From Candidatus Magasanikiibacteriota bacterium (GTDB lineage: Bacteria > Patescibacteriota > Patescibacteriia > Magasanikbacterales > UBA922): a stretch of 64,000 bases of DNA. The notes beneath the pieces are model-generated. The model was given only the letters and a program-made list of their open reading frames with translations. It was not told where the DNA came from and did no database searches. Both the position numbers and the translations under genes were made by a program. The stretch is from positions 10,869 through 74,868 of the forward strand of contig JBAYUH010000001.1 in assembly GCA_041675185.1 (NCBI GenBank), given 5' to 3'. This document shows positions 1-64,000 of this stretch, piece after piece. How positions within the stretch are numbered: position 1 is the first letter of the stretch; every line of letters begins with the position of its first letter.

Positions 1-1171
1 GTCCAGTATCACCAGACAAAGAAGCTGCCAAAATAAGATTGGCATCGACATCTTCGGCAACTAATCTAGACAAACCACTGATAGTGTCATCAATTCTATT
101 TACTTTATCTTTTGGTTCATGAAAAAACAATTTAGTATATTTTGATTTTTCAGTTTCTTTGATAATTTTACTCATCATTGTCACAGTCTCCACAGGATAT
201 TTTCCACTAGCTGTTTCATTGGAAAGCATAACAGCATCGGTATGATCAGTTACAGCATTGGCAACGTCAGAAACTTCAGCTCTAGTCGGACGTGGATTGT
301 TTTGCATAGAATCAAGCATTTGTGTAGCAACAATCACTGGTTTGGCATGTTCTATAGCAGCATCAATTAATTTTTTCTGGACAATAGGTACTTCTTCGGC
401 TGGAATCTCTACACCCAAATCACCACGAGCAACCATAATACCATCAGCAACATCTAATATTTCTTTTATTCTTTTTACAGCTTCTGCTTTTTCTATCTTA
501 GCTATAAGACGTATTGGGTGATGTTCTGGTTTGTTTAATTCTTTTTCACACTTTGCAATTTCATAACGCAAATCAATAATATCATCTGGTCTCATCACAA
601 AAGACAAAGCTATCATATCCACTCCAGCTTCAACACCAAAACGTACATCTTGTTTATCTTTTTCAGTAAAAACAACCAAACCTGACAAATCAGTTTGGGG
701 AATATTGAGACCTTTGTGAGAAAACAAAACTCCTGGAACAATCACTGATGTAAAAATTTTATTTCCTTCTACTTTGACTACTTGTACTTGTATTTTGCCG
801 TCATCAAGCAAAATTATTTCTCCTTTTTTGACAAAATTATGCAACTGGTTATAACCCAAAGGAATACAATCTTTGTCTTCAATATTGGTAGAAAAAATAA
901 TTTCTGAATTCTCGTTTAATTTTATTCCCTCTTCAGGCAAAACACCCAAACGCATCTTTGGACCTTGCAAATCTTGCATAATAGCAATTGGTTCTCCAGT
1001 CTTTTCTTCTACTTTGCGAATGTTATCAATCAATAATTGGTGATTTTCATAAGTGCCGTGTGAAAAATTCAATCTAGCAACATTCATTCCTGCTTTGACC
1101 ATCTTTGTCAAAATTTCAATATTTTCACAAGAAGGTCCAATAGTACAGACAATTTTGGTTTGTTTTTCCAT
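1..1171 (-). CDS. pyk: Pyruvate kinase (N-terminal ~390 aa; the C-terminus continues beyond the window start)
   Basis: My own minus-strand translation from the ATG at 1169-1171 reads MEKQTKIVCTIGPSCENIEILTKMVKAGMNVARLNFSHG...MQDLQGPKMRLG...MVARGDLGVEIP...VATQMLDSM, which are canonical PK motifs. It is absent from the ORF track because the ORF is open at the window edge. Confidence 0.85.
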   Translation of the reverse strand, partial: MEKQTKIVCTIGPSCENIEILTKMVKAGMNVARLNFSHGTYENHQLLIDNIRKVEEKTGEPIAIMQDLQGPKMRLGVLPEEGIKLNENSEIIFSTNIEDKDCIPLGYNQLHNFVKKGEIILLDDGKIQVQVVKVEGNKIFTSVIVPGVLFSHKGLNIPQTDLSGLVVFTEKDKQDVRFGVEAGVDMIALSFVMRPDDIIDLRYEIAKCEKELNKPEHHPIRLIAKIEKAEAVKRIKEILDVADGIMVARGDLGVEIPAEEVPIVQKKLIDAAIEHAKPVIVATQMLDSMQNNPRPTRAEVSDVANAVTDHTDAVMLSNETASGKYPVETVTMMSKIIKETEKSKYTKLFFHEPKDKVNRIDDTISGLSRLVAEDVDANLILAASLSGDTG

Positions 1172-1367
1172 AAGATGGATTATTAGTTTATTGGTTTATT
1201 GGTTTATTAGTAGGATACTAAATACGAAATTACGAAAAACAATGTTCTCTATTTCGTATGTCCATATTTTTCGTATTTCGTATCCATTATACTCCAAAAG
1301 CCCACTATCTTCAAGCTATTTTTTTGGGCTGTTTTTTTGGCTTTGTACTGATAAAAAATACAAATAA

Positions 1368-4300
1368 CTAAAAAGGGAATATACTACTTGGGTACCAAGG
1401 TTTGGTAAAATATGTATCTATAAAATTATTTAGACTCATATTGTCAAAAGTAATACTAGCACTACTTGAATACACACCATAATTCAAAAAATGAAAATTG
1501 GTATTGTCAATATACAAACTTCCACCTGACAATTTTATTCCACCATCTATCCAAGTATTATATCTATTATAAGTACCACTCCAACCAAATTCAGAATCCC
1601 TAATATCCAAAACACCATTTACACTACAGATTCCAAACCCACTCGGTCTTTTTCCATTTAGAATATTCACATTATTCAAATTTAAATTAGAATTGATAGC
1701 CCAAACAGAAGCAAAATAATTCAAATATAAATAAGGATATTCACTTCTTGATTGATAACCAGCATTTCCAATATCAGTATAAGACAAATTGTTATTTTGG
1801 GAATTTTGAAACCAGACACCAGCACAACTACCATTTGGACAAATCCGAATATGATTATCAGCTGTACCAATAGCTTGCAAATTTCCTTCAACTTTGAGCC
1901 ACATAGAACTATTCAAATTGACGTCCACACCTGGCAAAATCGTCAACGTCGCTGTCGATGTCACAAAAATACCATCAAAAAATACATTATTGTAAGCTGA
2001 GGTCAAAGTATAATCTGCAGTAATATTTAACGCTGGCAAAACTGTAGAATTGACAGTATTATTCACAAAAACATTATTTTCCCAATTGTCCAAAATTACT
2101 CCTGTCAAAATCAAAGGTGAACGACCAGAAGCAGTAAAATTACTAAAAGTATTTCCAGCCAAACTAACATGCGAGCCTGTGCTTCCCATTAAAGCTGTGT
2201 AACCATTGTTGAAAATACTATTATTTACTTCCATATTACCACCCCAAACATAAGCATCATTATTATCAGCATAATCAGTCTTGATAAGCATATTGTCAAA
2301 ATTTGTATGATTCAAATAGACATTTCCTCCTTCATTACGAATCACTTGTTGGGCATAGCAGACGAAACAATCACCATTGCGATAAGTATAACCACCATAC
2401 CAAAAATTGCTATAATCAGCTTGCATAATTCCCCCACCTTTGACTATAATCACACTCCAATCTCCTGACGCAGGATTACCAGCAGAGAAACTACTTGGCA
2501 CACCAGACAAATACCAATCAGCCACAATCTTGTCACGAGCTGAAGTAAAATATACAGGATTATTTTCTGTACCATTTATTTGCAAATTTCCACTAACTTC
2601 TAGACGTGATTCCCTATAAAGTCCGACAACAACGACACCAGGCTCTAATATCAAAGTATAATTGGCTGGTAAAATAACTTTTTCATCCAAAATATATGGA
2701 TTATGATCTTTGGTTAAAGTCAAAACATGACTGTCTGTCGAAGTACTAGAAAAAATATATTCTTGTGATAATTTATTAGATAAATAATAATAACTATTAT
2801 TATCTAATCCTTGACTAGAATAATTTTGTCCACAACTAGAATTATAAAGCTGGAATCTTAGAGAATTGTTTTCTCGCCAGTTATTTGCTGAATTACCAGA
2901 TAAACTAACACTAATTCTTTCCATAGAACGAGCGTGAGTGAAACTTGGTGTAGCAAACCAACCAGCACTCTGATTTGTTTCATCAATAATTTTGCCACTA
3001 GCATTTTTCAAAATAATTTTGACACCTGTATCAGAAATATTTGAAACACCAAAAACTTTGTAAGCAGTACTGCTTACAAATCCAGACAAAGCAACAGTAC
3101 TAGAAGAATTAGCATTAGAAATTTCCAAACTCCAACCAGCTAAATTCAAATCTGTATTTTGAGAATTATATAATTCTATCCACTCACCACCACAATTTCC
3201 CTGATAAGTCGGAGCATAAGCTATTTCATTGATAACAACTTCTTTTGACCAATCTACCAAAATTGGATTGTCTTCGCCATCATTACTCCAAACTGATTCA
3301 TTGCCAACTTTATCCACAGCCTTCACACGAAATTCATAAGTATTAGCAATTGCTACTGGAAAATTTAATTGAGTACTAGTAGTATTTTCAAAAATATTTT
3401 GCCATTCGCTATCAGTACTAGTCGAAATCTTATAATCTACAATATAATAATCCAGACCACTTCCTGCATCACTACTTTGCCAAGTTAATTTTAACTGCGG
3501 ATTATTGTTGTCAGTATTCAAAACAGAATTGACAATTGGTTTGTCTGGAGCTGTAGAATCCAAAACAATTTGTAATGTTCCTGTCACTATTTTGGTATTT
3601 TCAGAATTAGAAAAAGATAATAACAAATTATTTTCTCCTTCTACCAATTTTATATCTGATGACCAAGCTGTACCAGAAGTAGAAATAATACTTGCTATAT
3701 TATTTATTGCCAAATTTGTCAGCTCTACACTTTTTGTACCAGTGATTATAGTAGTTGATGAATTTGTCCACCAAATAGTCGACGAAGGAATATCTACTGT
3801 AAAAAATAATTCTGGTTCAATTATTTTTTCAGTTGAAGAAGATGAAGTGTTTGTATTATTAGTATTATTTACAGAAGAACCACCACTAAAAAATGTTGGA
3901 ATATTATTGACAATATTTTCTACAATATTATTTACTTTATTTTTTACAATATCAACTATTTGTTTTACTGTTTCAAAAATATTCTGATTATTTTTTTCAT
4001 TTACAATAGGCAATACAACTTCCTCAACTTTCTTTTCTTTTACATTTAAACTCAAAGAAAAAATATCACTGCCAACATTTGTAAAATTAACACCACCTTG
4101 TCTGACAATAATTGCCTTGAAATTATAATCACCTACATCTTCTGGAGATTTTATCTTGAAAGAAAATGTGCCAGTCTGTCCAGAAGCAACATCACTGTCA
4201 ACTAAAGTCGGACGCAAATGTGTTTTCCAAGAATTATCATAAAACTTTTTGTTCTCTATTTCTCCACCAATGACATTTAGAGAAATAAAATTTTTCTGCC

Positions 4301-5165
4301 AAGTAGAGCTACCAGTATTTTTGGCTTTGACTACCACATCTATAATTTGATTAGGTACTACTTCCAAAGTTTGTTTTTTGTTAATAATATTAGCTGTATA
4401 AACTACATTATTATTTTCTACTTGTGGGATAACTTCTGTCTCACCTTTGACATCTTTACTTTCACTAATTAGATATTGTAAGTCAAAAATATTTTTTCCA
4501 AAATCAAAAAAATCTGAAAATAAAAAACTACTATTTTTTACATCTTTTTTTTCATTATGGCCTGGCGGATAAAAAATAATCGCTGCATTTTTTTGCAGCG
4601 ACCAAGCGTAAAGAAATTGTTGAAGTGGGTATGCTTTATTTTTGCCATTTGTTTTTCCAGGATCATTGGTGTAGACAGTATCGTTAGATATGCCGGTGAG
4701 GACCATGAAGTGCACAACGTCATAATCACCTTTTATACGCATATTTGTATAAACTTTAATAATAACAGGAAAATTATTACTTAAAGCTTTTTTTACTTCG
4801 TCTAATGAATTAACATTCTTTAAGTCTTTTTCATAAAAATTACTAAATTTAATAGCTAAATTTTCTAAATCATCTATATCTGTAACATTACCATTATAAT
4901 TATTAACTGGCATATTATAATTAACATACAACCAATCAACCACATCTTTAATACTCTGTACACTCAATTTTTTACCAGTATAAAATGAATCTATCATCAA
5001 ATACGAAGTAGGTCCACAATTTTTAGTAAAATTCCAACTAGTCCCTGGTGGAAATTGAGAAATAAAAGGTACATCTAAAATGTTTTCAGCCTTAGCAAAA
5101 CTAAAAAATGAAAAAGAAAATATTATTGTTAATAAATATAATATCCTTCTCATTTTTATATCCAT
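1368..5165 (-). CDS. Large secreted multidomain surface protein: signal peptide, C39-like cysteine peptidase domain (NCGPTS...H), Ig/FN3-like region, lamin-tail domain (INEIAYAPT...EWIELYN...AGW), right-handed beta-helix repeats
   Basis: 1265-aa ORF. N-terminal hydrophobic signal MRRILYLLTIIFSFSFFSFAKA. Domain motifs are recognised by eye. The C-terminal half is Asn/Gly/Thr-rich with periodic N-x-x-x-N-N repeats typical of pectate-lyase-like beta-helices. Confidence 0.6.
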   Translation of the reverse strand: MDIKMRRILYLLTIIFSFSFFSFAKAENILDVPFISQFPPGTSWNFTKNCGPTSYLMIDSFYTGKKLSVQSIKDVVDWLYVNYNMPVNNYNGNVTDIDDLENLAIKFSNFYEKDLKNVNSLDEVKKALSNNFPVIIKVYTNMRIKGDYDVVHFMVLTGISNDTVYTNDPGKTNGKNKAYPLQQFLYAWSLQKNAAIIFYPPGHNEKKDVKNSSFLFSDFFDFGKNIFDLQYLISESKDVKGETEVIPQVENNNVVYTANIINKKQTLEVVPNQIIDVVVKAKNTGSSTWQKNFISLNVIGGEIENKKFYDNSWKTHLRPTLVDSDVASGQTGTFSFKIKSPEDVGDYNFKAIIVRQGGVNFTNVGSDIFSLSLNVKEKKVEEVVLPIVNEKNNQNIFETVKQIVDIVKNKVNNIVENIVNNIPTFFSGGSSVNNTNNTNTSSSSTEKIIEPELFFTVDIPSSTIWWTNSSTTIITGTKSVELTNLAINNIASIISTSGTAWSSDIKLVEGENNLLLSFSNSENTKIVTGTLQIVLDSTAPDKPIVNSVLNTDNNNPQLKLTWQSSDAGSGLDYYIVDYKISTSTDSEWQNIFENTTSTQLNFPVAIANTYEFRVKAVDKVGNESVWSNDGEDNPILVDWSKEVVINEIAYAPTYQGNCGGEWIELYNSQNTDLNLAGWSLEISNANSSSTVALSGFVSSTAYKVFGVSNISDTGVKIILKNASGKIIDETNQSAGWFATPSFTHARSMERISVSLSGNSANNWRENNSLRFQLYNSSCGQNYSSQGLDNNSYYYLSNKLSQEYIFSSTSTDSHVLTLTKDHNPYILDEKVILPANYTLILEPGVVVVGLYRESRLEVSGNLQINGTENNPVYFTSARDKIVADWYLSGVPSSFSAGNPASGDWSVIIVKGGGIMQADYSNFWYGGYTYRNGDCFVCYAQQVIRNEGGNVYLNHTNFDNMLIKTDYADNNDAYVWGGNMEVNNSIFNNGYTALMGSTGSHVSLAGNTFSNFTASGRSPLILTGVILDNWENNVFVNNTVNSTVLPALNITADYTLTSAYNNVFFDGIFVTSTATLTILPGVDVNLNSSMWLKVEGNLQAIGTADNHIRICPNGSCAGVWFQNSQNNNLSYTDIGNAGYQSRSEYPYLYLNYFASVWAINSNLNLNNVNILNGKRPSGFGICSVNGVLDIRDSEFGWSGTYNRYNTWIDGGIKLSGGSLYIDNTNFHFLNYGVYSSSASITFDNMSLNNFIDTYFTKPWYPSSIFPF

Positions 5166-5170
5166 ATTTT

Positions 5171-5788
5171 TTAAAATGAAAAATTATTTAATGTTTCATT
5201 TATAAAATAATCATTTGCGTATTGAAAATATAAACTAAAAATTTTTCCATTTTTTTCTGTCACAAACTCTGGCCAACCAGATCCAACATAATCACCAACA
5301 TACATTATTTTTTTCCAGGTTATACTATTTTTAACCACACTATCTATAGAATATGATTTACAATCTAAATTTTCTTTACACGTGTTCTTAATATCTAAAT
5401 TGATATTATCCAAATTCCCAATTTTTGTAGACAAAACAACTCTATAATCAAAAAGATCTTTTTTTATGTTATTATTATCTGGATAACTACTGACAGCCAA
5501 ATTACTATCCGGAGTTTTTTCTATAACATAATTATTTTTAACTTCTACTTGGTACCCCTCTTTCTCATTCTTCACTAATCTATTACCATCTCCCAAATCC
5601 TCCACAGTCACACCATCTGGCAAATCAGTACTTACTTCACTGCTAGTACTAGTCACTGTTGTACTATTATCATCTTTCGGTGTATTCGCTATTGGTGAAC
5701 TTTTGTAAAAAAAATAGGCACCAAGAGCCAATAGAATTAAAAAAAATAATATATCTAACCAGAAAAGTTTTTTCTTATTTATTTCCAT
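5171..5788 (-). CDS. Hypothetical membrane-anchored protein (single N-terminal TM helix, extracytoplasmic Thr/Ser-rich stalk)
   Basis: 205-aa ORF with a TM segment LFWLDILFFLILLALGAYFFY. It sits 5 bp upstream of the 1265-aa gene on the same strand. Confidence 0.5.
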   Translation of the reverse strand: MEINKKKLFWLDILFFLILLALGAYFFYKSSPIANTPKDDNSTTVTSTSSEVSTDLPDGVTVEDLGDGNRLVKNEKEGYQVEVKNNYVIEKTPDSNLAVSSYPDNNNIKKDLFDYRVVLSTKIGNLDNINLDIKNTCKENLDCKSYSIDSVVKNSITWKKIMYVGDYVGSGWPEFVTEKNGKIFSLYFQYANDYFINETLNNFSF

Positions 5789-5896
5789 ATTTATTAGTTA
5801 ATAATAATTTTTTAAAAAATATTTCATACCACATACCATGTAACACATACCACGTAACAAAATTGATACGAGATACGTGCTATATGTTACGTGAGT

Positions 5897-6907
5897 TTAC
5901 AACTTCTTCTCCCAAGCAAGTGCTGTCTCACACATAATCTTCAAATCATCATACTTCGGTTTCCAATCCATTTCACTAATGATTTTATTGTTATTAGCAA
6001 TGACAATTGCTGGATCACCTTCACGTCTTTTGGTTATTTCTACTTTGAAATCATTACCACTCACTTTCTTCATCATATCAATTACCTCTCGCACAGAAAA
6101 ACCTTTACTATAACCACAGTTGAAAATTCCACCTTTATTTTTGTTTAGATAATACAAAGATTTGATATGAGCAGAGGCCAAATCATCGACATGAATATAA
6201 TCACGAATACAGGTACCATCTGGAGTATTATAATCTGTACCATTGATAAACATTTTTGTGCGTTTACCAAGTGTAGTTTCCAAAGCAATTTTGATTAAGT
6301 GGGTCGCATCTTTGGTAGATTGACCAAGCATACCATCTACGCTAGCACCAGCCACATTGAAATAACGCAAAATTACATACTTGAAATTTGTATTAGCAAA
6401 AGCTACATCTTGAATAATTTTTTCATTGAACAATTTACTAGAACCATAAGGGCTTATCGGAATAGTGATTCCGTCCTCTTTTAGAGGAACAGTCTTTGGA
6501 TCTGGATCACCGTAGACTGCAGCAGTTGAGCTAAAAATAAATTTGTTGACTTTGTATTTCAAACAAGCTTTGAGAAGGTTGATAGTGTTACTAGTATTAT
6601 TACTATAATATTTGAGAGGATCACGCATTGACTCAGACACCACAATACTCGCTGCAAAATGAATTACACCTTGGACATTTTCTTTGGCAAAAATTTCTTC
6701 CAATTTTTTACTATTAGACAAATCAATTTTGTAAAAACTTAATTTTACTTTTTTGTCATCAGCGTATTTTTTCAAAGTATTTACTGTTTTTTGGAAACCA
6801 GTAGAGAGATTGTCTACAATGACAATATCATTTTTCTTTTCAATAAGTTGTTTGACGACGTGACTACCGATGTAGCCAGCGCCACCTGTTACTAAGATTT
6901 TTGACAT
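5897..6907 (-). CDS. galE: UDP-glucose 4-epimerase
   Basis: MSKILVTGGAGYIGSH Rossmann start and the YGSSK (YxxxK) catalytic motif. Length of 336 aa is typical. Confidence 0.85.
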   Translation of the reverse strand: MSKILVTGGAGYIGSHVVKQLIEKKNDIVIVDNLSTGFQKTVNTLKKYADDKKVKLSFYKIDLSNSKKLEEIFAKENVQGVIHFAASIVVSESMRDPLKYYSNNTSNTINLLKACLKYKVNKFIFSSTAAVYGDPDPKTVPLKEDGITIPISPYGSSKLFNEKIIQDVAFANTNFKYVILRYFNVAGASVDGMLGQSTKDATHLIKIALETTLGKRTKMFINGTDYNTPDGTCIRDYIHVDDLASAHIKSLYYLNKNKGGIFNCGYSKGFSVREVIDMMKKVSGNDFKVEITKRREGDPAIVIANNNKIISEMDWKPKYDDLKIMCETALAWEKKL

Positions 6908-7037
6908 AATTTTTAATTTTAAATTTTGAATTTTAAAACAATTTTAAATGATTTAATTTCAAATGATGAGTCAGTATAATATTTTACGTAAAATAATTCT
7001 AGTTATTTATATAATTTAAAATTTTTAAATTCCAAAA

Positions 7038-7072
7038 TTGTTTTAAAATTTAAAATTCCTAAATTCAAAATT
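7038..7072 (+). repeat. Copy A of a conserved ~35-bp AT-rich intergenic motif (TTGTTTTAAAATTTAAAATTCCTAAATTCAAAATT)
   Basis: Near-identical copies occur at 39209-39243, 43636-43667 and 58185-58220, all in the same plus orientation. A related motif, AAATGA(T/C)TTAATT, is also nearby. Confidence 0.6.
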
Positions 7073-8437
7073 CTACCTACTTCCCACTGCAATCACTCTT
7101 AATCCAGCCTCTTTCAAATCATTATAGCGATGTTGTAGCATACGACGACCATCAGCAATAAGTGGTTTGTTTGAAAATTCAGAAATAATGACATCAGCCA
7201 AACCGCGAAACTGTGGCCAATCAGTAGCTATGATTATTATATCAGAATTTTTGATTGCTTCAAACTCATGATTGTGATATTTTACTTTTTCTGATTCGGG
7301 AAACAACTTTTTGAAATTGTCCATACCAGCTGGATCATAGATATTTATTTGCGCAAAATTTTTATCTGTCAAGTAATTCATAATCTCAATACTGGCTGAA
7401 TTACGAATATCATTGGTATCACGTTTGAAAGCAGTACCAAGTAAAGTAATTTTTTTACCACTAAAATTTTCTTGAGTTTCTATTCTAGTCAAAAAATTTT
7501 GCATCTGCCTTTTGTTGGAAAGATAAACTTCATCAACCAATACAGTATTTTGATTCTTTTGTTTGAGCTGATGAGAAAGAGATCTAGCGTCTTTGATAAA
7601 ACAACTTCCTCCAGCATAAAGACTATTGTACAATCCCCAACTACCAATACGCGGATCTGTCACCAGAGCATTACGTACATTTTCAAATTGCAAATCTGCA
7701 AAACTTTCACAAGTACGACCAACTACATCAAAACACACAGCAAGTTTGTTGAATAATATATAATTAGCAAGAAGTTTACTAGCTGCCGCTTCTTTGGGAT
7801 TGATTTCAATATATTTGGTTTGCGGTGAATTGTAAAAACGTTCATACACTTTGCGCATAATAGCAAAATCTTTTTCACTCCAAGCACCAACCACAACTCT
7901 ATCTGGTTTGATTGAACCTTGTATTGCTTTGCCTTCTACCAAAAATTCTGGATTAGAAACTACAGCAAAATTCTTGACACCGGCATTTCCCAAAATCTCA
8001 GCAGTCTTATCTACCATATCTATTGGCACAGTACTTTTGTTAATAATAACTACATACTTATTTTGTTCACTATTATTTCTTTTCGTTAAATTATCAGCCA
8101 ACTTTTCTGCAGCAAAATTATAATATTTCAAATCACTCTCCCCTGTTTCACCAATTTCTGGAGTTGGCAAACACATAAAAATCGCATCACAAGTATCCAA
8201 AAAATCTTTAACTAAATCATAATCCAAAGTAAATTTTATTCTTTCTTTGTTACGTATAAGCAAATCACTTAGTCCTTCTTCGAAAAGGCAAGCTTCAATC
8301 TGGTCGCGGTCGCCTGAAGACAACATGTTTATTTTCTTTTCATCAATATCATAAACCAAAACTTCGTGTCCGCTGGAAGCAGAAACAGCTGCTGAACATG
8401 TACCCACAAATCCAGCACCGATGTAGAGTAGTTTCAT
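7073..8437 (-). CDS. ugd: UDP-glucose/GDP-mannose 6-dehydrogenase family (nucleotide-sugar dehydrogenase)
   Basis: MKLLYIGAGFVGT Rossmann N-terminus and the catalytic GGSCFIKDA (GGxCFxKD) motif. The ORF-track start at 8485 adds 16 aa that read through a GGCCTACGAGGCC hairpin. The start at 8435-8437 is preferred. Confidence 0.8.
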   Translation of the reverse strand: MKLLYIGAGFVGTCSAAVSASSGHEVLVYDIDEKKINMLSSGDRDQIEACLFEEGLSDLLIRNKERIKFTLDYDLVKDFLDTCDAIFMCLPTPEIGETGESDLKYYNFAAEKLADNLTKRNNSEQNKYVVIINKSTVPIDMVDKTAEILGNAGVKNFAVVSNPEFLVEGKAIQGSIKPDRVVVGAWSEKDFAIMRKVYERFYNSPQTKYIEINPKEAAASKLLANYILFNKLAVCFDVVGRTCESFADLQFENVRNALVTDPRIGSWGLYNSLYAGGSCFIKDARSLSHQLKQKNQNTVLVDEVYLSNKRQMQNFLTRIETQENFSGKKITLLGTAFKRDTNDIRNSASIEIMNYLTDKNFAQINIYDPAGMDNFKKLFPESEKVKYHNHEFEAIKNSDIIIIATDWPQFRGLADVIISEFSNKPLIADGRRMLQHRYNDLKEAGLRVIAVGSR

Positions 8438-8599
8438 ATTAAAAGGCTTACAAGGCCTACGAGGCCAATTCATTAATAAATTCAAAATCCAAATTTCAAA
8501 TCAATTACAAATGACTTAATTCCAAAATTTTATATTTGATATTAGGATTTGATTCCACCCAAGGCGGACAAGTTGAAATTTGAGCTTTGTAATTTGTCA

Positions 8600-9691
8600 T
8601 TACGAATTTAATATATTTTGATATACTTCCTCCGTTTTCTTCAACATACTTTCCAAACTAAACTTACCCTCAACCAACACCATCCCATTCTTACCCAATT
8701 TCAATCTCAATTCAGGATTGTTTATCAATTCTAGCAAAGCTTGGCTTATTTTACCAGCGTTGTTTTCCACTAATCTCCCGACTGTATTATCCACTATTTC
8801 TCCCACTCCACCAACATTACTAGCTATCACAGGCAAACCAACTGACAAAGCCTCAAGAATAGTATAAGGAAATCCTTCCCAAGCAGAGATAAAAACAAAA
8901 ATATCATTTTTAGATAGTTCTTTCATTACTTCACCATGTTCTAAATTACCAGTAAAAAAAACATTTACTTTTTTTTCTTTAGCTAATTGTTCTAAATATT
9001 TTCTTTTTGGTCCGTCACCAACAATTGTAAATTGTATTTTATCTTGAATTTCTTTTTCAAAATTACTAATAACTTCAATAATCATCTCCGGCCTCTTCGG
9101 CTCAGCCAAACGCCCAACAAAAATTAAATTAACTTTTGAGCTAACTGTCGACTGTCGACTATCGACTGTCGACGTGATACCGTTGTATATAACAGTCATT
9201 TTTTCTTCACCAGCTAATTTATACTTTAATGCCAAATCCTTCACAAATTCAGAAACACAAATATATTTGTCTGTATATCCAGCATTTATTTTTTCAGTTA
9301 ACAAAACCAAAAATCTAACAAGAGGATTCATACCAATATTAAAACCCCAGCCATGGGCAGTATAGATTGTTTTGTATTTTCCTCTGATTGCCAAACGCGT
9401 TAGGAAAGCTGCGGAAGAACTATGGCAATGGACAATGTCTGGCTTAAATTTTTCTACAAAATTTTTTATTTCTTTTATAGCTTTTACAATCCTAACAGGA
9501 TTAGAGCTATTGGAAAAATATTTGTTTTCAAAATATTTTATATTATTTTTTTTACATTCATCTTTTAACCAACCATCACCACCAGCCATAACAACTACTT
9601 CGTTTTGTTTAGCAAAATAATTACAAAGATCTGACACATGAGTTTGTGCTCCGCCGGCTTCTGATTTAGTTATTAGATAAAGGATTTTCAT
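8600..9691 (-). CDS. Glycosyltransferase family 4 (GT-B, retaining)
   Basis: C-terminal EGFPYTILEALSVGLPVIAS (EX7E-type) motif. 363 aa. Confidence 0.8.
   Translation of the reverse strand: MKILYLITKSEAGGAQTHVSDLCNYFAKQNEVVVMAGGDGWLKDECKKNNIKYFENKYFSNSSNPVRIVKAIKEIKNFVEKFKPDIVHCHSSSAAFLTRLAIRGKYKTIYTAHGWGFNIGMNPLVRFLVLLTEKINAGYTDKYICVSEFVKDLALKYKLAGEEKMTVIYNGITSTVDSRQSTVSSKVNLIFVGRLAEPKRPEMIIEVISNFEKEIQDKIQFTIVGDGPKRKYLEQLAKEKKVNVFFTGNLEHGEVMKELSKNDIFVFISAWEGFPYTILEALSVGLPVIASNVGGVGEIVDNTVGRLVENNAGKISQALLELINNPELRLKLGKNGMVLVEGKFSLESMLKKTEEVYQNILNS
9145..9172. repeat. Tandem heptanucleotide repeat (CTGTCGA)x4 inside the GT4 coding sequence
   Basis: The sequence ctgtcga ctgtcga ctatcga ctgtcga is read directly from the window. 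It is locally GC-rich and encodes the linker STVDSRQSTVSS between the two GT-B domains. Confidence 0.7.
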
Positions 9692-10500
9692 AAATTTTTA
9701 TTCTTTATTTTGTTTATAATTTTTAATCCGCCAAGAAAAACAACAAAATATTTCAAAAACCATTTTGAACGTCCTAAAAAATAATTTGGATAAAAAAATT
9801 TATGTTTCTTTATCAATTGTAAATTGGCTTTTATTTGTCGCAAATTATTTTTCTGTGTTTCACCTTTTTCATTTAGCAAATAACCAACACTATATTCTGA
9901 TATATTGGCTAGTTTATACTTTTCACCCATACGTAACCACAAACCATAATCTTCAGCATACTTTTCTCCCATATCATAATTACCACACTCCAGACTAGCA
10001 TCTTTTCTAAACAAAACACTGGAATGAACAAAACAACTTTTTATTAACATTTTAGTTTTTATTTCTGAAAAATTTGTCGGATGTACTATGTTGAAAAGAT
10101 TTTCATTTCCAATATTATAAACTTTGGCCCAAGTACCTACCAAAGCGTAATTCAAATTATTATCCAAAAAATCCACTTGCTTTTGCAACTTATCTTTGTC
10201 TAGCCACCAATCATCACTATCTATTCTAGCAATATACTCACCTTTGGCAATTTCAATACCTTTGTTTAAGTTAAATATTAAACCTTGGTTTTCTTCATTT
10301 TTTATATAAATAATTCTTTTATCATCAAAAAATTTTATTTTTTCTTCTGTATTATCACTACTATTATCGTTTATAATAATAAATTCAAAATCAACAAAAG
10401 ACTGAAACAAAACACTTTCAACAGCTTTTGTTATAAATTCAGCATTATTGTAAGTTGACATGATTATGGATACTTTTGGCATATTTATAATCTTATCCAA
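9688..10500 (-). CDS. Glycosyltransferase family 2
   Basis: VSIIMSTYNNAEFI...IIINDNSSDNT...RIDSDDWW (DxD/DSDD) motifs. Confidence 0.8.
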   Translation of the reverse strand: MDKIINMPKVSIIMSTYNNAEFITKAVESVLFQSFVDFEFIIINDNSSDNTEEKIKFFDDKRIIYIKNEENQGLIFNLNKGIEIAKGEYIARIDSDDWWLDKDKLQKQVDFLDNNLNYALVGTWAKVYNIGNENLFNIVHPTNFSEIKTKMLIKSCFVHSSVLFRKDASLECGNYDMGEKYAEDYGLWLRMGEKYKLANISEYSVGYLLNEKGETQKNNLRQIKANLQLIKKHKFFYPNYFLGRSKWFLKYFVVFLGGLKIINKIKNKNL

Positions 10501-11276
10501 TCTTTTGGAACTATATCACTCTTATTATTAACCTGATTGTTATTAAACCACTTTTTAGGAGCTATGACAATCTTATCTTTATTTTCATTGAGCCAAGCTC
10601 CCCACCAACTAAAACTACTATTAGCAATAATGTTGTGTTGACATTTACTCATAAGAATCAATTCTTCATAATCTTTTATGTCTTCACTAGAAACAAAAAA
10701 CAAATTATCTAATTTCAAATTTTCTTTTACCCAAGATATGTCATCAGAAAATACAAATATTTTTATCTCTCCAATTTTTTCTTTCAAATATTTTATAGCT
10801 CTTTCATAATAATTCAAATCACAAACACCGTGATAATCATTTGTTTTAATATCAGAAACATAGTCGCCACGACGAATGTGTAGGGAAACAGAATTTCTAT
10901 TATGCAAAATTTCTTGTTCAAATTTGCTAGCACTTTCACTCATTTCATTTTTTAGAGTAAATTCTTTTCTAACAACATCTTCAATATTTCTAAAATATTT
11001 TTCACTTTGAAAATATTCTTCAACATTAAACCCTAATATCCTTTTTATTTTATTTACAAAATCAAAAAAAACATTTTTCTTATTTACAAATTTAACTTTT
11101 TTATCTATATTAAAATTGCACAATTTAAAATCTCTAGCAACATCATGTTTGGCTTTGTTGTTTTCAAAAAATGAAATATCAAAAACAACTTTCTTACCAG
11201 AAAATTCCAGACTCCTACCGTGAGCATATTGGAACATTTGATTACCGAGACCACCTTTTAGTTTCAAAACTATCAT
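10485..11276 (-). CDS. Alpha-1,2-fucosyltransferase, glycosyltransferase family 11 (FutC/WbnK-like)
   Basis: MIVLKLKGGLGNQMFQYA N-terminal motif, HIRRGDY, and C-terminal CQHNIIANSSFSWWGAWL. These are the three hallmark GT11 motifs shared with H. pylori FutC. Confidence 0.85.
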   Translation of the reverse strand: MIVLKLKGGLGNQMFQYAHGRSLEFSGKKVVFDISFFENNKAKHDVARDFKLCNFNIDKKVKFVNKKNVFFDFVNKIKRILGFNVEEYFQSEKYFRNIEDVVRKEFTLKNEMSESASKFEQEILHNRNSVSLHIRRGDYVSDIKTNDYHGVCDLNYYERAIKYLKEKIGEIKIFVFSDDISWVKENLKLDNLFFVSSEDIKDYEELILMSKCQHNIIANSSFSWWGAWLNENKDKIVIAPKKWFNNNQVNNKSDIVPKDWIRL

Positions 11277-11280
11277 AAAA

Positions 11281-12321
11281 TTAAGAAATTATTTTCTTTC
11301 TACCACCCAAAAATATAATGTCCAAAATAGACACTTTTCTCAAAAAAAATCTTGATATAACGATTGAACAAAATAATGATGTCACAACTGAAAACAATAT
11401 CAAAAACATATTACTTCCCAAACGTAACAAAAAATAAAAATGCAAAACATAAATATCCAAAGAGTATGAGCTCAACCATTTCAAAAAATTAAATATAATA
11501 TTTTTCTTCAATATATTGATAATAAAATATGAAAAACCAATACCTGAAAATGCAGTTAAAATAATAAAAGCAAAAGCCAACAATTGAGGAATATAAAATG
11601 ATTGATTAAAATTAACAAAACCAAAAATTTTTTCTAAAAAGAAATAATGATTCGTACGATGCCACAGAGAAACTAAAATGGGGAATAAAACAAGAGAAAC
11701 AAGGCTTAAGTGAAATAAATATTTTTTAAAAAAATTAGCAAATACTCTTGACAGATAGCCAATAAAAAAATATATACTATGCCATTTCAACAAACCAATT
11801 CCTAAAAATCTATACGGTGACAATTCTATTAATAGAATTAATAAAAAATAAGAAACTATACCTATTTTTTTCTCTAATTTTATAGCAACCAAAAGACAGC
11901 AAAAATTTAAAAATAATACCCACAAAAACCACAATCCAAAATCTGGAGAAAAAAATAATTTCATCCAATATGCCCAAAATCCTGTAAAATGATAGGCACC
12001 TTTTATAAAATAATCTAAAAAATACCACGCTAAAAATGGTACAACTAAACAAAGAAATTTTTTTCTAACAAAAGTAAACGATGGCAATTTTAAGATATTG
12101 AAAGCTACAAAACCACTCAAAAACATAAACAACGGCATGTGAAAAGAATAAATTATACGAAAAAATATATTATTATCAAAATCCAATAAATTAATCTGTA
12201 ATGCGTGACCAACTACTACCAAAATTATTGCAAAACCTTTTAGAGCATCAACAAGAGCAATCCTTGAGTTATTTACCTGCCCTTCAACAGAAGTATTATT
12301 TTGAAAACCAAATAAAGACAT
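11281..12321 (-). CDS. Acyltransferase-3 family integral membrane protein (putative polysaccharide O-acetyltransferase)
   Basis: 346-aa polytopic membrane protein. It has an N-terminal VVVGHALQI region typical of the OafA/WecH acyltransferase_3 family. Confidence 0.5.
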   Translation of the reverse strand: MSLFGFQNNTSVEGQVNNSRIALVDALKGFAIILVVVGHALQINLLDFDNNIFFRIIYSFHMPLFMFLSGFVAFNILKLPSFTFVRKKFLCLVVPFLAWYFLDYFIKGAYHFTGFWAYWMKLFFSPDFGLWFLWVLFLNFCCLLVAIKLEKKIGIVSYFLLILLIELSPYRFLGIGLLKWHSIYFFIGYLSRVFANFFKKYLFHLSLVSLVLFPILVSLWHRTNHYFFLEKIFGFVNFNQSFYIPQLLAFAFIILTAFSGIGFSYFIINILKKNIIFNFLKWLSSYSLDIYVLHFYFLLRLGSNMFLILFSVVTSLFCSIVISRFFLRKVSILDIIFLGGRKKIIS

Positions 12322-12334
12322 AAACTTCTATTAG

Positions 12335-13117
12335 TTAATATTTAAATTTTTTAATTATTTTTTTTAGATTACTAACAATTAATCGCATCTCTAATTTATT
12401 TCTCAATTTAAAATGACCACCTAATTTTGTTTTATCTTTTATTAAAATTTTCCGTTCAAATGGTATGTCAAAATCTTCAGGATACAAATAAGCTGGTGTA
12501 AGTATTTTGACAATATGTAAATTATTATTCAAATAACAATTCCAATGAGATTCATCGTGCCAAACAGCAGTGATATTATTACTAAAATCTTTTTTGATAT
12601 TATTACTCATTACTTCCATAGATTCTATAAAATCTTTTGATCGTCCACCATTTATACCTCCAGCAAAATAATATGCACCTTGCCCCTTAGGAATGAAAGC
12701 TGATGATCTTGAATTTCTCTCGTAAGTAAAGCTATCCACTTTTTTATCATAATAACCAGGATGTAGGCAGGCAACTAATTTTTCTTGGCCAACTGGTACA
12801 AATTCATCAGCAATAATCTTTTCCAAAAATTGTAAATTAGCATTAAAAAAGAATAGAAAATCAAAACTTTTTAAAGTCTCTTTTAATTTCAAAAACATTT
12901 CATATCTTCTCAATGTATTCCCTGGCCACCCTAAATTTTCTTGAGGTACTCTGTGTATTCTTGAATTTTCACTCTCAAATTCGATACTTTCACTATCCGT
13001 AAAAACAAAATAGTGTTTTTCAGCATCAGAAATAAAATATTTTTCACAACTCAAATAAAAATCTTTCCAAAAAAGATTGTATTTACCTGTGCAAATATAT
13101 AATATACCTATCTTCAT
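12335..13117 (-). CDS. Glycosyltransferase family 6 (ABO blood-group A/B transferase / alpha-1,3-Gal(NAc) transferase homologue, bacterial NxN type)
   Basis: The sequence aligns by eye to the human GTA/GTB catalytic core: LHPGYY..FTYERN.RSSAFIPKGQGAYYFAGG..GG...AVWHDESHWNCYL...KILTPAYLYPE. The FFFNANL motif replaces the eukaryotic DVD motif, as in Bacteroides/E. coli O86 GT6 enzymes. Confidence 0.85.
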   Translation of the reverse strand: MKIGILYICTGKYNLFWKDFYLSCEKYFISDAEKHYFVFTDSESIEFESENSRIHRVPQENLGWPGNTLRRYEMFLKLKETLKSFDFLFFFNANLQFLEKIIADEFVPVGQEKLVACLHPGYYDKKVDSFTYERNSRSSAFIPKGQGAYYFAGGINGGRSKDFIESMEVMSNNIKKDFSNNITAVWHDESHWNCYLNNNLHIVKILTPAYLYPEDFDIPFERKILIKDKTKLGGHFKLRNKLEMRLIVSNLKKIIKKFKY

Positions 13118-13144
13118 ATGAGTTACATTTTAACAAATTCTACC

Positions 13145-13957
13145 TTATTTGGGAAACCAACTCTTAATTACTTTCCTAATATTGATTATTGGTTTTAATA
13201 AAATAAAACAAAAAACAAATTCCAAAAAATATTGTTTCTTATATTTCTTAAAAATTCCAGCTATTTCTAATTTACCTCTTTCCGATTGTAATCCAGAAAC
13301 GGTCGCACCATGAGCTCGATAAACAGACAGAAAATTTTTAACAAACAAAAACTTTTCTTTTTTTAACAACCTAAACCATAACTCATAATCCATTACCACT
13401 TTTAAATTTTCTAAAAACAATCCTCTTCGTTCAAAAACTTCTTTTTTAATAAAAGTGGAAGGATGAGGAATTCCATTTCTAAAAAATAAATAAGATTCTA
13501 TAAATTTACAAAATAACCAAAAAACAAATTTATTTTTAGGCCAAATTGAATGGAAACCATCATCTTTTTTATATAAACAGTTTCCAACTACAATCATTGC
13601 ACTGCTATTGCTAAATTTCTTATATACCAAAGACAAAACATGATCATCAAAAAAATAATCATCACTATGCAAATGAACAAGTATTTCTCCATTTGCATAC
13701 TTTATACCTGTATTCATTGCACGCGATATCCCTTCTGGTTTTTCCTGAATCAATCTGACAGATTCAGTATGACGCAATTGATATTTTTTTATAATTTCAA
13801 CAGTATGATCAGTGGAAAAAGCATCAATAAAAATATGTTCAAAATTTTTATAATCTTGATTCTCAACAGAATTTATACAATCCTGTAAATATTTTTCACT
13901 ATTGTAAGTGCAAGTGATGACTGTAAATTTAAATTTATTATTTTGATTATTAAACAT
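13145..13957 (-). CDS. Glycosyltransferase family 2
   Basis: FTVITCTYNSEKYL...HIFIDAFSTDHT...HSDDYF motifs. Confidence 0.75.
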   Translation of the reverse strand: MFNNQNNKFKFTVITCTYNSEKYLQDCINSVENQDYKNFEHIFIDAFSTDHTVEIIKKYQLRHTESVRLIQEKPEGISRAMNTGIKYANGEILVHLHSDDYFFDDHVLSLVYKKFSNSSAMIVVGNCLYKKDDGFHSIWPKNKFVFWLFCKFIESYLFFRNGIPHPSTFIKKEVFERRGLFLENLKVVMDYELWFRLLKKEKFLFVKNFLSVYRAHGATVSGLQSERGKLEIAGIFKKYKKQYFLEFVFCFILLKPIINIRKVIKSWFPK

Positions 13958-13959
13958 AT

Positions 13960-14760
13960 CTAAACTTTTTTGTTTGTCTCAGGAATTATATAAGATAACC
14001 AAAAATTTTTATCATGCTTAGCCCATGCGTGACAGCCAAAAGGAAGTTGATAATTATTCCTTTCAAAACAATATTTTGGTCCTGTCTCAAAAGCAAATTT
14101 CAAACCTGTGTCTACATCTGGAATTTTAAAATCAGGCACAAAATTTTTAGCCTCAAAAGACCAATAATAATCCTCTGCCAACAAACTGCGATGTGAGGTA
14201 GAACGGGACCAAATTTCTTTGAAACCCCTTAACCACGATTTCAAACTTCTAATTTTTACTAAAGAAACTAGTTGTTTTAAAAACTTAAAACTAGTAACCA
14301 ATAATGGTTCATTTGATTTTTCAATAACTTCAAGGGCTTTAGATACGTTACGTAAAGAAAAACCGCCATTACCACAGGCATCCTCATGACTGTAGGCTGG
14401 AATCTGTGATTTAAACCAAGGAGCACCAACATAATCATATCCTTTTTCACACCACTCATTTAATTGATCAGAAAAAACTAAAACATCAAATTGATAAATC
14501 AATATATATTCATACTCAGAAAATTTTTGATAAAATTCTTTTTTTAGCATTAATTTAGAATACGTCATTACACTTTTAAAATATTTTTTTGGAAAGAATA
14601 CAGTCGGAAATTTATGATAATTTAAATCTGTTAATCCATCTGGGGCCATATAAAAAATATCATAACTACCCAAAAAATGTAACAAATGACGCAAAGATAT
14701 TTTTTCGTCTTCATTCAAATCTTTTTTATAAGTTGGTACTACAATAGCAACTTTTTTCAT
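13960..14760 (-). CDS. Putative glycosyltransferase-like protein (DUF5672-like)
   Basis: MKKVAIVVPTYKK...EYILIYQFD...GYDYVGAPW. This N-terminal pattern occurs in uncharacterised proteins of polysaccharide loci. The family assignment is made from memory. Confidence 0.35.
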   Translation of the reverse strand: MKKVAIVVPTYKKDLNEDEKISLRHLLHFLGSYDIFYMAPDGLTDLNYHKFPTVFFPKKYFKSVMTYSKLMLKKEFYQKFSEYEYILIYQFDVLVFSDQLNEWCEKGYDYVGAPWFKSQIPAYSHEDACGNGGFSLRNVSKALEVIEKSNEPLLVTSFKFLKQLVSLVKIRSLKSWLRGFKEIWSRSTSHRSLLAEDYYWSFEAKNFVPDFKIPDVDTGLKFAFETGPKYCFERNNYQLPFGCHAWAKHDKNFWLSYIIPETNKKV

Positions 14761-16295
14761 ATTATATTTAATTTATTTATTAAATAATCTCTATATTCTT
14801 TACTAAAAATTTCTTCTTCTTTAATATTTTTTATTTTAAATAACAAATGATTATATATTTCTTCTACAGATGGTGCAACTGATTGATTAGACTTCAAATC
14901 ACTAAACAAAGGCATATCTATCTGACCATAATTATTATACACATACATATATATTTTTGCACGCTTTACAGTTTCTTCAGACAAACGATTAAATTCATTA
15001 TGCAATAATATATCTTCATATTCTTTTATACTTTTTGGTGTAATACAAAAATTACCCTCATCAAACATTGATCTGCCAGCTGTAATAACTGGTACACCAA
15101 TACAAGAATATTCACCAGCCACAGTACCGCGCATAGTTAACACTGCATCAATACTATCAACTAAATTAGCAGTAAGAGTATTGGAAGGAAACAGTCTAAT
15201 ATTATCAAAATGAGCAAAATCTTCGTACACAGTAATAGAACTACTTTTTGTTTTATATGAACTATCCGAAGGATGTGGTTTGATAACCCACAAAACATCT
15301 TTGCGTTTTGATGCTATTTTCAAAGTTTCTCTTAACCAAGTTTCGTAATCTGGAAATAATCCTTCACGATAACCATGCACTGCGTCTACGAATACATGAG
15401 AAAAAATAAAAACATGATATTTATATTTTTTATCAAAAAATTTATGATAATCATTTTCATCAAGTTTCTTAGCTTTACTATAGGCATTTTTTGCATTCCA
15501 ATCATAATCGTCAACAATTCCACCAAATAAATTAGTGATATATACGTCAGTCCACTTTAAAGCAACTTCAAAATTATCTTTTGAGATTTTTTGAAAATCA
15601 TCTTGATCTGGATGTGCAAGAAATAAATCAAGGTCACTAACTTTGGAATACTTTTTATAAGATACTTTGTTTGGACCAAACTTTCTATATAAAATCTTTA
15701 TATTGTGTTTCAAAGCTACTAATGAAGCTATCCCTGACCCAACATATATCTGTTCAGAACCTAAAAAAAATATATACTTTCTTTGAGAAAAAATTTTTTC
15801 AAATCTTGTATATAGTATCAATCCAAAACGTAAATATTTTGTAAAACGAATGTCCCACCATTTAACAGTACCTACTCCCGTAGAAGCTAAAAAAGTATCG
15901 TAAACAAAATGACCAATTATATTACCCTTATATTTAATATTCAACAATTTATTTTTAGTACGAGCAAATAACCAAGATATAACAGCTCTAAAAGATAACC
16001 ACAATTTAATTAAAAAAGAAACTTCAAAATCATCAATATAAACAAAATCAGTTATACCATAACTTTTTGCCAAAGATATTATTCCTAATTCATGTGATGA
16101 AGAAATCAAAGCAACTGGTTTGGCTTTCAAAATGTCAACCAAAGCTCTCATAGTAATCAAATGAACGTTGAGATACTCATGATCCACAACAGTCAAATCA
16201 ATTAAAAAAGAAGTATTATAATCAGGAATTTTAGACCAAAAATTATTGTTAATATCCAAAAAATCTTTTGGAGCAAAAAATGTTTTATTTATCAT
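14757..16295 (-). CDS. Putative capsule/teichoic-acid-type polymer biosynthesis protein (KpsS/TagF-like phosphotransferase or glycosyltransferase)
   Basis: 512 aa. C-terminal LWVIKPHPSD...TMRGTVAGEYSCIGVPVI resembles the HP-motif catalytic region of Capsule_synth/Glyphos_transf families. It overlaps the LicD gene by 4 bp. Confidence 0.3.
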   Translation of the reverse strand: MINKTFFAPKDFLDINNNFWSKIPDYNTSFLIDLTVVDHEYLNVHLITMRALVDILKAKPVALISSSHELGIISLAKSYGITDFVYIDDFEVSFLIKLWLSFRAVISWLFARTKNKLLNIKYKGNIIGHFVYDTFLASTGVGTVKWWDIRFTKYLRFGLILYTRFEKIFSQRKYIFFLGSEQIYVGSGIASLVALKHNIKILYRKFGPNKVSYKKYSKVSDLDLFLAHPDQDDFQKISKDNFEVALKWTDVYITNLFGGIVDDYDWNAKNAYSKAKKLDENDYHKFFDKKYKYHVFIFSHVFVDAVHGYREGLFPDYETWLRETLKIASKRKDVLWVIKPHPSDSSYKTKSSSITVYEDFAHFDNIRLFPSNTLTANLVDSIDAVLTMRGTVAGEYSCIGVPVITAGRSMFDEGNFCITPKSIKEYEDILLHNEFNRLSEETVKRAKIYMYVYNNYGQIDMPLFSDLKSNQSVAPSVEEIYNHLLFKIKNIKEEEIFSKEYRDYLINKLNII

Positions 16296-16999
16296 ATTTT
16301 TTTAATATACTTACAATACAAAGGATATAAATAATGAAAAGACCAAAAAACTGGATCAAATCTTTTATGAATAATATGGCAGTCTTCTTTCCAGTCACCT
16401 TTCGATTTGTTTGGTATCTTCCAAGTTGGACCATAAATACTACTTAAATAATTTTCTGGAGATGAAGGTAATGAAAAATTGTATCCAAAAAATTTAATAT
16501 AACTTTTCTCTTTCAGTAAATCAACGGGTAATTTCAAAACATAGCCCTGCTCACAATAAGTAACAACTTTATCATTCTTTTTAAACCAAAAAACCACATC
16601 TAAAGGAATATTATTTTGAGACAAAAAAACTAATTGTTGTATTTTTTTTCCATAAAAAACCTTCATTCTTAATTTCATACCAATCGATTCTAATACATTG
16701 ATTAACAAATCATAGTCAGTGTAACCAAATAAATCAATATCAAGATCATTGTCATGAGAAATAAGTCTATTTTCTCTACAAATACCCAAAGCTGTACCCC
16801 AACCTAAAGAATAAGGAATTTTATATTCATCCAACGCTTTACAACATTTTTTCAATGTATCCACGCCAAATTCTAACAAAGAACCATATTCATCAGACTC
16901 CAAAACACCCTCAACTTTATATAAATTAATTTTTTTATTATAAAAATTCCAAATTCTTTGTACCATCATTTTAAGAACACTCATAACTCTCATCTTCAT
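16292..16999 (-). CDS. LicD-family phosphotransferase (phosphocholine/phospho-alcohol transferase, fukutin-like)
   Basis: YSLGWGTALGICRENRLISHDNDLDIDLF matches the LicD core (GTLLGAxR...D.DID). Confidence 0.6.
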   Translation of the reverse strand: MKMRVMSVLKMMVQRIWNFYNKKINLYKVEGVLESDEYGSLLEFGVDTLKKCCKALDEYKIPYSLGWGTALGICRENRLISHDNDLDIDLFGYTDYDLLINVLESIGMKLRMKVFYGKKIQQLVFLSQNNIPLDVVFWFKKNDKVVTYCEQGYVLKLPVDLLKEKSYIKFFGYNFSLPSSPENYLSSIYGPTWKIPNKSKGDWKEDCHIIHKRFDPVFWSFHYLYPLYCKYIKKI

Positions 17000-17008
17000 A
17001 CTTTTTAG

Positions 17009-17722
17009 TTATTTTTTGAAATAAAAATTAAATCTCCATTGAGCATTTACATATCCTGGTATGTCCTGATCAAAAATTTCAAATTCCAAATTATTTTCTA
17101 TGGCAAAATTTTCAAACCAAGTTTTATCATAATAAATTTGTGATAAATCTTTATATCGTCTTTCATACTCCTCATTACCTAATTCTTCACGACGTTTTTT
17201 TTCAGCATAATCTTTTTTTGACAAATCATTTATGTCTAATATCAAACACTCACCACCTTTTTTTAATACACTTAATATTTCAAGTAATGTTTCTTTAGCA
17301 TAATCCAAATCTAAAAAATAATGAAATACACTATTACACAACACTATATTACAAGATTCTCTTTCCAATGGCAACTTATTTGCTTGTGCACATACAAAAT
17401 TTGCTTTTGGCATATTTTTTTTTGCAATCTCCAAAAGACCAGTAGAATAATCTATACCTATAATTTTGTAATTGTTTAATCCATAGAAAGGATACAAAAG
17501 AGCTCCTGCTCCACAACCGATATCAACTACACTATCACCATTTTTAAAATTAATTTTTTGTTTAATAAGTTCAATCATCATGTTCCACTTCTGTTCATCC
17601 ATACTACCATGACCAGTATCAAAACCATCAAGTGCAATCAAATCAACCAATTCTTTTTTCTGATCAGTTTGACTAATCTTATTTAGACCTTTCTTATTCC
17701 AAATTTCATACCATGTAGACAT
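17009..17722 (-). CDS. Class I SAM-dependent methyltransferase
   Basis: Motif I VVDIGCGAGALLYPF. 237 aa, small-molecule MTase size. Confidence 0.75.
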   Translation of the reverse strand: MSTWYEIWNKKGLNKISQTDQKKELVDLIALDGFDTGHGSMDEQKWNMMIELIKQKINFKNGDSVVDIGCGAGALLYPFYGLNNYKIIGIDYSTGLLEIAKKNMPKANFVCAQANKLPLERESCNIVLCNSVFHYFLDLDYAKETLLEILSVLKKGGECLILDINDLSKKDYAEKKRREELGNEEYERRYKDLSQIYYDKTWFENFAIENNLEFEIFDQDIPGYVNAQWRFNFYFKK

Positions 17723-17732
17723 ATACTTTGAT

Positions 17733-19529
17733 TTATACTATATTTTTTAGACAAGTAATTAATTTATCATTTTCAGACTGAGTACGGACAGCAATACGAA
17801 TATATTTTTTGTCCTCTAGACCTCTCTTATTACTGCAATCTTTAATCAAAATATTGTCTCTCACAAAAAGTTTATCACGCAATTCATCACTTTTAATTTT
17901 TCCATCTAAAATACAAAAAATATAGTTAGTTTCAGAGTTAAGTACTTTGAAATAAGGTATTTCCTCCAGACGTTTGAGTAAATATTTACGATCTTCTCTT
18001 ACTTTAATCAATGATTCTTTATGTTCCTTGCGATATTTTGGCAATATTTCCAAAATATATTCCGCGATAGAATTTACATTCCATATTGGCAAATAGCTCC
18101 TCAGTAAATTGTTAAATTTAACATTGACAGATACTACATATCCAAGACGTACACCCAAAATACCGAGTTCCTTTCCCAAACTATGAACAATTACTAAATT
18201 AGGATAATTCTTAAATACCTTTTCCAAAGATTGATCCTCCTCTGAAACAAATCCTATAAAAGATTCATCCACTATTATTAATTCCAAATCCTTAAGTGTT
18301 TCTAAAAACATTTTTACTTCTTCTATTCTAGAAAATTTACCCGTTGGATTATTCGGATTGATCAATAAAGCCACATCACAATTTTCTTTTTTAATGGCTT
18401 TAGCATAATCTTCTAAATTCAAATTAAAATCATTTGGAGCTGTATCAAAATAAAATAATTGTTCAGATTTCAAACCACTTTCATATTCATTGAAAGTAGG
18501 AAGCGGAATGGCAATTTTTTTTATAAAATGAGTATTGATAATTCTAATAATCTCCGAAACACCATTACCAACTGTCAAATATTCAGACTCAATACCTGTC
18601 CAGTTTGCCAAATTCTTAGACAATTCTTTTTGACAAGATGGATAATTAGTCAATAACTTATCCAAATTAACCCTAACATCATTCAACAATGCCACTGGAG
18701 GAAAGTACAGATTATACAAATAAGAAAAATCAGTAAAATCATAACGCCAGTAACCACCGTGTGCAGATTCAGCTTTTTTTAACCTAACCAATGGATCTGC
18801 AAACAAAATTTCCGCTTTCTTCAAATCACTAAAATCATCAATTTCTAACCACTTTATATCATTTATCACTGTGGCATACAAGATTGGATTACGCATACTT
18901 ATAAACACTGACAACAATAATTCATAATATTTATTTGTACTTTGAGTCTTTATATACAAATCTAGATTTGGTAAAAAATATTTTTGTAAAAAATCTTTGG
19001 TAAATAAATAGATGTTAACTGTTTTATATTTATCACTATAATCAAAATTTATACCCTGATCCTCTGAGGTTATAAGTCTTTTGATTTCTCCTTTATCATT
19101 TATTTCTACTACAGTACCATCCATACCAGCCTTAAAATGGTCTACCACGACTCTATTCTCCAAATTTTGCGTGAGTAGTCTATTGATCAAAGCTTCTTCA
19201 AAATATATATCACATTCCATCAAAATGGTATCTTCATCCAAAACTTCATGTGCCATCCACAAAGAATATATGTTATTTGTTCTAGCATATTCCTCATTCA
19301 TTATATAGTTAATTTCCATCCCTTTCCAATTGTTACCAACTTTTTCTTTTATTACATCTCCAAGATAACCCAAAACTATATGGGTCTTTTTTATGCCCTG
19401 ATGTTGTAATATATCTAAGGCATTAAATAAAATTGGTTTACCATTTACTTCTACCAATGCTTTTGGAATTTTAGCAGATAATGGACGTAATCTATTACCC
19501 ATACCTGCCGCTAATATCAATGCTTGCAT
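17733..19529 (-). CDS. Bifunctional protein: N-terminal LicC-like sugar/phospho-alcohol nucleotidyltransferase fused to a C-terminal class I/II PLP-dependent enzyme (CobD / threonine-phosphate decarboxylase / HisC-like)
   Basis: N-terminus MQALILAAGMGNRLRPLSAKIPKALVEVNGKPIL...NNIYSLW resembles S. pneumoniae LicC. C-terminus has NPNNPTG and SLGKELGILGVRLGY (the PLP lysine motif) as in CobD/HisC. Confidence 0.65.
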   Translation of the reverse strand: MQALILAAGMGNRLRPLSAKIPKALVEVNGKPILFNALDILQHQGIKKTHIVLGYLGDVIKEKVGNNWKGMEINYIMNEEYARTNNIYSLWMAHEVLDEDTILMECDIYFEEALINRLLTQNLENRVVVDHFKAGMDGTVVEINDKGEIKRLITSEDQGINFDYSDKYKTVNIYLFTKDFLQKYFLPNLDLYIKTQSTNKYYELLLSVFISMRNPILYATVINDIKWLEIDDFSDLKKAEILFADPLVRLKKAESAHGGYWRYDFTDFSYLYNLYFPPVALLNDVRVNLDKLLTNYPSCQKELSKNLANWTGIESEYLTVGNGVSEIIRIINTHFIKKIAIPLPTFNEYESGLKSEQLFYFDTAPNDFNLNLEDYAKAIKKENCDVALLINPNNPTGKFSRIEEVKMFLETLKDLELIIVDESFIGFVSEEDQSLEKVFKNYPNLVIVHSLGKELGILGVRLGYVVSVNVKFNNLLRSYLPIWNVNSIAEYILEILPKYRKEHKESLIKVREDRKYLLKRLEEIPYFKVLNSETNYIFCILDGKIKSDELRDKLFVRDNILIKDCSNKRGLEDKKYIRIAVRTQSENDKLITCLKNIV

Positions 19530-19610
19530 ATAAATAAATCTTATTATTCAAATAAACAAACTAATCACTAATAAAAACTGCAATAGTTACTAGAAATATT
19601 TTAACTAAAA

Positions 19611-28800: not shown

Positions 28801-29622
28801 TATTATATCTGCAAAATAACGTTCTACTTTTTTAAAATAAAAATAACCCAAAAAACAATAAACCAACATACTAATTGTAGAGACTTCCAGCAACAGCCAA
28901 TTTATTTGACCAACACCCAATATCACAACTCTAGCAGTATCTATTACACCAGCCATAGGATTCAACCCCAAAATCCATCTAAATTTTTCACTAACAATAC
29001 TGACTGGGTATATCACTGGCGTAATAAAAATCAATAATTGAATAAAAAACGGCAAAACAAATCTGACATCACGATATTTGACATTCAAAGAACCGAATAA
29101 CAAACCAATACCCAAAGTAGAAAAAATAGTCATTATTATTAATAAAGGAAAAAATACTAAACCCAATAAAGATGGTATATAATGATAAAAAATCATCATA
29201 CCAACCAAAATTATACTAGCAATCAAAAAATCTACTATATTTGTTATAATTGAAGAAATAGGCAAAATAATTCTAGGAAAATAAACTTTGGTGACAATTT
29301 TTTCATTTTCCATAAAAGTATTACTCGCATGTGTCAAACCACTAGAAAATAATGTCCAAAATATCAAACCAGTGTACACAAAAATAGGATAAGGAATTCC
29401 ATCTGATGGCATCTGTGCCAATCTGCCAAAAAAAATAGTAAACACAACCATAGTAACAAATGGTTGAAAAATCGCCCACAAAGCACCTATCGCTGTCTGT
29501 TTATATTTTACTTTCAAATCACGCCAAGTAAAAAAATAAAACAAATCACGAAATTGCCAAATTTCGTTTAGATCTAGTTGCCACCACTTATTTTTTGGTT
29601 TGATTATAATTTCCATAGACAT
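28798..29622 (-). CDS. wzm: ABC-2 type transporter permease (Wzm/TagG family)
   Basis: 274 aa with 6 predicted TM helices. It is adjacent to wzt. Confidence 0.8.
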   Translation of the reverse strand: MSMEIIIKPKNKWWQLDLNEIWQFRDLFYFFTWRDLKVKYKQTAIGALWAIFQPFVTMVVFTIFFGRLAQMPSDGIPYPIFVYTGLIFWTLFSSGLTHASNTFMENEKIVTKVYFPRIILPISSIITNIVDFLIASIILVGMMIFYHYIPSLLGLVFFPLLIIMTIFSTLGIGLLFGSLNVKYRDVRFVLPFFIQLLIFITPVIYPVSIVSEKFRWILGLNPMAGVIDTARVVILGVGQINWLLLEVSTISMLVYCFLGYFYFKKVERYFADII

Positions 29623-29717
29623 AAGTCAAAAGTTTGTAAAGTCGAAAGTCTATAAAGTCCTTCGAGTTGCTAAAGTCATTACTTTTGACTTTCAACTTTA
29701 TGGACTTTATGGACTAT
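29623..29717. repeat. AAAGTC-iteron palindromic element, copy 2
   Basis: aagtcaaaag tttgtaaagtc gaaagtc tataaagtc ...gctaaagtc | ttttgacttt caacttt atggacttt atggactat. Confidence 0.7.
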
Positions 29718-29721
29718 TTTT

Positions 29722-29964
29722 TCACCACTCCCTCGTCTTCTCAATCGTCTTCATCTTTACTTTTTGATACAAATCCGTCGCTTTCTGATCCACTTCTGGT
29801 GAAAGCAAACGCAAAAGTTCATGCCCCAAAATTCTATATTGCTTACCAATTTTATTAGCACGAATAAGACCTTTTTTGAGTAGACGTTTCATGGTACTAT
29901 TACTCACTTTTAGAAGATCTTGAGCTTCACCAGTTGTGTAAACAGAATTTGGTTTGATTTCCAT
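29722..29964 (-). CDS. Small helix-turn-helix DNA-binding protein (excisionase/MerR-like HTH_17 family)
   Basis: 80 aa. YTTGEAQDLLKVSNSTMKRLLKKGLIRANKIGKQYRI is a typical HTH_17 pattern. It is flanked on both sides by AAAGTC-iteron elements. Confidence 0.6.
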   Translation of the reverse strand: MEIKPNSVYTTGEAQDLLKVSNSTMKRLLKKGLIRANKIGKQYRILGHELLRLLSPEVDQKATDLYQKVKMKTIEKTREW

Positions 29965-29968
29965 ATAA

Positions 29969-30068
29969 TAGTCAAAAGTTCATAAAGTCAAAAGTCTGCA
30001 AAGTCCATAAAGTTGAAAGTCAAAAGTTATTACTTTAGACATTATGGACTTTAGACTTTATAGACTAT
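29969..30068. repeat. AAAGTC-iteron palindromic element, copy 3
   Basis: tagtcaaaag ttcataaagtc aaaagtc tgcaaagtc cataaagtt gaaagtc aaaagtt | ttagacatt atggacttt agacttt atagactat. Confidence 0.7.
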
Positions 30069-30087
30069 AGTATAACAACAAGTATCA

Positions 30088-31044
30088 TTAGGTGTCAATA
30101 GAGTTCAAATACCACTCATAAACCTGTTTTATCCCCTCTTTCAAACCAATTTCATCTTTCCAACCTAATTTATTTATTTTACTAACATCTAATAATTTTT
30201 GCATTGTCCCGTCTGGTTTGCTTTTGTCACAAACTATTTTACCGCCAAAACCTACAATCTCTTTTATTATTTTGGCCAATTCTCCAACAGTCAAATCATT
30301 TCCCGTACCAATATTCAAAAACATCTCACCTCTTTCATTTTCTTTTTTATTAGGATCAAAATTTTGTAAAACAAATAGACAAGCCCGAGCCAAATCATCC
30401 ACATGTAAAAATTCTCTTCTAGGTCTGCCTGTTCCCCAAATCTCTACTTGTTTTTTGTTATTTATATTTGCTTCATGAAATTTACGAATAAGCGCTGGCA
30501 AAACATGAGAAGTTTCCAAATCAAAATTATCATTTGGTCCATACAAATTAGTTGGCATCACAGCAATAAAATTAGTACCATATTGTCTATTGTAGCTTTG
30601 GCACATTTTTATACCAGCAATCTTAGCAATAGCATAAGGCTCATTGGTTTTTTCTAGTTCACCTGTCATTAAATATTCTTCTTTGATAGGCTGTAGGCAA
30701 TCTTTTGGATAGATACAAGACGAACCCAAAAATAACAGCTTCTTTACTCCAGACAAATAAGCATTATGAATAATATTATTTTGTATTTGTAAATTTTGAT
30801 AAAGAAAATCTGCTGGATAATTATTATTAGCAAGAATTCCCCCGACTTTGGCTGCTGCCAAAATTACATAATCTGGTCTTTCTGATACAAAAAAATCCGC
30901 CACAGCTTTGGCATCTATCAAATCTAATTCTTCTCTTGTTCTTACAACCAAATTATTATAACCTTCAGTTTTCAATTTGCGAACAATAGCCGAACCGACC
31001 ATACCGTTGTGACCGGCGATGTATATTTTGGAATTTTTATCCAT
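30088..31044 (-). CDS. fcl: GDP-L-fucose synthase (GDP-4-keto-6-deoxymannose 3,5-epimerase/4-reductase)
   Basis: MDKNSKIYIAGHNGMVGSAIVRKL. Length of 318 aa and overall similarity to Fcl/WcaG. Confidence 0.85.
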   Translation of the reverse strand: MDKNSKIYIAGHNGMVGSAIVRKLKTEGYNNLVVRTREELDLIDAKAVADFFVSERPDYVILAAAKVGGILANNNYPADFLYQNLQIQNNIIHNAYLSGVKKLLFLGSSCIYPKDCLQPIKEEYLMTGELEKTNEPYAIAKIAGIKMCQSYNRQYGTNFIAVMPTNLYGPNDNFDLETSHVLPALIRKFHEANINNKKQVEIWGTGRPRREFLHVDDLARACLFVLQNFDPNKKENERGEMFLNIGTGNDLTVGELAKIIKEIVGFGGKIVCDKSKPDGTMQKLLDVSKINKLGWKDEIGLKEGIKQVYEWYLNSIDT

Positions 31045-31083
31045 ACTTTCTTTAAAAATATATCAAAATTATTAGTTTAGATT

Positions 31084-31180
31084 CTCCCCCTAGTAGGGGG
31101 AGTCAGAGGGGGGTCTTTAGTAAAATAAAACGTTTTGTTTTATACTCCAGACCTCCCCTAACCCCTCCTAATAGGAGGGG
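31084..31180. promoter_or_regulatory. Pair of GC-rich perfect palindromes (CTCCCCCTA-G-TAGGGGGAG at 31084-31102; CCCCTCCTA-A-TAGGAGGGG at 31162-31180) between gmd stop and fcl start
   Basis: Both are exact 9-bp inverted repeats. They are strongly GC-rich in an AT-rich genome. G6 and C-rich runs are linked by AT-rich spacer. Confidence 0.5.
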
Positions 31181-31214
31181 GATCAAACAAAATCCATCTT
31201 CAAACTTGTTTATA

Positions 31215-31260
31215 CTCATACACTTTCGACTTTATGGACTTTACAGACTTTATGGACTAT
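31215..31260. repeat. AAAGTC-iteron element, copy 4 (right-arm-only version)
   Basis: ctcatacactttc gactttatg gactttaca gactttatg gactat. It is 44/46 identical to copy 6 at 32719-32763. Confidence 0.7.
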
Positions 31261-31261
31261 T

Positions 31262-32269
31262 TTATTCACACATAATCTTCACCAATTCCTTAAATTTCGT
31301 CTTCGGCTCCCAGCCCAACTTATCTTTGGCCTTCGTAGCATCACCCAACAACAAATCCACTTCAGCTGGACGAAAATATTTTTCATCAATTTCAATTAAA
31401 ACTTTACCAGTTTTTTTGTCTATTCCTTTTTCTTTTAATCCACTACCTTGCCATTTTATTTCAAAATCAAAATACTGTGAAGCTTCTTCCACAAATTCCC
31501 GTACACTATGTGTTTCACCAGTGGCTACTACATAATCATCTGGATCTTTTTGTTGAAGCATAAGCCACATAGCCTCGACATAATCTTTGGCATAACCCCA
31601 ATCACGTTTGGCTTCTAAGTTTCCCAAATATAATTTTTCTTGTTTTCCTTCTTTGATATTTTTGAAAGCATCAACAATTTTTTTAGTTACAAAAGTACCA
31701 CCACGTCTTGGAGATTCGTGATTGAACAATATCCCATTACAAACAAACATATTATAGCTATCACGATAATTGACAGCGATATTATGGGCATAGACCTTGG
31801 CACAAGCATAAGGACTGCGTGGATAAAAGCCAGTCGTCTCTTTTTGAGGAGTTTCCAACACTTTTCCAAACATTTCTGAGCTACCCGCCTGATAAAATTT
31901 TACTTTCATTCCCTTGTCACGAATAGCGTCAAGCAGACGCAATGTTCCAAGACCATCAGCATCAGCAGTATATTCAGGCAAATCAAAACTAACACGAACA
32001 TGACTCTGGGCACCAAGATTGTATATTTCATCAATCTGTACTTCATCCAAAATACGACTAATATTACTACTGTCAGTCAAATCTCCGTAATGCAAAAATA
32101 ATTTTACATCTTTACTATGTCGATCACGATAGAGATGGTCAATTCTTTCAGTATTGAAACTACTAGAACGACGGATAATCCCATGCACTTCATAACCTTT
32201 TTGCAATAATAATTCAGCCAGATAAGATCCGTCTTGGCCAGTTATTCCTGTAATTAATGCTTTTTTCAT
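31262..32269 (-). CDS. gmd: GDP-mannose 4,6-dehydratase
   Basis: [47 protein letters not shown] is the canonical Gmd N-terminus. Confidence 0.9.
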
Positions 32270-32271
32270 AA

Positions 32272-32378
32272 AATTAGTCCTTAAAGTCTATAAAGTCCAT
32301 AAAGTCAAAAGTCCTTAAAGTCTGTAAAAAAATATTCCTCAGACTTTCGACTTTAAAGACTTCATGAACTTTTGACTA
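32272..32378. repeat. AAAGTC-iteron palindromic element, copy 5
   Basis: ttagtcc ttaaagtc tataaagtc cataaagtc aaaagtc cttaaagtc tgtaaaaaa ... cagacttt cgacttt aaagacttc atgaacttt tgactat. It overlaps the stop codon of the 4HB gene. Confidence 0.7.
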
Positions 32379-32723
32379 TCTTAATGTTTTTATAAAACCT
32401 GAAATTAATTTAGAAATTTCAATTGATAAATCATAATACTTTCTAGAATCTTCTTGTGAGATGTAATGCAATTCAAAAGCAAGATAAATCATAGAACGTA
32501 CTTCCCCACATGATCCTTTTGCTATAAATAAAAATCTAGAAAATTCTACATCACTCTTTCTTTCAAATCCTTCTGCAATATTGTTCATTACGGACACACT
32601 TGCTCGTTGAATTTGATCTCTAAATCCATAGTCCTTGCATAATCCAAAAGATTTATAAATATTTATGGACAACAGTTTAGCTTTTTGCCAAGCAATTATA
32701 TCCTCAAATTTATCTATACTCAT
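32376..32723 (-). CDS. Four-helix-bundle protein ('23S rRNA intervening-sequence protein' family)
   Basis: 115 aa. AWQKAKLL...QIQRASVSVMNNIAEGFER...FLFIAKGSCGEV is the signature of the TIGR02436 family. Confidence 0.7.
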   Translation of the reverse strand: MSIDKFEDIIAWQKAKLLSINIYKSFGLCKDYGFRDQIQRASVSVMNNIAEGFERKSDVEFSRFLFIAKGSCGEVRSMIYLAFELHYISQEDSRKYYDLSIEISKLISGFIKTLR

Positions 32724-32763
32724 ATACTTTCGACTTTATGGACTTTACAGACTTTATGGACTA
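32719..32763. repeat. AAAGTC-iteron element, copy 6 (right-arm-only version)
   Basis: ctcatatactttc gactttatg gactttaca gactttatg gactac. It includes the start codon of the 4HB gene. Confidence 0.7.
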
Positions 32764-32767
32764 CAAA

Positions 32768-34774
32768 TTAAAATTGAATACCCTTTTCCAACGCAGCACT
32801 ATGCAAATCCAAAGCCTTTTGTACCTCTCCCATCCCCTTATACATATTTTCCAACTGTTGCCAGCCATTGGCAATCTTAAAATCATTGTCAATACTGTCC
32901 TGCAAGAGCTTGGTAGCTTCATCATACTTATGCAAATTTTCTTTTACACCTGCAAGCATATACTGTATTTGTTGTCTTTTTGGTGACAAAATCAAAGCGT
33001 CTTCCAATATTTTTTCTGTTTCTATCAAAAATGACGTGTCTTGTTTGGCTACTGCCCCATAAATTTTTATTTGAGCCAATTGTATACTAACTCTTATATC
33101 ATCTGGATGCAACTCCAAATTTTGATTCAAATTTCTCACAGCTTCATCATAAAAAGGTTGGATTTCTGACCATTTGTTCGAAGTTTTTTGATCTTTCAAA
33201 ATCTGAGAAATAATCTCACCAAAAATACGCGCTGTATCATTTCTAATATCATCAATATGTGGTGAAGGGATAGCAAACGCACGATTGTAGTCTTCTATAT
33301 AATTCCTACCAAAATTCAAATCTCTAATAGTCAACAGAGTTGCTTTGTTTGCTCTTGCTGAATTGACATCAGTACTATAAATAAAAAGTAAAATCAATAA
33401 AGAAACAAATACTGTCCAAGGCATAGAAACATCTCTATTACTTTTAGTAATATTTTCTGATTTTGTTTTTTCTGCAAAGACAGATGCAAAAGCCAAAAAA
33501 AAGAAAAAATAAAGATAAGAAGTAGGATTGTCAAAAACAGTTGCTACACTTATAAAGTGCGTCCAAAGAAAAGCTACTCCAAACGCCAAAACATGAACAT
33601 CTATTTTTCCTTCTTTGTATCTCTTAGAGAGACAAATAGTAGCCAAAACAAAAATACTAATATACAAAAGCAATCCAACAATCCCTTGCACTGCCAAAGT
33701 ATTCATAATTACACTATGAGCATTGTCAAACCAAGTTTCAGTAAAACCATATTCCAAAAATTCAGCCCGATAATATTTGTTGAAAGCATAATAATAATTG
33801 TTTGGGCCCCAACCAAAAATAGGTTTTTCTGTCCAAGCATCGAGTGCTACACCCCAGGCCATTACTCTAGTATTGGTTTTGGAAATGTCTGTATTCAAAA
33901 GACGACCAACAGCTGGCAAACTACTGACAAAATTAGTATTTCTATTTATAAACAAAACACCCATGGCAGAAACACCAAGTAAGACAACTATCAAAACAAT
34001 TTGTTTCAATTTCTTCTGCTCTTTCAAAGTGAAGAAGTAGACAGCTAATAAAACAAAAAGTCCCAAAATAAAAGCTACTAAAGCTCCACGAGTACCCCCC
34101 AAAAATATACCCCAAATACCAAGCAGAGCAACTACAATTTCAAACCAAAACCAACTAGCATCCATTGACAAAAATTTAATACTTCTTATTTTCAAATTTT
34201 CTTTAATAGCCAAAAACGTTCCCAAAAAAAACAAGAACATCCCATATCCACTAAAATAAATAGAATTGCCAAGCGTAGAAGACACACGATCACTACCTCT
34301 GTTCAAAAGTAAATTTGGATTAACATGTTTTTGTAATACACCAATAAACATCACTATACTTCCAGCCAAAAGAAAAGTACGCATGAGCCATTTCCAATCT
34401 GACCAATCACGTACCACAGTTGTAATGATAAAATAATAAACAATATAATGAAAAATTGTAAAAGTACCAAGCATTCTTTCGTGATTATCCCAAAAACTCT
34501 TGTACCAATCTACTCCCACAAAAGTAGAAACAACAAAAGAAGCAAAAAATAATAATACAGCAATATTGATCCAAGAAAATCTAGGTCTGTATTTCTTGAA
34601 ATCACTAACTAACAAAATAAGATAAAGCCCAAGCATCACCAAAACTAGAGATCTAAAATAGATAATTTTTGGCACTATGAAAGGAAAGACATAAGTTGTA
34701 GGAAATATCAGAAGTGGTACAAAAAAAGTGATTCCAATTATTATTTTTAGAATTTTTTCTAAAGTTTTTTGCAT
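32768..34774 (-). CDS. Wzy_C (O-antigen ligase / O-oligosaccharyltransferase) domain polytopic membrane protein with C-terminal TPR repeats
   Basis: 668 aa with about 12 TM helices and a large periplasmic-type loop. The C-terminal ~180 aa carry TPR-like helices (YDEATKLLQDSI, ALDLHSAALEKG). The architecture resembles WaaL/PglL/WsaB-type ligases. Confidence 0.6.
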   Translation of the reverse strand: MQKTLEKILKIIIGITFFVPLLIFPTTYVFPFIVPKIIYFRSLVLVMLGLYLILLVSDFKKYRPRFSWINIAVLLFFASFVVSTFVGVDWYKSFWDNHERMLGTFTIFHYIVYYFIITTVVRDWSDWKWLMRTFLLAGSIVMFIGVLQKHVNPNLLLNRGSDRVSSTLGNSIYFSGYGMFLFFLGTFLAIKENLKIRSIKFLSMDASWFWFEIVVALLGIWGIFLGGTRGALVAFILGLFVLLAVYFFTLKEQKKLKQIVLIVVLLGVSAMGVLFINRNTNFVSSLPAVGRLLNTDISKTNTRVMAWGVALDAWTEKPIFGWGPNNYYYAFNKYYRAEFLEYGFTETWFDNAHSVIMNTLAVQGIVGLLLYISIFVLATICLSKRYKEGKIDVHVLAFGVAFLWTHFISVATVFDNPTSYLYFFFFLAFASVFAEKTKSENITKSNRDVSMPWTVFVSLLILLFIYSTDVNSARANKATLLTIRDLNFGRNYIEDYNRAFAIPSPHIDDIRNDTARIFGEIISQILKDQKTSNKWSEIQPFYDEAVRNLNQNLELHPDDIRVSIQLAQIKIYGAVAKQDTSFLIETEKILEDALILSPKRQQIQYMLAGVKENLHKYDEATKLLQDSIDNDFKIANGWQQLENMYKGMGEVQKALDLHSAALEKGIQF

Positions 34775-34873
34775 AATTTTATTGTTTATAAAGTTTACAA
34801 AGTTAATGCAACCAGCAAACCTATTTTATATAGTACAGACATTATATCTATAAACTTAATTTTTTTCAAGTAA

Positions 34874-34910
34874 AACAAAAACCACCCCGACAAGGGGTGG
34901 TAATTTGTTT
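34874..34910 (-). terminator. Rho-independent terminator downstream of the S-layer-like gene
   Basis: CCACCCC-gacaa-GGGGTGG hairpin flanked by an A-run (34874-34881) and a T-run. On the minus strand the hairpin is followed by UUUUUGUUUU. Confidence 0.65.
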
Positions 34911-34944
34911 TGAAATACCAGACAACTCACGTAATCTAATTCAA

Positions 34945-37900
34945 TTAACTTGATTTAGATACAGAGAAGTGACTAGTTGGTAGACTCAAATAAAAACCGT
35001 TTACCCATTCAGTTGAACCAACTCCATCAGAGTCAGCAGACTGATCAGACCAAACAAAGTCATTGTTAGCATCACCATAAGCGTTAGCAAATGTTTCTGT
35101 GAATGCACTCAAATTGCCAGCATCACGAACAAAGTAAGTATCGATTGAATCACCAGCTTCAACACCAGCGATATCAGCGCGAACTTCGAAAGTACGTGTA
35201 GTACCAGCAGCAATTGTAACAACTTTAGTAGTATCAAAGTTGATCAAGAATTGACCATCTGTACTAGAAGTAGTTGAGGTAACATAACCATCGGTATTCA
35301 ATTGTGTTTCAGAACCTGTAACATCAAAAGCGTACAATGTACCAGAAGTAATTCTCAACCAAGCATCTGTACCATCAGAATCATTGAAGTCAATATATGG
35401 AGCGATACTACCCAAAACTACATCACCATTAGCTGGAGCAGTAACAGTAAACTTCATGATTGTTTTACCAGTGTTAGAACCAGTACTCAATGAAGTACTT
35501 GGAAGAGTTGCAACTGCAACAGTTGGTTTTGACAATCGAACTGACATTGTATTACCAACAGCAGCATCAGCAGCTGTATCAGTAAATCCAGAAGTAGCTA
35601 CAGCCTTGAAATAATCAGCTGTAGTATCTAATCTGAATTCTACAAAATCTCCAGAATCAGCGCCTGTACCAGCAGTACCAACGGTATTGGTTGTACGTTC
35701 GCCAATTGCACTGAATTTTGCTTTGACAACAACTACAGTTTCACCAGTATTAGCTACTGAGAAATTCAAAGAATCAAAGACAGCTTGGCCACTAGAATTT
35801 AGACCAACACCACCGTCAGGACCCAATTGAGTTCCTGTACTACTATACAATTGGACATATTCTACATCATCATAAGCATCTGTAGAAGATACCAAAATAG
35901 TCATTTTTTGTACATTGAAAGCTTCTTTAGTAGCAGTCAAAGTGATACGATGCATTTCTTGTTCAGTTGACAAACCAGCAAGTACAATACCTGCATCTGG
36001 TTTACCACTATTAGCAGCTGTAGTAATAGTACCATTAGCAGCTACAGTGATAGCAACAGAAGGAGCTGTAGTACCATTTAAGTTAGTACCAGTTACAGTA
36101 GCATCAAAAGAGCCATTAGCATCTTCTGCAGTAATGTCAGCAGTAGCAAGAGTAAATGCAAATGCATCATTCTCTGAACCATAAGGAGCATTACCAGAGA
36201 TAACAGCTTTGGCAACAATTGTCTTACTTGTTCCAGCAGGGATAGTATAATAACCACCCACAAATTTACTAGAACTAAATATTGCTTTACCATTTGAATC
36301 AACAGTAGCAGGACCAGCAACTAATGTGTCACCAACATACAAACTTACTTGAGTGACTACAGCATTAGCTGGAGTTGCAACAGTTTCTGTTTCAGTATTC
36401 AAAGTATAATAAACATCAGCTGTTGTACTTGCGTTGATATATGTGTTCAATGTCAAAGCAGACACTTTTACATCATTACCAGCACCAGAACCAGCAGTGA
36501 AAATCATACCAAGAGCATCAACAGTAGATCCTTTTACAACTGTTCTTGATTCAGGAGAAGCTGCACGAGATACAGTCAAAGATGAACTACGAGTAGTAAC
36601 ATTGTAACCAGCTACATTAGTAGCAGGAACAACATCAGTTATTGTATTATCTTTTGAATCTTTTGCAGTAAATACAGTACTACCAAATTCTAGAGTAGCT
36701 TTGTAAACTACACCAGAAACTTGAGCAGTATTGATATCAGCTACTACAGCAACATTTTTAGTTGCACCTTTAGCTACTGTAAAATAATCAGTATATGTAA
36801 AGGTTAATGTAGCGTTGGTATTATTACCATCAGCCCAAGAATCAGCATCTGTAATTGCTTTTGCAGAACCGATAGTTTGACCAGAATCTGCATCAATCAA
36901 TTTGATATTACGGATAAGTAAAGTATCGGTAGTAGAATCATATTGATCACCAGTACCTAAATCCTTATACAAACCATAAGATACAGCACTATTAGTTGTA
37001 CTTGTAGTTTCCAATTGTAAAGTCATTTTTTGTACTTCAGTACTATCAGAAACAGCTTTCACAGCAACTCTCATAAGTTCTACACTTGTAGAATCAACTT
37101 TTACATCATGAGCAGATGCACTATGATTAGAGATAGTTACTCCACCACCTTGTAGTGTAAGAGTTGAACTATTACCAGCATCATCATATGAAGTAATAGT
37201 AGCCAAAGCACCATAACCATATGATGTACCAACAGCTTTTACATCAGCTGCGTTGTTCATGAAGAATACGATTGTATCTGCAACATCTGCACTAGCACTA
37301 ATATCACCTACCAAACTAAAAGTTTTACTTGCACCGTTTACCAATTTTAGAGGTGTATTTAAAGCTAAAGTAAGATAGCGACCATTCAAAGTAGCTGTTG
37401 TAGGAACAACATCAACACCTTGATATAATTTGAAATTACTCAAATTACTTGTAGTAAGAGTACCATCTTGTTTCAAAGTGATAGCTGAAAACATTTCATC
37501 TTCAGTAGCAGCTGTCAATTTGAATTGAGCCATTGTTACATTAGTATCACCAACTGTAGGATTTGACAAAGTGCCAGTACCTACAACTGTCAATGTACCA
37601 GCAGTTACTGCACTACTTACTGTAAAAGTATTACCAGTTACAGGAAGACCAGTTACTGTTGTACCTAGACTAGAATTGATAGCTGTGATAGAAAAGTTAT
37701 GTTCTCCAGCTGTAGTACCTGTTTGTAATCTAACAGTCAATACTTTTGTAGAATTAGCAGGAACTACCAAACCAAGAGAAGTAAATTCTGCTGTGTTAGT
37801 ATCTGAAGAAAAAGTTCTACCAGATGAACCAAGTCTTACTTCACCATCATATAGATAAGATGTAAGACCAGTTGTCAAACCAGCGCCAGATCTTTTTACT

Positions 37901-38799
37901 GTAACTTCATTAACAGTAACAGCTGAACTACCAGCTACTAAGTTTACTTTCAATACATCTACATTTGTAGCACTCTTTGGAAGAGTAGCACTTGTAGGTG
38001 TACTAGCGTTTAAACTAACAGCCAAATTACCACTAGCTGTAGGAGGAGTTGTTGTTGTACCTTGACCAAGGTTAACTAACAAATCTAATACAGTAGCTTT
38101 TGTAACAGTACTACCACTGTCTTCTACAGTTGCGAATACTGAGTCAGAAACAGTTTGTACACTACCAGCAGAAGCACCAAGAGTGCCATCTACCATGTAT
38201 AGTTTACCATCTTTTACGAAGTAAACTGAGTCAGAACTAGCTTTTTTTACAAGCATACCTGCATGAGGTACAGCACTTACAAGAGCTGTGCCAACAGTTG
38301 GGTAGACAGTTGTCCACCAAGCACTGTTTACATCTCTAACTTTTGTTGTCCAATTTGAACCATAAAGAGCAGATGCTACTTCTTCACTAGGAAGGGCAAC
38401 TTTTGTTCCGTTTGGTGTTACTGCGTATACAGTATTATTTACTTCTTCTTTTACAAGCATAGAACCAGGTCTAAAACTTACTCCATAAGGAGCTGAAGAA
38501 GTTTGTGGGTAAGCATTGAAACAAGTTTGTGTCAATTTGTTTACACCACTGAAATCACTATACCAAGTGTGATATACTTCTGAATTTGGGAAGTATAATC
38601 TTTCCAAATTTGAGTTCAAAAGGAAAACAGCAGAATTGCCGGTCAATTGAACTAGATCTCCAGCACTAAGTGTTGGACATTCACCTTCAGCGTGTGCGAC
38701 TACAGGAACTAGAGCTGAAACGCCTAGACTCCATGCTAATGTCATTGCCACGACTGAAAAGGTGAACAATTTTTTTCCGAATTTTAATACGTCATTCAT
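34945..38799 (-). CDS. Putative S-layer / major cell-surface (glyco)protein
   Basis: 1284 aa. Signal peptide FTFSVVAMTLAWSLGVSALVPVVAHA. The composition is dominated by Thr/Ser/Ala/Val/Gly/Asn with essentially no Cys after the N-terminus. GC content and codon choice (act/gct/gtt/ggt/tct) are distinct from neighbours, consistent with a highly expressed gene. It has its own promoter, a strong SD (AAAAAGGU) and its own terminator. Confidence 0.5.
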   Translation of the reverse strand: MNDVLKFGKKLFTFSVVAMTLAWSLGVSALVPVVAHAEGECPTLSAGDLVQLTGNSAVFLLNSNLERLYFPNSEVYHTWYSDFSGVNKLTQTCFNAYPQTSSAPYGVSFRPGSMLVKEEVNNTVYAVTPNGTKVALPSEEVASALYGSNWTTKVRDVNSAWWTTVYPTVGTALVSAVPHAGMLVKKASSDSVYFVKDGKLYMVDGTLGASAGSVQTVSDSVFATVEDSGSTVTKATVLDLLVNLGQGTTTTPPTASGNLAVSLNASTPTSATLPKSATNVDVLKVNLVAGSSAVTVNEVTVKRSGAGLTTGLTSYLYDGEVRLGSSGRTFSSDTNTAEFTSLGLVVPANSTKVLTVRLQTGTTAGEHNFSITAINSSLGTTVTGLPVTGNTFTVSSAVTAGTLTVVGTGTLSNPTVGDTNVTMAQFKLTAATEDEMFSAITLKQDGTLTTSNLSNFKLYQGVDVVPTTATLNGRYLTLALNTPLKLVNGASKTFSLVGDISASADVADTIVFFMNNAADVKAVGTSYGYGALATITSYDDAGNSSTLTLQGGGVTISNHSASAHDVKVDSTSVELMRVAVKAVSDSTEVQKMTLQLETTSTTNSAVSYGLYKDLGTGDQYDSTTDTLLIRNIKLIDADSGQTIGSAKAITDADSWADGNNTNATLTFTYTDYFTVAKGATKNVAVVADINTAQVSGVVYKATLEFGSTVFTAKDSKDNTITDVVPATNVAGYNVTTRSSSLTVSRAASPESRTVVKGSTVDALGMIFTAGSGAGNDVKVSALTLNTYINASTTADVYYTLNTETETVATPANAVVTQVSLYVGDTLVAGPATVDSNGKAIFSSSKFVGGYYTIPAGTSKTIVAKAVISGNAPYGSENDAFAFTLATADITAEDANGSFDATVTGTNLNGTTAPSVAITVAANGTITTAANSGKPDAGIVLAGLSTEQEMHRITLTATKEAFNVQKMTILVSSTDAYDDVEYVQLYSSTGTQLGPDGGVGLNSSGQAVFDSLNFSVANTGETVVVVKAKFSAIGERTTNTVGTAGTGADSGDFVEFRLDTTADYFKAVATSGFTDTAADAAVGNTMSVRLSKPTVAVATLPSTSLSTGSNTGKTIMKFTVTAPANGDVVLGSIAPYIDFNDSDGTDAWLRITSGTLYAFDVTGSETQLNTDGYVTSTTSSTDGQFLINFDTTKVVTIAAGTTRTFEVRADIAGVEAGDSIDTYFVRDAGNLSAFTETFANAYGDANNDFVWSDQSADSDGVGSTEWVNGFYLSLPTSHFSVSKSS

Positions 38800-38831
38800 A
38801 AATACCTTTTTGGCTTATCATGATGCGCCTC

Positions 38832-38861
38832 CGTATAGGTAAATAAATACCACGGTGTCAA
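38832..38861 (-). promoter_or_regulatory. Candidate sigma-70-type promoter of the S-layer-like gene (-35 TTGACA at 38856-38861, 18-nt spacer, -10 TATACG at 38832-38837; read on the minus strand)
   Basis: The hexamers were read from the reverse complement. The site lies about 35-60 nt upstream of the ATG at 38799. Confidence 0.35.
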
Positions 38862-38933
38862 CATAATAAGTCTGAATAAAATAACCACCCAACTCTGTTT
38901 TGCAACAGATCGACCTTGTGGTCAAGTGGGGTC

Positions 38934-38953
38934 CTCTAGAAACAATTCTAGAG
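38934..38953. promoter_or_regulatory. Near-perfect palindrome CTCTAGAA-ACAA-TTCTAGAG about 75 bp upstream of the S-layer promoter, followed by a GC hairpin (CTCGTC-GGCCAA-GACGAG, 38960-38977)
   Basis: The inverted repeat was read directly. It is a candidate operator. The adjacent hairpin plus TTTTCTCC looks like a plus-strand terminator. Confidence 0.35.
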
Positions 38954-39208
38954 TAGAGTCTCGTCGGCCAAGACGAGTGCCCTTTTCTCCCAACACAGGG
39001 TTTAAGCTGCGGTGGTTACTGTATGGCATACAACTTACAATTTTGTGAGCTATATGCTATACAGTATAGGATTTTTATAAGAAAATTTCTTATAAGGCGA
39101 TATTTTTAATTTTGAATTTAGAAATTTTAAATTTTGAAACAATTGAATAATGACTAAATTTTGAATTATATTTTAAAGAAAATTTTTTAAAATTAATTCA
39201 TTTAAAAA

Positions 39209-39243
39209 TTGTTTTAAAATTCAAAATTTAAAATTCCAAAATT
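39209..39243 (+). repeat. Copy C of the conserved AT-rich intergenic motif (TTGTTTTAAAATTCAAAATTTAAAATTCCAAAATT)
   Basis: See copy A. It is embedded in about 140 bp of AAATTTTGAA-type low-complexity sequence. Confidence 0.6.
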
Positions 39244-40567
39244 ATCTACTAACCGTACTACTCGTACTTGTCGCAATAATTGTTGTAGTAGTATTTGTAC
39301 TTGTTTCTATCGTTGTTATCACCTTTTGTGGCAACTGGATCAAAGTGTTACTCACCTCTTTACTTACATCACTAACTGTATTTTTCAATTCAATAGTCTT
39401 TTTTACAGCTTCTAGAACATTGGTATCAAGTAAAGTCTGCACATTGGTATTTTCAGTTTCTACAGTTTTTACTACAGCATCCACTTTGGTCAATAGATCA
39501 CCAGCTGTGGTTTTGGTATCTTTGGTAGCATTGACTTCATCTTCTGTTGGTACTATTTTTGAGATATCATCTGGATTGGTAGTAGAAACTATTTCTGTTG
39601 TACTGGCTGTATTAGTAACCAAGACAATTGCAGTAGAGCTACTATTTTGTCCCAAAACATTTACTGGATTATTTGTATCATTTATATTGTCATTTTTGAC
39701 ATCTTCTACAAGTTGACCAGCTTGCGCTTGAGCTTTTTGAGTATCTTGTTGCATCTGATTGACAGTATCAGCAATATGTTCACGAATAATTAATTTTTCT
39801 TCTTCAGATACTTCTGAATTTACTTCTGCCTTTTTTTCAAGCACGACTTCTACCATTTGCAAACTTTGTTTGGATGCATCAAGTGCCTGAATAGACAAAT
39901 CATTTGATAAACTAGCATCATCAGTAATAGAAATTTGATCAGCAACTTCTTTCAAAGTGTGGGATATTTCTTTTGTTTTTAGAGATACTTCTTTTACCAA
40001 ATTTACAGCATCTTTTGCTTCACTATTTTTTAAGCTTTCGTTAGCACTGTTTAGCTTGTTTTGTAAATCCACTGAATTTTCTTTGAGAAGTTTATTTTTT
40101 GTGTCTTTATTAGAAATATCACTATCAGCTACCTGTTTCAAAACCTGAGCACTTTTGGCAGCAAAATTCAATTTCAAAGAAGTTTTTTGTTCTTCAGATG
40201 AGAGAGCAAGTTTACCTTGTTCAACTACAGAATTGATAGCTACTTTGGTAGACCACATGAAATCTCCAGGTTCAGCATAAGCACTAGCCACCCAACCACC
40301 AGAAGTAAGTACCAAAGCTAACAAAGCAGTGAATACTGAACGAAAAGACTTGTTGATATTGGTAGGCAAAAACATTTGATAAATATGAGAAAAATTTTTC
40401 CATTGATTTCCCCATGTTTGTTTTTGTTTTTCAGTAGAAACATCTGATCTAGTCTTAGAAATTTGTGACATCAACAATTGTTTGTTTTCCAAAACCCAAG
40501 ACTGACGTGTTGATAACACGTCTTCATTTTTCAAATTCTTCAATTGTTCCTTAATTTTTTTTGTCAT
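39242..40567 (-). CDS. Putative anti-sigma factor / membrane-anchored regulator (cytoplasmic N-domain, one TM, extracytoplasmic coiled-coil and Thr-rich tail)
   Basis: 441 aa. TM helix FTALLALVLTSGGWVASAYA at about 80-100. It is 51 bp downstream of the ECF sigma gene on the same strand. The C-terminus is TSTNTTTTIIATSTSSTV. Confidence 0.45.
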   Translation of the reverse strand: MTKKIKEQLKNLKNEDVLSTRQSWVLENKQLLMSQISKTRSDVSTEKQKQTWGNQWKNFSHIYQMFLPTNINKSFRSVFTALLALVLTSGGWVASAYAEPGDFMWSTKVAINSVVEQGKLALSSEEQKTSLKLNFAAKSAQVLKQVADSDISNKDTKNKLLKENSVDLQNKLNSANESLKNSEAKDAVNLVKEVSLKTKEISHTLKEVADQISITDDASLSNDLSIQALDASKQSLQMVEVVLEKKAEVNSEVSEEEKLIIREHIADTVNQMQQDTQKAQAQAGQLVEDVKNDNINDTNNPVNVLGQNSSSTAIVLVTNTASTTEIVSTTNPDDISKIVPTEDEVNATKDTKTTAGDLLTKVDAVVKTVETENTNVQTLLDTNVLEAVKKTIELKNTVSDVSKEVSNTLIQLPQKVITTIETSTNTTTTIIATSTSSTVSR

Positions 40568-40618
40568 ATTTCACAAACATTCAAAAAGTTATAAAGCCTT
40601 TTAGGCTTTTCTGGCATT

Positions 40619-41179
40619 TTAAGCCTTTCCAGCCTTTTGTTCCAACAACTTCTTCAATATCTTAATCGCTCTATACAAAGTTACTCGAACATTAGTAGTA
40701 TTTTTTTGCAAAATTTCAGCTATCTCACCTGTACTCAGTTCTTCTACATACTTGAACAAAATCACTTCCTGATATTCACGTTTCATTTTTTGTAAAGTTC
40801 GGAAAATTCTTTGAACTTCTTGTTTGTCATCCAATGATTTAATAATTTTTGTATCCACTTTTATTTCTCCCAAGTCTTCTAAAGAAATTTCAGTCTGAGA
40901 ATTTTGACGATAAAAATCTATCAAAGTGTTGCGGGCTATCTTATAGATAAGACCACTAAAACTTTTTATAACTTGATCTTTATTGGAAATAAGATAATTC
41001 CAAGTTTTTAGGAATACTTCACTAGTAATATCTTCAGCTTCTTCTCTATTGCCAAGTTTCAAATATGTAAACCTGTAGATCTTTTGTATATAAAGATCAT
41101 AAAGAATAGCAAAGCTGTCAGTATCTCCGTCTTGCTGAATTTTATGGACTAGAATCTTTTCAGTGTACTTCGAGCTCAT
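40619..41179 (-). CDS. ECF-type RNA polymerase sigma-70 factor
   Basis: Region 2 DSFAILYDLYIQKIYRFTYLKLGNREEAEDITSEVFLKTW and region 4 LSTGEIAEILQKNTTNVRVTLYRAIKIL. The start at MSSKY (41177-41179) is preferred over the ORF-track start at 41224, by alignment to the RpoE N-terminus. Confidence 0.8.
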   Translation of the reverse strand: MSSKYTEKILVHKIQQDGDTDSFAILYDLYIQKIYRFTYLKLGNREEAEDITSEVFLKTWNYLISNKDQVIKSFSGLIYKIARNTLIDFYRQNSQTEISLEDLGEIKVDTKIIKSLDDKQEVQRIFRTLQKMKREYQEVILFKYVEELSTGEIAEILQKNTTNVRVTLYRAIKILKKLLEQKAGKA

Positions 41180-41357
41180 AATAGTAGTCGCTAAAAATAA
41201 AAAAGTGTTACACCTAAATAACAATACTCTATCAAACTTTGCTAAAAATGGCTAAAAAATAAAAAATTAAACAGTCTTTTTTCATAAAAAAGTGTAGGCA
41301 ACTATACCATATACTACCCAAAAAAGCAATAAACTGTGTACAAAATGTAGTCAGAAG

Positions 41358-41500
41358 AAGAAAGTCCATAAAGTCTACAAAGTCCTTAAAGTCAAAAGTC
41401 ATTAAAATAGCCAATAACCTATTACTAAAAGTAGTCTAACTTTATATTAATTTATAGGGACTTTCGACTTTATGAACTTTCGACTTTACAGACTTTTTTG
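41358..41500. repeat. AAAGTC-iteron palindromic element, copy 7 (largest; in the divergent region between the sigma factor and the HTH gene)
   Basis: gaaagtc cataaagtc tacaaagtc cttaaagtc aaaagtc ... central ~55 bp ... gggacttt cgacttt atgaacttt cgacttt acagacttt. Confidence 0.7.
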
Positions 41501-41619
41501 TATACAATAATATATACTTTTAAAAAACAACCTCTTATAAACAAATTATTATCTTTGTATATAATACTGTATACAAAAAACCACAATTACCTTAATTTTA
41601 AGCCAAAAAAGAACCAAAC

Positions 41620-41648
41620 TTGACAAAAAAGGCTTTTTTTGTTAATAT
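41620..41648 (+). promoter_or_regulatory. Consensus-like sigma-70 promoter (-35 TTGACA 41620-41625, 17-nt spacer, -10 TAATAT 41643-41648)
   Basis: The hexamers were read directly. The site lies about 23 nt upstream of the ATG at 41671. Confidence 0.55.
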
Positions 41649-41670
41649 TACCCTATACAAATGCCAATAT

Positions 41671-42012
41671 ATGTCAGAACCAATTAACAATTCAAAAGAA
41701 ATAATTAGAGTGTCTATATCTGAGGCAGCAAGATTATTTGGTGTAAACCCTCAGACTATTAGAAGAGCTATAAAAGGCCAAGAAATAACCTATGTTGTAG
41801 TGGCTGGCAGATATAAAATAAACTTTGAAAGTCTAGTAAATTGGTCACAAAAGAAAATTACAGTCAAAAACAAAGCAGAAAAATACGGTATTGGTCAGTA
41901 TGTGGATAAGTGGAAAATAAAAAATACACTTTACTCCCCTAGCAAAAAAAGTATCAAAAAAAAACCAAAAGAAGAATCAACAAATAATCCAGAAACACAA
42001 ACATCAGCCTAA
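41671..42012 (+). CDS. Helix-turn-helix DNA-binding protein (HTH_17/excisionase-like), second paralog
   Basis: SISEAARLFGVNPQTIRRAIKGQEITYVVVAGRYKI. The start is set at the ATG (MSEPINN). The ORF-track start at 41620 is a TTG that coincides with the -35 box. The C-terminus is K-rich. Confidence 0.55.
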   Translation: MSEPINNSKEIIRVSISEAARLFGVNPQTIRRAIKGQEITYVVVAGRYKINFESLVNWSQKKITVKNKAEKYGIGQYVDKWKIKNTLYSPSKKSIKKKPKEESTNNPETQTSA

Positions 42013-42031
42013 AGAAGGGCTGATGTTTTTA
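42000..42031 (+). terminator. Rho-independent terminator (ACATCAGCC-taaagaag-GGCTGATGT + TTTTTATT)
   Basis: Perfect 9-bp stem followed by a T-run. The stop codon lies in the loop. Confidence 0.7.
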
Positions 42032-42133
42032 TTAGTAAAAAATTCATAAAGTCAATTATAAACTATAAATAAATCACTTAGTAAAATTGCTAAAATAGTT
42101 TTTTTGTAGTATAATTAATTTCACTTTACAATT

Positions 42134-43579
42134 ATGGATAATGTTAATTTTTTATACGAAGAAAACCAAGAAGAAAAACCAAAAACTAACCTAAAAAAAT
42201 GGTTATTTTTGTTGTTGATACCTCTAATTTTGACTTTAGTTTTCTTTGGCTTCAGTTATGCAAAAAAAATAAGCAGTACAAAAAATCCTTTGGATTACAA
42301 TGAAAACACTCTAGAACCAAAAAAACCTCAAGGACTATTCCAAAAATTGGCTTACCTATTGTTCAAACCAGAATCAAAATTAACAGGACAAAAAGATGAT
42401 AGAATAAACGTTTTACTTCTTGGCATGGGCGGTCTTGGACATGACGGTCCCTACTTGACAGATACCATAATGATAGCTAGTATCAAACCATCTACCAATG
42501 ATATAGCCTTGATATCCATTCCTCGTGATCTAGGAATAGAGATAGACGGATATGTCCGAAAAATAAATAGTGCCAATTCTATCGGAGAAGTACAAAAAGC
42601 TGAATGGGGTGGTGCTTATGCCACACAAGTAATTTCAAAAACTTTCAATTTGGATATACCTTATTATATAAGAATAGATTTTCAAGCTTTTTCCGATATA
42701 ATAGATGAAGTCGGTGGTGTACGTGTCAATGTAGACAACTCATTTACAGACTACATGTATCCTGCTGACAATGATTTGTACCAAACAGTTTCTTTCAAAA
42801 AAGGACTACAAACTTTTGACGGAGCAACAGCTCTAAAATTTACTCGTTCTAGACATGGTAACAATAGTGAAGGTTCAGATTTTGCCAGATCTTCCAGACA
42901 ACAAAAAATCATACAAGCTCTCAAAGACAAAATCTTATCTTTTAGCACTCTTACTAATCCAGTAAAAATAAAAAACATTATAGATTCTTTGGAAAAACAC
43001 ATGACCACCAATATGGGATTTGATGAAATACTCAGTTTCATACGCATGGCCAAAGATATTCAAGGAGACAATGTCAAACATCTAGTTTTGGATGATAGCA
43101 TTGGTGGTTACTTACATAGTTATACAGGAGTTGATGGTGCTTTTCTACTAGGCCCTAATACAGGAAATTTTGATGAAATAAATAGTGCTATACAAAATAT
43201 CTTTACAGATAGTAATATTGCCAAAGTGACTACGACAACTGATGAAACACCACTTCAAGAATCACCAAAATTAGATTGGGCTACAGTAGAGATTGAAAAT
43301 GGTACTTGGCAAGCAGGATTAGCTGCTAGACTAAAACAAAGATTGCTCGATGAAAAATTTTTTATAGATAATGTTGGTAATTTGGCAACAGAACTAAAAC
43401 CATTTAGTAATAGTGGAATTTATTCCTTTGCACCAAAAGACAAAGACATCACAGGAGTCTTGGAAGGATTACAAAAAGAATTACATATACCAATAAAAAT
43501 AGACGTACCAAACGGTATCAAACCTATGTCAAGCTCTACTGACATTATAGTAGTTTTGGGGGATGACTTCGTTGAGTAA
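42134..43579 (+). CDS. LytR-CpsA-Psr (LCP) family cell-wall glycopolymer ligase with C-terminal LytR_C domain
   Basis: N-terminal TM. RINVLLLGMGGLGHDGPYLTDTIMIASI...ISIPRDL LCP core motifs. Confidence 0.8.
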   Translation: MDNVNFLYEENQEEKPKTNLKKWLFLLLIPLILTLVFFGFSYAKKISSTKNPLDYNENTLEPKKPQGLFQKLAYLLFKPESKLTGQKDDRINVLLLGMGGLGHDGPYLTDTIMIASIKPSTNDIALISIPRDLGIEIDGYVRKINSANSIGEVQKAEWGGAYATQVISKTFNLDIPYYIRIDFQAFSDIIDEVGGVRVNVDNSFTDYMYPADNDLYQTVSFKKGLQTFDGATALKFTRSRHGNNSEGSDFARSSRQQKIIQALKDKILSFSTLTNPVKIKNIIDSLEKHMTTNMGFDEILSFIRMAKDIQGDNVKHLVLDDSIGGYLHSYTGVDGAFLLGPNTGNFDEINSAIQNIFTDSNIAKVTTTTDETPLQESPKLDWATVEIENGTWQAGLAARLKQRLLDEKFFIDNVGNLATELKPFSNSGIYSFAPKDKDITGVLEGLQKELHIPIKIDVPNGIKPMSSSTDIIVVLGDDFVE

Positions 43580-43635
43580 GAAATAGATTTTGAATTTCAA
43601 ATTACCATACCATTAGACATTTCAAAATTAATTTA

Positions 43636-43667
43636 TTGTTTAAAAATTTAAAATTCGAAATTATTTG
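43636..43667 (+). repeat. Copy D of the conserved AT-rich intergenic motif (TTGTTTAAAAATTTAAAATTCGAAATTATTTG), immediately upstream of der
   Basis: See copy A. Here it may double as a promoter (TTGTTT...ATTATT). Confidence 0.5.
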
Positions 43668-43672
43668 AATAT

Positions 43673-45052
43673 ATGATAGAAAAAAAAATCATCAAAAATA
43701 ATTTACCAACCATAGTTCTCATCGGCAGAGCCAATGTTGGTAAATCTACTTTTTTCAATACTTTATTGGAATACAAAAAAGCTTTAGTTTCCAATATATC
43801 AGGAACAACTAGAACCAACAACGAAGGAGTCGCTGTTTGGCGTGGCAAAGAAATAAATATTATTGATACCGGAGGTGTGGATAATGATGAAAATGAATTT
43901 TTTGCTAATGAAATAATCCAACAAGCCACTATGGCGCTAGAAAGTGCGGATATAATAATCATGCTGGTTGACGCTCAATCCCCTCTCTTACCTCAAGAAA
44001 AAGAATTGGCTAAAAAAATAAAAAGTACTTACAAAGACAAAAAAATATTTTTAGTTGCCAACAAAGCCGACGACAAAAAAGATGTAATGAGTTTTGACCA
44101 AAGTTATTACAAACTAGGTCTTGGTGAACCAATTTTAATTTCAGCTATAAATGGCAAAGGTGTTGGTGATTTCTTGGATATTTTATACAAAAATTTGAAT
44201 AAATTATCCAAACGTCCAAAAAAGACTAAAGAAAAAATTGAAACTACAAAAGTCAGTCTAATAGGCAAACCAAATGTTGGCAAATCATCAATTTTCAACA
44301 AAATAATTGGAGAAGACAAAGTAATTGTTAGTGATATTGCTCACACTACTCGCGAACCATTTGATACAGACATTGAATATGATTTTGATGGAAAAAAACA
44401 CAAAATTACTTTCATAGACACAGCTGGTATTCGTCGCAAAGCCAGAGTAGATGGTTACCTAGAAAGAGCTGGTATACAAAGAAGTATTGATACTATCGTT
44501 CATTCTGATATTATTTTATTAGTTTTGGATGGTAGTGAACCTATCTCTACTCAAGATATGCAACTTGGCGGTCTAATAGAAAAAAAGAGTAAAAGTGTTA
44601 TAATAATAGTAAACAAATGGGATCTAGCAGAAGATAATAGTGATTCTCACAGAAATGAAGTCAAACAAATGGTCTATAGTCACTTTCCTCATTTGGATTT
44701 TTCACCTATACTATTTATAAGTGGCAAAACTGGCTACAGAACACAACAAATTTTCCCAACAATTTTGAAAGCTATCGAAGCTAGAAAAACCACAATTACA
44801 GAAAATGCTCTAAGTAAATTCATAGATCGTATTGTCAAAACTCACAAACCATCTCGCGGTAAAGGTACCAAACAACCAAAAGTTCTTGGATTCAAACAAA
44901 TAAATACTGAACCACCGATTTTCAAATTATTTATCAAACAACGCACTTCACTTCATCGTTCTTATTTGAATTTTATTGAAAACAAACTCCGTGAAAAATT
45001 CAATTTTCTAGCTACACCAATTGTTATCAAGATGGCAAAGGTCAAAAAATAA
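43673..45052 (+). CDS. der: Ribosome biogenesis GTPase Der (EngA), tandem GTPase domains + KH-like domain
   Basis: Two G1 motifs, LIGRANVGKSTFFN and LIGKPNVGKSSIFN, with DTGG/DTAG G3 motifs. Confidence 0.9.
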   Translation: MIEKKIIKNNLPTIVLIGRANVGKSTFFNTLLEYKKALVSNISGTTRTNNEGVAVWRGKEINIIDTGGVDNDENEFFANEIIQQATMALESADIIIMLVDAQSPLLPQEKELAKKIKSTYKDKKIFLVANKADDKKDVMSFDQSYYKLGLGEPILISAINGKGVGDFLDILYKNLNKLSKRPKKTKEKIETTKVSLIGKPNVGKSSIFNKIIGEDKVIVSDIAHTTREPFDTDIEYDFDGKKHKITFIDTAGIRRKARVDGYLERAGIQRSIDTIVHSDIILLVLDGSEPISTQDMQLGGLIEKKSKSVIIIVNKWDLAEDNSDSHRNEVKQMVYSHFPHLDFSPILFISGKTGYRTQQIFPTILKAIEARKTTITENALSKFIDRIVKTHKPSRGKGTKQPKVLGFKQINTEPPIFKLFIKQRTSLHRSYLNFIENKLREKFNFLATPIVIKMAKVKK

Positions 45053-45069
45053 AAAATTTAAACTCTGAT

Positions 45070-45615
45070 ATGAAATTAATAGTAGGACTAGGCAATCCAG
45101 GCAAAAAATACGAAAAAACTCGTCACAATGTCGGATTTTTGATACTTGATCAACTACATGAAAATCTTCTATCCTGTGGCATAAATGATTGGGAATTGAG
45201 TAAAAAATTCAATGCTCTTATTTCTGGTTGTGTAGTGCACAATGAAAAAGTAATTTTAGTCAAACCTATGACCTTCATGAACAAATCTGGAGAAGCTGTC
45301 CAAAATATTGGACAATTTTACAAAATGAATAGAAAAGATATTATAGTAATTCATGATGATAAAGATATTTTGCTTGGTGAAGTAAGATTACAAGAAAACC
45401 GTGGTCCTGCAGGACACAATGGAATAAAATCAATTATAGAACATATTGGCACACAAGATTTCTGGAGATTTCGTATTGGTATTGCTAGTGAAAACAAAAA
45501 AAGAATGGCTGACACTATCAAATTTGTTTTGGGTAAATTTGGTATTTTGGAAAAGAAAAAATTACAAAATAGTGTTGATAAAACAATAGCAAAAATAATG
45601 GAGCTTGTATCTTAA
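45070..45615 (+). CDS. pth: Peptidyl-tRNA hydrolase
   Basis: MKLIVGLGNPGKKYEKTRHNVGF. Confidence 0.9.
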   Translation: MKLIVGLGNPGKKYEKTRHNVGFLILDQLHENLLSCGINDWELSKKFNALISGCVVHNEKVILVKPMTFMNKSGEAVQNIGQFYKMNRKDIIVIHDDKDILLGEVRLQENRGPAGHNGIKSIIEHIGTQDFWRFRIGIASENKKRMADTIKFVLGKFGILEKKKLQNSVDKTIAKIMELVS

Positions 45616-46753
45616 ATCAGCAAGTACAGTAGAGTCAACAGATCTTTCACTCCGTTCAAGATTTTTTAACCACATGCAAAAAGAAATTCTCCTAGCTCAT
45701 TTTCCAAAAATTACTGTTAATCGCTACCAGCAACTACTGGCAGTTTTTTCTTCTTTGGATGAAGTTTGGGAAGCAGAGTTTGATGAACTTTTGAAAAGTA
45801 AAATTGATGAAAAAATAATCCATGAATTTCTAGTTTGGCGAGAAAAACTTGATGAAGAAAAAATTCATAAAATTCTTGAACAAGAAAAAATCAGTTGCTT
45901 GATCCTAACAGACAAAAACTATCCGAAACTACTCAAAGAAGTTTATGATCCACCATTTTGTCTTTTCGTACGAGGTAAACTTGCACCAGACGATTTCAAT
46001 CTCGCTGTTGTTGGTACTAGAAAATATAGTACTTATGGTAAACAAGTGACTGAAAAATTGGTTGGTGAATTGTCTAACCAAGGTGTAACTATTGTTAGTG
46101 GCTTAGCTTTTGGTATAGATATTATTGCTCACACTACCACACTTCAAAATCATGGCAAAACTATTGCCGTACTTGGATCTGGCATAAATAGACATCACAT
46201 CTATCCCGGAGAGCACAAAAATATAGCTGAGCAAATTGTAGAAAATAATGGAGCTCTAATTTCTGAATATCCTCCAGGGACTTTGCCAAACAAATTTACT
46301 TTTCCTAGAAGAAATAGAATTATTGCCGGCATGTCACTTGGTACTTTAGTCATTGAGGCAGCTGAGAAATCTGGAGCATTGATTACTGCAGAATATGCTA
46401 TGGAATCTGGTCGCGAAGTCTTTGCTATACCACAAAACATCACTTCTCCTACATCCAAAGGAACAAACAATCTTCTCAAAAACGGTGCAAAACTAGTTAC
46501 TAGCAGTGAAGACATACTTGAAGGTCTAGATTTGCAAGATATCGAAGTTTATGTTACAAATAAACAAATTTTGGGAGATTCACCACAAGAAAATGCTGTT
46601 TTGGCCGTATTAAGTCAAGAACCAAAACATATTGATGAGATTACCAAAGCTAGCAAACTTAGTAGTACTGAGATTAGCGCCACCTTGACAATTATGGAAA
46701 TGAAAGGTAAAGTCCGCAATCTCGGAAATATGATGTATATCGTGCGTGGATGA
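45605..46753 (+). CDS. dprA: DNA-processing protein DprA (Rossmann-fold DNA-binding, Smf family)
   Basis: LAVVGTRKYSTYGKQVTEKL...GVTIVSGLAFGIDIIAHTTTL...AVLGSGIN. Confidence 0.85.
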   Translation: MYLKSASTVESTDLSLRSRFFNHMQKEILLAHFPKITVNRYQQLLAVFSSLDEVWEAEFDELLKSKIDEKIIHEFLVWREKLDEEKIHKILEQEKISCLILTDKNYPKLLKEVYDPPFCLFVRGKLAPDDFNLAVVGTRKYSTYGKQVTEKLVGELSNQGVTIVSGLAFGIDIIAHTTTLQNHGKTIAVLGSGINRHHIYPGEHKNIAEQIVENNGALISEYPPGTLPNKFTFPRRNRIIAGMSLGTLVIEAAEKSGALITAEYAMESGREVFAIPQNITSPTSKGTNNLLKNGAKLVTSSEDILEGLDLQDIEVYVTNKQILGDSPQENAVLAVLSQEPKHIDEITKASKLSSTEISATLTIMEMKGKVRNLGNMMYIVRG

Positions 46754-46776
46754 TAATGTGCTATTATACCTAAATA

Positions 46777-46854
46777 ACAAATTACAAAATCCAAATAACA
46801 AATCAAATCCAAAATCTAAATATCAAAAATTTGTAATTTGGATTTTGTAATTTG
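46777..46854. promoter_or_regulatory. Long AT-rich inverted repeat (ACAAATTACAAAATCCAAAT ... ATTTGGATTTTGTAATTTG) between dprA and topA
   Basis: 19-20-bp perfect arms separated by about 39 bp. An internal direct repeat TTGTAATTTG occurs twice. Confidence 0.5.
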
Positions 46855-46918
46855 AAATTTGTTTGTATCTTGTTTCTTGTAACTTACATTTAACTCACAA
46901 TACTAAAAAGAACGTTTT

Positions 46919-49189
46919 ATGAAATTAGTCATCGTTGAGTCTCCTACCAAAGCCAAAACAATTTCCAAATTTCTAGGATCAGCTTACAAAGTTGAATCTT
47001 CTTTTGGACATATCCGTGATTTACCAAAAAGTAAAATGGGTATTGATATTGCTGGTGGTACATTTGAACCAGCTTACGAAGTACCAAAAGACAAGACAGC
47101 TCAAGTGACTAAACTAAAAAAATTAGCCAAAGAAGCTACTGAAGTGATATTCGCATCCGATGAGGACCGTGAAGGAGAAGCTATTTCTTGGCACTTGGCT
47201 GAAATTTTCAAAATTGATCCAGCCAAAGCCAAACGTATTGTTTTTCATGAAATCACTAAAAGTGCAATTGAAGAAGCTCTAGCCAACCCTCGTCATATTG
47301 ATCAAAAATTAGTTGATGCCCAACAAGCCCGCCGTATTTTGGATAGAATAGTTGGTTATGAATTATCACCTTTCTTATGGAAAAAAGTTTCCAGAGGTCT
47401 CTCAGCTGGACGTGTCCAATCTGTTGCAGTTCGCCTAGTAGTAGAAAGAGAACAAGAAAGAAATGCTTTTGTAGCAGAAGAATATTGGTCACTCGATGCA
47501 CTATTTCACAAAGGACAAGACTTCTCTAGTAAATTATATAGTATTGATGACAAAAAAATAGACAAACTTGATTTGAAAAAACAAATTCAAATAGATAATA
47601 TTTTGAAAGATTTGGAAAGTAGCAAATACATTATAAAAGATTTGACTAAAAAAGAAACCAAACGCACTCCTCCACCTCCTTTTACAACTTCAACTTTACA
47701 ACAACATGCAAGTTACAAAATGGGTTACTCTGCCAAACAAACCATGCGCCTTGCTCAACAACTTTATGAAGGTATCAAAATTGGTAGTGAAGGCCAAGTC
47801 GGTCTGATTACTTATATGCGTACTGATTCTCTAAATTTGTCAGAAAAATTTTTGACTGAAACAAAAAGTTTTGTTAGTAAAAATTATGGTGCCAAATATA
47901 CTTTGGACAGACCTCGTGTTTACAAAAACAAAAGTAAAAATGCCCAAGAAGCCCATGAAGCGATTCGCCCAACCGATCCAAACAAAACTCCAGAATCAAT
48001 CAGTGCTTATCTAGATCCTCAACAGTTGAAACTATATTCTCTTATTTGGAAACGTGCAGTTGCCACTCAATTAGCCACTGCGACTTTGGACAAAACTACT
48101 ATAGATGTACAAGCCAAACAATATATGTTTAGAACCAGTGGTCAAACAATAGTCTTTGACGGCTGGCTCAAACTTTATCCAGAACAAACAAAAGAAGAAA
48201 TGTTGCCTACATTGTCTATTGGAGAAGAAGTTGCTTGCAAAGAACTAAAACCTGAACAACACTTTACTGAACCAAAACCACGCTACTCTGATGCGACTTT
48301 GGTCAAAGCTCTAGAAGAATATGGTATTGGCCGTCCATCTACTTATGCTCCAACAATTTCCACAATTGAAAGTCGTGGCTATGTAGAGCGTGATGAAAAC
48401 AAAAGATTGAAACCATTAGATATTGCGATGCTCGTCAATAGTATTTTGGTTGAACACTTCGATCAAATTGTAGATTACAAATTCACAGCTGGTATGGAAG
48501 AAAATCTTGATGAAATAGCCAATGGCACCAAAGACTGGCAACCAATTATCAGTAATTTTTATGTTCCATTTCACAAAAATTTACTAGAAAAAACAGGAAG
48601 TCTAACCAAAGAAGAAACCAATGCCATGCGTGAAATTGGTATTGATCCCAAATCAAAAAAACCAATCTATGGACGCATTGGACGCTTCGGACCTTTTGTT
48701 CAAAAAGGTAGTAAAGATGATGAAGAAAAACCAACTTTTGCCAAACTAAAATCTAATCAAAGTGTAGAAACAATTACCTTAGCAGAAGCTCTAGAACTAT
48801 TTCAACTACCACGGACTCTTGGTAAAGATGAAGATGGCGAAGAAATATTAGCCAACATCGGGCGCTTCGGACCTTATATCAAAGTTGGTGCCAAATTTTA
48901 TTCTACCAAAGATGATGATCCATATACTATCACATTAGAAAAAGCTTTGGAAATAATCAAAGAAAAGAAAGAAGCTGGCGCCAACAAAACAATCAAACTC
49001 TTCAAAGACAGTCCAATTCAAGTCCTCAATGGTCGCTATGGCCCGTATATAACAGACACTGAAAAGAAAATAAATGCCAAAATTCCTAAAGATAAAGAAC
49101 CAAAAGAACTGACACAAGAAGAATGTGAAAAACTAATTGCTGAAGCACCAAGTAAAAAACGCGGAAGTTGGACTAAGAAAAAAAATTAA
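46919..49189 (+). CDS. topA: DNA topoisomerase I
   Basis: MKLVIVESPTKAKTISKFLG TOPRIM N-terminus. 756 aa. Confidence 0.9.
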   Translation: MKLVIVESPTKAKTISKFLGSAYKVESSFGHIRDLPKSKMGIDIAGGTFEPAYEVPKDKTAQVTKLKKLAKEATEVIFASDEDREGEAISWHLAEIFKIDPAKAKRIVFHEITKSAIEEALANPRHIDQKLVDAQQARRILDRIVGYELSPFLWKKVSRGLSAGRVQSVAVRLVVEREQERNAFVAEEYWSLDALFHKGQDFSSKLYSIDDKKIDKLDLKKQIQIDNILKDLESSKYIIKDLTKKETKRTPPPPFTTSTLQQHASYKMGYSAKQTMRLAQQLYEGIKIGSEGQVGLITYMRTDSLNLSEKFLTETKSFVSKNYGAKYTLDRPRVYKNKSKNAQEAHEAIRPTDPNKTPESISAYLDPQQLKLYSLIWKRAVATQLATATLDKTTIDVQAKQYMFRTSGQTIVFDGWLKLYPEQTKEEMLPTLSIGEEVACKELKPEQHFTEPKPRYSDATLVKALEEYGIGRPSTYAPTISTIESRGYVERDENKRLKPLDIAMLVNSILVEHFDQIVDYKFTAGMEENLDEIANGTKDWQPIISNFYVPFHKNLLEKTGSLTKEETNAMREIGIDPKSKKPIYGRIGRFGPFVQKGSKDDEEKPTFAKLKSNQSVETITLAEALELFQLPRTLGKDEDGEEILANIGRFGPYIKVGAKFYSTKDDDPYTITLEKALEIIKEKKEAGANKTIKLFKDSPIQVLNGRYGPYITDTEKKINAKIPKDKEPKELTQEECEKLIAEAPSKKRGSWTKKKN

Positions 49190-49333
49190 TATCAAAAAAA
49201 TCAAAAAAATAATATAATTTTTTCTATATAGATTTTTAAGAAATCAAAATCTCTTTTAATACAAAAAAATCTATTTAAAAAAGATTCCAAACCAAGTCCA
49301 CATAATGACGCTGGTGTTTTTTAATCCTTCAAG

Positions 49334-49362
49334 ATTGCCCAAATACCCCCTCTTGTGTATAC
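49334..49362 (+). promoter_or_regulatory. Candidate sigma-70 promoter (-35 TTGCCC 49334-49339, 17-nt spacer, -10 TATACT 49357-49362)
   Basis: Read directly. It lies 40 nt upstream of the ATG at 49403. Confidence 0.4.
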
Positions 49363-49402
49363 TATAGACATCCTGAATTAAGCTCAGAATTAATTTATCA
49401 AC

Positions 49403-50092
49403 ATGATCAACAAAACCAAACAAGAACTCCAAGCTCGTCTCAAAAAAATCCAAGAAAGCCTCGGCAAAACCAAAGATATTGAATTAAAAAAACTTTCCGA
49501 ATTCGGCGACGAGGTCTTCGCTGCTTTTGAGCGCGCCATGAATACTCTCGATGCCAAGACCAATGTCTTAACCGAGCTAAAAGCTCAACGAGAAAAACTA
49601 AAACAATGGAAAATAAGTTCACTCAAGAGTATTTTTCCTATCAATCTTCGTTATTTGATTAGTATGCCATTTATCTATGGTATGTTTGTTCCAGCACTAT
49701 TTTTCCATATTTGTATGGAAATTTATCATCAAATAGCTTTTAGATTCTATAGTATTCCACGTGTTAAAGCTAGAGATTATTTCATTTACGATCGACAATT
49801 ACTTCCCTACCTCAACTGGTTAGAAAAATTCAATTGTGTCTATTGTAGTTACTTCAACAATCTTCTTCGCTATGCTACTGAGATTGCTGGACGTACAGAG
49901 CGCTACTGGTGCCCAATCAAATATGCCAATAGAATAAGAAAAACACATAGTCAATACAATAAATTTGTTGATTATCTCGATGCCCAAAATTTCCACGACA
50001 AATGGGAAAACTTGAGAGATTTTTCTGATATCAAAGAAACTGAGAAAAAAACTTGTGATTTTATTGAAAAGAAAAAAGATACCATTGCCTAA
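49403..50092 (+). CDS. Hypothetical protein (N-terminal coiled-coil, two hydrophobic helices, C-terminal Cys-containing domain CVYCSY...YWCPIKY)
   Basis: 229-aa ORF with no recognisable family. Confidence 0.4.
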   Translation: MINKTKQELQARLKKIQESLGKTKDIELKKLSEFGDEVFAAFERAMNTLDAKTNVLTELKAQREKLKQWKISSLKSIFPINLRYLISMPFIYGMFVPALFFHICMEIYHQIAFRFYSIPRVKARDYFIYDRQLLPYLNWLEKFNCVYCSYFNNLLRYATEIAGRTERYWCPIKYANRIRKTHSQYNKFVDYLDAQNFHDKWENLRDFSDIKETEKKTCDFIEKKKDTIA

Positions 50093-50156
50093 AATAAAGG
50101 TTTTTGTTATATTAGATAAAGGAGATTAGTGTAAAATAAACAAATTTAATATATAT

Positions 50157-51644
50157 ATGCCTCACAGAAATCAGACAATCAACGGTCTTATCAAAAAAAT
50201 AGAATCCTATGACAAAAAGGCTGATTTTGATATGATTCGTCTTGCCTTTGATTTCGCCAATGAAGCCCACAAAGGACAAACAAGACGCTCTGGAGAGCCA
50301 TATATCACCCATCCTTTGGCAGCAGCCTATATCTTGGCAAATATGTCCATTGATCCTGTTATCATCGTAGCTACCCTATTACACGACGTTCCAGAGGATA
50401 CAAGTAGAACATTGGAAGACATCAAAGAAAATTTTGGCGAAGAAATATATACTTTGGTCAAAGGTATTACCAAATTGGGAAAACTAAAATATCGTGGTGT
50501 CGAAAGATATATTGAAAACTTACGCAAAATGTTTATAGCTATGGCTGAAGATGTCCGTGTGATGATTATGAAATTTGCTGACAGAATTCACAATCTGACA
50601 ACTCTTGATGCCTTACCACCACAAAAAAGATATCGTATTGCCTTAGAGAGTCTAGAAATATATGCTCCTATTGCCAATCGTCTAGGTATGGATGAGATGA
50701 AAGGAGAACTTGAAGATTTGTCTTTCAAATTCGTCTATCCAAAAGAATACGAACGAGTCAAAAAAATGCGTGATGAAAAATTACAAGGAAAAGAAAAATA
50801 CTTCAAACACATTATTGATATTACCAAAAAAGAATTAGACAAATCCAATATCTCAGTTATTTCTATTCATGGTAGAAATAAAAAATTATACAGTCTTTAC
50901 AAAAAACTACTCAACAAAAACAACGAAATAGCTAGAATTTATGATATAGTCGCGATTCGTATTATTGTGGACAATATTGCCAAATGTTATGCAACTCTAG
51001 GAATTTTGCACAGTATCTGGAAACCAATCAAAGGACGAATCAAAGACTATATTGCTCAACCAAAACCAAATGGTTATCAATCTTTGCATACCACAGTATT
51101 TGCTGAAAATGGTGAGCCTGTCGAATTCCAAATTCGTACTTTGGAAATGAACGAAGACGCTGAATATGGTATTGCAGCTCACTGGCACTATGACGAAAAC
51201 GGTAGCAGAAGACCAAACAAAGAAATAAAATGGGTTCAAGAACTTGCCCAAATTCAAAAAGATATTTTGAACAAATTATCTGATTTAGAAGAAATGAAAG
51301 TAGATTTTTTACAAACCAGAATTTTTGTACTTACCCCAAAAGGTGATGTGATAGATTTGCCAGAAGGAGCTACGCCTGTGGATTTTGCTTTTCATATTCA
51401 CTCAGATATTGGTAACAAATGTATAGGATCACGTGTCAATGAAAAAATGGTTAGTCTAGACACAGAACTTAGAAATGGTGATATCGTAGAAATTACTATT
51501 GACAAAAACCGCAAAGGACCAAGTATTGATTGGCTCAAATTTGTCAAAACTCATACAGCAAAAGAGCATATCCTAAATTATACCAGACCAAAAAGTAGTA
51601 TTGCCAAATTCTTCAATATTTTGCCGAAGAAGGGAGAGAAATAA
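50157..51644 (+). CDS. rel: RelA/SpoT-homologue (p)ppGpp synthetase/hydrolase (HD + synthetase + TGS domains; short form lacking the C-terminal ACT region)
   Basis: HD motif LLHDVPEDT, synthetase RIKDYIAQPKPNGYQSLHTTV, TGS VLTPKGDVIDLPEGATPVDFAF. Confidence 0.85.
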   Translation: MPHRNQTINGLIKKIESYDKKADFDMIRLAFDFANEAHKGQTRRSGEPYITHPLAAAYILANMSIDPVIIVATLLHDVPEDTSRTLEDIKENFGEEIYTLVKGITKLGKLKYRGVERYIENLRKMFIAMAEDVRVMIMKFADRIHNLTTLDALPPQKRYRIALESLEIYAPIANRLGMDEMKGELEDLSFKFVYPKEYERVKKMRDEKLQGKEKYFKHIIDITKKELDKSNISVISIHGRNKKLYSLYKKLLNKNNEIARIYDIVAIRIIVDNIAKCYATLGILHSIWKPIKGRIKDYIAQPKPNGYQSLHTTVFAENGEPVEFQIRTLEMNEDAEYGIAAHWHYDENGSRRPNKEIKWVQELAQIQKDILNKLSDLEEMKVDFLQTRIFVLTPKGDVIDLPEGATPVDFAFHIHSDIGNKCIGSRVNEKMVSLDTELRNGDIVEITIDKNRKGPSIDWLKFVKTHTAKEHILNYTRPKSSIAKFFNILPKKGEK

Positions 51645-51673
51645 ATATTGAGTTAACAAACAACTAAATATCA

Positions 51674-51706
51674 AAAAAACATATTCTAAAAAAGAATATG
51701 TTTTTA
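51674..51706. terminator. Bidirectional Rho-independent terminator (AAAAACATATTC-taaaaaa-GAATATGTTTTT) between the convergent rel and coiled-coil genes
   Basis: Perfect 12-bp inverted repeat with A/T runs on both sides. Confidence 0.7.
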
Positions 51707-51710
51707 ATTT

Positions 51711-54302
51711 TTAGATATTAGAATCTACAGTTATACCAAAATTATCTTTAATCTTTTGTCTGATACTTTCAGATCTATTTTTTACAATTACTAAGTCTTC
51801 CTTACTTAAGACAGATATTTTTTCTGTTTTATTAAACTCTTTGAAAGAATAGTATTGTAACTCCGTTTTTATACCTCTACTTTCAGAAATTAATTTACCA
51901 GTAGGAAGTTGTTCATCTTCTACTGCTTTAACTTTAGCGATGTATTCTGCTTTTTTAAAATTCTCATTCTTTTTATTTACTTCAAAATCCTGACCATTTT
52001 CATCTTGCAAAGTTTCACTTTTTTTAAAAACACCAAATTTAACACTATTAAGAGTATCCAAAACTTTTGACAATTTTATTTTTTCATTTGGTAAATCAGC
52101 GATTTTTGCTTCAATTTCTTTGTATCTAGGTATAGAGCTATCTATAAAAGATTCTATCTTATCCAATTCTTTCAACAATTCAACCTTTTTTTGTTCTGAT
52201 TCTAATTTTTGTTTTTCTGCCCTGTCACGTTCATACTTAGCGTCTTCCTCAGCCTTTTTGGCTTTTTCAGCTTCATATTTTTTGATTGCTTCTTCAGATA
52301 ATTTTTTTGATTCAACCTTTTTTTTCAAATTATTGATACGTAAATCTATACTAGAATGTAATTCTTTAATTTTTGTATATGATATTTGTGTCTCTGCATC
52401 AAGTGGTTTTTTTATTTGGTTAAGAATTTTTTCAATAAAAGTTTTTTGATTCTCTTTCGTTTGGATATTTTTTTCCATTTCCGCAATAGTAACGTCTGTT
52501 TGTGAATCTAATAATGAAGAAGTTTCTACTATATCCACTATTTCATCTTTACTAGATAACAATATTTCTTTGTTGTGTGCATGTCGTGCATTTTCTTCAG
52601 CTTCAAATTGTCTTTGTTGCGCTTCAACCTCCTCTTTCTTCCTTTTTGATTCAGCTTCCTGTTGTTCTTGTTTTTTAAATTCAACTTCTTTTTCTTGCGC
52701 TGCTTGGTAGTCCAGTTTTAATTTAATCTCAAGACCAAAATTTCTTATGTAGGAAGGAGACTCTTTATGCTTCTTTAGTATGTCATCTATTTCACTTAAT
52801 GTATCACCTGCTGAACGGTAGTCTGAATCTTTAACTACATACTGAGGATAGCTTTCGGGAAAATGGCCGTTTCTATCTACTAATTGAATTGTATATCCTA
52901 CATTTTTTCTTAGTTCATTTATTTTTTGAAAAAATTCTTTGATTTTATTTTCATCAACAATTTTACCTGTGTACAGATCAGCTCTTGTTTGAGAAAGAGA
53001 TTCTTGTTCTCGTAACAAGTCACCATTTTCTATTTTTTGTATTACGTCGCTGACCAATTTTTCTTTTTTTTGTATAAACTCTCGAGAATAAATTAGATCA
53101 CCTTTATTTTTAGTAATCTGCGCGACTTGTTCAATATCCAGATTATTCACTATTTCCTGCATCACTTCTGGTGACAAATTGCGTATCATTTTGTAATCCA
53201 AACTTTTTGATTGAGGATTAATTTTTTGTGCTAATTCTTTTGTGAGCGATTTCAAATCAACTCCATTACTCTCGTCAAGAAGAGTTTTTTCTACTAGTTC
53301 ATCGCCCAAATATTTTTTTAGTATATTCTGTTTTTCTTTTTCTTCAGACTCTAAGATACTCTCTAATTCAGTCTGTAATTCCACGCCTTTTTCGGCGGTA
53401 TACGTGTCTAATTCTGTTTGGCGTTTTATTTTGATTTTTGACATCACATTATCATACAATTTTTGATTTGCTTTGACGGTCTCTGCTTTTACAAGATCAG
53501 CCTTTAGTCCATCTGATTCAACAAAATCTTGTGATAGAGCATCTATTTTTTTAGTAATTCTTGTTTTTTCTTCTGCGTATTTTTGAAGTAACACCTGCAT
53601 CTCCTGTTTACCTTCAGGTGGTAGTTTTTTTATCGTTGATTCAATATCACTACTCAGCTCTTTGAGTTGCGCATCTATTGTCCCATTTTTGTCTAATGAC
53701 GACACACTCTCAATGACTAAATTGATATCAAGTCCACTTTTCTTTAAACTAGTCAAATATGCTGTTTTATCTTTTTTCTCTTTTTCTCGCGCTTCTTTCC
53801 CTTCTTTTCTTTTTGATAATTCTCCCTGAGCTTTTGTACCGACAGTATCTACATTCCTTATAGTTGCTTCACGTTTTTGTGTTTCTTGTTGAGATTCTTT
53901 TAGTTTTTCTTTGAGAGATGTTACATCATCTGTTTCTTCTAATTCAAATTCTTTCATCAAATCTTCTGCAGCAGTCACTTCAAGTTTCAACTTATTCAAT
54001 TCTTCTGTATACTTCTCAAGAGCAGTTTGCAATGTTGTTTTTGCTTCTCCGAGTTCCTGTAAAAAAATTGATATTTCTTCTTCAGAAATTTCAAGAGAAA
54101 TTGCTTCGTTTTGGAGTGTCTCAAAAGTTTTCATTGCATTTTCAGAAAGCGAAGATACAAGCTCAATGGCATGAAATTCTGATTGTGCGAGTTGTTCGGT
54201 ATCAAGAGAAGGTTTTTCAGTTGTTGTCTTTTCCCCTTCTATCACCGGTTTTTCTATTTCTTGTTCTAATGGAGGTATATTTTTTTCTGGTGTCCCTGAC
54301 AT
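51711..54302 (-). CDS. Large E/K/Q-rich coiled-coil protein (hypothetical; no TM, no NTPase motifs seen)
   Basis: 863 aa with pervasive heptad-like E/K/L composition. Confidence 0.5.
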   Translation of the reverse strand: MSGTPEKNIPPLEQEIEKPVIEGEKTTTEKPSLDTEQLAQSEFHAIELVSSLSENAMKTFETLQNEAISLEISEEEISIFLQELGEAKTTLQTALEKYTEELNKLKLEVTAAEDLMKEFELEETDDVTSLKEKLKESQQETQKREATIRNVDTVGTKAQGELSKRKEGKEAREKEKKDKTAYLTSLKKSGLDINLVIESVSSLDKNGTIDAQLKELSSDIESTIKKLPPEGKQEMQVLLQKYAEEKTRITKKIDALSQDFVESDGLKADLVKAETVKANQKLYDNVMSKIKIKRQTELDTYTAEKGVELQTELESILESEEKEKQNILKKYLGDELVEKTLLDESNGVDLKSLTKELAQKINPQSKSLDYKMIRNLSPEVMQEIVNNLDIEQVAQITKNKGDLIYSREFIQKKEKLVSDVIQKIENGDLLREQESLSQTRADLYTGKIVDENKIKEFFQKINELRKNVGYTIQLVDRNGHFPESYPQYVVKDSDYRSAGDTLSEIDDILKKHKESPSYIRNFGLEIKLKLDYQAAQEKEVEFKKQEQQEAESKRKKEEVEAQQRQFEAEENARHAHNKEILLSSKDEIVDIVETSSLLDSQTDVTIAEMEKNIQTKENQKTFIEKILNQIKKPLDAETQISYTKIKELHSSIDLRINNLKKKVESKKLSEEAIKKYEAEKAKKAEEDAKYERDRAEKQKLESEQKKVELLKELDKIESFIDSSIPRYKEIEAKIADLPNEKIKLSKVLDTLNSVKFGVFKKSETLQDENGQDFEVNKKNENFKKAEYIAKVKAVEDEQLPTGKLISESRGIKTELQYYSFKEFNKTEKISVLSKEDLVIVKNRSESIRQKIKDNFGITVDSNI

Positions 54303-54317
54303 ACAATTAAAATTAAA

Positions 54318-54477
54318 AATTACTAATATCCCCCTTAAGTTTGACTATTTTTTTATTTTTTATAATTGCACGCATTTTACCAACAATAGATTTTTGTTGT
54401 GTTTTGAAATCTTTTATGGCTTTTGCAAATTTCTTATTTGCATCAGCAAATTTTTTGTCTAATGTTTTATCTTTACT
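54318..54477 (-). CDS. Possible small basic protein (53 aa; MPSKDKTLDKKFADANKKFAKAIKDFKTQQKSIVGKMRAIIKNKKIVKLKGDISNF)
   Basis: My own translation. It is below the 60-aa cutoff of the ORF track. It fills the parB to coiled-coil gap on the same strand. Confidence 0.3.
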
Positions 54478-54510
54478 TGGCATATTTTTTATAAAATAAA
54501 TAAAAAAAGA

Positions 54511-55356
54511 TTAGCTCAATTCACTAATCAACCTCTTCAACTCTTCCATCGAATCAAAACTAATTATTATTTTTCCTTTTTTAGCACTACCAGAAATTGT
54601 AACTTTTGATCCCAATTTTTCTTCCAATATTTTTTCTTGAGCAGATATATTTGGATCTTTTGAATTATTATTTTTTTTACTGGCCACCAAACTTTCGACA
54701 TCACGCACACTCATCTTTTGTCCCATCATACTTTGAAACATATCAATTTGTTCTTTTTCAGTCTTGAGACTAAGCAAAGCCCTAGCTTTGCCAGCACTAA
54801 AATCTCCCTTGATAAGAGCCTTCTGAATGACTTCTGGTAAATCTAAAAGTCTGATAGTATTGGCAAGGGCTGGACGACTTTTGCCAAGTTGTTCGGCGGC
54901 TTGTTCTTGAGTAAGATTGAATTCCTCGAGTAAACGAGAATAAGCATAAGCTTCTTCAATAGGATTCAAATCATGTCTTTGAATATTTTCAATGAGAGCC
55001 AATTCCAATTTTTCTTGTTGGGTAGCTGTACGTATCAAAGCTGGAACAGTAGAAAGACCAGCCAAACCAGCCGCTCGCAAACGTCTTTCACCAGCAATAA
55101 GCTCATAACCACCTTCAGATCTCTCGGTCATTACCAAAGGTTGCATAATGCCATGTTTCTTGATAGACATTACCAAACTTTGTAATTCTTCTTCATTGAA
55201 TTCTTTTCTTGGTTGTTCTGGATTAGGAACAACATCTGAAATATTTATTTGCCAGACCCTATCTGGACCATTAATAATACCAGTTTCTTTGCGAATGATA
55301 TTGAAAACTTTTTTTTGTTGAGGAATAAGTGAATTGAGACCTTTACCAAGAGCCAT
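54511..55356 (-). CDS. parB: Chromosome partitioning protein ParB (Spo0J)
   Basis: GIMQPLVMTERSEGGYELIAGERRLRAA ParB-box motif. Confidence 0.9.
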   Translation of the reverse strand: MALGKGLNSLIPQQKKVFNIIRKETGIINGPDRVWQINISDVVPNPEQPRKEFNEEELQSLVMSIKKHGIMQPLVMTERSEGGYELIAGERRLRAAGLAGLSTVPALIRTATQQEKLELALIENIQRHDLNPIEEAYAYSRLLEEFNLTQEQAAEQLGKSRPALANTIRLLDLPEVIQKALIKGDFSAGKARALLSLKTEKEQIDMFQSMMGQKMSVRDVESLVASKKNNNSKDPNISAQEKILEEKLGSKVTISGSAKKGKIIISFDSMEELKRLISELS

Positions 55357-55471
55357 ACATTATAATAGTTAAAATTTGTAAAAAATGTTTTGTTTAAAAA
55401 ATTACAACTCTCAAATTACATTTTTTGTATATTGTGATTTGTTTGGAATTTGTTTATTTATAATTGTATAT

Positions 55472-56239
55472 TTAGTTTGAGTGTTTTTCAATAATTTCTC
55501 TAGCTAATCTTTCATAAGATTTTGCACCTTTGCCATGTGGTTCATAATGCAAAATAGATTTTCCAAAACTTGGAGCTTCAGCCAATCTCACAGTACGTGG
55601 AATAACAGATCGGAAAATATTGTTTGGGAAATATTTGTAAAGTTCATTCATGATTTCAGTGGATAATTTGGTACGTTTGTCAAACATAGTTAATACTGCT
55701 CCCAAAATACCCAAATCTGGATGAAGATTTGTTTTTACCAATTCAACTGTTTTCAAAAGTTGTCCAAGACCTTCCAAAGCATAATATTCTGCTTGAACAG
55801 GAATAAGTAATTCATGAGCAGCAACAAGACCATTGATAGTGAGAAGCCCAAGAGATGGTGGACAATCTATAATAATATAATCATAAGCATGACTTACTTC
55901 TGATAATAAATCTCGTAATTGAAATTCTCTATTTTCTACATCAACTAATTCTATAGACGCACCAGCCAAATTCTGTGTAGCTGGAGCAACACGCAAACCA
56001 TCGTGAGCAGTATTATAAATAATATCATGAATTCTCTTTTGTTTGGCCAAAGCTTCATAAATACCAGCTCCAACATTGTCTCTATCAATACCCAGTCCAC
56101 TAGTAGCATTACCCTGTGGATCCAAATCAACAAGTAACACAAACTTCCCCATTTCAGACAAAAAAGCAGCTAAATTGATAGCTGTAGTGGTCTTACCTAC
56201 TCCACCCTTTTGATTGACAACTGCAATAATTTTTGACAT
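55472..56239 (-). CDS. parA: Chromosome partitioning ATPase ParA (Soj)
   Basis: MSKIIAVVNQKGGVGKTTTAINLAAFL deviant Walker A. Confidence 0.9.
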   Translation of the reverse strand: MSKIIAVVNQKGGVGKTTTAINLAAFLSEMGKFVLLVDLDPQGNATSGLGIDRDNVGAGIYEALAKQKRIHDIIYNTAHDGLRVAPATQNLAGASIELVDVENREFQLRDLLSEVSHAYDYIIIDCPPSLGLLTINGLVAAHELLIPVQAEYYALEGLGQLLKTVELVKTNLHPDLGILGAVLTMFDKRTKLSTEIMNELYKYFPNNIFRSVIPRTVRLAEAPSFGKSILHYEPHGKGAKSYERLAREIIEKHSN

Positions 56240-56538
56240 ATTTTTTTATAATCCTAAGCCAACGAAACAAGGCAAAAGATAAATTATCTTCTAAAAAATT
56301 TAATATAAATCTAACTAATTATAAGTATACCAAATATTGACAAAAATCACAATAATCTATATAATTCTTGCATTGTTAAATATGCCCGAATGGCGCCCGT
56401 AAAGTAGAGACTACCGTCTCACTTTTGGGCTCACGGATTAAAGGCAAAAAATTTATCATAAATTTTTACTAAGGGCATCAAGCAGTGAGCTACGAAGTAA
56501 GCCCTACTGCTTGACGGAATTGTTAAATTTATATAATT

Positions 56539-64000: not shown

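Follow-up and report, generated by a model that had tools for sequence, protein, structure and literature searches.

A variable 27-kb sugar-building cluster, an adjoining wall-anchored surface protein and a conserved ligase, encoded side by side in a bacterium of the candidate phyla radiation (CPR), are most simply read as machinery for sugar-coating the cell's main surface protein. The best reading of the pathway, though one that we would place slightly below an even chance, is O-glycosylation of a candidate S-layer protein (SLP) by a membrane enzyme that combines Wzy_C and TPR domains (Wzy_C-TPR).

Organization of the locus

The window is the whole 64,000-nucleotide stretch of DNA that was analysed. 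Genes were identified by Pfam searches and by NCBIfam models with equivalog cut-offs, and the locus was compared with 80 related loci, 63 of which are informative in that they carry enough upstream DNA. An ORF listing places all 28 genes between 8600 and 38799 on the minus strand in one uninterrupted run, as the first-pass annotation had stated, and the co-directional run reaches further, its true span being 1368-41224. The overlapping or less than 50-bp junctions that it described hold from 8600 to 29622, bar a single 81-bp gap, but not in the upper part, where gaps measure 99, 123, 217, 106 and 170 bp. Nearly all of its gene identities are borne out by Pfam or NCBIfam, and its guess of a reduced, AT-rich and possibly episymbiotic genome was right, the source being Candidatus Magasanikbacteria (Patescibacteria/CPR); the 1284-aa and 668-aa proteins each match an NCBI protein of a Candidatus Magasanikbacteria MAG at 100% identity. 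The Magasanikbacteria host is an ultra-small CPR bacterium. The upper part of the locus comprises the following features.

42134-43579: LCP gene (Pfam)
40619-41224, minus strand: ECF-type sigma-70 factor, opening the conserved module (Pfam Sigma70_r2 and Sigma70_r4_2)
39242-40567, minus strand: single-pass membrane protein, 441 aa, putative anti-sigma partner (position equals that of DUF5667 proteins)
38859-39075, minus strand: structured 5' leader RNA of the SLP gene (P0 hairpin with invariant box UGCCAUACAGUA, then a multi-hairpin domain)
34945-38799, minus strand: SLP, secreted wall-anchored surface protein, 1284 aa, candidate S-layer protein and candidate glycan acceptor
34881-34901, minus strand: intrinsic terminator behind the SLP gene (stem of 8 pairs, 6 of them G-C, then a T-run)
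34841-34869, minus strand: near-consensus sigma-70 promoter of the Wzy_C-TPR gene (TTGAAA-17-TATAAT, 11 of 12 consensus positions)
32768-34774, minus strand: Wzy_C-TPR membrane enzyme, 668 aa, predicted Und-PP-glycan:acceptor ligase or O-oligosaccharyltransferase (Pfam and AF2 model)

The surface protein

SLP (129 kDa) carries a signal peptide and has a pI of 4.47, a Ser+Thr content of 25% and two Cys. Its N-terminus is a triple repeat with likeness to phage-endolysin cell-wall-binding domains, and this anchor is followed by about six β-rich repeats; a linker is rich in Thr, Ser and Pro. The Pfam search that the first-pass annotation proposed for both proteins identifies Wzy_C and TPR in the 668-aa enzyme but returns no match for the 1284-aa SLP, and the anchor module has no sequence match in Pfam or PDB. 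In relatives of SLP the N-terminal module is exchanged for 3×SLH or PG_binding_1, and in other Patescibacteria the same module is joined to CARDB or Big_1 surface domains. Anchor swapping has been described for Firmicute S-layers (bioRxiv 10.1101/2025.04.02.646754).

The length of SLP homologs is constant although their identity is only ~30%. Variability is highest in the distal repeats, with the anchor module among the better conserved regions, and SLP alleles diverge far more than the neighbouring genes. With SLH- and CWB2-anchored Firmicute S-layer proteins SLP shares a signal peptide, a three-part wall anchor at the N-terminus, an acidic body poor in Cys, exchangeable anchors and excess allele divergence; it differs from them in its unmatched anchor and in a lattice that is only a candidate. 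SLP is predicted to be, and probably is, the cell's main surface-layer protein, but it could be an adhesin instead of a lattice-former.

The Wzy_C-TPR enzyme

The 668-aa protein matches Pfam Wzy_C at 69 bits (cut-off 31.7), plus TPR. Its AF2 model (pLDDT 83) contains 13 TM helices, and the top Foldseek match is WaaL of Cupriavidus metallidurans (PDB 7TPG; E 8.8e-6, TM 0.59). R229, R303 and H353 align with R191, R265 and H313 of WaaL and are invariant or nearly so across the Wzy_C-TPR family, whose homologs in the 80 related genomes are 41-77% identical. The 13 helices and the positive-inside loops read from the sequence place the TPR domain outside the cell; this external domain is always present in the family and is rich in invariant residues. 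Ligase chemistry is well supported and the acceptor is proposed, as sequence cannot assign one to Wzy_C enzymes. WaaL itself differs in having 12 helices, no TPR and lipid A-core as acceptor. Patescibacteria are regarded as lacking LPS.

A Wzy_C domain with C-terminal TPR is reported as the architecture of the Paenibacillus alvei O-OTase WsfB and of PglL (PMC2943079). PglS spans the membrane with 13 TM helices, carries its C-terminal domain in the periplasm and has an Arg/His site superimposable on that of WaaL (PMC12800693). Wzy_C-TPR resembles the first two in its C-terminal TPR motif and PglS in helix number and Arg/His site. Pfam finds in it neither PglL_A nor Wzy_C_2, which are domains of O-OTases from proteobacteria, and its family profile matches PDB chain 9rmk_A ('Oligosaccharyltransferase') weakly (E 2e-3) and lies closer to WaaL (E 1.7e-7), which counts against O-glycosylation of SLP. 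Conservation of the enzyme at 41-77% identity while the downstream sugar genes change fits a glycan-promiscuous ligase, not a polymerase. For the polymerase model TIGR04370 its score is 22.9, short of the cut-off of 40.

Conserved gene order

A synteny comparison, suggested by the first-pass annotation, has a positive outcome: 51 of the 63 informative relatives carry an SLP-family gene upstream of Wzy_C-TPR and on its strand, and in 39 of these 51 that gene is less than 1 kb from the first Wzy_C-family ORF. The pairing is still present in a distant relative (L082) whose SLP has a PG_binding_1 anchor. The gene order and its persistence there point to a link between ligase and surface protein. 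In some relatives the two genes are set apart by a gene for a stand-alone TPR protein and by a further Wzy_C paralog. The ECF sigma factor and the membrane protein usually precede the SLP gene, and the sugar genes downstream vary.

The remaining 12 of the 63 relatives have no SLP gene upstream, which also weighs against the preferred reading, and some of these loci have a different large secreted protein in its place. Neighbouring Wzy_C genes are absent from one SLP locus (L084) and from both SLH-type loci examined (L081 and L083). The adjacency may merely reflect a shared envelope regulon.

The sugar genes

Downstream of Wzy_C-TPR the cluster continues as follows.

32376-32723, minus strand: 23S_rRNA_IVP four-helix-bundle protein (Pfam PF05635)
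30088-32269, minus strand: gmd and fcl, GDP-L-fucose synthesis (Pfam GDP_Man_Dehyd, 517 bits; Epimerase)
29722-29964, minus strand: HTH_17 protein, 80 aa, at the conserved/variable boundary (Pfam HTH_17)
27440-29622, minus strand: Wzm (ABC-2 permease) and Wzt (ATPase plus C-terminal carbohydrate-binding Wzt_C) (Pfam ABC2_membrane; ABC_tran plus Wzt_C, E 2e-10)
23460-27432, minus strand: pseB, pseC, pseF and pseI, CMP-pseudaminic acid synthesis (NCBIfam equivalogs)
19611-23439, minus strand: DUF218, formyltransferase-like, WbuX, HisH and WbuZ/HisF-like proteins (Pfam/NCBIfam)
16292-19529, minus strand: phospho-amino-alcohol substituent module of a nucleotidyltransferase-CobD-like decarboxylase fusion, a SAM methyltransferase and LicD (Pfam NTP_transferase plus Aminotran_1_2; Methyltransf_11; LicD)
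8600-16295, minus strand: glycan assembly block of a 512-aa protein, DUF5672, GT2, GT6, Acyl_transf_3, GT11, GT2 and GT4 (Pfam)
7073-8485, minus strand: ugd-like UDP-sugar dehydrogenase (Pfam)
5897-6907, minus strand: galE-like epimerase (Pfam)

The 'four-helix bundle' of the first-pass annotation is thus 23S_rRNA_IVP; its gene occurs in only 5 of the 80 loci, in variable position, and is probably an accessory insertion outside the pathway. By tblastn, gmd has matches in 46 and fcl in 54 of the 80 loci, counts that take in low-identity SDR paralogs; in many of these loci gmd (75-93%) and fcl (60-84%) are found at high identity immediately 3' of Wzy_C-TPR. The HTH_17 protein is 60-89% identical in 16 loci. 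The nearest NCBIfam models of wzm/wzt are TagH and Wzt, both below cut-off. The proposed pse module stands, with PseB (502 bits), PseC (468), PseF (303) and PseI (456) each exceeding its equivalog cut-off; neither PseG nor PseH was found in the window. WbuX scores 331 bits (cut-off 203) and WbuZ 294, slightly below its cut-off of 299.7, and the genes of this block likely serve N-acyl/acetamidino tailoring of an amino sugar or nonulosonic acid. The adjoining head group is putatively a phospho-amino-alcohol, judging from a CobD match (182 bits, below cut-off) and a LicD cholinephosphotransferase-like match in NCBIfam. In the assembly block, which has the lowest GC of the window (0.25-0.30), GT6 corresponds to NF041524 (301.7 bits, cut-off 250), and the 512-aa protein has no significant family in Pfam or NCBIfam. 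The ugd and galE families are as first named, but both genes lie outside the 8600-38799 interval in which they had been placed.

Matches to wzm/wzt within 10 kb occur in only 5-10 of the 80 relatives and the Pse genes are common to just one (L070). The fully co-linear cluster of ~27 kb is specific to this genome.

Comparison with S-layer glycosylation loci

The first-pass annotation had likened the locus to the slg loci of Geobacillus and Paenibacillus. The parallel holds for Wzm, Wzt with Wzt_C, nucleotide-sugar genes, glycosyltransferases, Wzy_C with TPR and an adjoining monocistronic surface-protein gene, but fails for the initiating phosphoglycosyltransferase of slg loci, which Pfam does not detect in any scanned ORF of the window. 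S-layer genes adjoining slg clusters are monocistronic, and in Geobacillus the TPR gene wsaA is separate and adjoins wsaB (PMC2943079). Like Geobacillus, this locus would assemble its glycan on a lipid carrier for export by an ABC transporter, pairs Wzy_C with TPR, has a separately transcribed gene for a candidate S-layer protein nearby and has a Wzt that probably recognises a terminal cap; a split TPR gene before Wzy_C even occurs in some relatives of the window. In contrast, TPR is fused to the enzyme here (WsaB being compared by description), no WsaP/WbaP-type initiating enzyme is found at the locus, Pse, Fuc and a phospho-amino-alcohol replace the rhamnan, the anchor module is new and not of the Geobacillus type, and the host is a CPR bacterium. 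The S-layer gene of P. alvei does not adjoin its own slg cluster (PMC2943079), whereas adjacency is the rule here.

The S-layer O-glycan of Tannerella forsythia ends in pseudaminic acid, and Escherichia coli O86 makes a blood-group-B-like O-antigen with GT6 and GT11. The former resembles the present case in the nonulosonic acid of its S-layer glycan and the latter in its GT11/GT6 pair and fucosylated histo-blood-group-like epitope; both differ in export and ligation machinery and in their diderm hosts. Since a Pse-bearing S-layer O-glycan is already known, the description of this cluster as far richer than known slg loci was overstated, and the cluster is specific to this genome.

Proposed pathway and alternatives

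From the gene families, the cytoplasmic products would be GDP-fucose (gmd, fcl), UDP-sugars, an activated phospho-amino-alcohol and CMP-pseudaminic acid (pseBCFI), the last probably amidino- or formyl-tailored. The chain would be started by an initiating enzyme whose gene lies elsewhere, and the soluble GT2, GT4, GT6, GT11 and DUF5672 proteins would assemble the glycan on undecaprenyl-pyrophosphate (Und-PP) at the inner membrane face, the GT11/GT6 pair suggesting a Fuc-alpha1,2-Gal type epitope. The finished chain would leave through Wzm/Wzt, whose family is clear and whose specificity is presumed, its terminal cap probably being read by the Wzt C-terminal domain. Outside the membrane, Wzy_C-TPR would move the glycan from Und-PP to its acceptor via the WaaL-type Arg/Arg/His site. 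The likeliest acceptor would be Ser/Thr (or Tyr) of SLP, recruited by the external TPR domain. SLP itself would be exported by Sec and held at the wall by its N-terminal triple module, probably as the main surface-layer protein.

An unlikely alternative is that Wzy_C-TPR puts the Und-PP-linked polymer on a membrane glycolipid, yielding a lipoteichoic-acid-like lipoglycan, with SLP merely a co-regulated envelope gene; LCP enzymes may attach the same chain to peptidoglycan. TacL of Streptococcus pneumoniae, a Wzy_C ligase, transfers Und-PP-linked teichoic acid to glycolipid in this way (PMC5727136), and likewise acts in a single-membrane bacterium on a polymer decorated through LicD. The Arg/Arg/His site is common to all Wzy_C ligases, and the LicD and phospho-amino-alcohol module, TagH as the closest model for Wzt and the LCP gene at 42134-43579 all agree with such a role; LicD and TagH-like similarity, also typical of teichoic acids, accordingly tell against SLP glycosylation. 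TacL, however, has 397 aa, no TPR described (PMC5727136) and no link to a surface-protein gene, whereas the Wzy_C-TPR family always has TPR and the SLP gene order is conserved. The cluster has no evident glycolipid-anchor synthase, and the peptidoglycan-anchoring route through LCP, raised at first pass, has its gene but no synteny, with no LCP gene within 10 kb of the module in any of the 80 loci.

It is quite unlikely that Wzy_C-TPR is a broad PglL-like O-OTase for many secreted proteins, with SLP its most abundant target or none. PglL-type enzymes are promiscuous and share fold and active site, several other proteins bear the SLP anchor module, and the 12 loci without adjacent SLP, some with another large secreted protein upstream, would be expected; a dedicated pair is suggested instead by the tight gene order, which involves a single protein family, and by the TPR/Wzy_C paralogs that follow it directly in tandem. 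Sequence alone cannot separate this from dedicated glycosylation of SLP.

Highly doubtful is a secondary cell-wall polymer, attached to peptidoglycan by LCP and bound by the SLP N-terminal module, with Wzy_C-TPR as polymerase or ligase and the genes adjoining since the polymer anchors SLP rather than decorates it: SLH domains, used by SLP homologs, do bind secondary wall polymers, the SLP module resembles glycopolymer/wall-binding domains and a TagH-like Wzt and LicD are present, but a conserved anchor calls for a ligand that is conserved too and the sugar genes differ between genomes, a polymerase would track the repeat unit yet Wzy_C-TPR is conserved over different clusters and falls short of the TIGR04370 cut-off, the ABC-transporter route needs no Wzy polymerase, and LCP is not syntenic.

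Control of the SLP gene

By tblastn, 42 of the 80 related loci have a homolog of the ECF sigma factor in the corresponding place, and the 441-aa membrane protein is also conserved in 42. The latter has a single TM segment (residues 78-96) and no Pfam match of its own; its positional homologs in L084, L085 and L086 are PF18915 DUF5667 proteins. The first-pass annotation gave SLP its own promoter and terminator. The terminator stands (34901-34881), but the 442-bp spacer upstream of the SLP gene holds no good sigma-70 promoter among the matches listed and contains the conserved structured leader. The promoter at 34869-34841 is that of Wzy_C-TPR, not of SLP.

The leader is a new covarying structured RNA with no match in Rfam. 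Its folding z-score is -4.35, and its covariance model yields 12 matches, each immediately upstream of an SLP homolog. Within the alignment 88.5% of cells pair, compared with 37-46% in slid controls, and compensatory changes occur in 26 of 44 pairs. The P0 hairpin folds in 12/12 loci, with variable upper stems. Of 50 loci, 35 carry its box UGCCAUACAGUA ahead of the SLP gene, compared with 12 occurrences elsewhere in 1.95 Mb.

The WaaL-type ligase

CPR bacteria (Patescibacteria) represent a very large and almost uncultured share of bacterial diversity and live on or near other cells, so that the envelope is central to their biology. The minus-strand locus described here may direct S-layer-type O-glycosylation of the 1284-aa surface protein (SLP) encoded within it, a proposal we hold at slightly below even confidence. 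The features on which the argument turns are the following.

29722-29964, minus strand: HTH_17 protein
32376-32723, minus strand: 23S_rRNA_IVP four-helix-bundle protein
32768-34774, minus strand: Wzy_C-TPR, 668-aa membrane enzyme
34881-34901: strong terminator after the SLP stop codon
34945-38799, minus strand: SLP, 1284 aa
38799-38828, minus strand: possible 9-codon upstream ORF
38859-39075, minus strand: structured leader RNA, consisting of the P0 hairpin (box UGCCAUACAGUA) and then a multi-hairpin domain
39242-41224, minus strand: ECF sigma factor and 441-aa membrane protein

Wzy_C-TPR matches Wzy_C at 69 bits (gathering cut-off 31.7) and carries C-terminal TPRs besides, both in Pfam, so that the domain pair proposed by the first-pass annotation is recovered. 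In its AlphaFold model (pLDDT 83), 13 helices cross the membrane, residues 277-354 form a helical loop and a TPR solenoid begins near residue 490; among solved structures, WaaL 7TPG matches best (Foldseek E 8.8e-6, TM 0.59). R229, R303 and H353 align to R191, R265 and H313 of WaaL; all of 23 family members retain R303 and H353, and conservation of R229 is at least 90%. The Pfam score, the WaaL-like fold and the two pyrophosphate-binding arginines with the catalytic histidine place the enzyme in the Wzy_C/WaaL superfamily. The modelled 13 TM helices and predicted extracytoplasmic C-terminal domain also correspond to the layout of PglL, PilO and PglS; the accessory domains PglL_A and Wzy_C_2 give no Pfam match at E <= 1e-3. 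The O-oligosaccharyltransferase (O-OTase) PglS is described as sharing this 13-helix layout and Arg/His site, with its C-terminal domain in the periplasm (PMC12800693). Loop charges read from the translation fit the positive-inside rule with an N-in topology; the catalytic loop would then lie outside the membrane, as would the TPR domain. Because of the WaaL fold, the aligned Arg/Arg/His residues and the parallels with PglS, the predicted chemistry, in which a glycan linked to Und-PP is passed to an acceptor on the outer side of the membrane, is well supported.

The Wzy_C plus TPR arrangement is like that of the O-OTases of published S-layer glycosylation (slg) loci, a likeness at the domain level. 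WsfB, the S-layer O-OTase of P. alvei, carries a C-terminal TPR motif, as does PglL, whereas Geobacillus WsaB has none and is adjoined by the TPR gene wsaA (PMC2943079). The wsaA-wsaB pair is echoed in some relatives of the window, where a separate 227-230-aa TPR protein is encoded beside Wzy_C, between it and the SLP gene.

The main competing explanation is that Wzy_C-TPR is a TacL-like glycolipid ligase, TacL being a Wzy_C-type LTA ligase of 397 aa with a glycolipid acceptor (PMC5727136). LicD and a TagH-like Wzt in the cluster would suit such an activity, but the TPR domain, the size of the protein and its synteny with the SLP gene speak against it; in length and domain content the protein differs from TacL (668 aa with TPRs against 397 aa with no TPR described). 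It is also possible that the enzyme is a general O-OTase. A Wzy O-unit polymerase is rejected given a TIGR04370 score of 22.9 against a cut-off of 40, the lack of any flippase family in the cluster (Pfam), and the conservation of Wzy_C-TPR across loci with differing sugar genes. A lipid A-core ligase (WaaL proper) is considered unlikely, since Patescibacteria are regarded as lacking LPS.

The candidate S-layer protein

The preferred reading casts SLP as glycan acceptor and S-layer former, roles that it would fill as a secreted protein. It bears a signal peptide, and the mature form (129 kDa, pI 4.47; median pI of the SLP family 4.63) contains 15% Thr and 10.5% Ser (25% Ser+Thr) and only 2 Cys, an acidic, Cys-poor and Ser/Thr/Ala/Val-rich composition of the S-layer type. 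Sequence searches of Pfam, NCBIfam and the PDB return no relative. A profile of the N-terminal module finds no relative in Pfam or the PDB, and an exact-sequence look-up of the window's SLP returns no record.

Residues 38-240 are modelled as three beta-beta-beta-alpha-beta-alpha repeats (pLDDT 94.9). In homologs that align from about residue 255 to the C-terminus, this N-terminal module is replaced by three SLH domains or by PG_binding_1, and proteins of other Patescibacteria join the module to CARDB or Big_1 surface domains. In these combinations the module acts like a wall anchor that can be interchanged, and a secreted protein whose anchoring module can be exchanged for SLH or other anchors is typical of S-layers. 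About six homologous repeats, each of 150-180 aa, make up the body. Family members share roughly 30% identity, yet length is held at a median of 1256 (IQR 1226-1296); variability is highest in the distal repeats, and Thr, Ser and Pro abound in the linker between anchor and body. The cluster could also produce a secondary wall polymer that anchors SLP. This is possible, but a fairly conserved anchor beside highly variable sugar genes fits it poorly.

Glycan synthesis and export

Nearly all of the gene identities offered by the first-pass annotation are borne out by Pfam and NCBIfam; the enzyme families, the ABC-transporter route and a WaaL-type ligase with intact catalytic residues are established. 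PseB, PseC, PseF and PseI each score over their NCBIfam equivalog cut-offs, which confirms the proposed pseB-pseC-pseF-pseI module. The PseH N-acetyltransferase and PseG UDP-sugar hydrolase families have no match in the cluster (Pfam, NCBIfam), and their expected places are taken by a formyltransferase-like protein and a DUF218 protein. The amidotransferase trio comprises WbuX, HisH and a WbuZ/HisF-like protein, and the phospho-amino-alcohol module a nucleotidyltransferase/CobD-like decarboxylase fusion, a methyltransferase and LicD. Assembly genes encode GT11, GT6 (over cut-off), two GT2, GT4, DUF5672 and an Acyl_transf_3 protein, and gmd and fcl are present as well. Export is assigned to a Wzm/Wzt ABC-2 system of the kind found in slg loci (ABC2_membrane; ABC_tran plus Wzt_C), Wzt_C being the C-terminal extension previously noted on wzt. 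Among the window ORFs scanned there is no Bac_transf or Glycos_transf_4 match for an initiating phosphoglycosyltransferase of the WsaP/WbaP type, an enzyme that slg loci carry.

All ORFs across 8600-38799 lie on the minus strand, as first read, and the unbroken run extends from 1368 to 41224. The tight gene junctions originally described hold for 8600-29622, where genes overlap or are separated by very short gaps with one exception of 81 bp, but not for the part above 29622, where gaps measure 99-217 bp and the 1284-aa gene is flanked by 170 bp downstream and 442 bp upstream. Both ugd and the galE-like gene, counted as cluster members, exist but are located just outside the 8600-38799 interval. 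The 1284-aa and 668-aa proteins match NCBI proteins of a Candidatus Magasanikbacteria MAG at 100% identity. The suggestion that the genome is reduced and AT-rich is right, given the source lineage (Patescibacteria/Parcubacteria group) and the 1.23-Mb complete chromosome of a relative. GC content falls to 0.25-0.30, the window minimum, in the glycosyltransferase/LicD block (9688-17722) between flanks of 0.32-0.38. Such low GC is common among exchangeable glycan clusters and suggests that the block was acquired from elsewhere.

A conserved module beside variable glycan genes

A Wzy_C-TPR profile scan of GTDB species genomes yields 80 loci, mostly labelled Magasanikbacteria, of which 63 extend 5 kb or more upstream. 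Searching their ORFs with HMMs places a same-strand SLP-family gene upstream in 51 of these 63, less than 1 kb from the first Wzy_C-family ORF in 39 of the 51. The linkage between the gene for this secreted protein, with its interchangeable wall anchor, and the ligase gene is thus conserved, although pairing is not universal. In 42 loci SLP is preceded by the ECF sigma factor and the single-pass membrane protein, whose counterparts in relatives carry DUF5667, and gmd and fcl of high identity directly follow Wzy_C-TPR in many. Matches to wzm/wzt occur in 5-10 loci, and the Pse genes are common only to the window and one relative (L070). These patterns define a conserved unit of sigma factor, membrane protein, SLP and Wzy_C-TPR, usually with gmd/fcl, the remainder being a variable glycan cassette. 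An LCP protein, considered as a conserved partner, is rejected, with 0 of 80 loci encoding one within 10 kb.

Thirteen loci (L003, L021, L022, L028, L029, L040, L044, L048, L054, L060, L067, L073 and L074) encode an additional Wzy_C paralog, longer than the main enzyme at about 720-790 aa and placed between it and SLP, as do L085 and L086. When the search is anchored on SLP homologs, one locus has the order SLP, TPR, Wzy_C, Wzy_C. In L082, whose SLP is of the PG_binding_1 type, a full-length Wzy_C homolog follows (hhalign E 6e-48) and then a bacillosamine-like cluster with Bac_transf. No Wzy_C neighbour is found at one Patescibacteria SLP locus or at either SLH-type locus (L081, L083), and the expectation that SLH-anchored homologs adjoin Wzy_C fails at these two. 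The pair of ECF sigma factor and membrane protein persists in L084, where Wzy_C is absent; such a pair suggests that the surface protein is under envelope-stress control.

Divergence of SLP is out of step with that of its neighbours. Between the window and L002, the sigma factor is 81% identical, Wzy_C 69% and gmd 93%, but SLP only 31%, while the best SLP matches among the 80 loci (49-54%) come from genomes in which Wzy_C identity is just 42-44%. Discordant SLP alleles relative to 34945-38799 are seen in L002, L004, L038, L064 and L072. Discordance of this kind is familiar from exchanged surface-antigen cassettes and suggests that the surface protein has been exchanged as a cassette.

Two small genes accompany the module. 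The HTH_17 protein, 60-89% identical in 16 loci, lies at the border between conserved gmd/fcl and the variable glycan genes. The 23S_rRNA_IVP gene, between Wzy_C-TPR and gmd in the window, occurs in only 5 of 80 loci and on either side of Wzy_C, and therefore looks like a mobile accessory gene. Many public MAG records with a Magasanikbacteria-type module (L010, L013, L015 and more) bear the title 'uncultured Gammaproteobacteria bacterium', a label that probably arose as an artefact in the submission pipeline.

Transcription signals and the leader RNA

The terminator after SLP and a near-consensus promoter ahead of Wzy_C-TPR separate the two genes. Published S-layer genes close to slg clusters form separate transcription units (PMC2943079), and the predicted signals would fit this arrangement.

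The leader RNA is a GC-rich island within an AT-rich spacer and folds with z = -4.35 relative to shuffled sequence. In L002 and L004 it retains 79-84% identity, against only 31-37% for their SLP proteins, and it is better conserved than the coding sequence that follows. A covariance model finds 12 copies, every one just upstream of an SLP homolog. In an alignment fitted to that model, which favours pairing, 88.5% of cells pair compared with 37-46% in slid controls, and compensatory changes occur in 26 of 44 pairs; the strong covariation is drawn from these 12 sequences, fitted to the first model, and from independent single-sequence folds. The latter reveal a 5' hairpin, P0, with a conserved base (UACUGURUGGC ... 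GCCAUACAGUA) and an upper stem that differs in every locus but is still paired. Helix 1 of the first model shows no compensatory pairs, and its 5' strand coincides with the 3' arm of the better-supported P0; it is probably a wrong or alternative pairing. In 35 of 50 loci the box is found 150-260 nt ahead of SLP, with 12 other occurrences in 1.95 Mb. Against the 4227 covariance models of Rfam, the leader has no match at gathering scores and nothing relevant at E <= 5. It may stabilize the mRNA or regulate it, and together with the terminator is at most consistent with high SLP expression. The 9-codon ORF (ATGATAAGCCAAAAAGGTATTTATGAATGA) has GGAGG ahead of it, and its stop overlaps the SLP start codon, which could reflect translational coupling or chance.

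A broader and somewhat more speculative reading, less likely than not and advanced tentatively, joins these elements. The SLP family would be the long-sought S-layer protein of one CPR lineage, encoded in a clade-wide cassette (ECF sigma factor, membrane partner, new leader RNA, S-layer gene and dedicated TPR-bearing O-oligosaccharyltransferase) that plugs into exchangeable glycan clusters, here producing Pse, a fucosylated blood-group-like epitope and a phospho-amino-alcohol. Protein allele and glycan would both be swapped between lineages, varying the surface met by hosts and phages. Literature searches found no link in Patescibacteria/CPR between an O-antigen-ligase-family enzyme and a surface protein, and no description of the sigma/SLP/Wzy_C-TPR module in Patescibacteria. 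The locus provides CPR with a candidate major surface protein and a candidate dedicated glycosylation enzyme, with a conserved RNA leader as marker. If the glycosylation proposal holds, S-layer-type O-glycosylation, described until now mainly in Firmicutes, Bacteroidota and archaea, would extend to CPR.

Other features of the window

Two further minus-strand features are of note.

1368-5165, minus strand: second large secreted protein, 1265 aa, with Peptidase_C39_2, Lamin-tail and Ig-like domains
61214-63402, minus strand: GT2 gene, then a 476-aa polytopic membrane protein with about 10-12 hydrophobic segments and no Pfam match

The 1265-aa protein belongs to the same co-directional run, and partial relatives of it are encoded upstream of Wzy_C-TPR in L041, L042, L051, L065 and L069. 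The GT2/476-aa pair may be a second extracytoplasmic glycosylation pair, dependent on Und-P-sugar. Within 42000-56300, GC skew flattens at about 42 kb, where gene orientation changes, and the parA/parB genes are found at 54.5-56.2 kb. A replication landmark may be close to the window.

What the first reader, a model, noticed from the sequence alone, without database searches (positions are those of the whole stretch)
10485..13117. GT11 alpha-1,2-fucosyltransferase plus ABO-type GT6 transferase, with gmd/fcl: predicted histo-blood-group A/B-like epitope
The 263-aa ORF has all three GT11 motifs (GGLGNQMFQYA, HIRRGDY, ANSSFSWWGAW). The 260-aa ORF aligns along its whole catalytic core with human ABO transferases (LHPGYY, FTYERN, AVWHDESHWN, TPAYLYPE) and has the bacterial NxN (FFFNANL) metal-site variant. 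GDP-fucose supply (gmd 31262-32269, fcl 30088-31044) is in the same locus. The same GT11 + GT6 + gmd/fcl quartet is what E. coli O86 uses for blood-group-B mimicry. In bacteria GT6 enzymes are rare and almost confined to a few host-associated lineages. Finding the pair in this genome suggests host-glycan mimicry or phage/lectin decoy.
Basis: partly seen in the sequence, partly recalled or inferred. Interest (0 to 1): 0.75.

Follow-up and report, generated by a model that had tools for sequence, protein, structure and literature searches.

The report
Blood-group-A-type glycan genes in CPR bacterium
A surface-sugar gene cluster of an uncultured ultra-small (Patescibacteria/CPR) bacterium carries the same enzyme set that E. 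coli O86 and Bacteroides ovatus use to make human ABO-type sugars; its sequence predicts the A-type sugar, not B, and the gene pair recurs widely in environmental bacteria, so it is real but a new member of a known kind.

Summary
ORF 10485-11276(-) is a GT11 fucosyltransferase (Pfam E=6e-37). ORF 12335-13117(-) is a GT6 ABO-type transferase (Pfam E=4e-34; NCBIfam 301.7 bits, cut-off 250). gmd and fcl lie in the same minus-strand cluster.

The GT6 is 49% identical to the crystallised Bacteroides ovatus BoGT6a. It keeps 19 of 20 donor-site and 9 of 10 acceptor-site residues, including NAN, the fucose-accommodating His/Gly/Ile and the AGG(I) donor motif. I therefore predict a metal-independent alpha-1,3-GalNAc transferase giving an A-type determinant, not the B type of E. 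coli O86.

The adjacent GT4's best solved relative is O86 WbnH, so GT4-GT2-GT11-GT6 parallels WbnH/J/K/I. GT11 lies within 4 kb of GT6 in 24 of 33 well-flanked related loci.

The source is a Candidatus Magasanikbacteria MAG. The cluster is ABC-transporter dependent (Wzm/Wzt), with a Wzy_C-TPR protein, a Ser/Thr-rich secreted protein and pseudaminic-acid genes, so a non-LPS surface glycan is likely.

"Confined to host-associated lineages" and vertebrate mimicry are not supported. NCBI already names both enzymes. Verdict: new member of a known kind in an unexpected lineage.

The parts
12335..13117 (-). GT6 (ABO-type) retaining transferase, 260 aa. NxN (NAN 92-94) metal-independent clade with a C-terminal basic-hydrophobic-basic tail. 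Predicted UDP-GalNAc:Fuc-alpha1,2-Gal alpha-1,3-GalNAc transferase.
   Evidence: Pfam PF03414 E=4.4e-34. NCBIfam NF041524 301.7 bits, above the 250 cut-off. BoGT6a 4ayj E=3.6e-75 and human GTA E=1e-27. 49% identity to BoGT6a. 19 of 20 donor and 9 of 10 acceptor positions identical.
10485..11276 (-). GT11 fucosyltransferase, 263 aa, predicted alpha-1,2-FucT that makes the H-type Fuc-alpha1,2-Gal acceptor.
   Evidence: Pfam PF01531 E=6.1e-37, near full length. HxRRxD and both other motifs present. NCBI name 'alpha-1,2-fucosyltransferase' MFA7314320.1. A homologue lies within 4 kb of GT6 in 31 of 53 related loci.
11281..12321 (-). Acyl_transf_3 membrane O-acyltransferase inserted between GT6 and GT11. 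Possible O-acetylation of the glycan.
   Evidence: Pfam PF01757 E=4.7e-22. No homologue in any of the 53 related loci. It occupies the position where relatives carry a domain fused to GT6.
9688..10500 (-). GT2 inverting glycosyltransferase. Candidate for the beta-Gal transferase that supplies the galactose (WbnJ-like role, inferred).
   Evidence: Pfam PF00535 E=2.5e-33. Homologues (36-50% identity) lie beside GT11/GT6 in nearly all Patescibacteria and Neisseria loci. Specificity not tested.
8600..9691 (-). GT4 retaining glycosyltransferase, WbnH-like (in O86, an alpha-1,3-GalNAc transferase acting on GalNAc-PP-lipid).
   Evidence: Best PDB match is E. coli O86 WbnH 4xyw, E=7.6e-26 over residues 3-327; the next best is 5.9e-18. 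A 59% identical syntenic homologue is present in L001. WbnH role taken from PMC4506291.
5897..6907 (-). GalE UDP-glucose 4-epimerase. Possible supply of UDP-Gal and/or UDP-GalNAc.
   Evidence: NCBIfam TIGR01179 459 bits, above the 262 cut-off.
31262..32269 (-). gmd, GDP-mannose 4,6-dehydratase.
   Evidence: TIGR01472 575 bits, above the 415 cut-off. Pfam GDP_Man_Dehyd E=2e-155.
30088..31044 (-). fcl, GDP-L-fucose synthase.
   Evidence: NF047922 493 bits, just below the 500 cut-off, E=3.7e-148.
27440..29622 (-). Wzm (28798-29622) and Wzt (27440-28783, with a Wzt_C carbohydrate-binding domain): ABC-transporter export of the lipid-linked glycan.
   Evidence: Pfam ABC2_membrane, ABC_tran and Wzt_C. 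Wzt matches the Aquifex O-antigen ABC transporter 8dku at E=3.9e-71.
32768..34774 (-). Wzy_C (O-antigen-ligase family) membrane protein with C-terminal TPR repeats. Predicted to transfer the finished glycan to its acceptor.
   Evidence: Pfam Wzy_C E=5e-19 plus TPR. About 11 hydrophobic segments. Weak WaaL 7tpg hit at E=7.5e-5. Homologues are present in the CPR GT6 loci.
34945..38799 (-). 1284-aa secreted protein, 25% Ser+Thr, no Pfam family. Candidate glycoprotein acceptor (inferred).
   Evidence: A homologue lies beside Wzy_C in Parcubacteria locus L010.
19611..27432 (-). Pseudaminic-acid genes (PseB, PseC, PseF, PseI), DUF218, a formyltransferase-like gene, WbuX amidotransferase and HisH/HisF. 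This is the variable part of the same cluster.
   Evidence: NCBIfam equivalogs above cut-off. Pfam. Absent from the related loci.

Best explanation
The two ORFs belong to a four-gene glycosyltransferase block, GT4-GT2-GT11-(acyltransferase)-GT6. The block sits inside a roughly 30-kb ABC-transporter-dependent surface-glycan cluster of a Candidatus Magasanikbacteria (Patescibacteria/CPR) genome.

Proposed mechanism:
1. On a cytoplasmic lipid-linked primer, the WbnH-like GT4 and the GT2 build a GalNAc/Gal-containing stem (inferred).
2. The GT11 uses GDP-fucose, made by gmd and fcl in the same cluster, to add Fuc alpha-1,2 to a beta-galactose. This makes an H-type disaccharide (family shown, linkage inferred).
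3. The NxN-type, metal-independent GT6 then adds alpha-1,3-GalNAc from UDP-GalNAc to that galactose. The product is a histo-blood-group-A-type determinant, GalNAc-alpha1,3(Fuc-alpha1,2)Gal. The active-site residues are shown; the activity is inferred.
4. The glycan, which in this genome probably also carries an acetamidino-type pseudaminic acid, O-acetyl groups and a LicD-dependent phospho-substituent, is exported by Wzm/Wzt.
5. It is then attached outside the membrane by the Wzy_C-TPR protein. The likeliest acceptor is a Ser/Thr-rich surface protein, because CPR cells are not thought to make LPS.

Its likely biological role is cell-surface identity (recognition by hosts, phages or lectins), not mimicry of a vertebrate host.
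For: Family membership rests on Pfam, NCBIfam and full-length PDB matches to BoGT6a (E=3.6e-75) and human GTA (E=1e-27).

The active site is conserved. 19 of 20 BoGT6a donor-site positions are identical: T10, Y13, W66, N69, T70, R73, N95-A-N97, A155-G-G, W189, H190, D191, E192, K231, H239 and R243. 9 of 10 acceptor positions are identical, including H122, G124 and I228, which the BoGT6a paper ties to accommodating the 2'-fucose (residue roles from PMC3516806 and PMC3961637). Overall identity is only 49%.

The donor motif AGG(I) equals the BoGT6a AGGL that was shown by mutagenesis to set UDP-GalNAc preference. An alpha3GT AGGL mutant gains GalNAc-transferase activity (PMC3516806).

GT11 and GT6 are linked. 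GT11 is within 4 kb of GT6 in 24 of 33 loci that have at least 5 kb of flank on both sides. The divergence of the two proteins is correlated (Spearman 0.77, p=5e-7). The pairing is also annotated in Synechococcus phages B3 and B23.

The O86 parallel: the GT4's best PDB hit is WbnH, and WbnH/J/K/I together build the O86 unit (PMC4506291).

Pathway context comes from Wzm/Wzt with Wzt_C, Wzy_C+TPR, GalE, gmd and fcl. Synteny with an independent Magasanikbacteria genome on a 906-kb contig (L001) argues against a binning artefact.
Against: No enzyme activity, glycan structure or expression data exist for this organism. Everything beyond family membership and residue conservation is inference.

GT11 linkage and acceptor specificity cannot be read from sequence. 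The GT2 could not be compared with WbnJ.

An O-acyltransferase sits between the two genes, and GT2b and DUF5672 flank GT6. In relatives GT6 is fused to methyltransferase or extra GT-A domains. The A-type trisaccharide may therefore be modified or extended and never exposed as such.

No phosphoglycosyl transferase and no manB/manC were found in the window, so the pathway is incomplete here.

fcl scores just below its NCBIfam cut-off. The acceptor of the Wzy_C protein is unknown, and an LCP ligase nearby offers an alternative attachment to peptidoglycan.
Confidence: 0.62

Rival explanations
1. B-type product, as in E. coli O86: the GT6 transfers galactose from UDP-Gal, giving Gal-alpha1,3(Fuc-alpha1,2)Gal.
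For: The gene set parallels O86. Donor preference in GT6 can change with one or two residues. Close relatives, including the sister sequence L001, carry a different triad (QGA), so both states occur in this clade.
Against: The window enzyme has A-G-G-I, matching the GalNAc-specific BoGT6a (AGGL) and the small-residue logic of human GTA (L-G-G). It does not match GTB (M-G-A) or alpha3GT (H-A-A). N92, the equivalent of BoGT6a N95 that contacts the GalNAc N2', is conserved.
Confidence: 0.12
2. The two enzymes are not coupled: GT6 acts on a non-fucosylated galactoside or GalNAc (alpha-Gal or Forssman-like linkage) and GT11 fucosylates a different residue of the polymer.
For: The two genes are separated by another gene. 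Vertebrate GT6 members include enzymes that use non-fucosylated acceptors. GT11 also contains non-alpha-1,2 enzymes (PMC4202792 Table 3 lists an alpha-3-FUT from H. hepaticus).
Against: At the positions that exclude fucose in alpha3GT (Gln, Trp, Trp), the window protein has His119, Gly121 and Ile226, as in BoGT6a and GTA/GTB. All characterised bacterial GT6 enzymes in the papers read require Fuc-alpha1,2-Gal; PaGT6 is inactive on LacNAc. GT11-GT6 linkage is conserved across phyla and phages, and L022 may carry a GT6-GT11 in-frame junction.
Confidence: 0.1
3. The A-type unit is made but is cryptic: it is O-acetylated, methylated or extended by further sugars (Pse or others), so the displayed epitope is not blood-group-A-like.
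For: Acyl_transf_3 lies between GT6 and GT11. GT2b, DUF5672 and a possible Pse transferase lie next to GT6. In relatives GT6 is fused to an FkbM methyltransferase or to additional GT-A domains. A Wzt_C domain is present; from my own knowledge, in characterised ABC-transporter systems this domain recognises a capped chain end.
Against: Nothing argues directly against it. It is compatible with the enzymology of the best explanation and differs only in the final epitope.
Confidence: 0.3
4. Vertebrate host-glycan mimicry: the bacterium lives on an animal and copies its ABO antigens to evade immunity.
For: This is the classical reading for E. coli O86, H. mustelae and B. ovatus. Some relatives are Neisseria and Saccharibacteria MAGs that could come from animals.
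Against: No tool result links this MAG to an animal: the source is labelled Candidatus Magasanikbacteria and its sample (ERZ27247358) has no stated environment. The nearest relatives come from lake, groundwater, soil and water-treatment MAGs (record titles). The cassette is conserved across several CPR classes.
Confidence: 0.05

Closest known systems
Bacteroides ovatus BoGT6a (PDB 4ayj, 4ayl, 4cj8), a metal-independent blood-group-A synthase
   Same: NxN (NAN) in place of DxD, the AGG donor motif, all key donor and acceptor contact residues, the same length and a C-terminal basic-hydrophobic-basic tail. 49% identity over the full length.
   Different: Different phylum (Patescibacteria rather than Bacteroidota). 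L158 is replaced by I, and E132 by S; E132 is a contact from a neighbouring molecule in the crystal. Here the enzyme sits in an ABC-transporter-dependent, probably non-LPS, glycan cluster.
E. coli O86 O-antigen glycosyltransferases WbnH, WbnJ, WbnK/WbwK and WbnI with gmd/fcl (blood-group-B mimic)
   Same: The same family quartet GT4-GT2-GT11-GT6 with GDP-fucose genes. The window GT4's best solved relative is WbnH.
   Different: From my own knowledge, O86 uses the Wzx/Wzy pathway and puts the epitope in every LPS O-unit. Here export is by Wzm/Wzt, no LPS is expected, the donor motif predicts GalNAc (A) rather than Gal (B), and an acyltransferase is inserted. The WbnI, WbnJ and WbnK sequences could not be obtained for direct comparison.
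Human ABO transferases GTA and GTB (GT6) and FUT1/FUT2 (GT11)
   Same: The same two-step logic, H antigen then A or B. E=1e-27 to GTA over the catalytic domain, with the catalytic Glu and the acceptor His, Thr, Trp and Glu conserved.
   Different: The human enzymes are DxD, Mn2+-dependent, type II Golgi membrane proteins with a stem region. The window enzyme has NxN and a C-terminal amphipathic tail.
ABC-transporter-dependent S-layer protein O-glycosylation of Geobacillus stearothermophilus (slg cluster: Wzm/Wzt, WsaB with a Wzy_C domain, WsaE methyltransferase-glycosyltransferase fusion); recalled from my own knowledge, not tested here
   Same: Wzm/Wzt together with a Wzy_C-domain transferase next to a large secreted Ser/Thr-rich protein gene. 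Relatives carry glycosyltransferase-methyltransferase fusions.
   Different: No sequence comparison with the Wsa proteins was made. The acceptor protein and the O-oligosaccharyltransferase activity are unproven here.

Membership tests
CAZy GT6 (Pfam PF03414), bacterial NxN clade | Significant full-domain match to the family model, above the curated cut-off | tested here: met
   PF03414 118.1 bits against a cut-off of 25. NF041524 301.7 bits against 250.
CAZy GT6 (Pfam PF03414), bacterial NxN clade | Catalytic Glu (BoGT6a E192, human E303) and the conserved Lys (K231) that stabilises the UDP leaving group | tested here: met
   E189 and K229 align with E192 and K231. Roles from PMC3516806 and PMC3961637.
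CAZy GT6 (Pfam PF03414), bacterial NxN clade | Asn-X-Asn replacing the DxD metal site, plus a C-terminal basic-hydrophobic-basic membrane tail | tested here: met
   N92-A-N94. The tail KLRNKLEMRLIVSNLKKIIKKFKY fits the description in PMC3516806.
CAZy GT6 (Pfam PF03414), bacterial NxN clade | Acceptor pocket that admits the 2'-fucose (His, Gly and a small residue at positions A1, A2 and A7, rather than the Gln, Trp, Trp of alpha3GT) | tested here: met
   H119, G121 and I226 are identical to BoGT6a H122, G124 and I228.
CAZy GT6 (Pfam PF03414), bacterial NxN clade | Retaining alpha-1,3 transfer of Gal or GalNAc to Fuc-alpha1,2-Gal, and metal independence (activity) | not testable with these tools
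   Needs a recombinant enzyme assay.
A-type (GalNAc) rather than B-type (Gal) donor specificity | Small residues at the positions equivalent to human 266/268 (GTA L-G-G, BoGT6a A-G-G; against GTB M-G-A and alpha3GT H-A-A) | tested here: met
   A152-G153-G154-I155. The calibration comes from the literature only. The QGA class seen in relatives is not experimentally calibrated.
CAZy GT11 (Pfam PF01531) alpha-1,2-fucosyltransferases | Near full-length match above the curated cut-off | tested here: met
   127.9 bits against 23.9, profile positions 36-295 of 298.
CAZy GT11 (Pfam PF01531) alpha-1,2-fucosyltransferases | HxRRxD GDP-fucose motif and the conserved N- and C-terminal motifs | tested here: met
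   HIRRGD 133-138, GGLGNQMFQYA 8-18 and ANSSFSWWGAW 218-228.
CAZy GT11 (Pfam PF01531) alpha-1,2-fucosyltransferases | Alpha-1,2 linkage to beta-Gal (activity and acceptor) | not testable with these tools
   No solved GT11 relative was found by sequence. The linkage is inferred from the family and from conserved pairing with a fucose-accepting GT6.
E. coli O86-type HBGA cassette (WbnH/J/K/I plus gmd/fcl) | A GT4 orthologous to WbnH next to GT2, GT11 and GT6 | tested here: met
   WbnH 4xyw is the top PDB hit at E=7.6e-26 over the full length. This shows the best relative among solved structures, not proven orthology.
E. coli O86-type HBGA cassette (WbnH/J/K/I plus gmd/fcl) | A GT2 equivalent to the WbnJ beta-1,3-galactosyltransferase | not tested
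   No WbnJ sequence was available. NCBIfam gives only sub-threshold generic GT2 hits.
E. coli O86-type HBGA cassette (WbnH/J/K/I plus gmd/fcl) | Wzx/Wzy-dependent assembly as an LPS O-antigen repeat unit | tested here: not met
   The cluster encodes Wzm/Wzt with Wzt_C, and no Wzx flippase family was found among the ORFs scanned. The organism is a CPR bacterium. It works like the O86 glycosyltransferase set but is not an O86-type O-antigen locus.

The most novel reading that the evidence does not exclude
Histo-blood-group-type (A or B) determinants may be a conserved surface feature of many CPR/Patescibacteria lineages. On this reading they are built by a GT6-GT11-GT2(-GT4) cassette, exported by Wzm/Wzt and attached by a Wzy_C-TPR transferase to a Ser/Thr-rich surface protein. 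An ABO-like A/B polymorphism would arise through repeated AGG to QGA switches in the GT6 donor motif, and GT6 would be fused to capping enzymes such as methyltransferases or extra glycosyltransferase domains. Such a variable epitope could govern recognition between these episymbionts and their microbial hosts, phages or predators. It would also mean that ABO-type glycans are an ancient, largely environmental microbial invention rather than host mimicry.
Probability: 0.25. Interest if true: 0.65.

Novelty: new member of a known kind. Interest (0 to 1): 0.4.

Why it matters
Bacterial ABO-type glycans have been discussed almost only for animal-associated Gram-negative bacteria, as LPS mimicry and as the source of natural anti-A and anti-B antibodies. 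Here the same enzyme set, with an intact active site, sits in an uncultured ultra-small bacterium and recurs across several CPR classes and other environmental phyla. This suggests these epitopes are common outside animals and may serve microbe-microbe or phage recognition. It also points to a pool of small, metal-independent A-type (AGG) and probably B-type (QGA) transferases that could be useful for enzymatic glycan synthesis. The enzymology itself is not new, and NCBI's pipeline already names both proteins.

Tried and rejected
(1) I tried to obtain E. coli O86 wbnI so as to calibrate the Gal-type donor motif. blastn 'distant' searches of the window GT6 and of two proteobacterial QGA-class GT6 genes against all complete E. 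coli genomes found nothing. Tumbale & Brew 2009 and Brew 2010 are not in the held library. QGA = Gal therefore remains an inference.

(2) The look-up of encoding contigs on the GT6 protein found no record. The GT11 look-up gave only an ENA assembly id (ERZ27247358) with no environment.

(3) A PDB sequence search with the GT11 gave no hit, so no structure-based residue check was possible for it.

(4) I first estimated identity to BoGT6a at about 58% by eye. BLASTP gives 49%, and I corrected the figure.

(5) I considered an artefact or mis-binning and rejected it. The same block lies on a 906-kb contig of an independent Magasanikbacteria MAG (L001) and in about a dozen other CPR MAGs.

(6) I considered a mobile island. 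There is no tRNA, integrase or repeat signal near the block: the only tRNA is at 56792-56874, and the GC of the block (25-27%) is only slightly below its flanks. I did not pursue it further.

(7) I looked for an initiating phosphoglycosyl transferase and for manB/manC in the whole window and found none.

(8) The PDB search with the Wzy_C protein gave only a weak WaaL hit and TPR matches. It cannot separate a ligase from an O-oligosaccharyltransferase.

(9) I did not run structure prediction, because a 49%-identical crystal structure with ligands already exists.

Full report
**1. Observation**

Every quoted motif is present.
- Pfam places the 263-aa protein in Glyco_transf_11 (E=6.1e-37, 127.9 bits against a cut-off of 23.9, near full length).
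- Pfam places the 260-aa protein in Glyco_transf_6 (E=4.4e-34).
- NCBIfam NF041524 'family 6 glucosyltransferase' scores 301.7 bits against a cut-off of 250.
- gmd (31262-32269) passes its equivalog cut-off (575 against 415). fcl (30088-31044) scores 493 against a cut-off of 500.

The two glycosyltransferase genes are separated by an Acyl_transf_3 gene (11281-12321).

**2. Source organism and existing annotation**

The exact GT6 protein is in NCBI as MFA7314322.1, 'MAG: family 6 glucosyltransferase [Candidatus Magasanikbacteria bacterium]'. The GT11 is MFA7314320.1, 'alpha-1,2-fucosyltransferase'. The window therefore comes from a Patescibacteria (CPR) metagenome-assembled genome, and the automatic annotation already names both enzymes.

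Mis-binning is unlikely. An independent Magasanikbacteria MAG carries the same block on a 906-kb contig (L001: GT6, GT11, GT2, GT4 in the same order). About a dozen other CPR MAGs carry it too.

**3. The GT6 enzyme**

Its best solved relative is Bacteroides ovatus BoGT6a (E=3.6e-75, full length). Human GTA and GTB follow at about 1e-27. Identity to BoGT6a is 49%.

I took residue roles from the BoGT6a-2'-fucosyllactose and BoGT6a-UDP-GalNAc crystal papers (PMC3516806 and PMC3961637). On that basis 19 of 20 donor-site positions and 9 of 10 acceptor positions are identical in the window protein. These include:
- the N-A-N that replaces the DxD metal site;
- the catalytic Glu (E189) and the leaving-group Lys (K229);
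- H119, G121 and I226, the positions that are Gln, Trp and Trp in the fucose-excluding alpha3GT.

The one acceptor difference (E132 to S) involves a residue contributed by a neighbouring molecule in the crystal. The C-terminal tail is basic-hydrophobic-basic, as described for the bacterial NxN clade.

The donor motif is A152-G-G-I155. BoGT6a has A155-G-G-L158, which mutagenesis showed to set UDP-GalNAc preference over UDP-Gal. GTA has L-G-G, GTB has M-G-A and alpha3GT has H-A-A. The predicted activity is therefore a metal-independent alpha-1,3-GalNAc transferase acting on Fuc-alpha1,2-Gal. That gives an A-type product, not the B type of E. coli O86.

**4. Functional coupling with GT11**

I ran tblastn of the window proteins against 53 species-level genomes that encode a GT6 relative.
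- A GT11 lies within 4 kb of GT6 in 31 loci.
- Among the 33 loci with at least 5 kb on both sides, 24 have one.
- These loci span Patescibacteria, Neisseria, Chlamydiota, Verrucomicrobiota and Actinomycetota.
- GT6 and GT11 identities to the window proteins are correlated (Spearman 0.77, p=5e-7). This fits a cassette inherited or transferred together, although shared phylogeny alone would also give a correlation.

GT6 is also present in 72 phage records, mostly cyanophages. In Synechococcus phages B3 and B23 it lies next to an annotated GT11. In L022 an ORF reads from the GT6 C-terminus directly into a GT11 N-terminus. That assembly has frameshifts, so I count this only as a hint.

**5. The block and the O86 parallel**

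Downstream of GT11 lie a GT2 (9688-10500) and a GT4 (8600-9691).
- The GT4's best match among all solved structures is E. coli O86 WbnH (E=7.6e-26, full length). The next GT4 scores 5.9e-18.
- WbnH, WbnJ, WbnK and WbnI build the O86 pentasaccharide (PMC4506291). WbnI is the GTB-like enzyme (PMC4202792).
- The GT2 homologue travels with GT11 and GT6 in nearly all Patescibacteria and Neisseria loci.

GT4-GT2-GT11-GT6 thus mirrors WbnH/J/K/I. I could not obtain the WbnI, WbnJ or WbnK sequences, so for those three the parallel is at family level only.

**6. The wider cluster**

All genes from about 34.8 kb down to about 5.2 kb are on the minus strand:
- a Wzy_C+TPR membrane protein, gmd and fcl;
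- Wzm and Wzt, the latter with a Wzt_C carbohydrate-binding domain; Wzt matches the Aquifex O-antigen transporter 8dku at E=3.9e-71;
- PseB, PseC, PseF and PseI, all above cut-off;
- DUF218, a formyltransferase-like protein, WbuX amidotransferase and HisH/HisF;
- a nucleotidyltransferase fused to a CobD-like decarboxylase, a methyltransferase and LicD;
- a 512-aa protein with weak Capsule_synth and BFO_1060 similarity, DUF5672 and a GT2;
- GT6, the acyltransferase, GT11, GT2 and GT4;
- a UDP-sugar dehydrogenase and GalE.

Directly upstream of the Wzy_C gene is a 1284-aa secreted protein with 25% Ser+Thr and no Pfam family. A homologue sits beside Wzy_C in a Parcubacteria locus. An LCP-family ligase lies 7 kb away.

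The Pse, LicD and methyltransferase genes are absent from relatives. Wzm/Wzt, GT6, GT11, GT2, gmd/fcl and Wzy_C recur. The fucose/GT6 module is therefore the conserved core and the rest is variable.

I infer an ABC-transporter-dependent glycan that is attached outside the membrane. The likeliest acceptor is a surface protein, with peptidoglycan as the alternative. The PDB comparison of the Wzy_C protein (weak WaaL hit) does not decide this. No initiating phosphoglycosyl transferase and no manB/manC are present in the window.

**7. Diversity of the family**

I surveyed 174 GT6 sequences.

| Feature | State | Count |
|---|---|---|
| Metal site | NxN | 141 |
| Metal site | DxD | 29 |
| Donor triad | AGG | 115 |
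| Donor triad | QGA | 22 |
| Donor triad | CGG | 21 |

In a neighbour-joining tree the window protein falls in a CPR-dominated subclade of the NxN clade. BoGT6a branches just outside that subclade. The DxD clade holds Chlamydiota, Verrucomicrobiota, Planctomycetia and Actinomycetota.

AGG and QGA alternate between sister sequences: window AGG against L001 QGA, and L006 AGG against L008 QGA. By analogy with GTB and alpha3GT, the bulkier Gln should favour UDP-Gal, but this is not calibrated experimentally.

In many CPR relatives GT6 is fused at its C-terminus to another domain:
- an FkbM methyltransferase (L001, L009);
- GT-A-like domains (three further classes).

The window GT6 is stand-alone, with the acyltransferase gene in the equivalent position.

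**8. Assessment of the interpretation**

The family calls, the NxN variant, the GDP-fucose supply and the O86 analogy are right. Three things need correcting.
- The predicted epitope is A-type, not B-type.
- The claim that bacterial GT6 enzymes are nearly confined to host-associated lineages reflects the literature of 2012-2014: 25-36 species, almost all Gram-negative, none archaeal. It does not reflect present data: 1818 homologues and many environmental phyla, including a Woesearchaeota MAG.
- Vertebrate-host mimicry has no support for a Magasanikbacteria MAG.

I found no paper in the held library that links CPR/Patescibacteria with GT6, fucosyltransferases or blood-group glycans in any relevant way.

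**9. Verdict**

This is a real and correctly identified gene pair with an intact active site. It is a new member of a known kind, the bacterial HBGA-type glycosyltransferase cassette. What is unusual is the lineage and the non-LPS, ABC-transporter setting. The enzymology is predictable from BoGT6a, and the novelty lies in distribution and biology, which remain untested. Interest is moderate (0.4).

Noticed in passing
L001:10001-11650; also L009, L003, L004, L007, L010, L021, L005, L006, L052, L024, L044: In many CPR relatives the GT6 domain is fused at its C-terminus to a second domain. The partner is an FkbM-type methyltransferase in L001 and L009, and falls into three other classes that look like GT-A glycosyltransferases (one of them hits the window's GT2 genes). 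The window GT6 is stand-alone.
   Followed up: partly
L022:10412-11089: One ORF reads from the C-terminal half of GT6 straight into the N-terminus of a GT11 (…GGHFFLRN…YLSGGLGNQMFQYAKG…). This may be a GT6-GT11 fusion, but the assembly shows frameshifts on both sides.
   Followed up: partly
window 12335-13117 compared with L001, L002, L005, L008, L017, L022: The donor-specificity triad alternates between AGG (A-like) and QGA (probably B-like) among sister sequences within the CPR subclade. This resembles an ABO-like polymorphism between species.
   Followed up: partly
window 11281-12321 (-): The Acyl_transf_3 membrane acyltransferase between GT6 and GT11 has no homologue in any of the 53 related loci, so it appears to be an insertion specific to this genome.
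   Followed up: partly
window 19611-27432 (-): A pseudaminic-acid gene set (PseB, PseC, PseF and PseI, all above NCBIfam cut-offs) lies here with WbuX, HisH and HisF, which suggest an acetamidino derivative, plus a formyltransferase-like gene and DUF218. No PseG or PseH was recognised.
   Followed up: partly
window 16292-19529 (-): A 598-aa fusion of a nucleotidyltransferase with a CobD-like PLP decarboxylase lies next to a SAM methyltransferase and LicD. This looks like a route to a phospho-amino-alcohol (phosphocholine-like) decoration of the glycan.
   Followed up: no
window 34945-38799 (-); L010 around 14631: A 1284-aa secreted protein, 25% Ser+Thr and without a Pfam family, lies directly upstream of the Wzy_C+TPR gene. 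A 25%-identical homologue lies beside Wzy_C in a Parcubacteria MAG. It is a candidate S-layer or glycoprotein acceptor.
   Followed up: partly
window 14757-16295 (-): A 512-aa protein has only weak hits to Capsule_synth (E=0.009) and to the BFO_1060 family glycosyltransferase (E=7e-4). It may be the nonulosonic-acid transferase.
   Followed up: no
window 42134-43579 (+): An LytR-CpsA-Psr (LCP) ligase with a LytR_C domain lies about 7 kb from the cluster. It offers an alternative route for attaching the polymer to peptidoglycan and fits a monoderm envelope.
   Followed up: no
window 1368-5165 (-): A 1265-aa secreted protein carries a Peptidase_C39_2 domain, a lamin-tail domain and an Ig-like domain, at the downstream end of the glycan cluster.
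   Followed up: no
phage records H10 and H11 (Synechococcus phages B23 and B3), H4-H7 (P-SSM2, P-SSM5), H1 and H9 (human faecal phage contigs): 72 phage records encode GT6 relatives at 34-43% identity. In phages B3 and B23 the match lies next to an annotated GT11, so the GT6-GT11 pairing extends to cyanophages.
   Followed up: no
L047 (Candidatus Woesearchaeota MAG), 6407-7138: A DxD-type GT6 homologue (29% identity, 597-aa ORF) sits in an archaeal MAG, although the 2014 literature states that GT6 is absent from archaea. Binning was not checked.
   Followed up: no
window 54511-56239 (-), 56792-56874 (+): parB and parA lie here with the only tRNA in the window (tRNA-Leu CAA). Gene orientation flips near 41-42 kb, and the strongly negative GC skew over 1-34 kb flattens after about 36 kb.
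   Followed up: no
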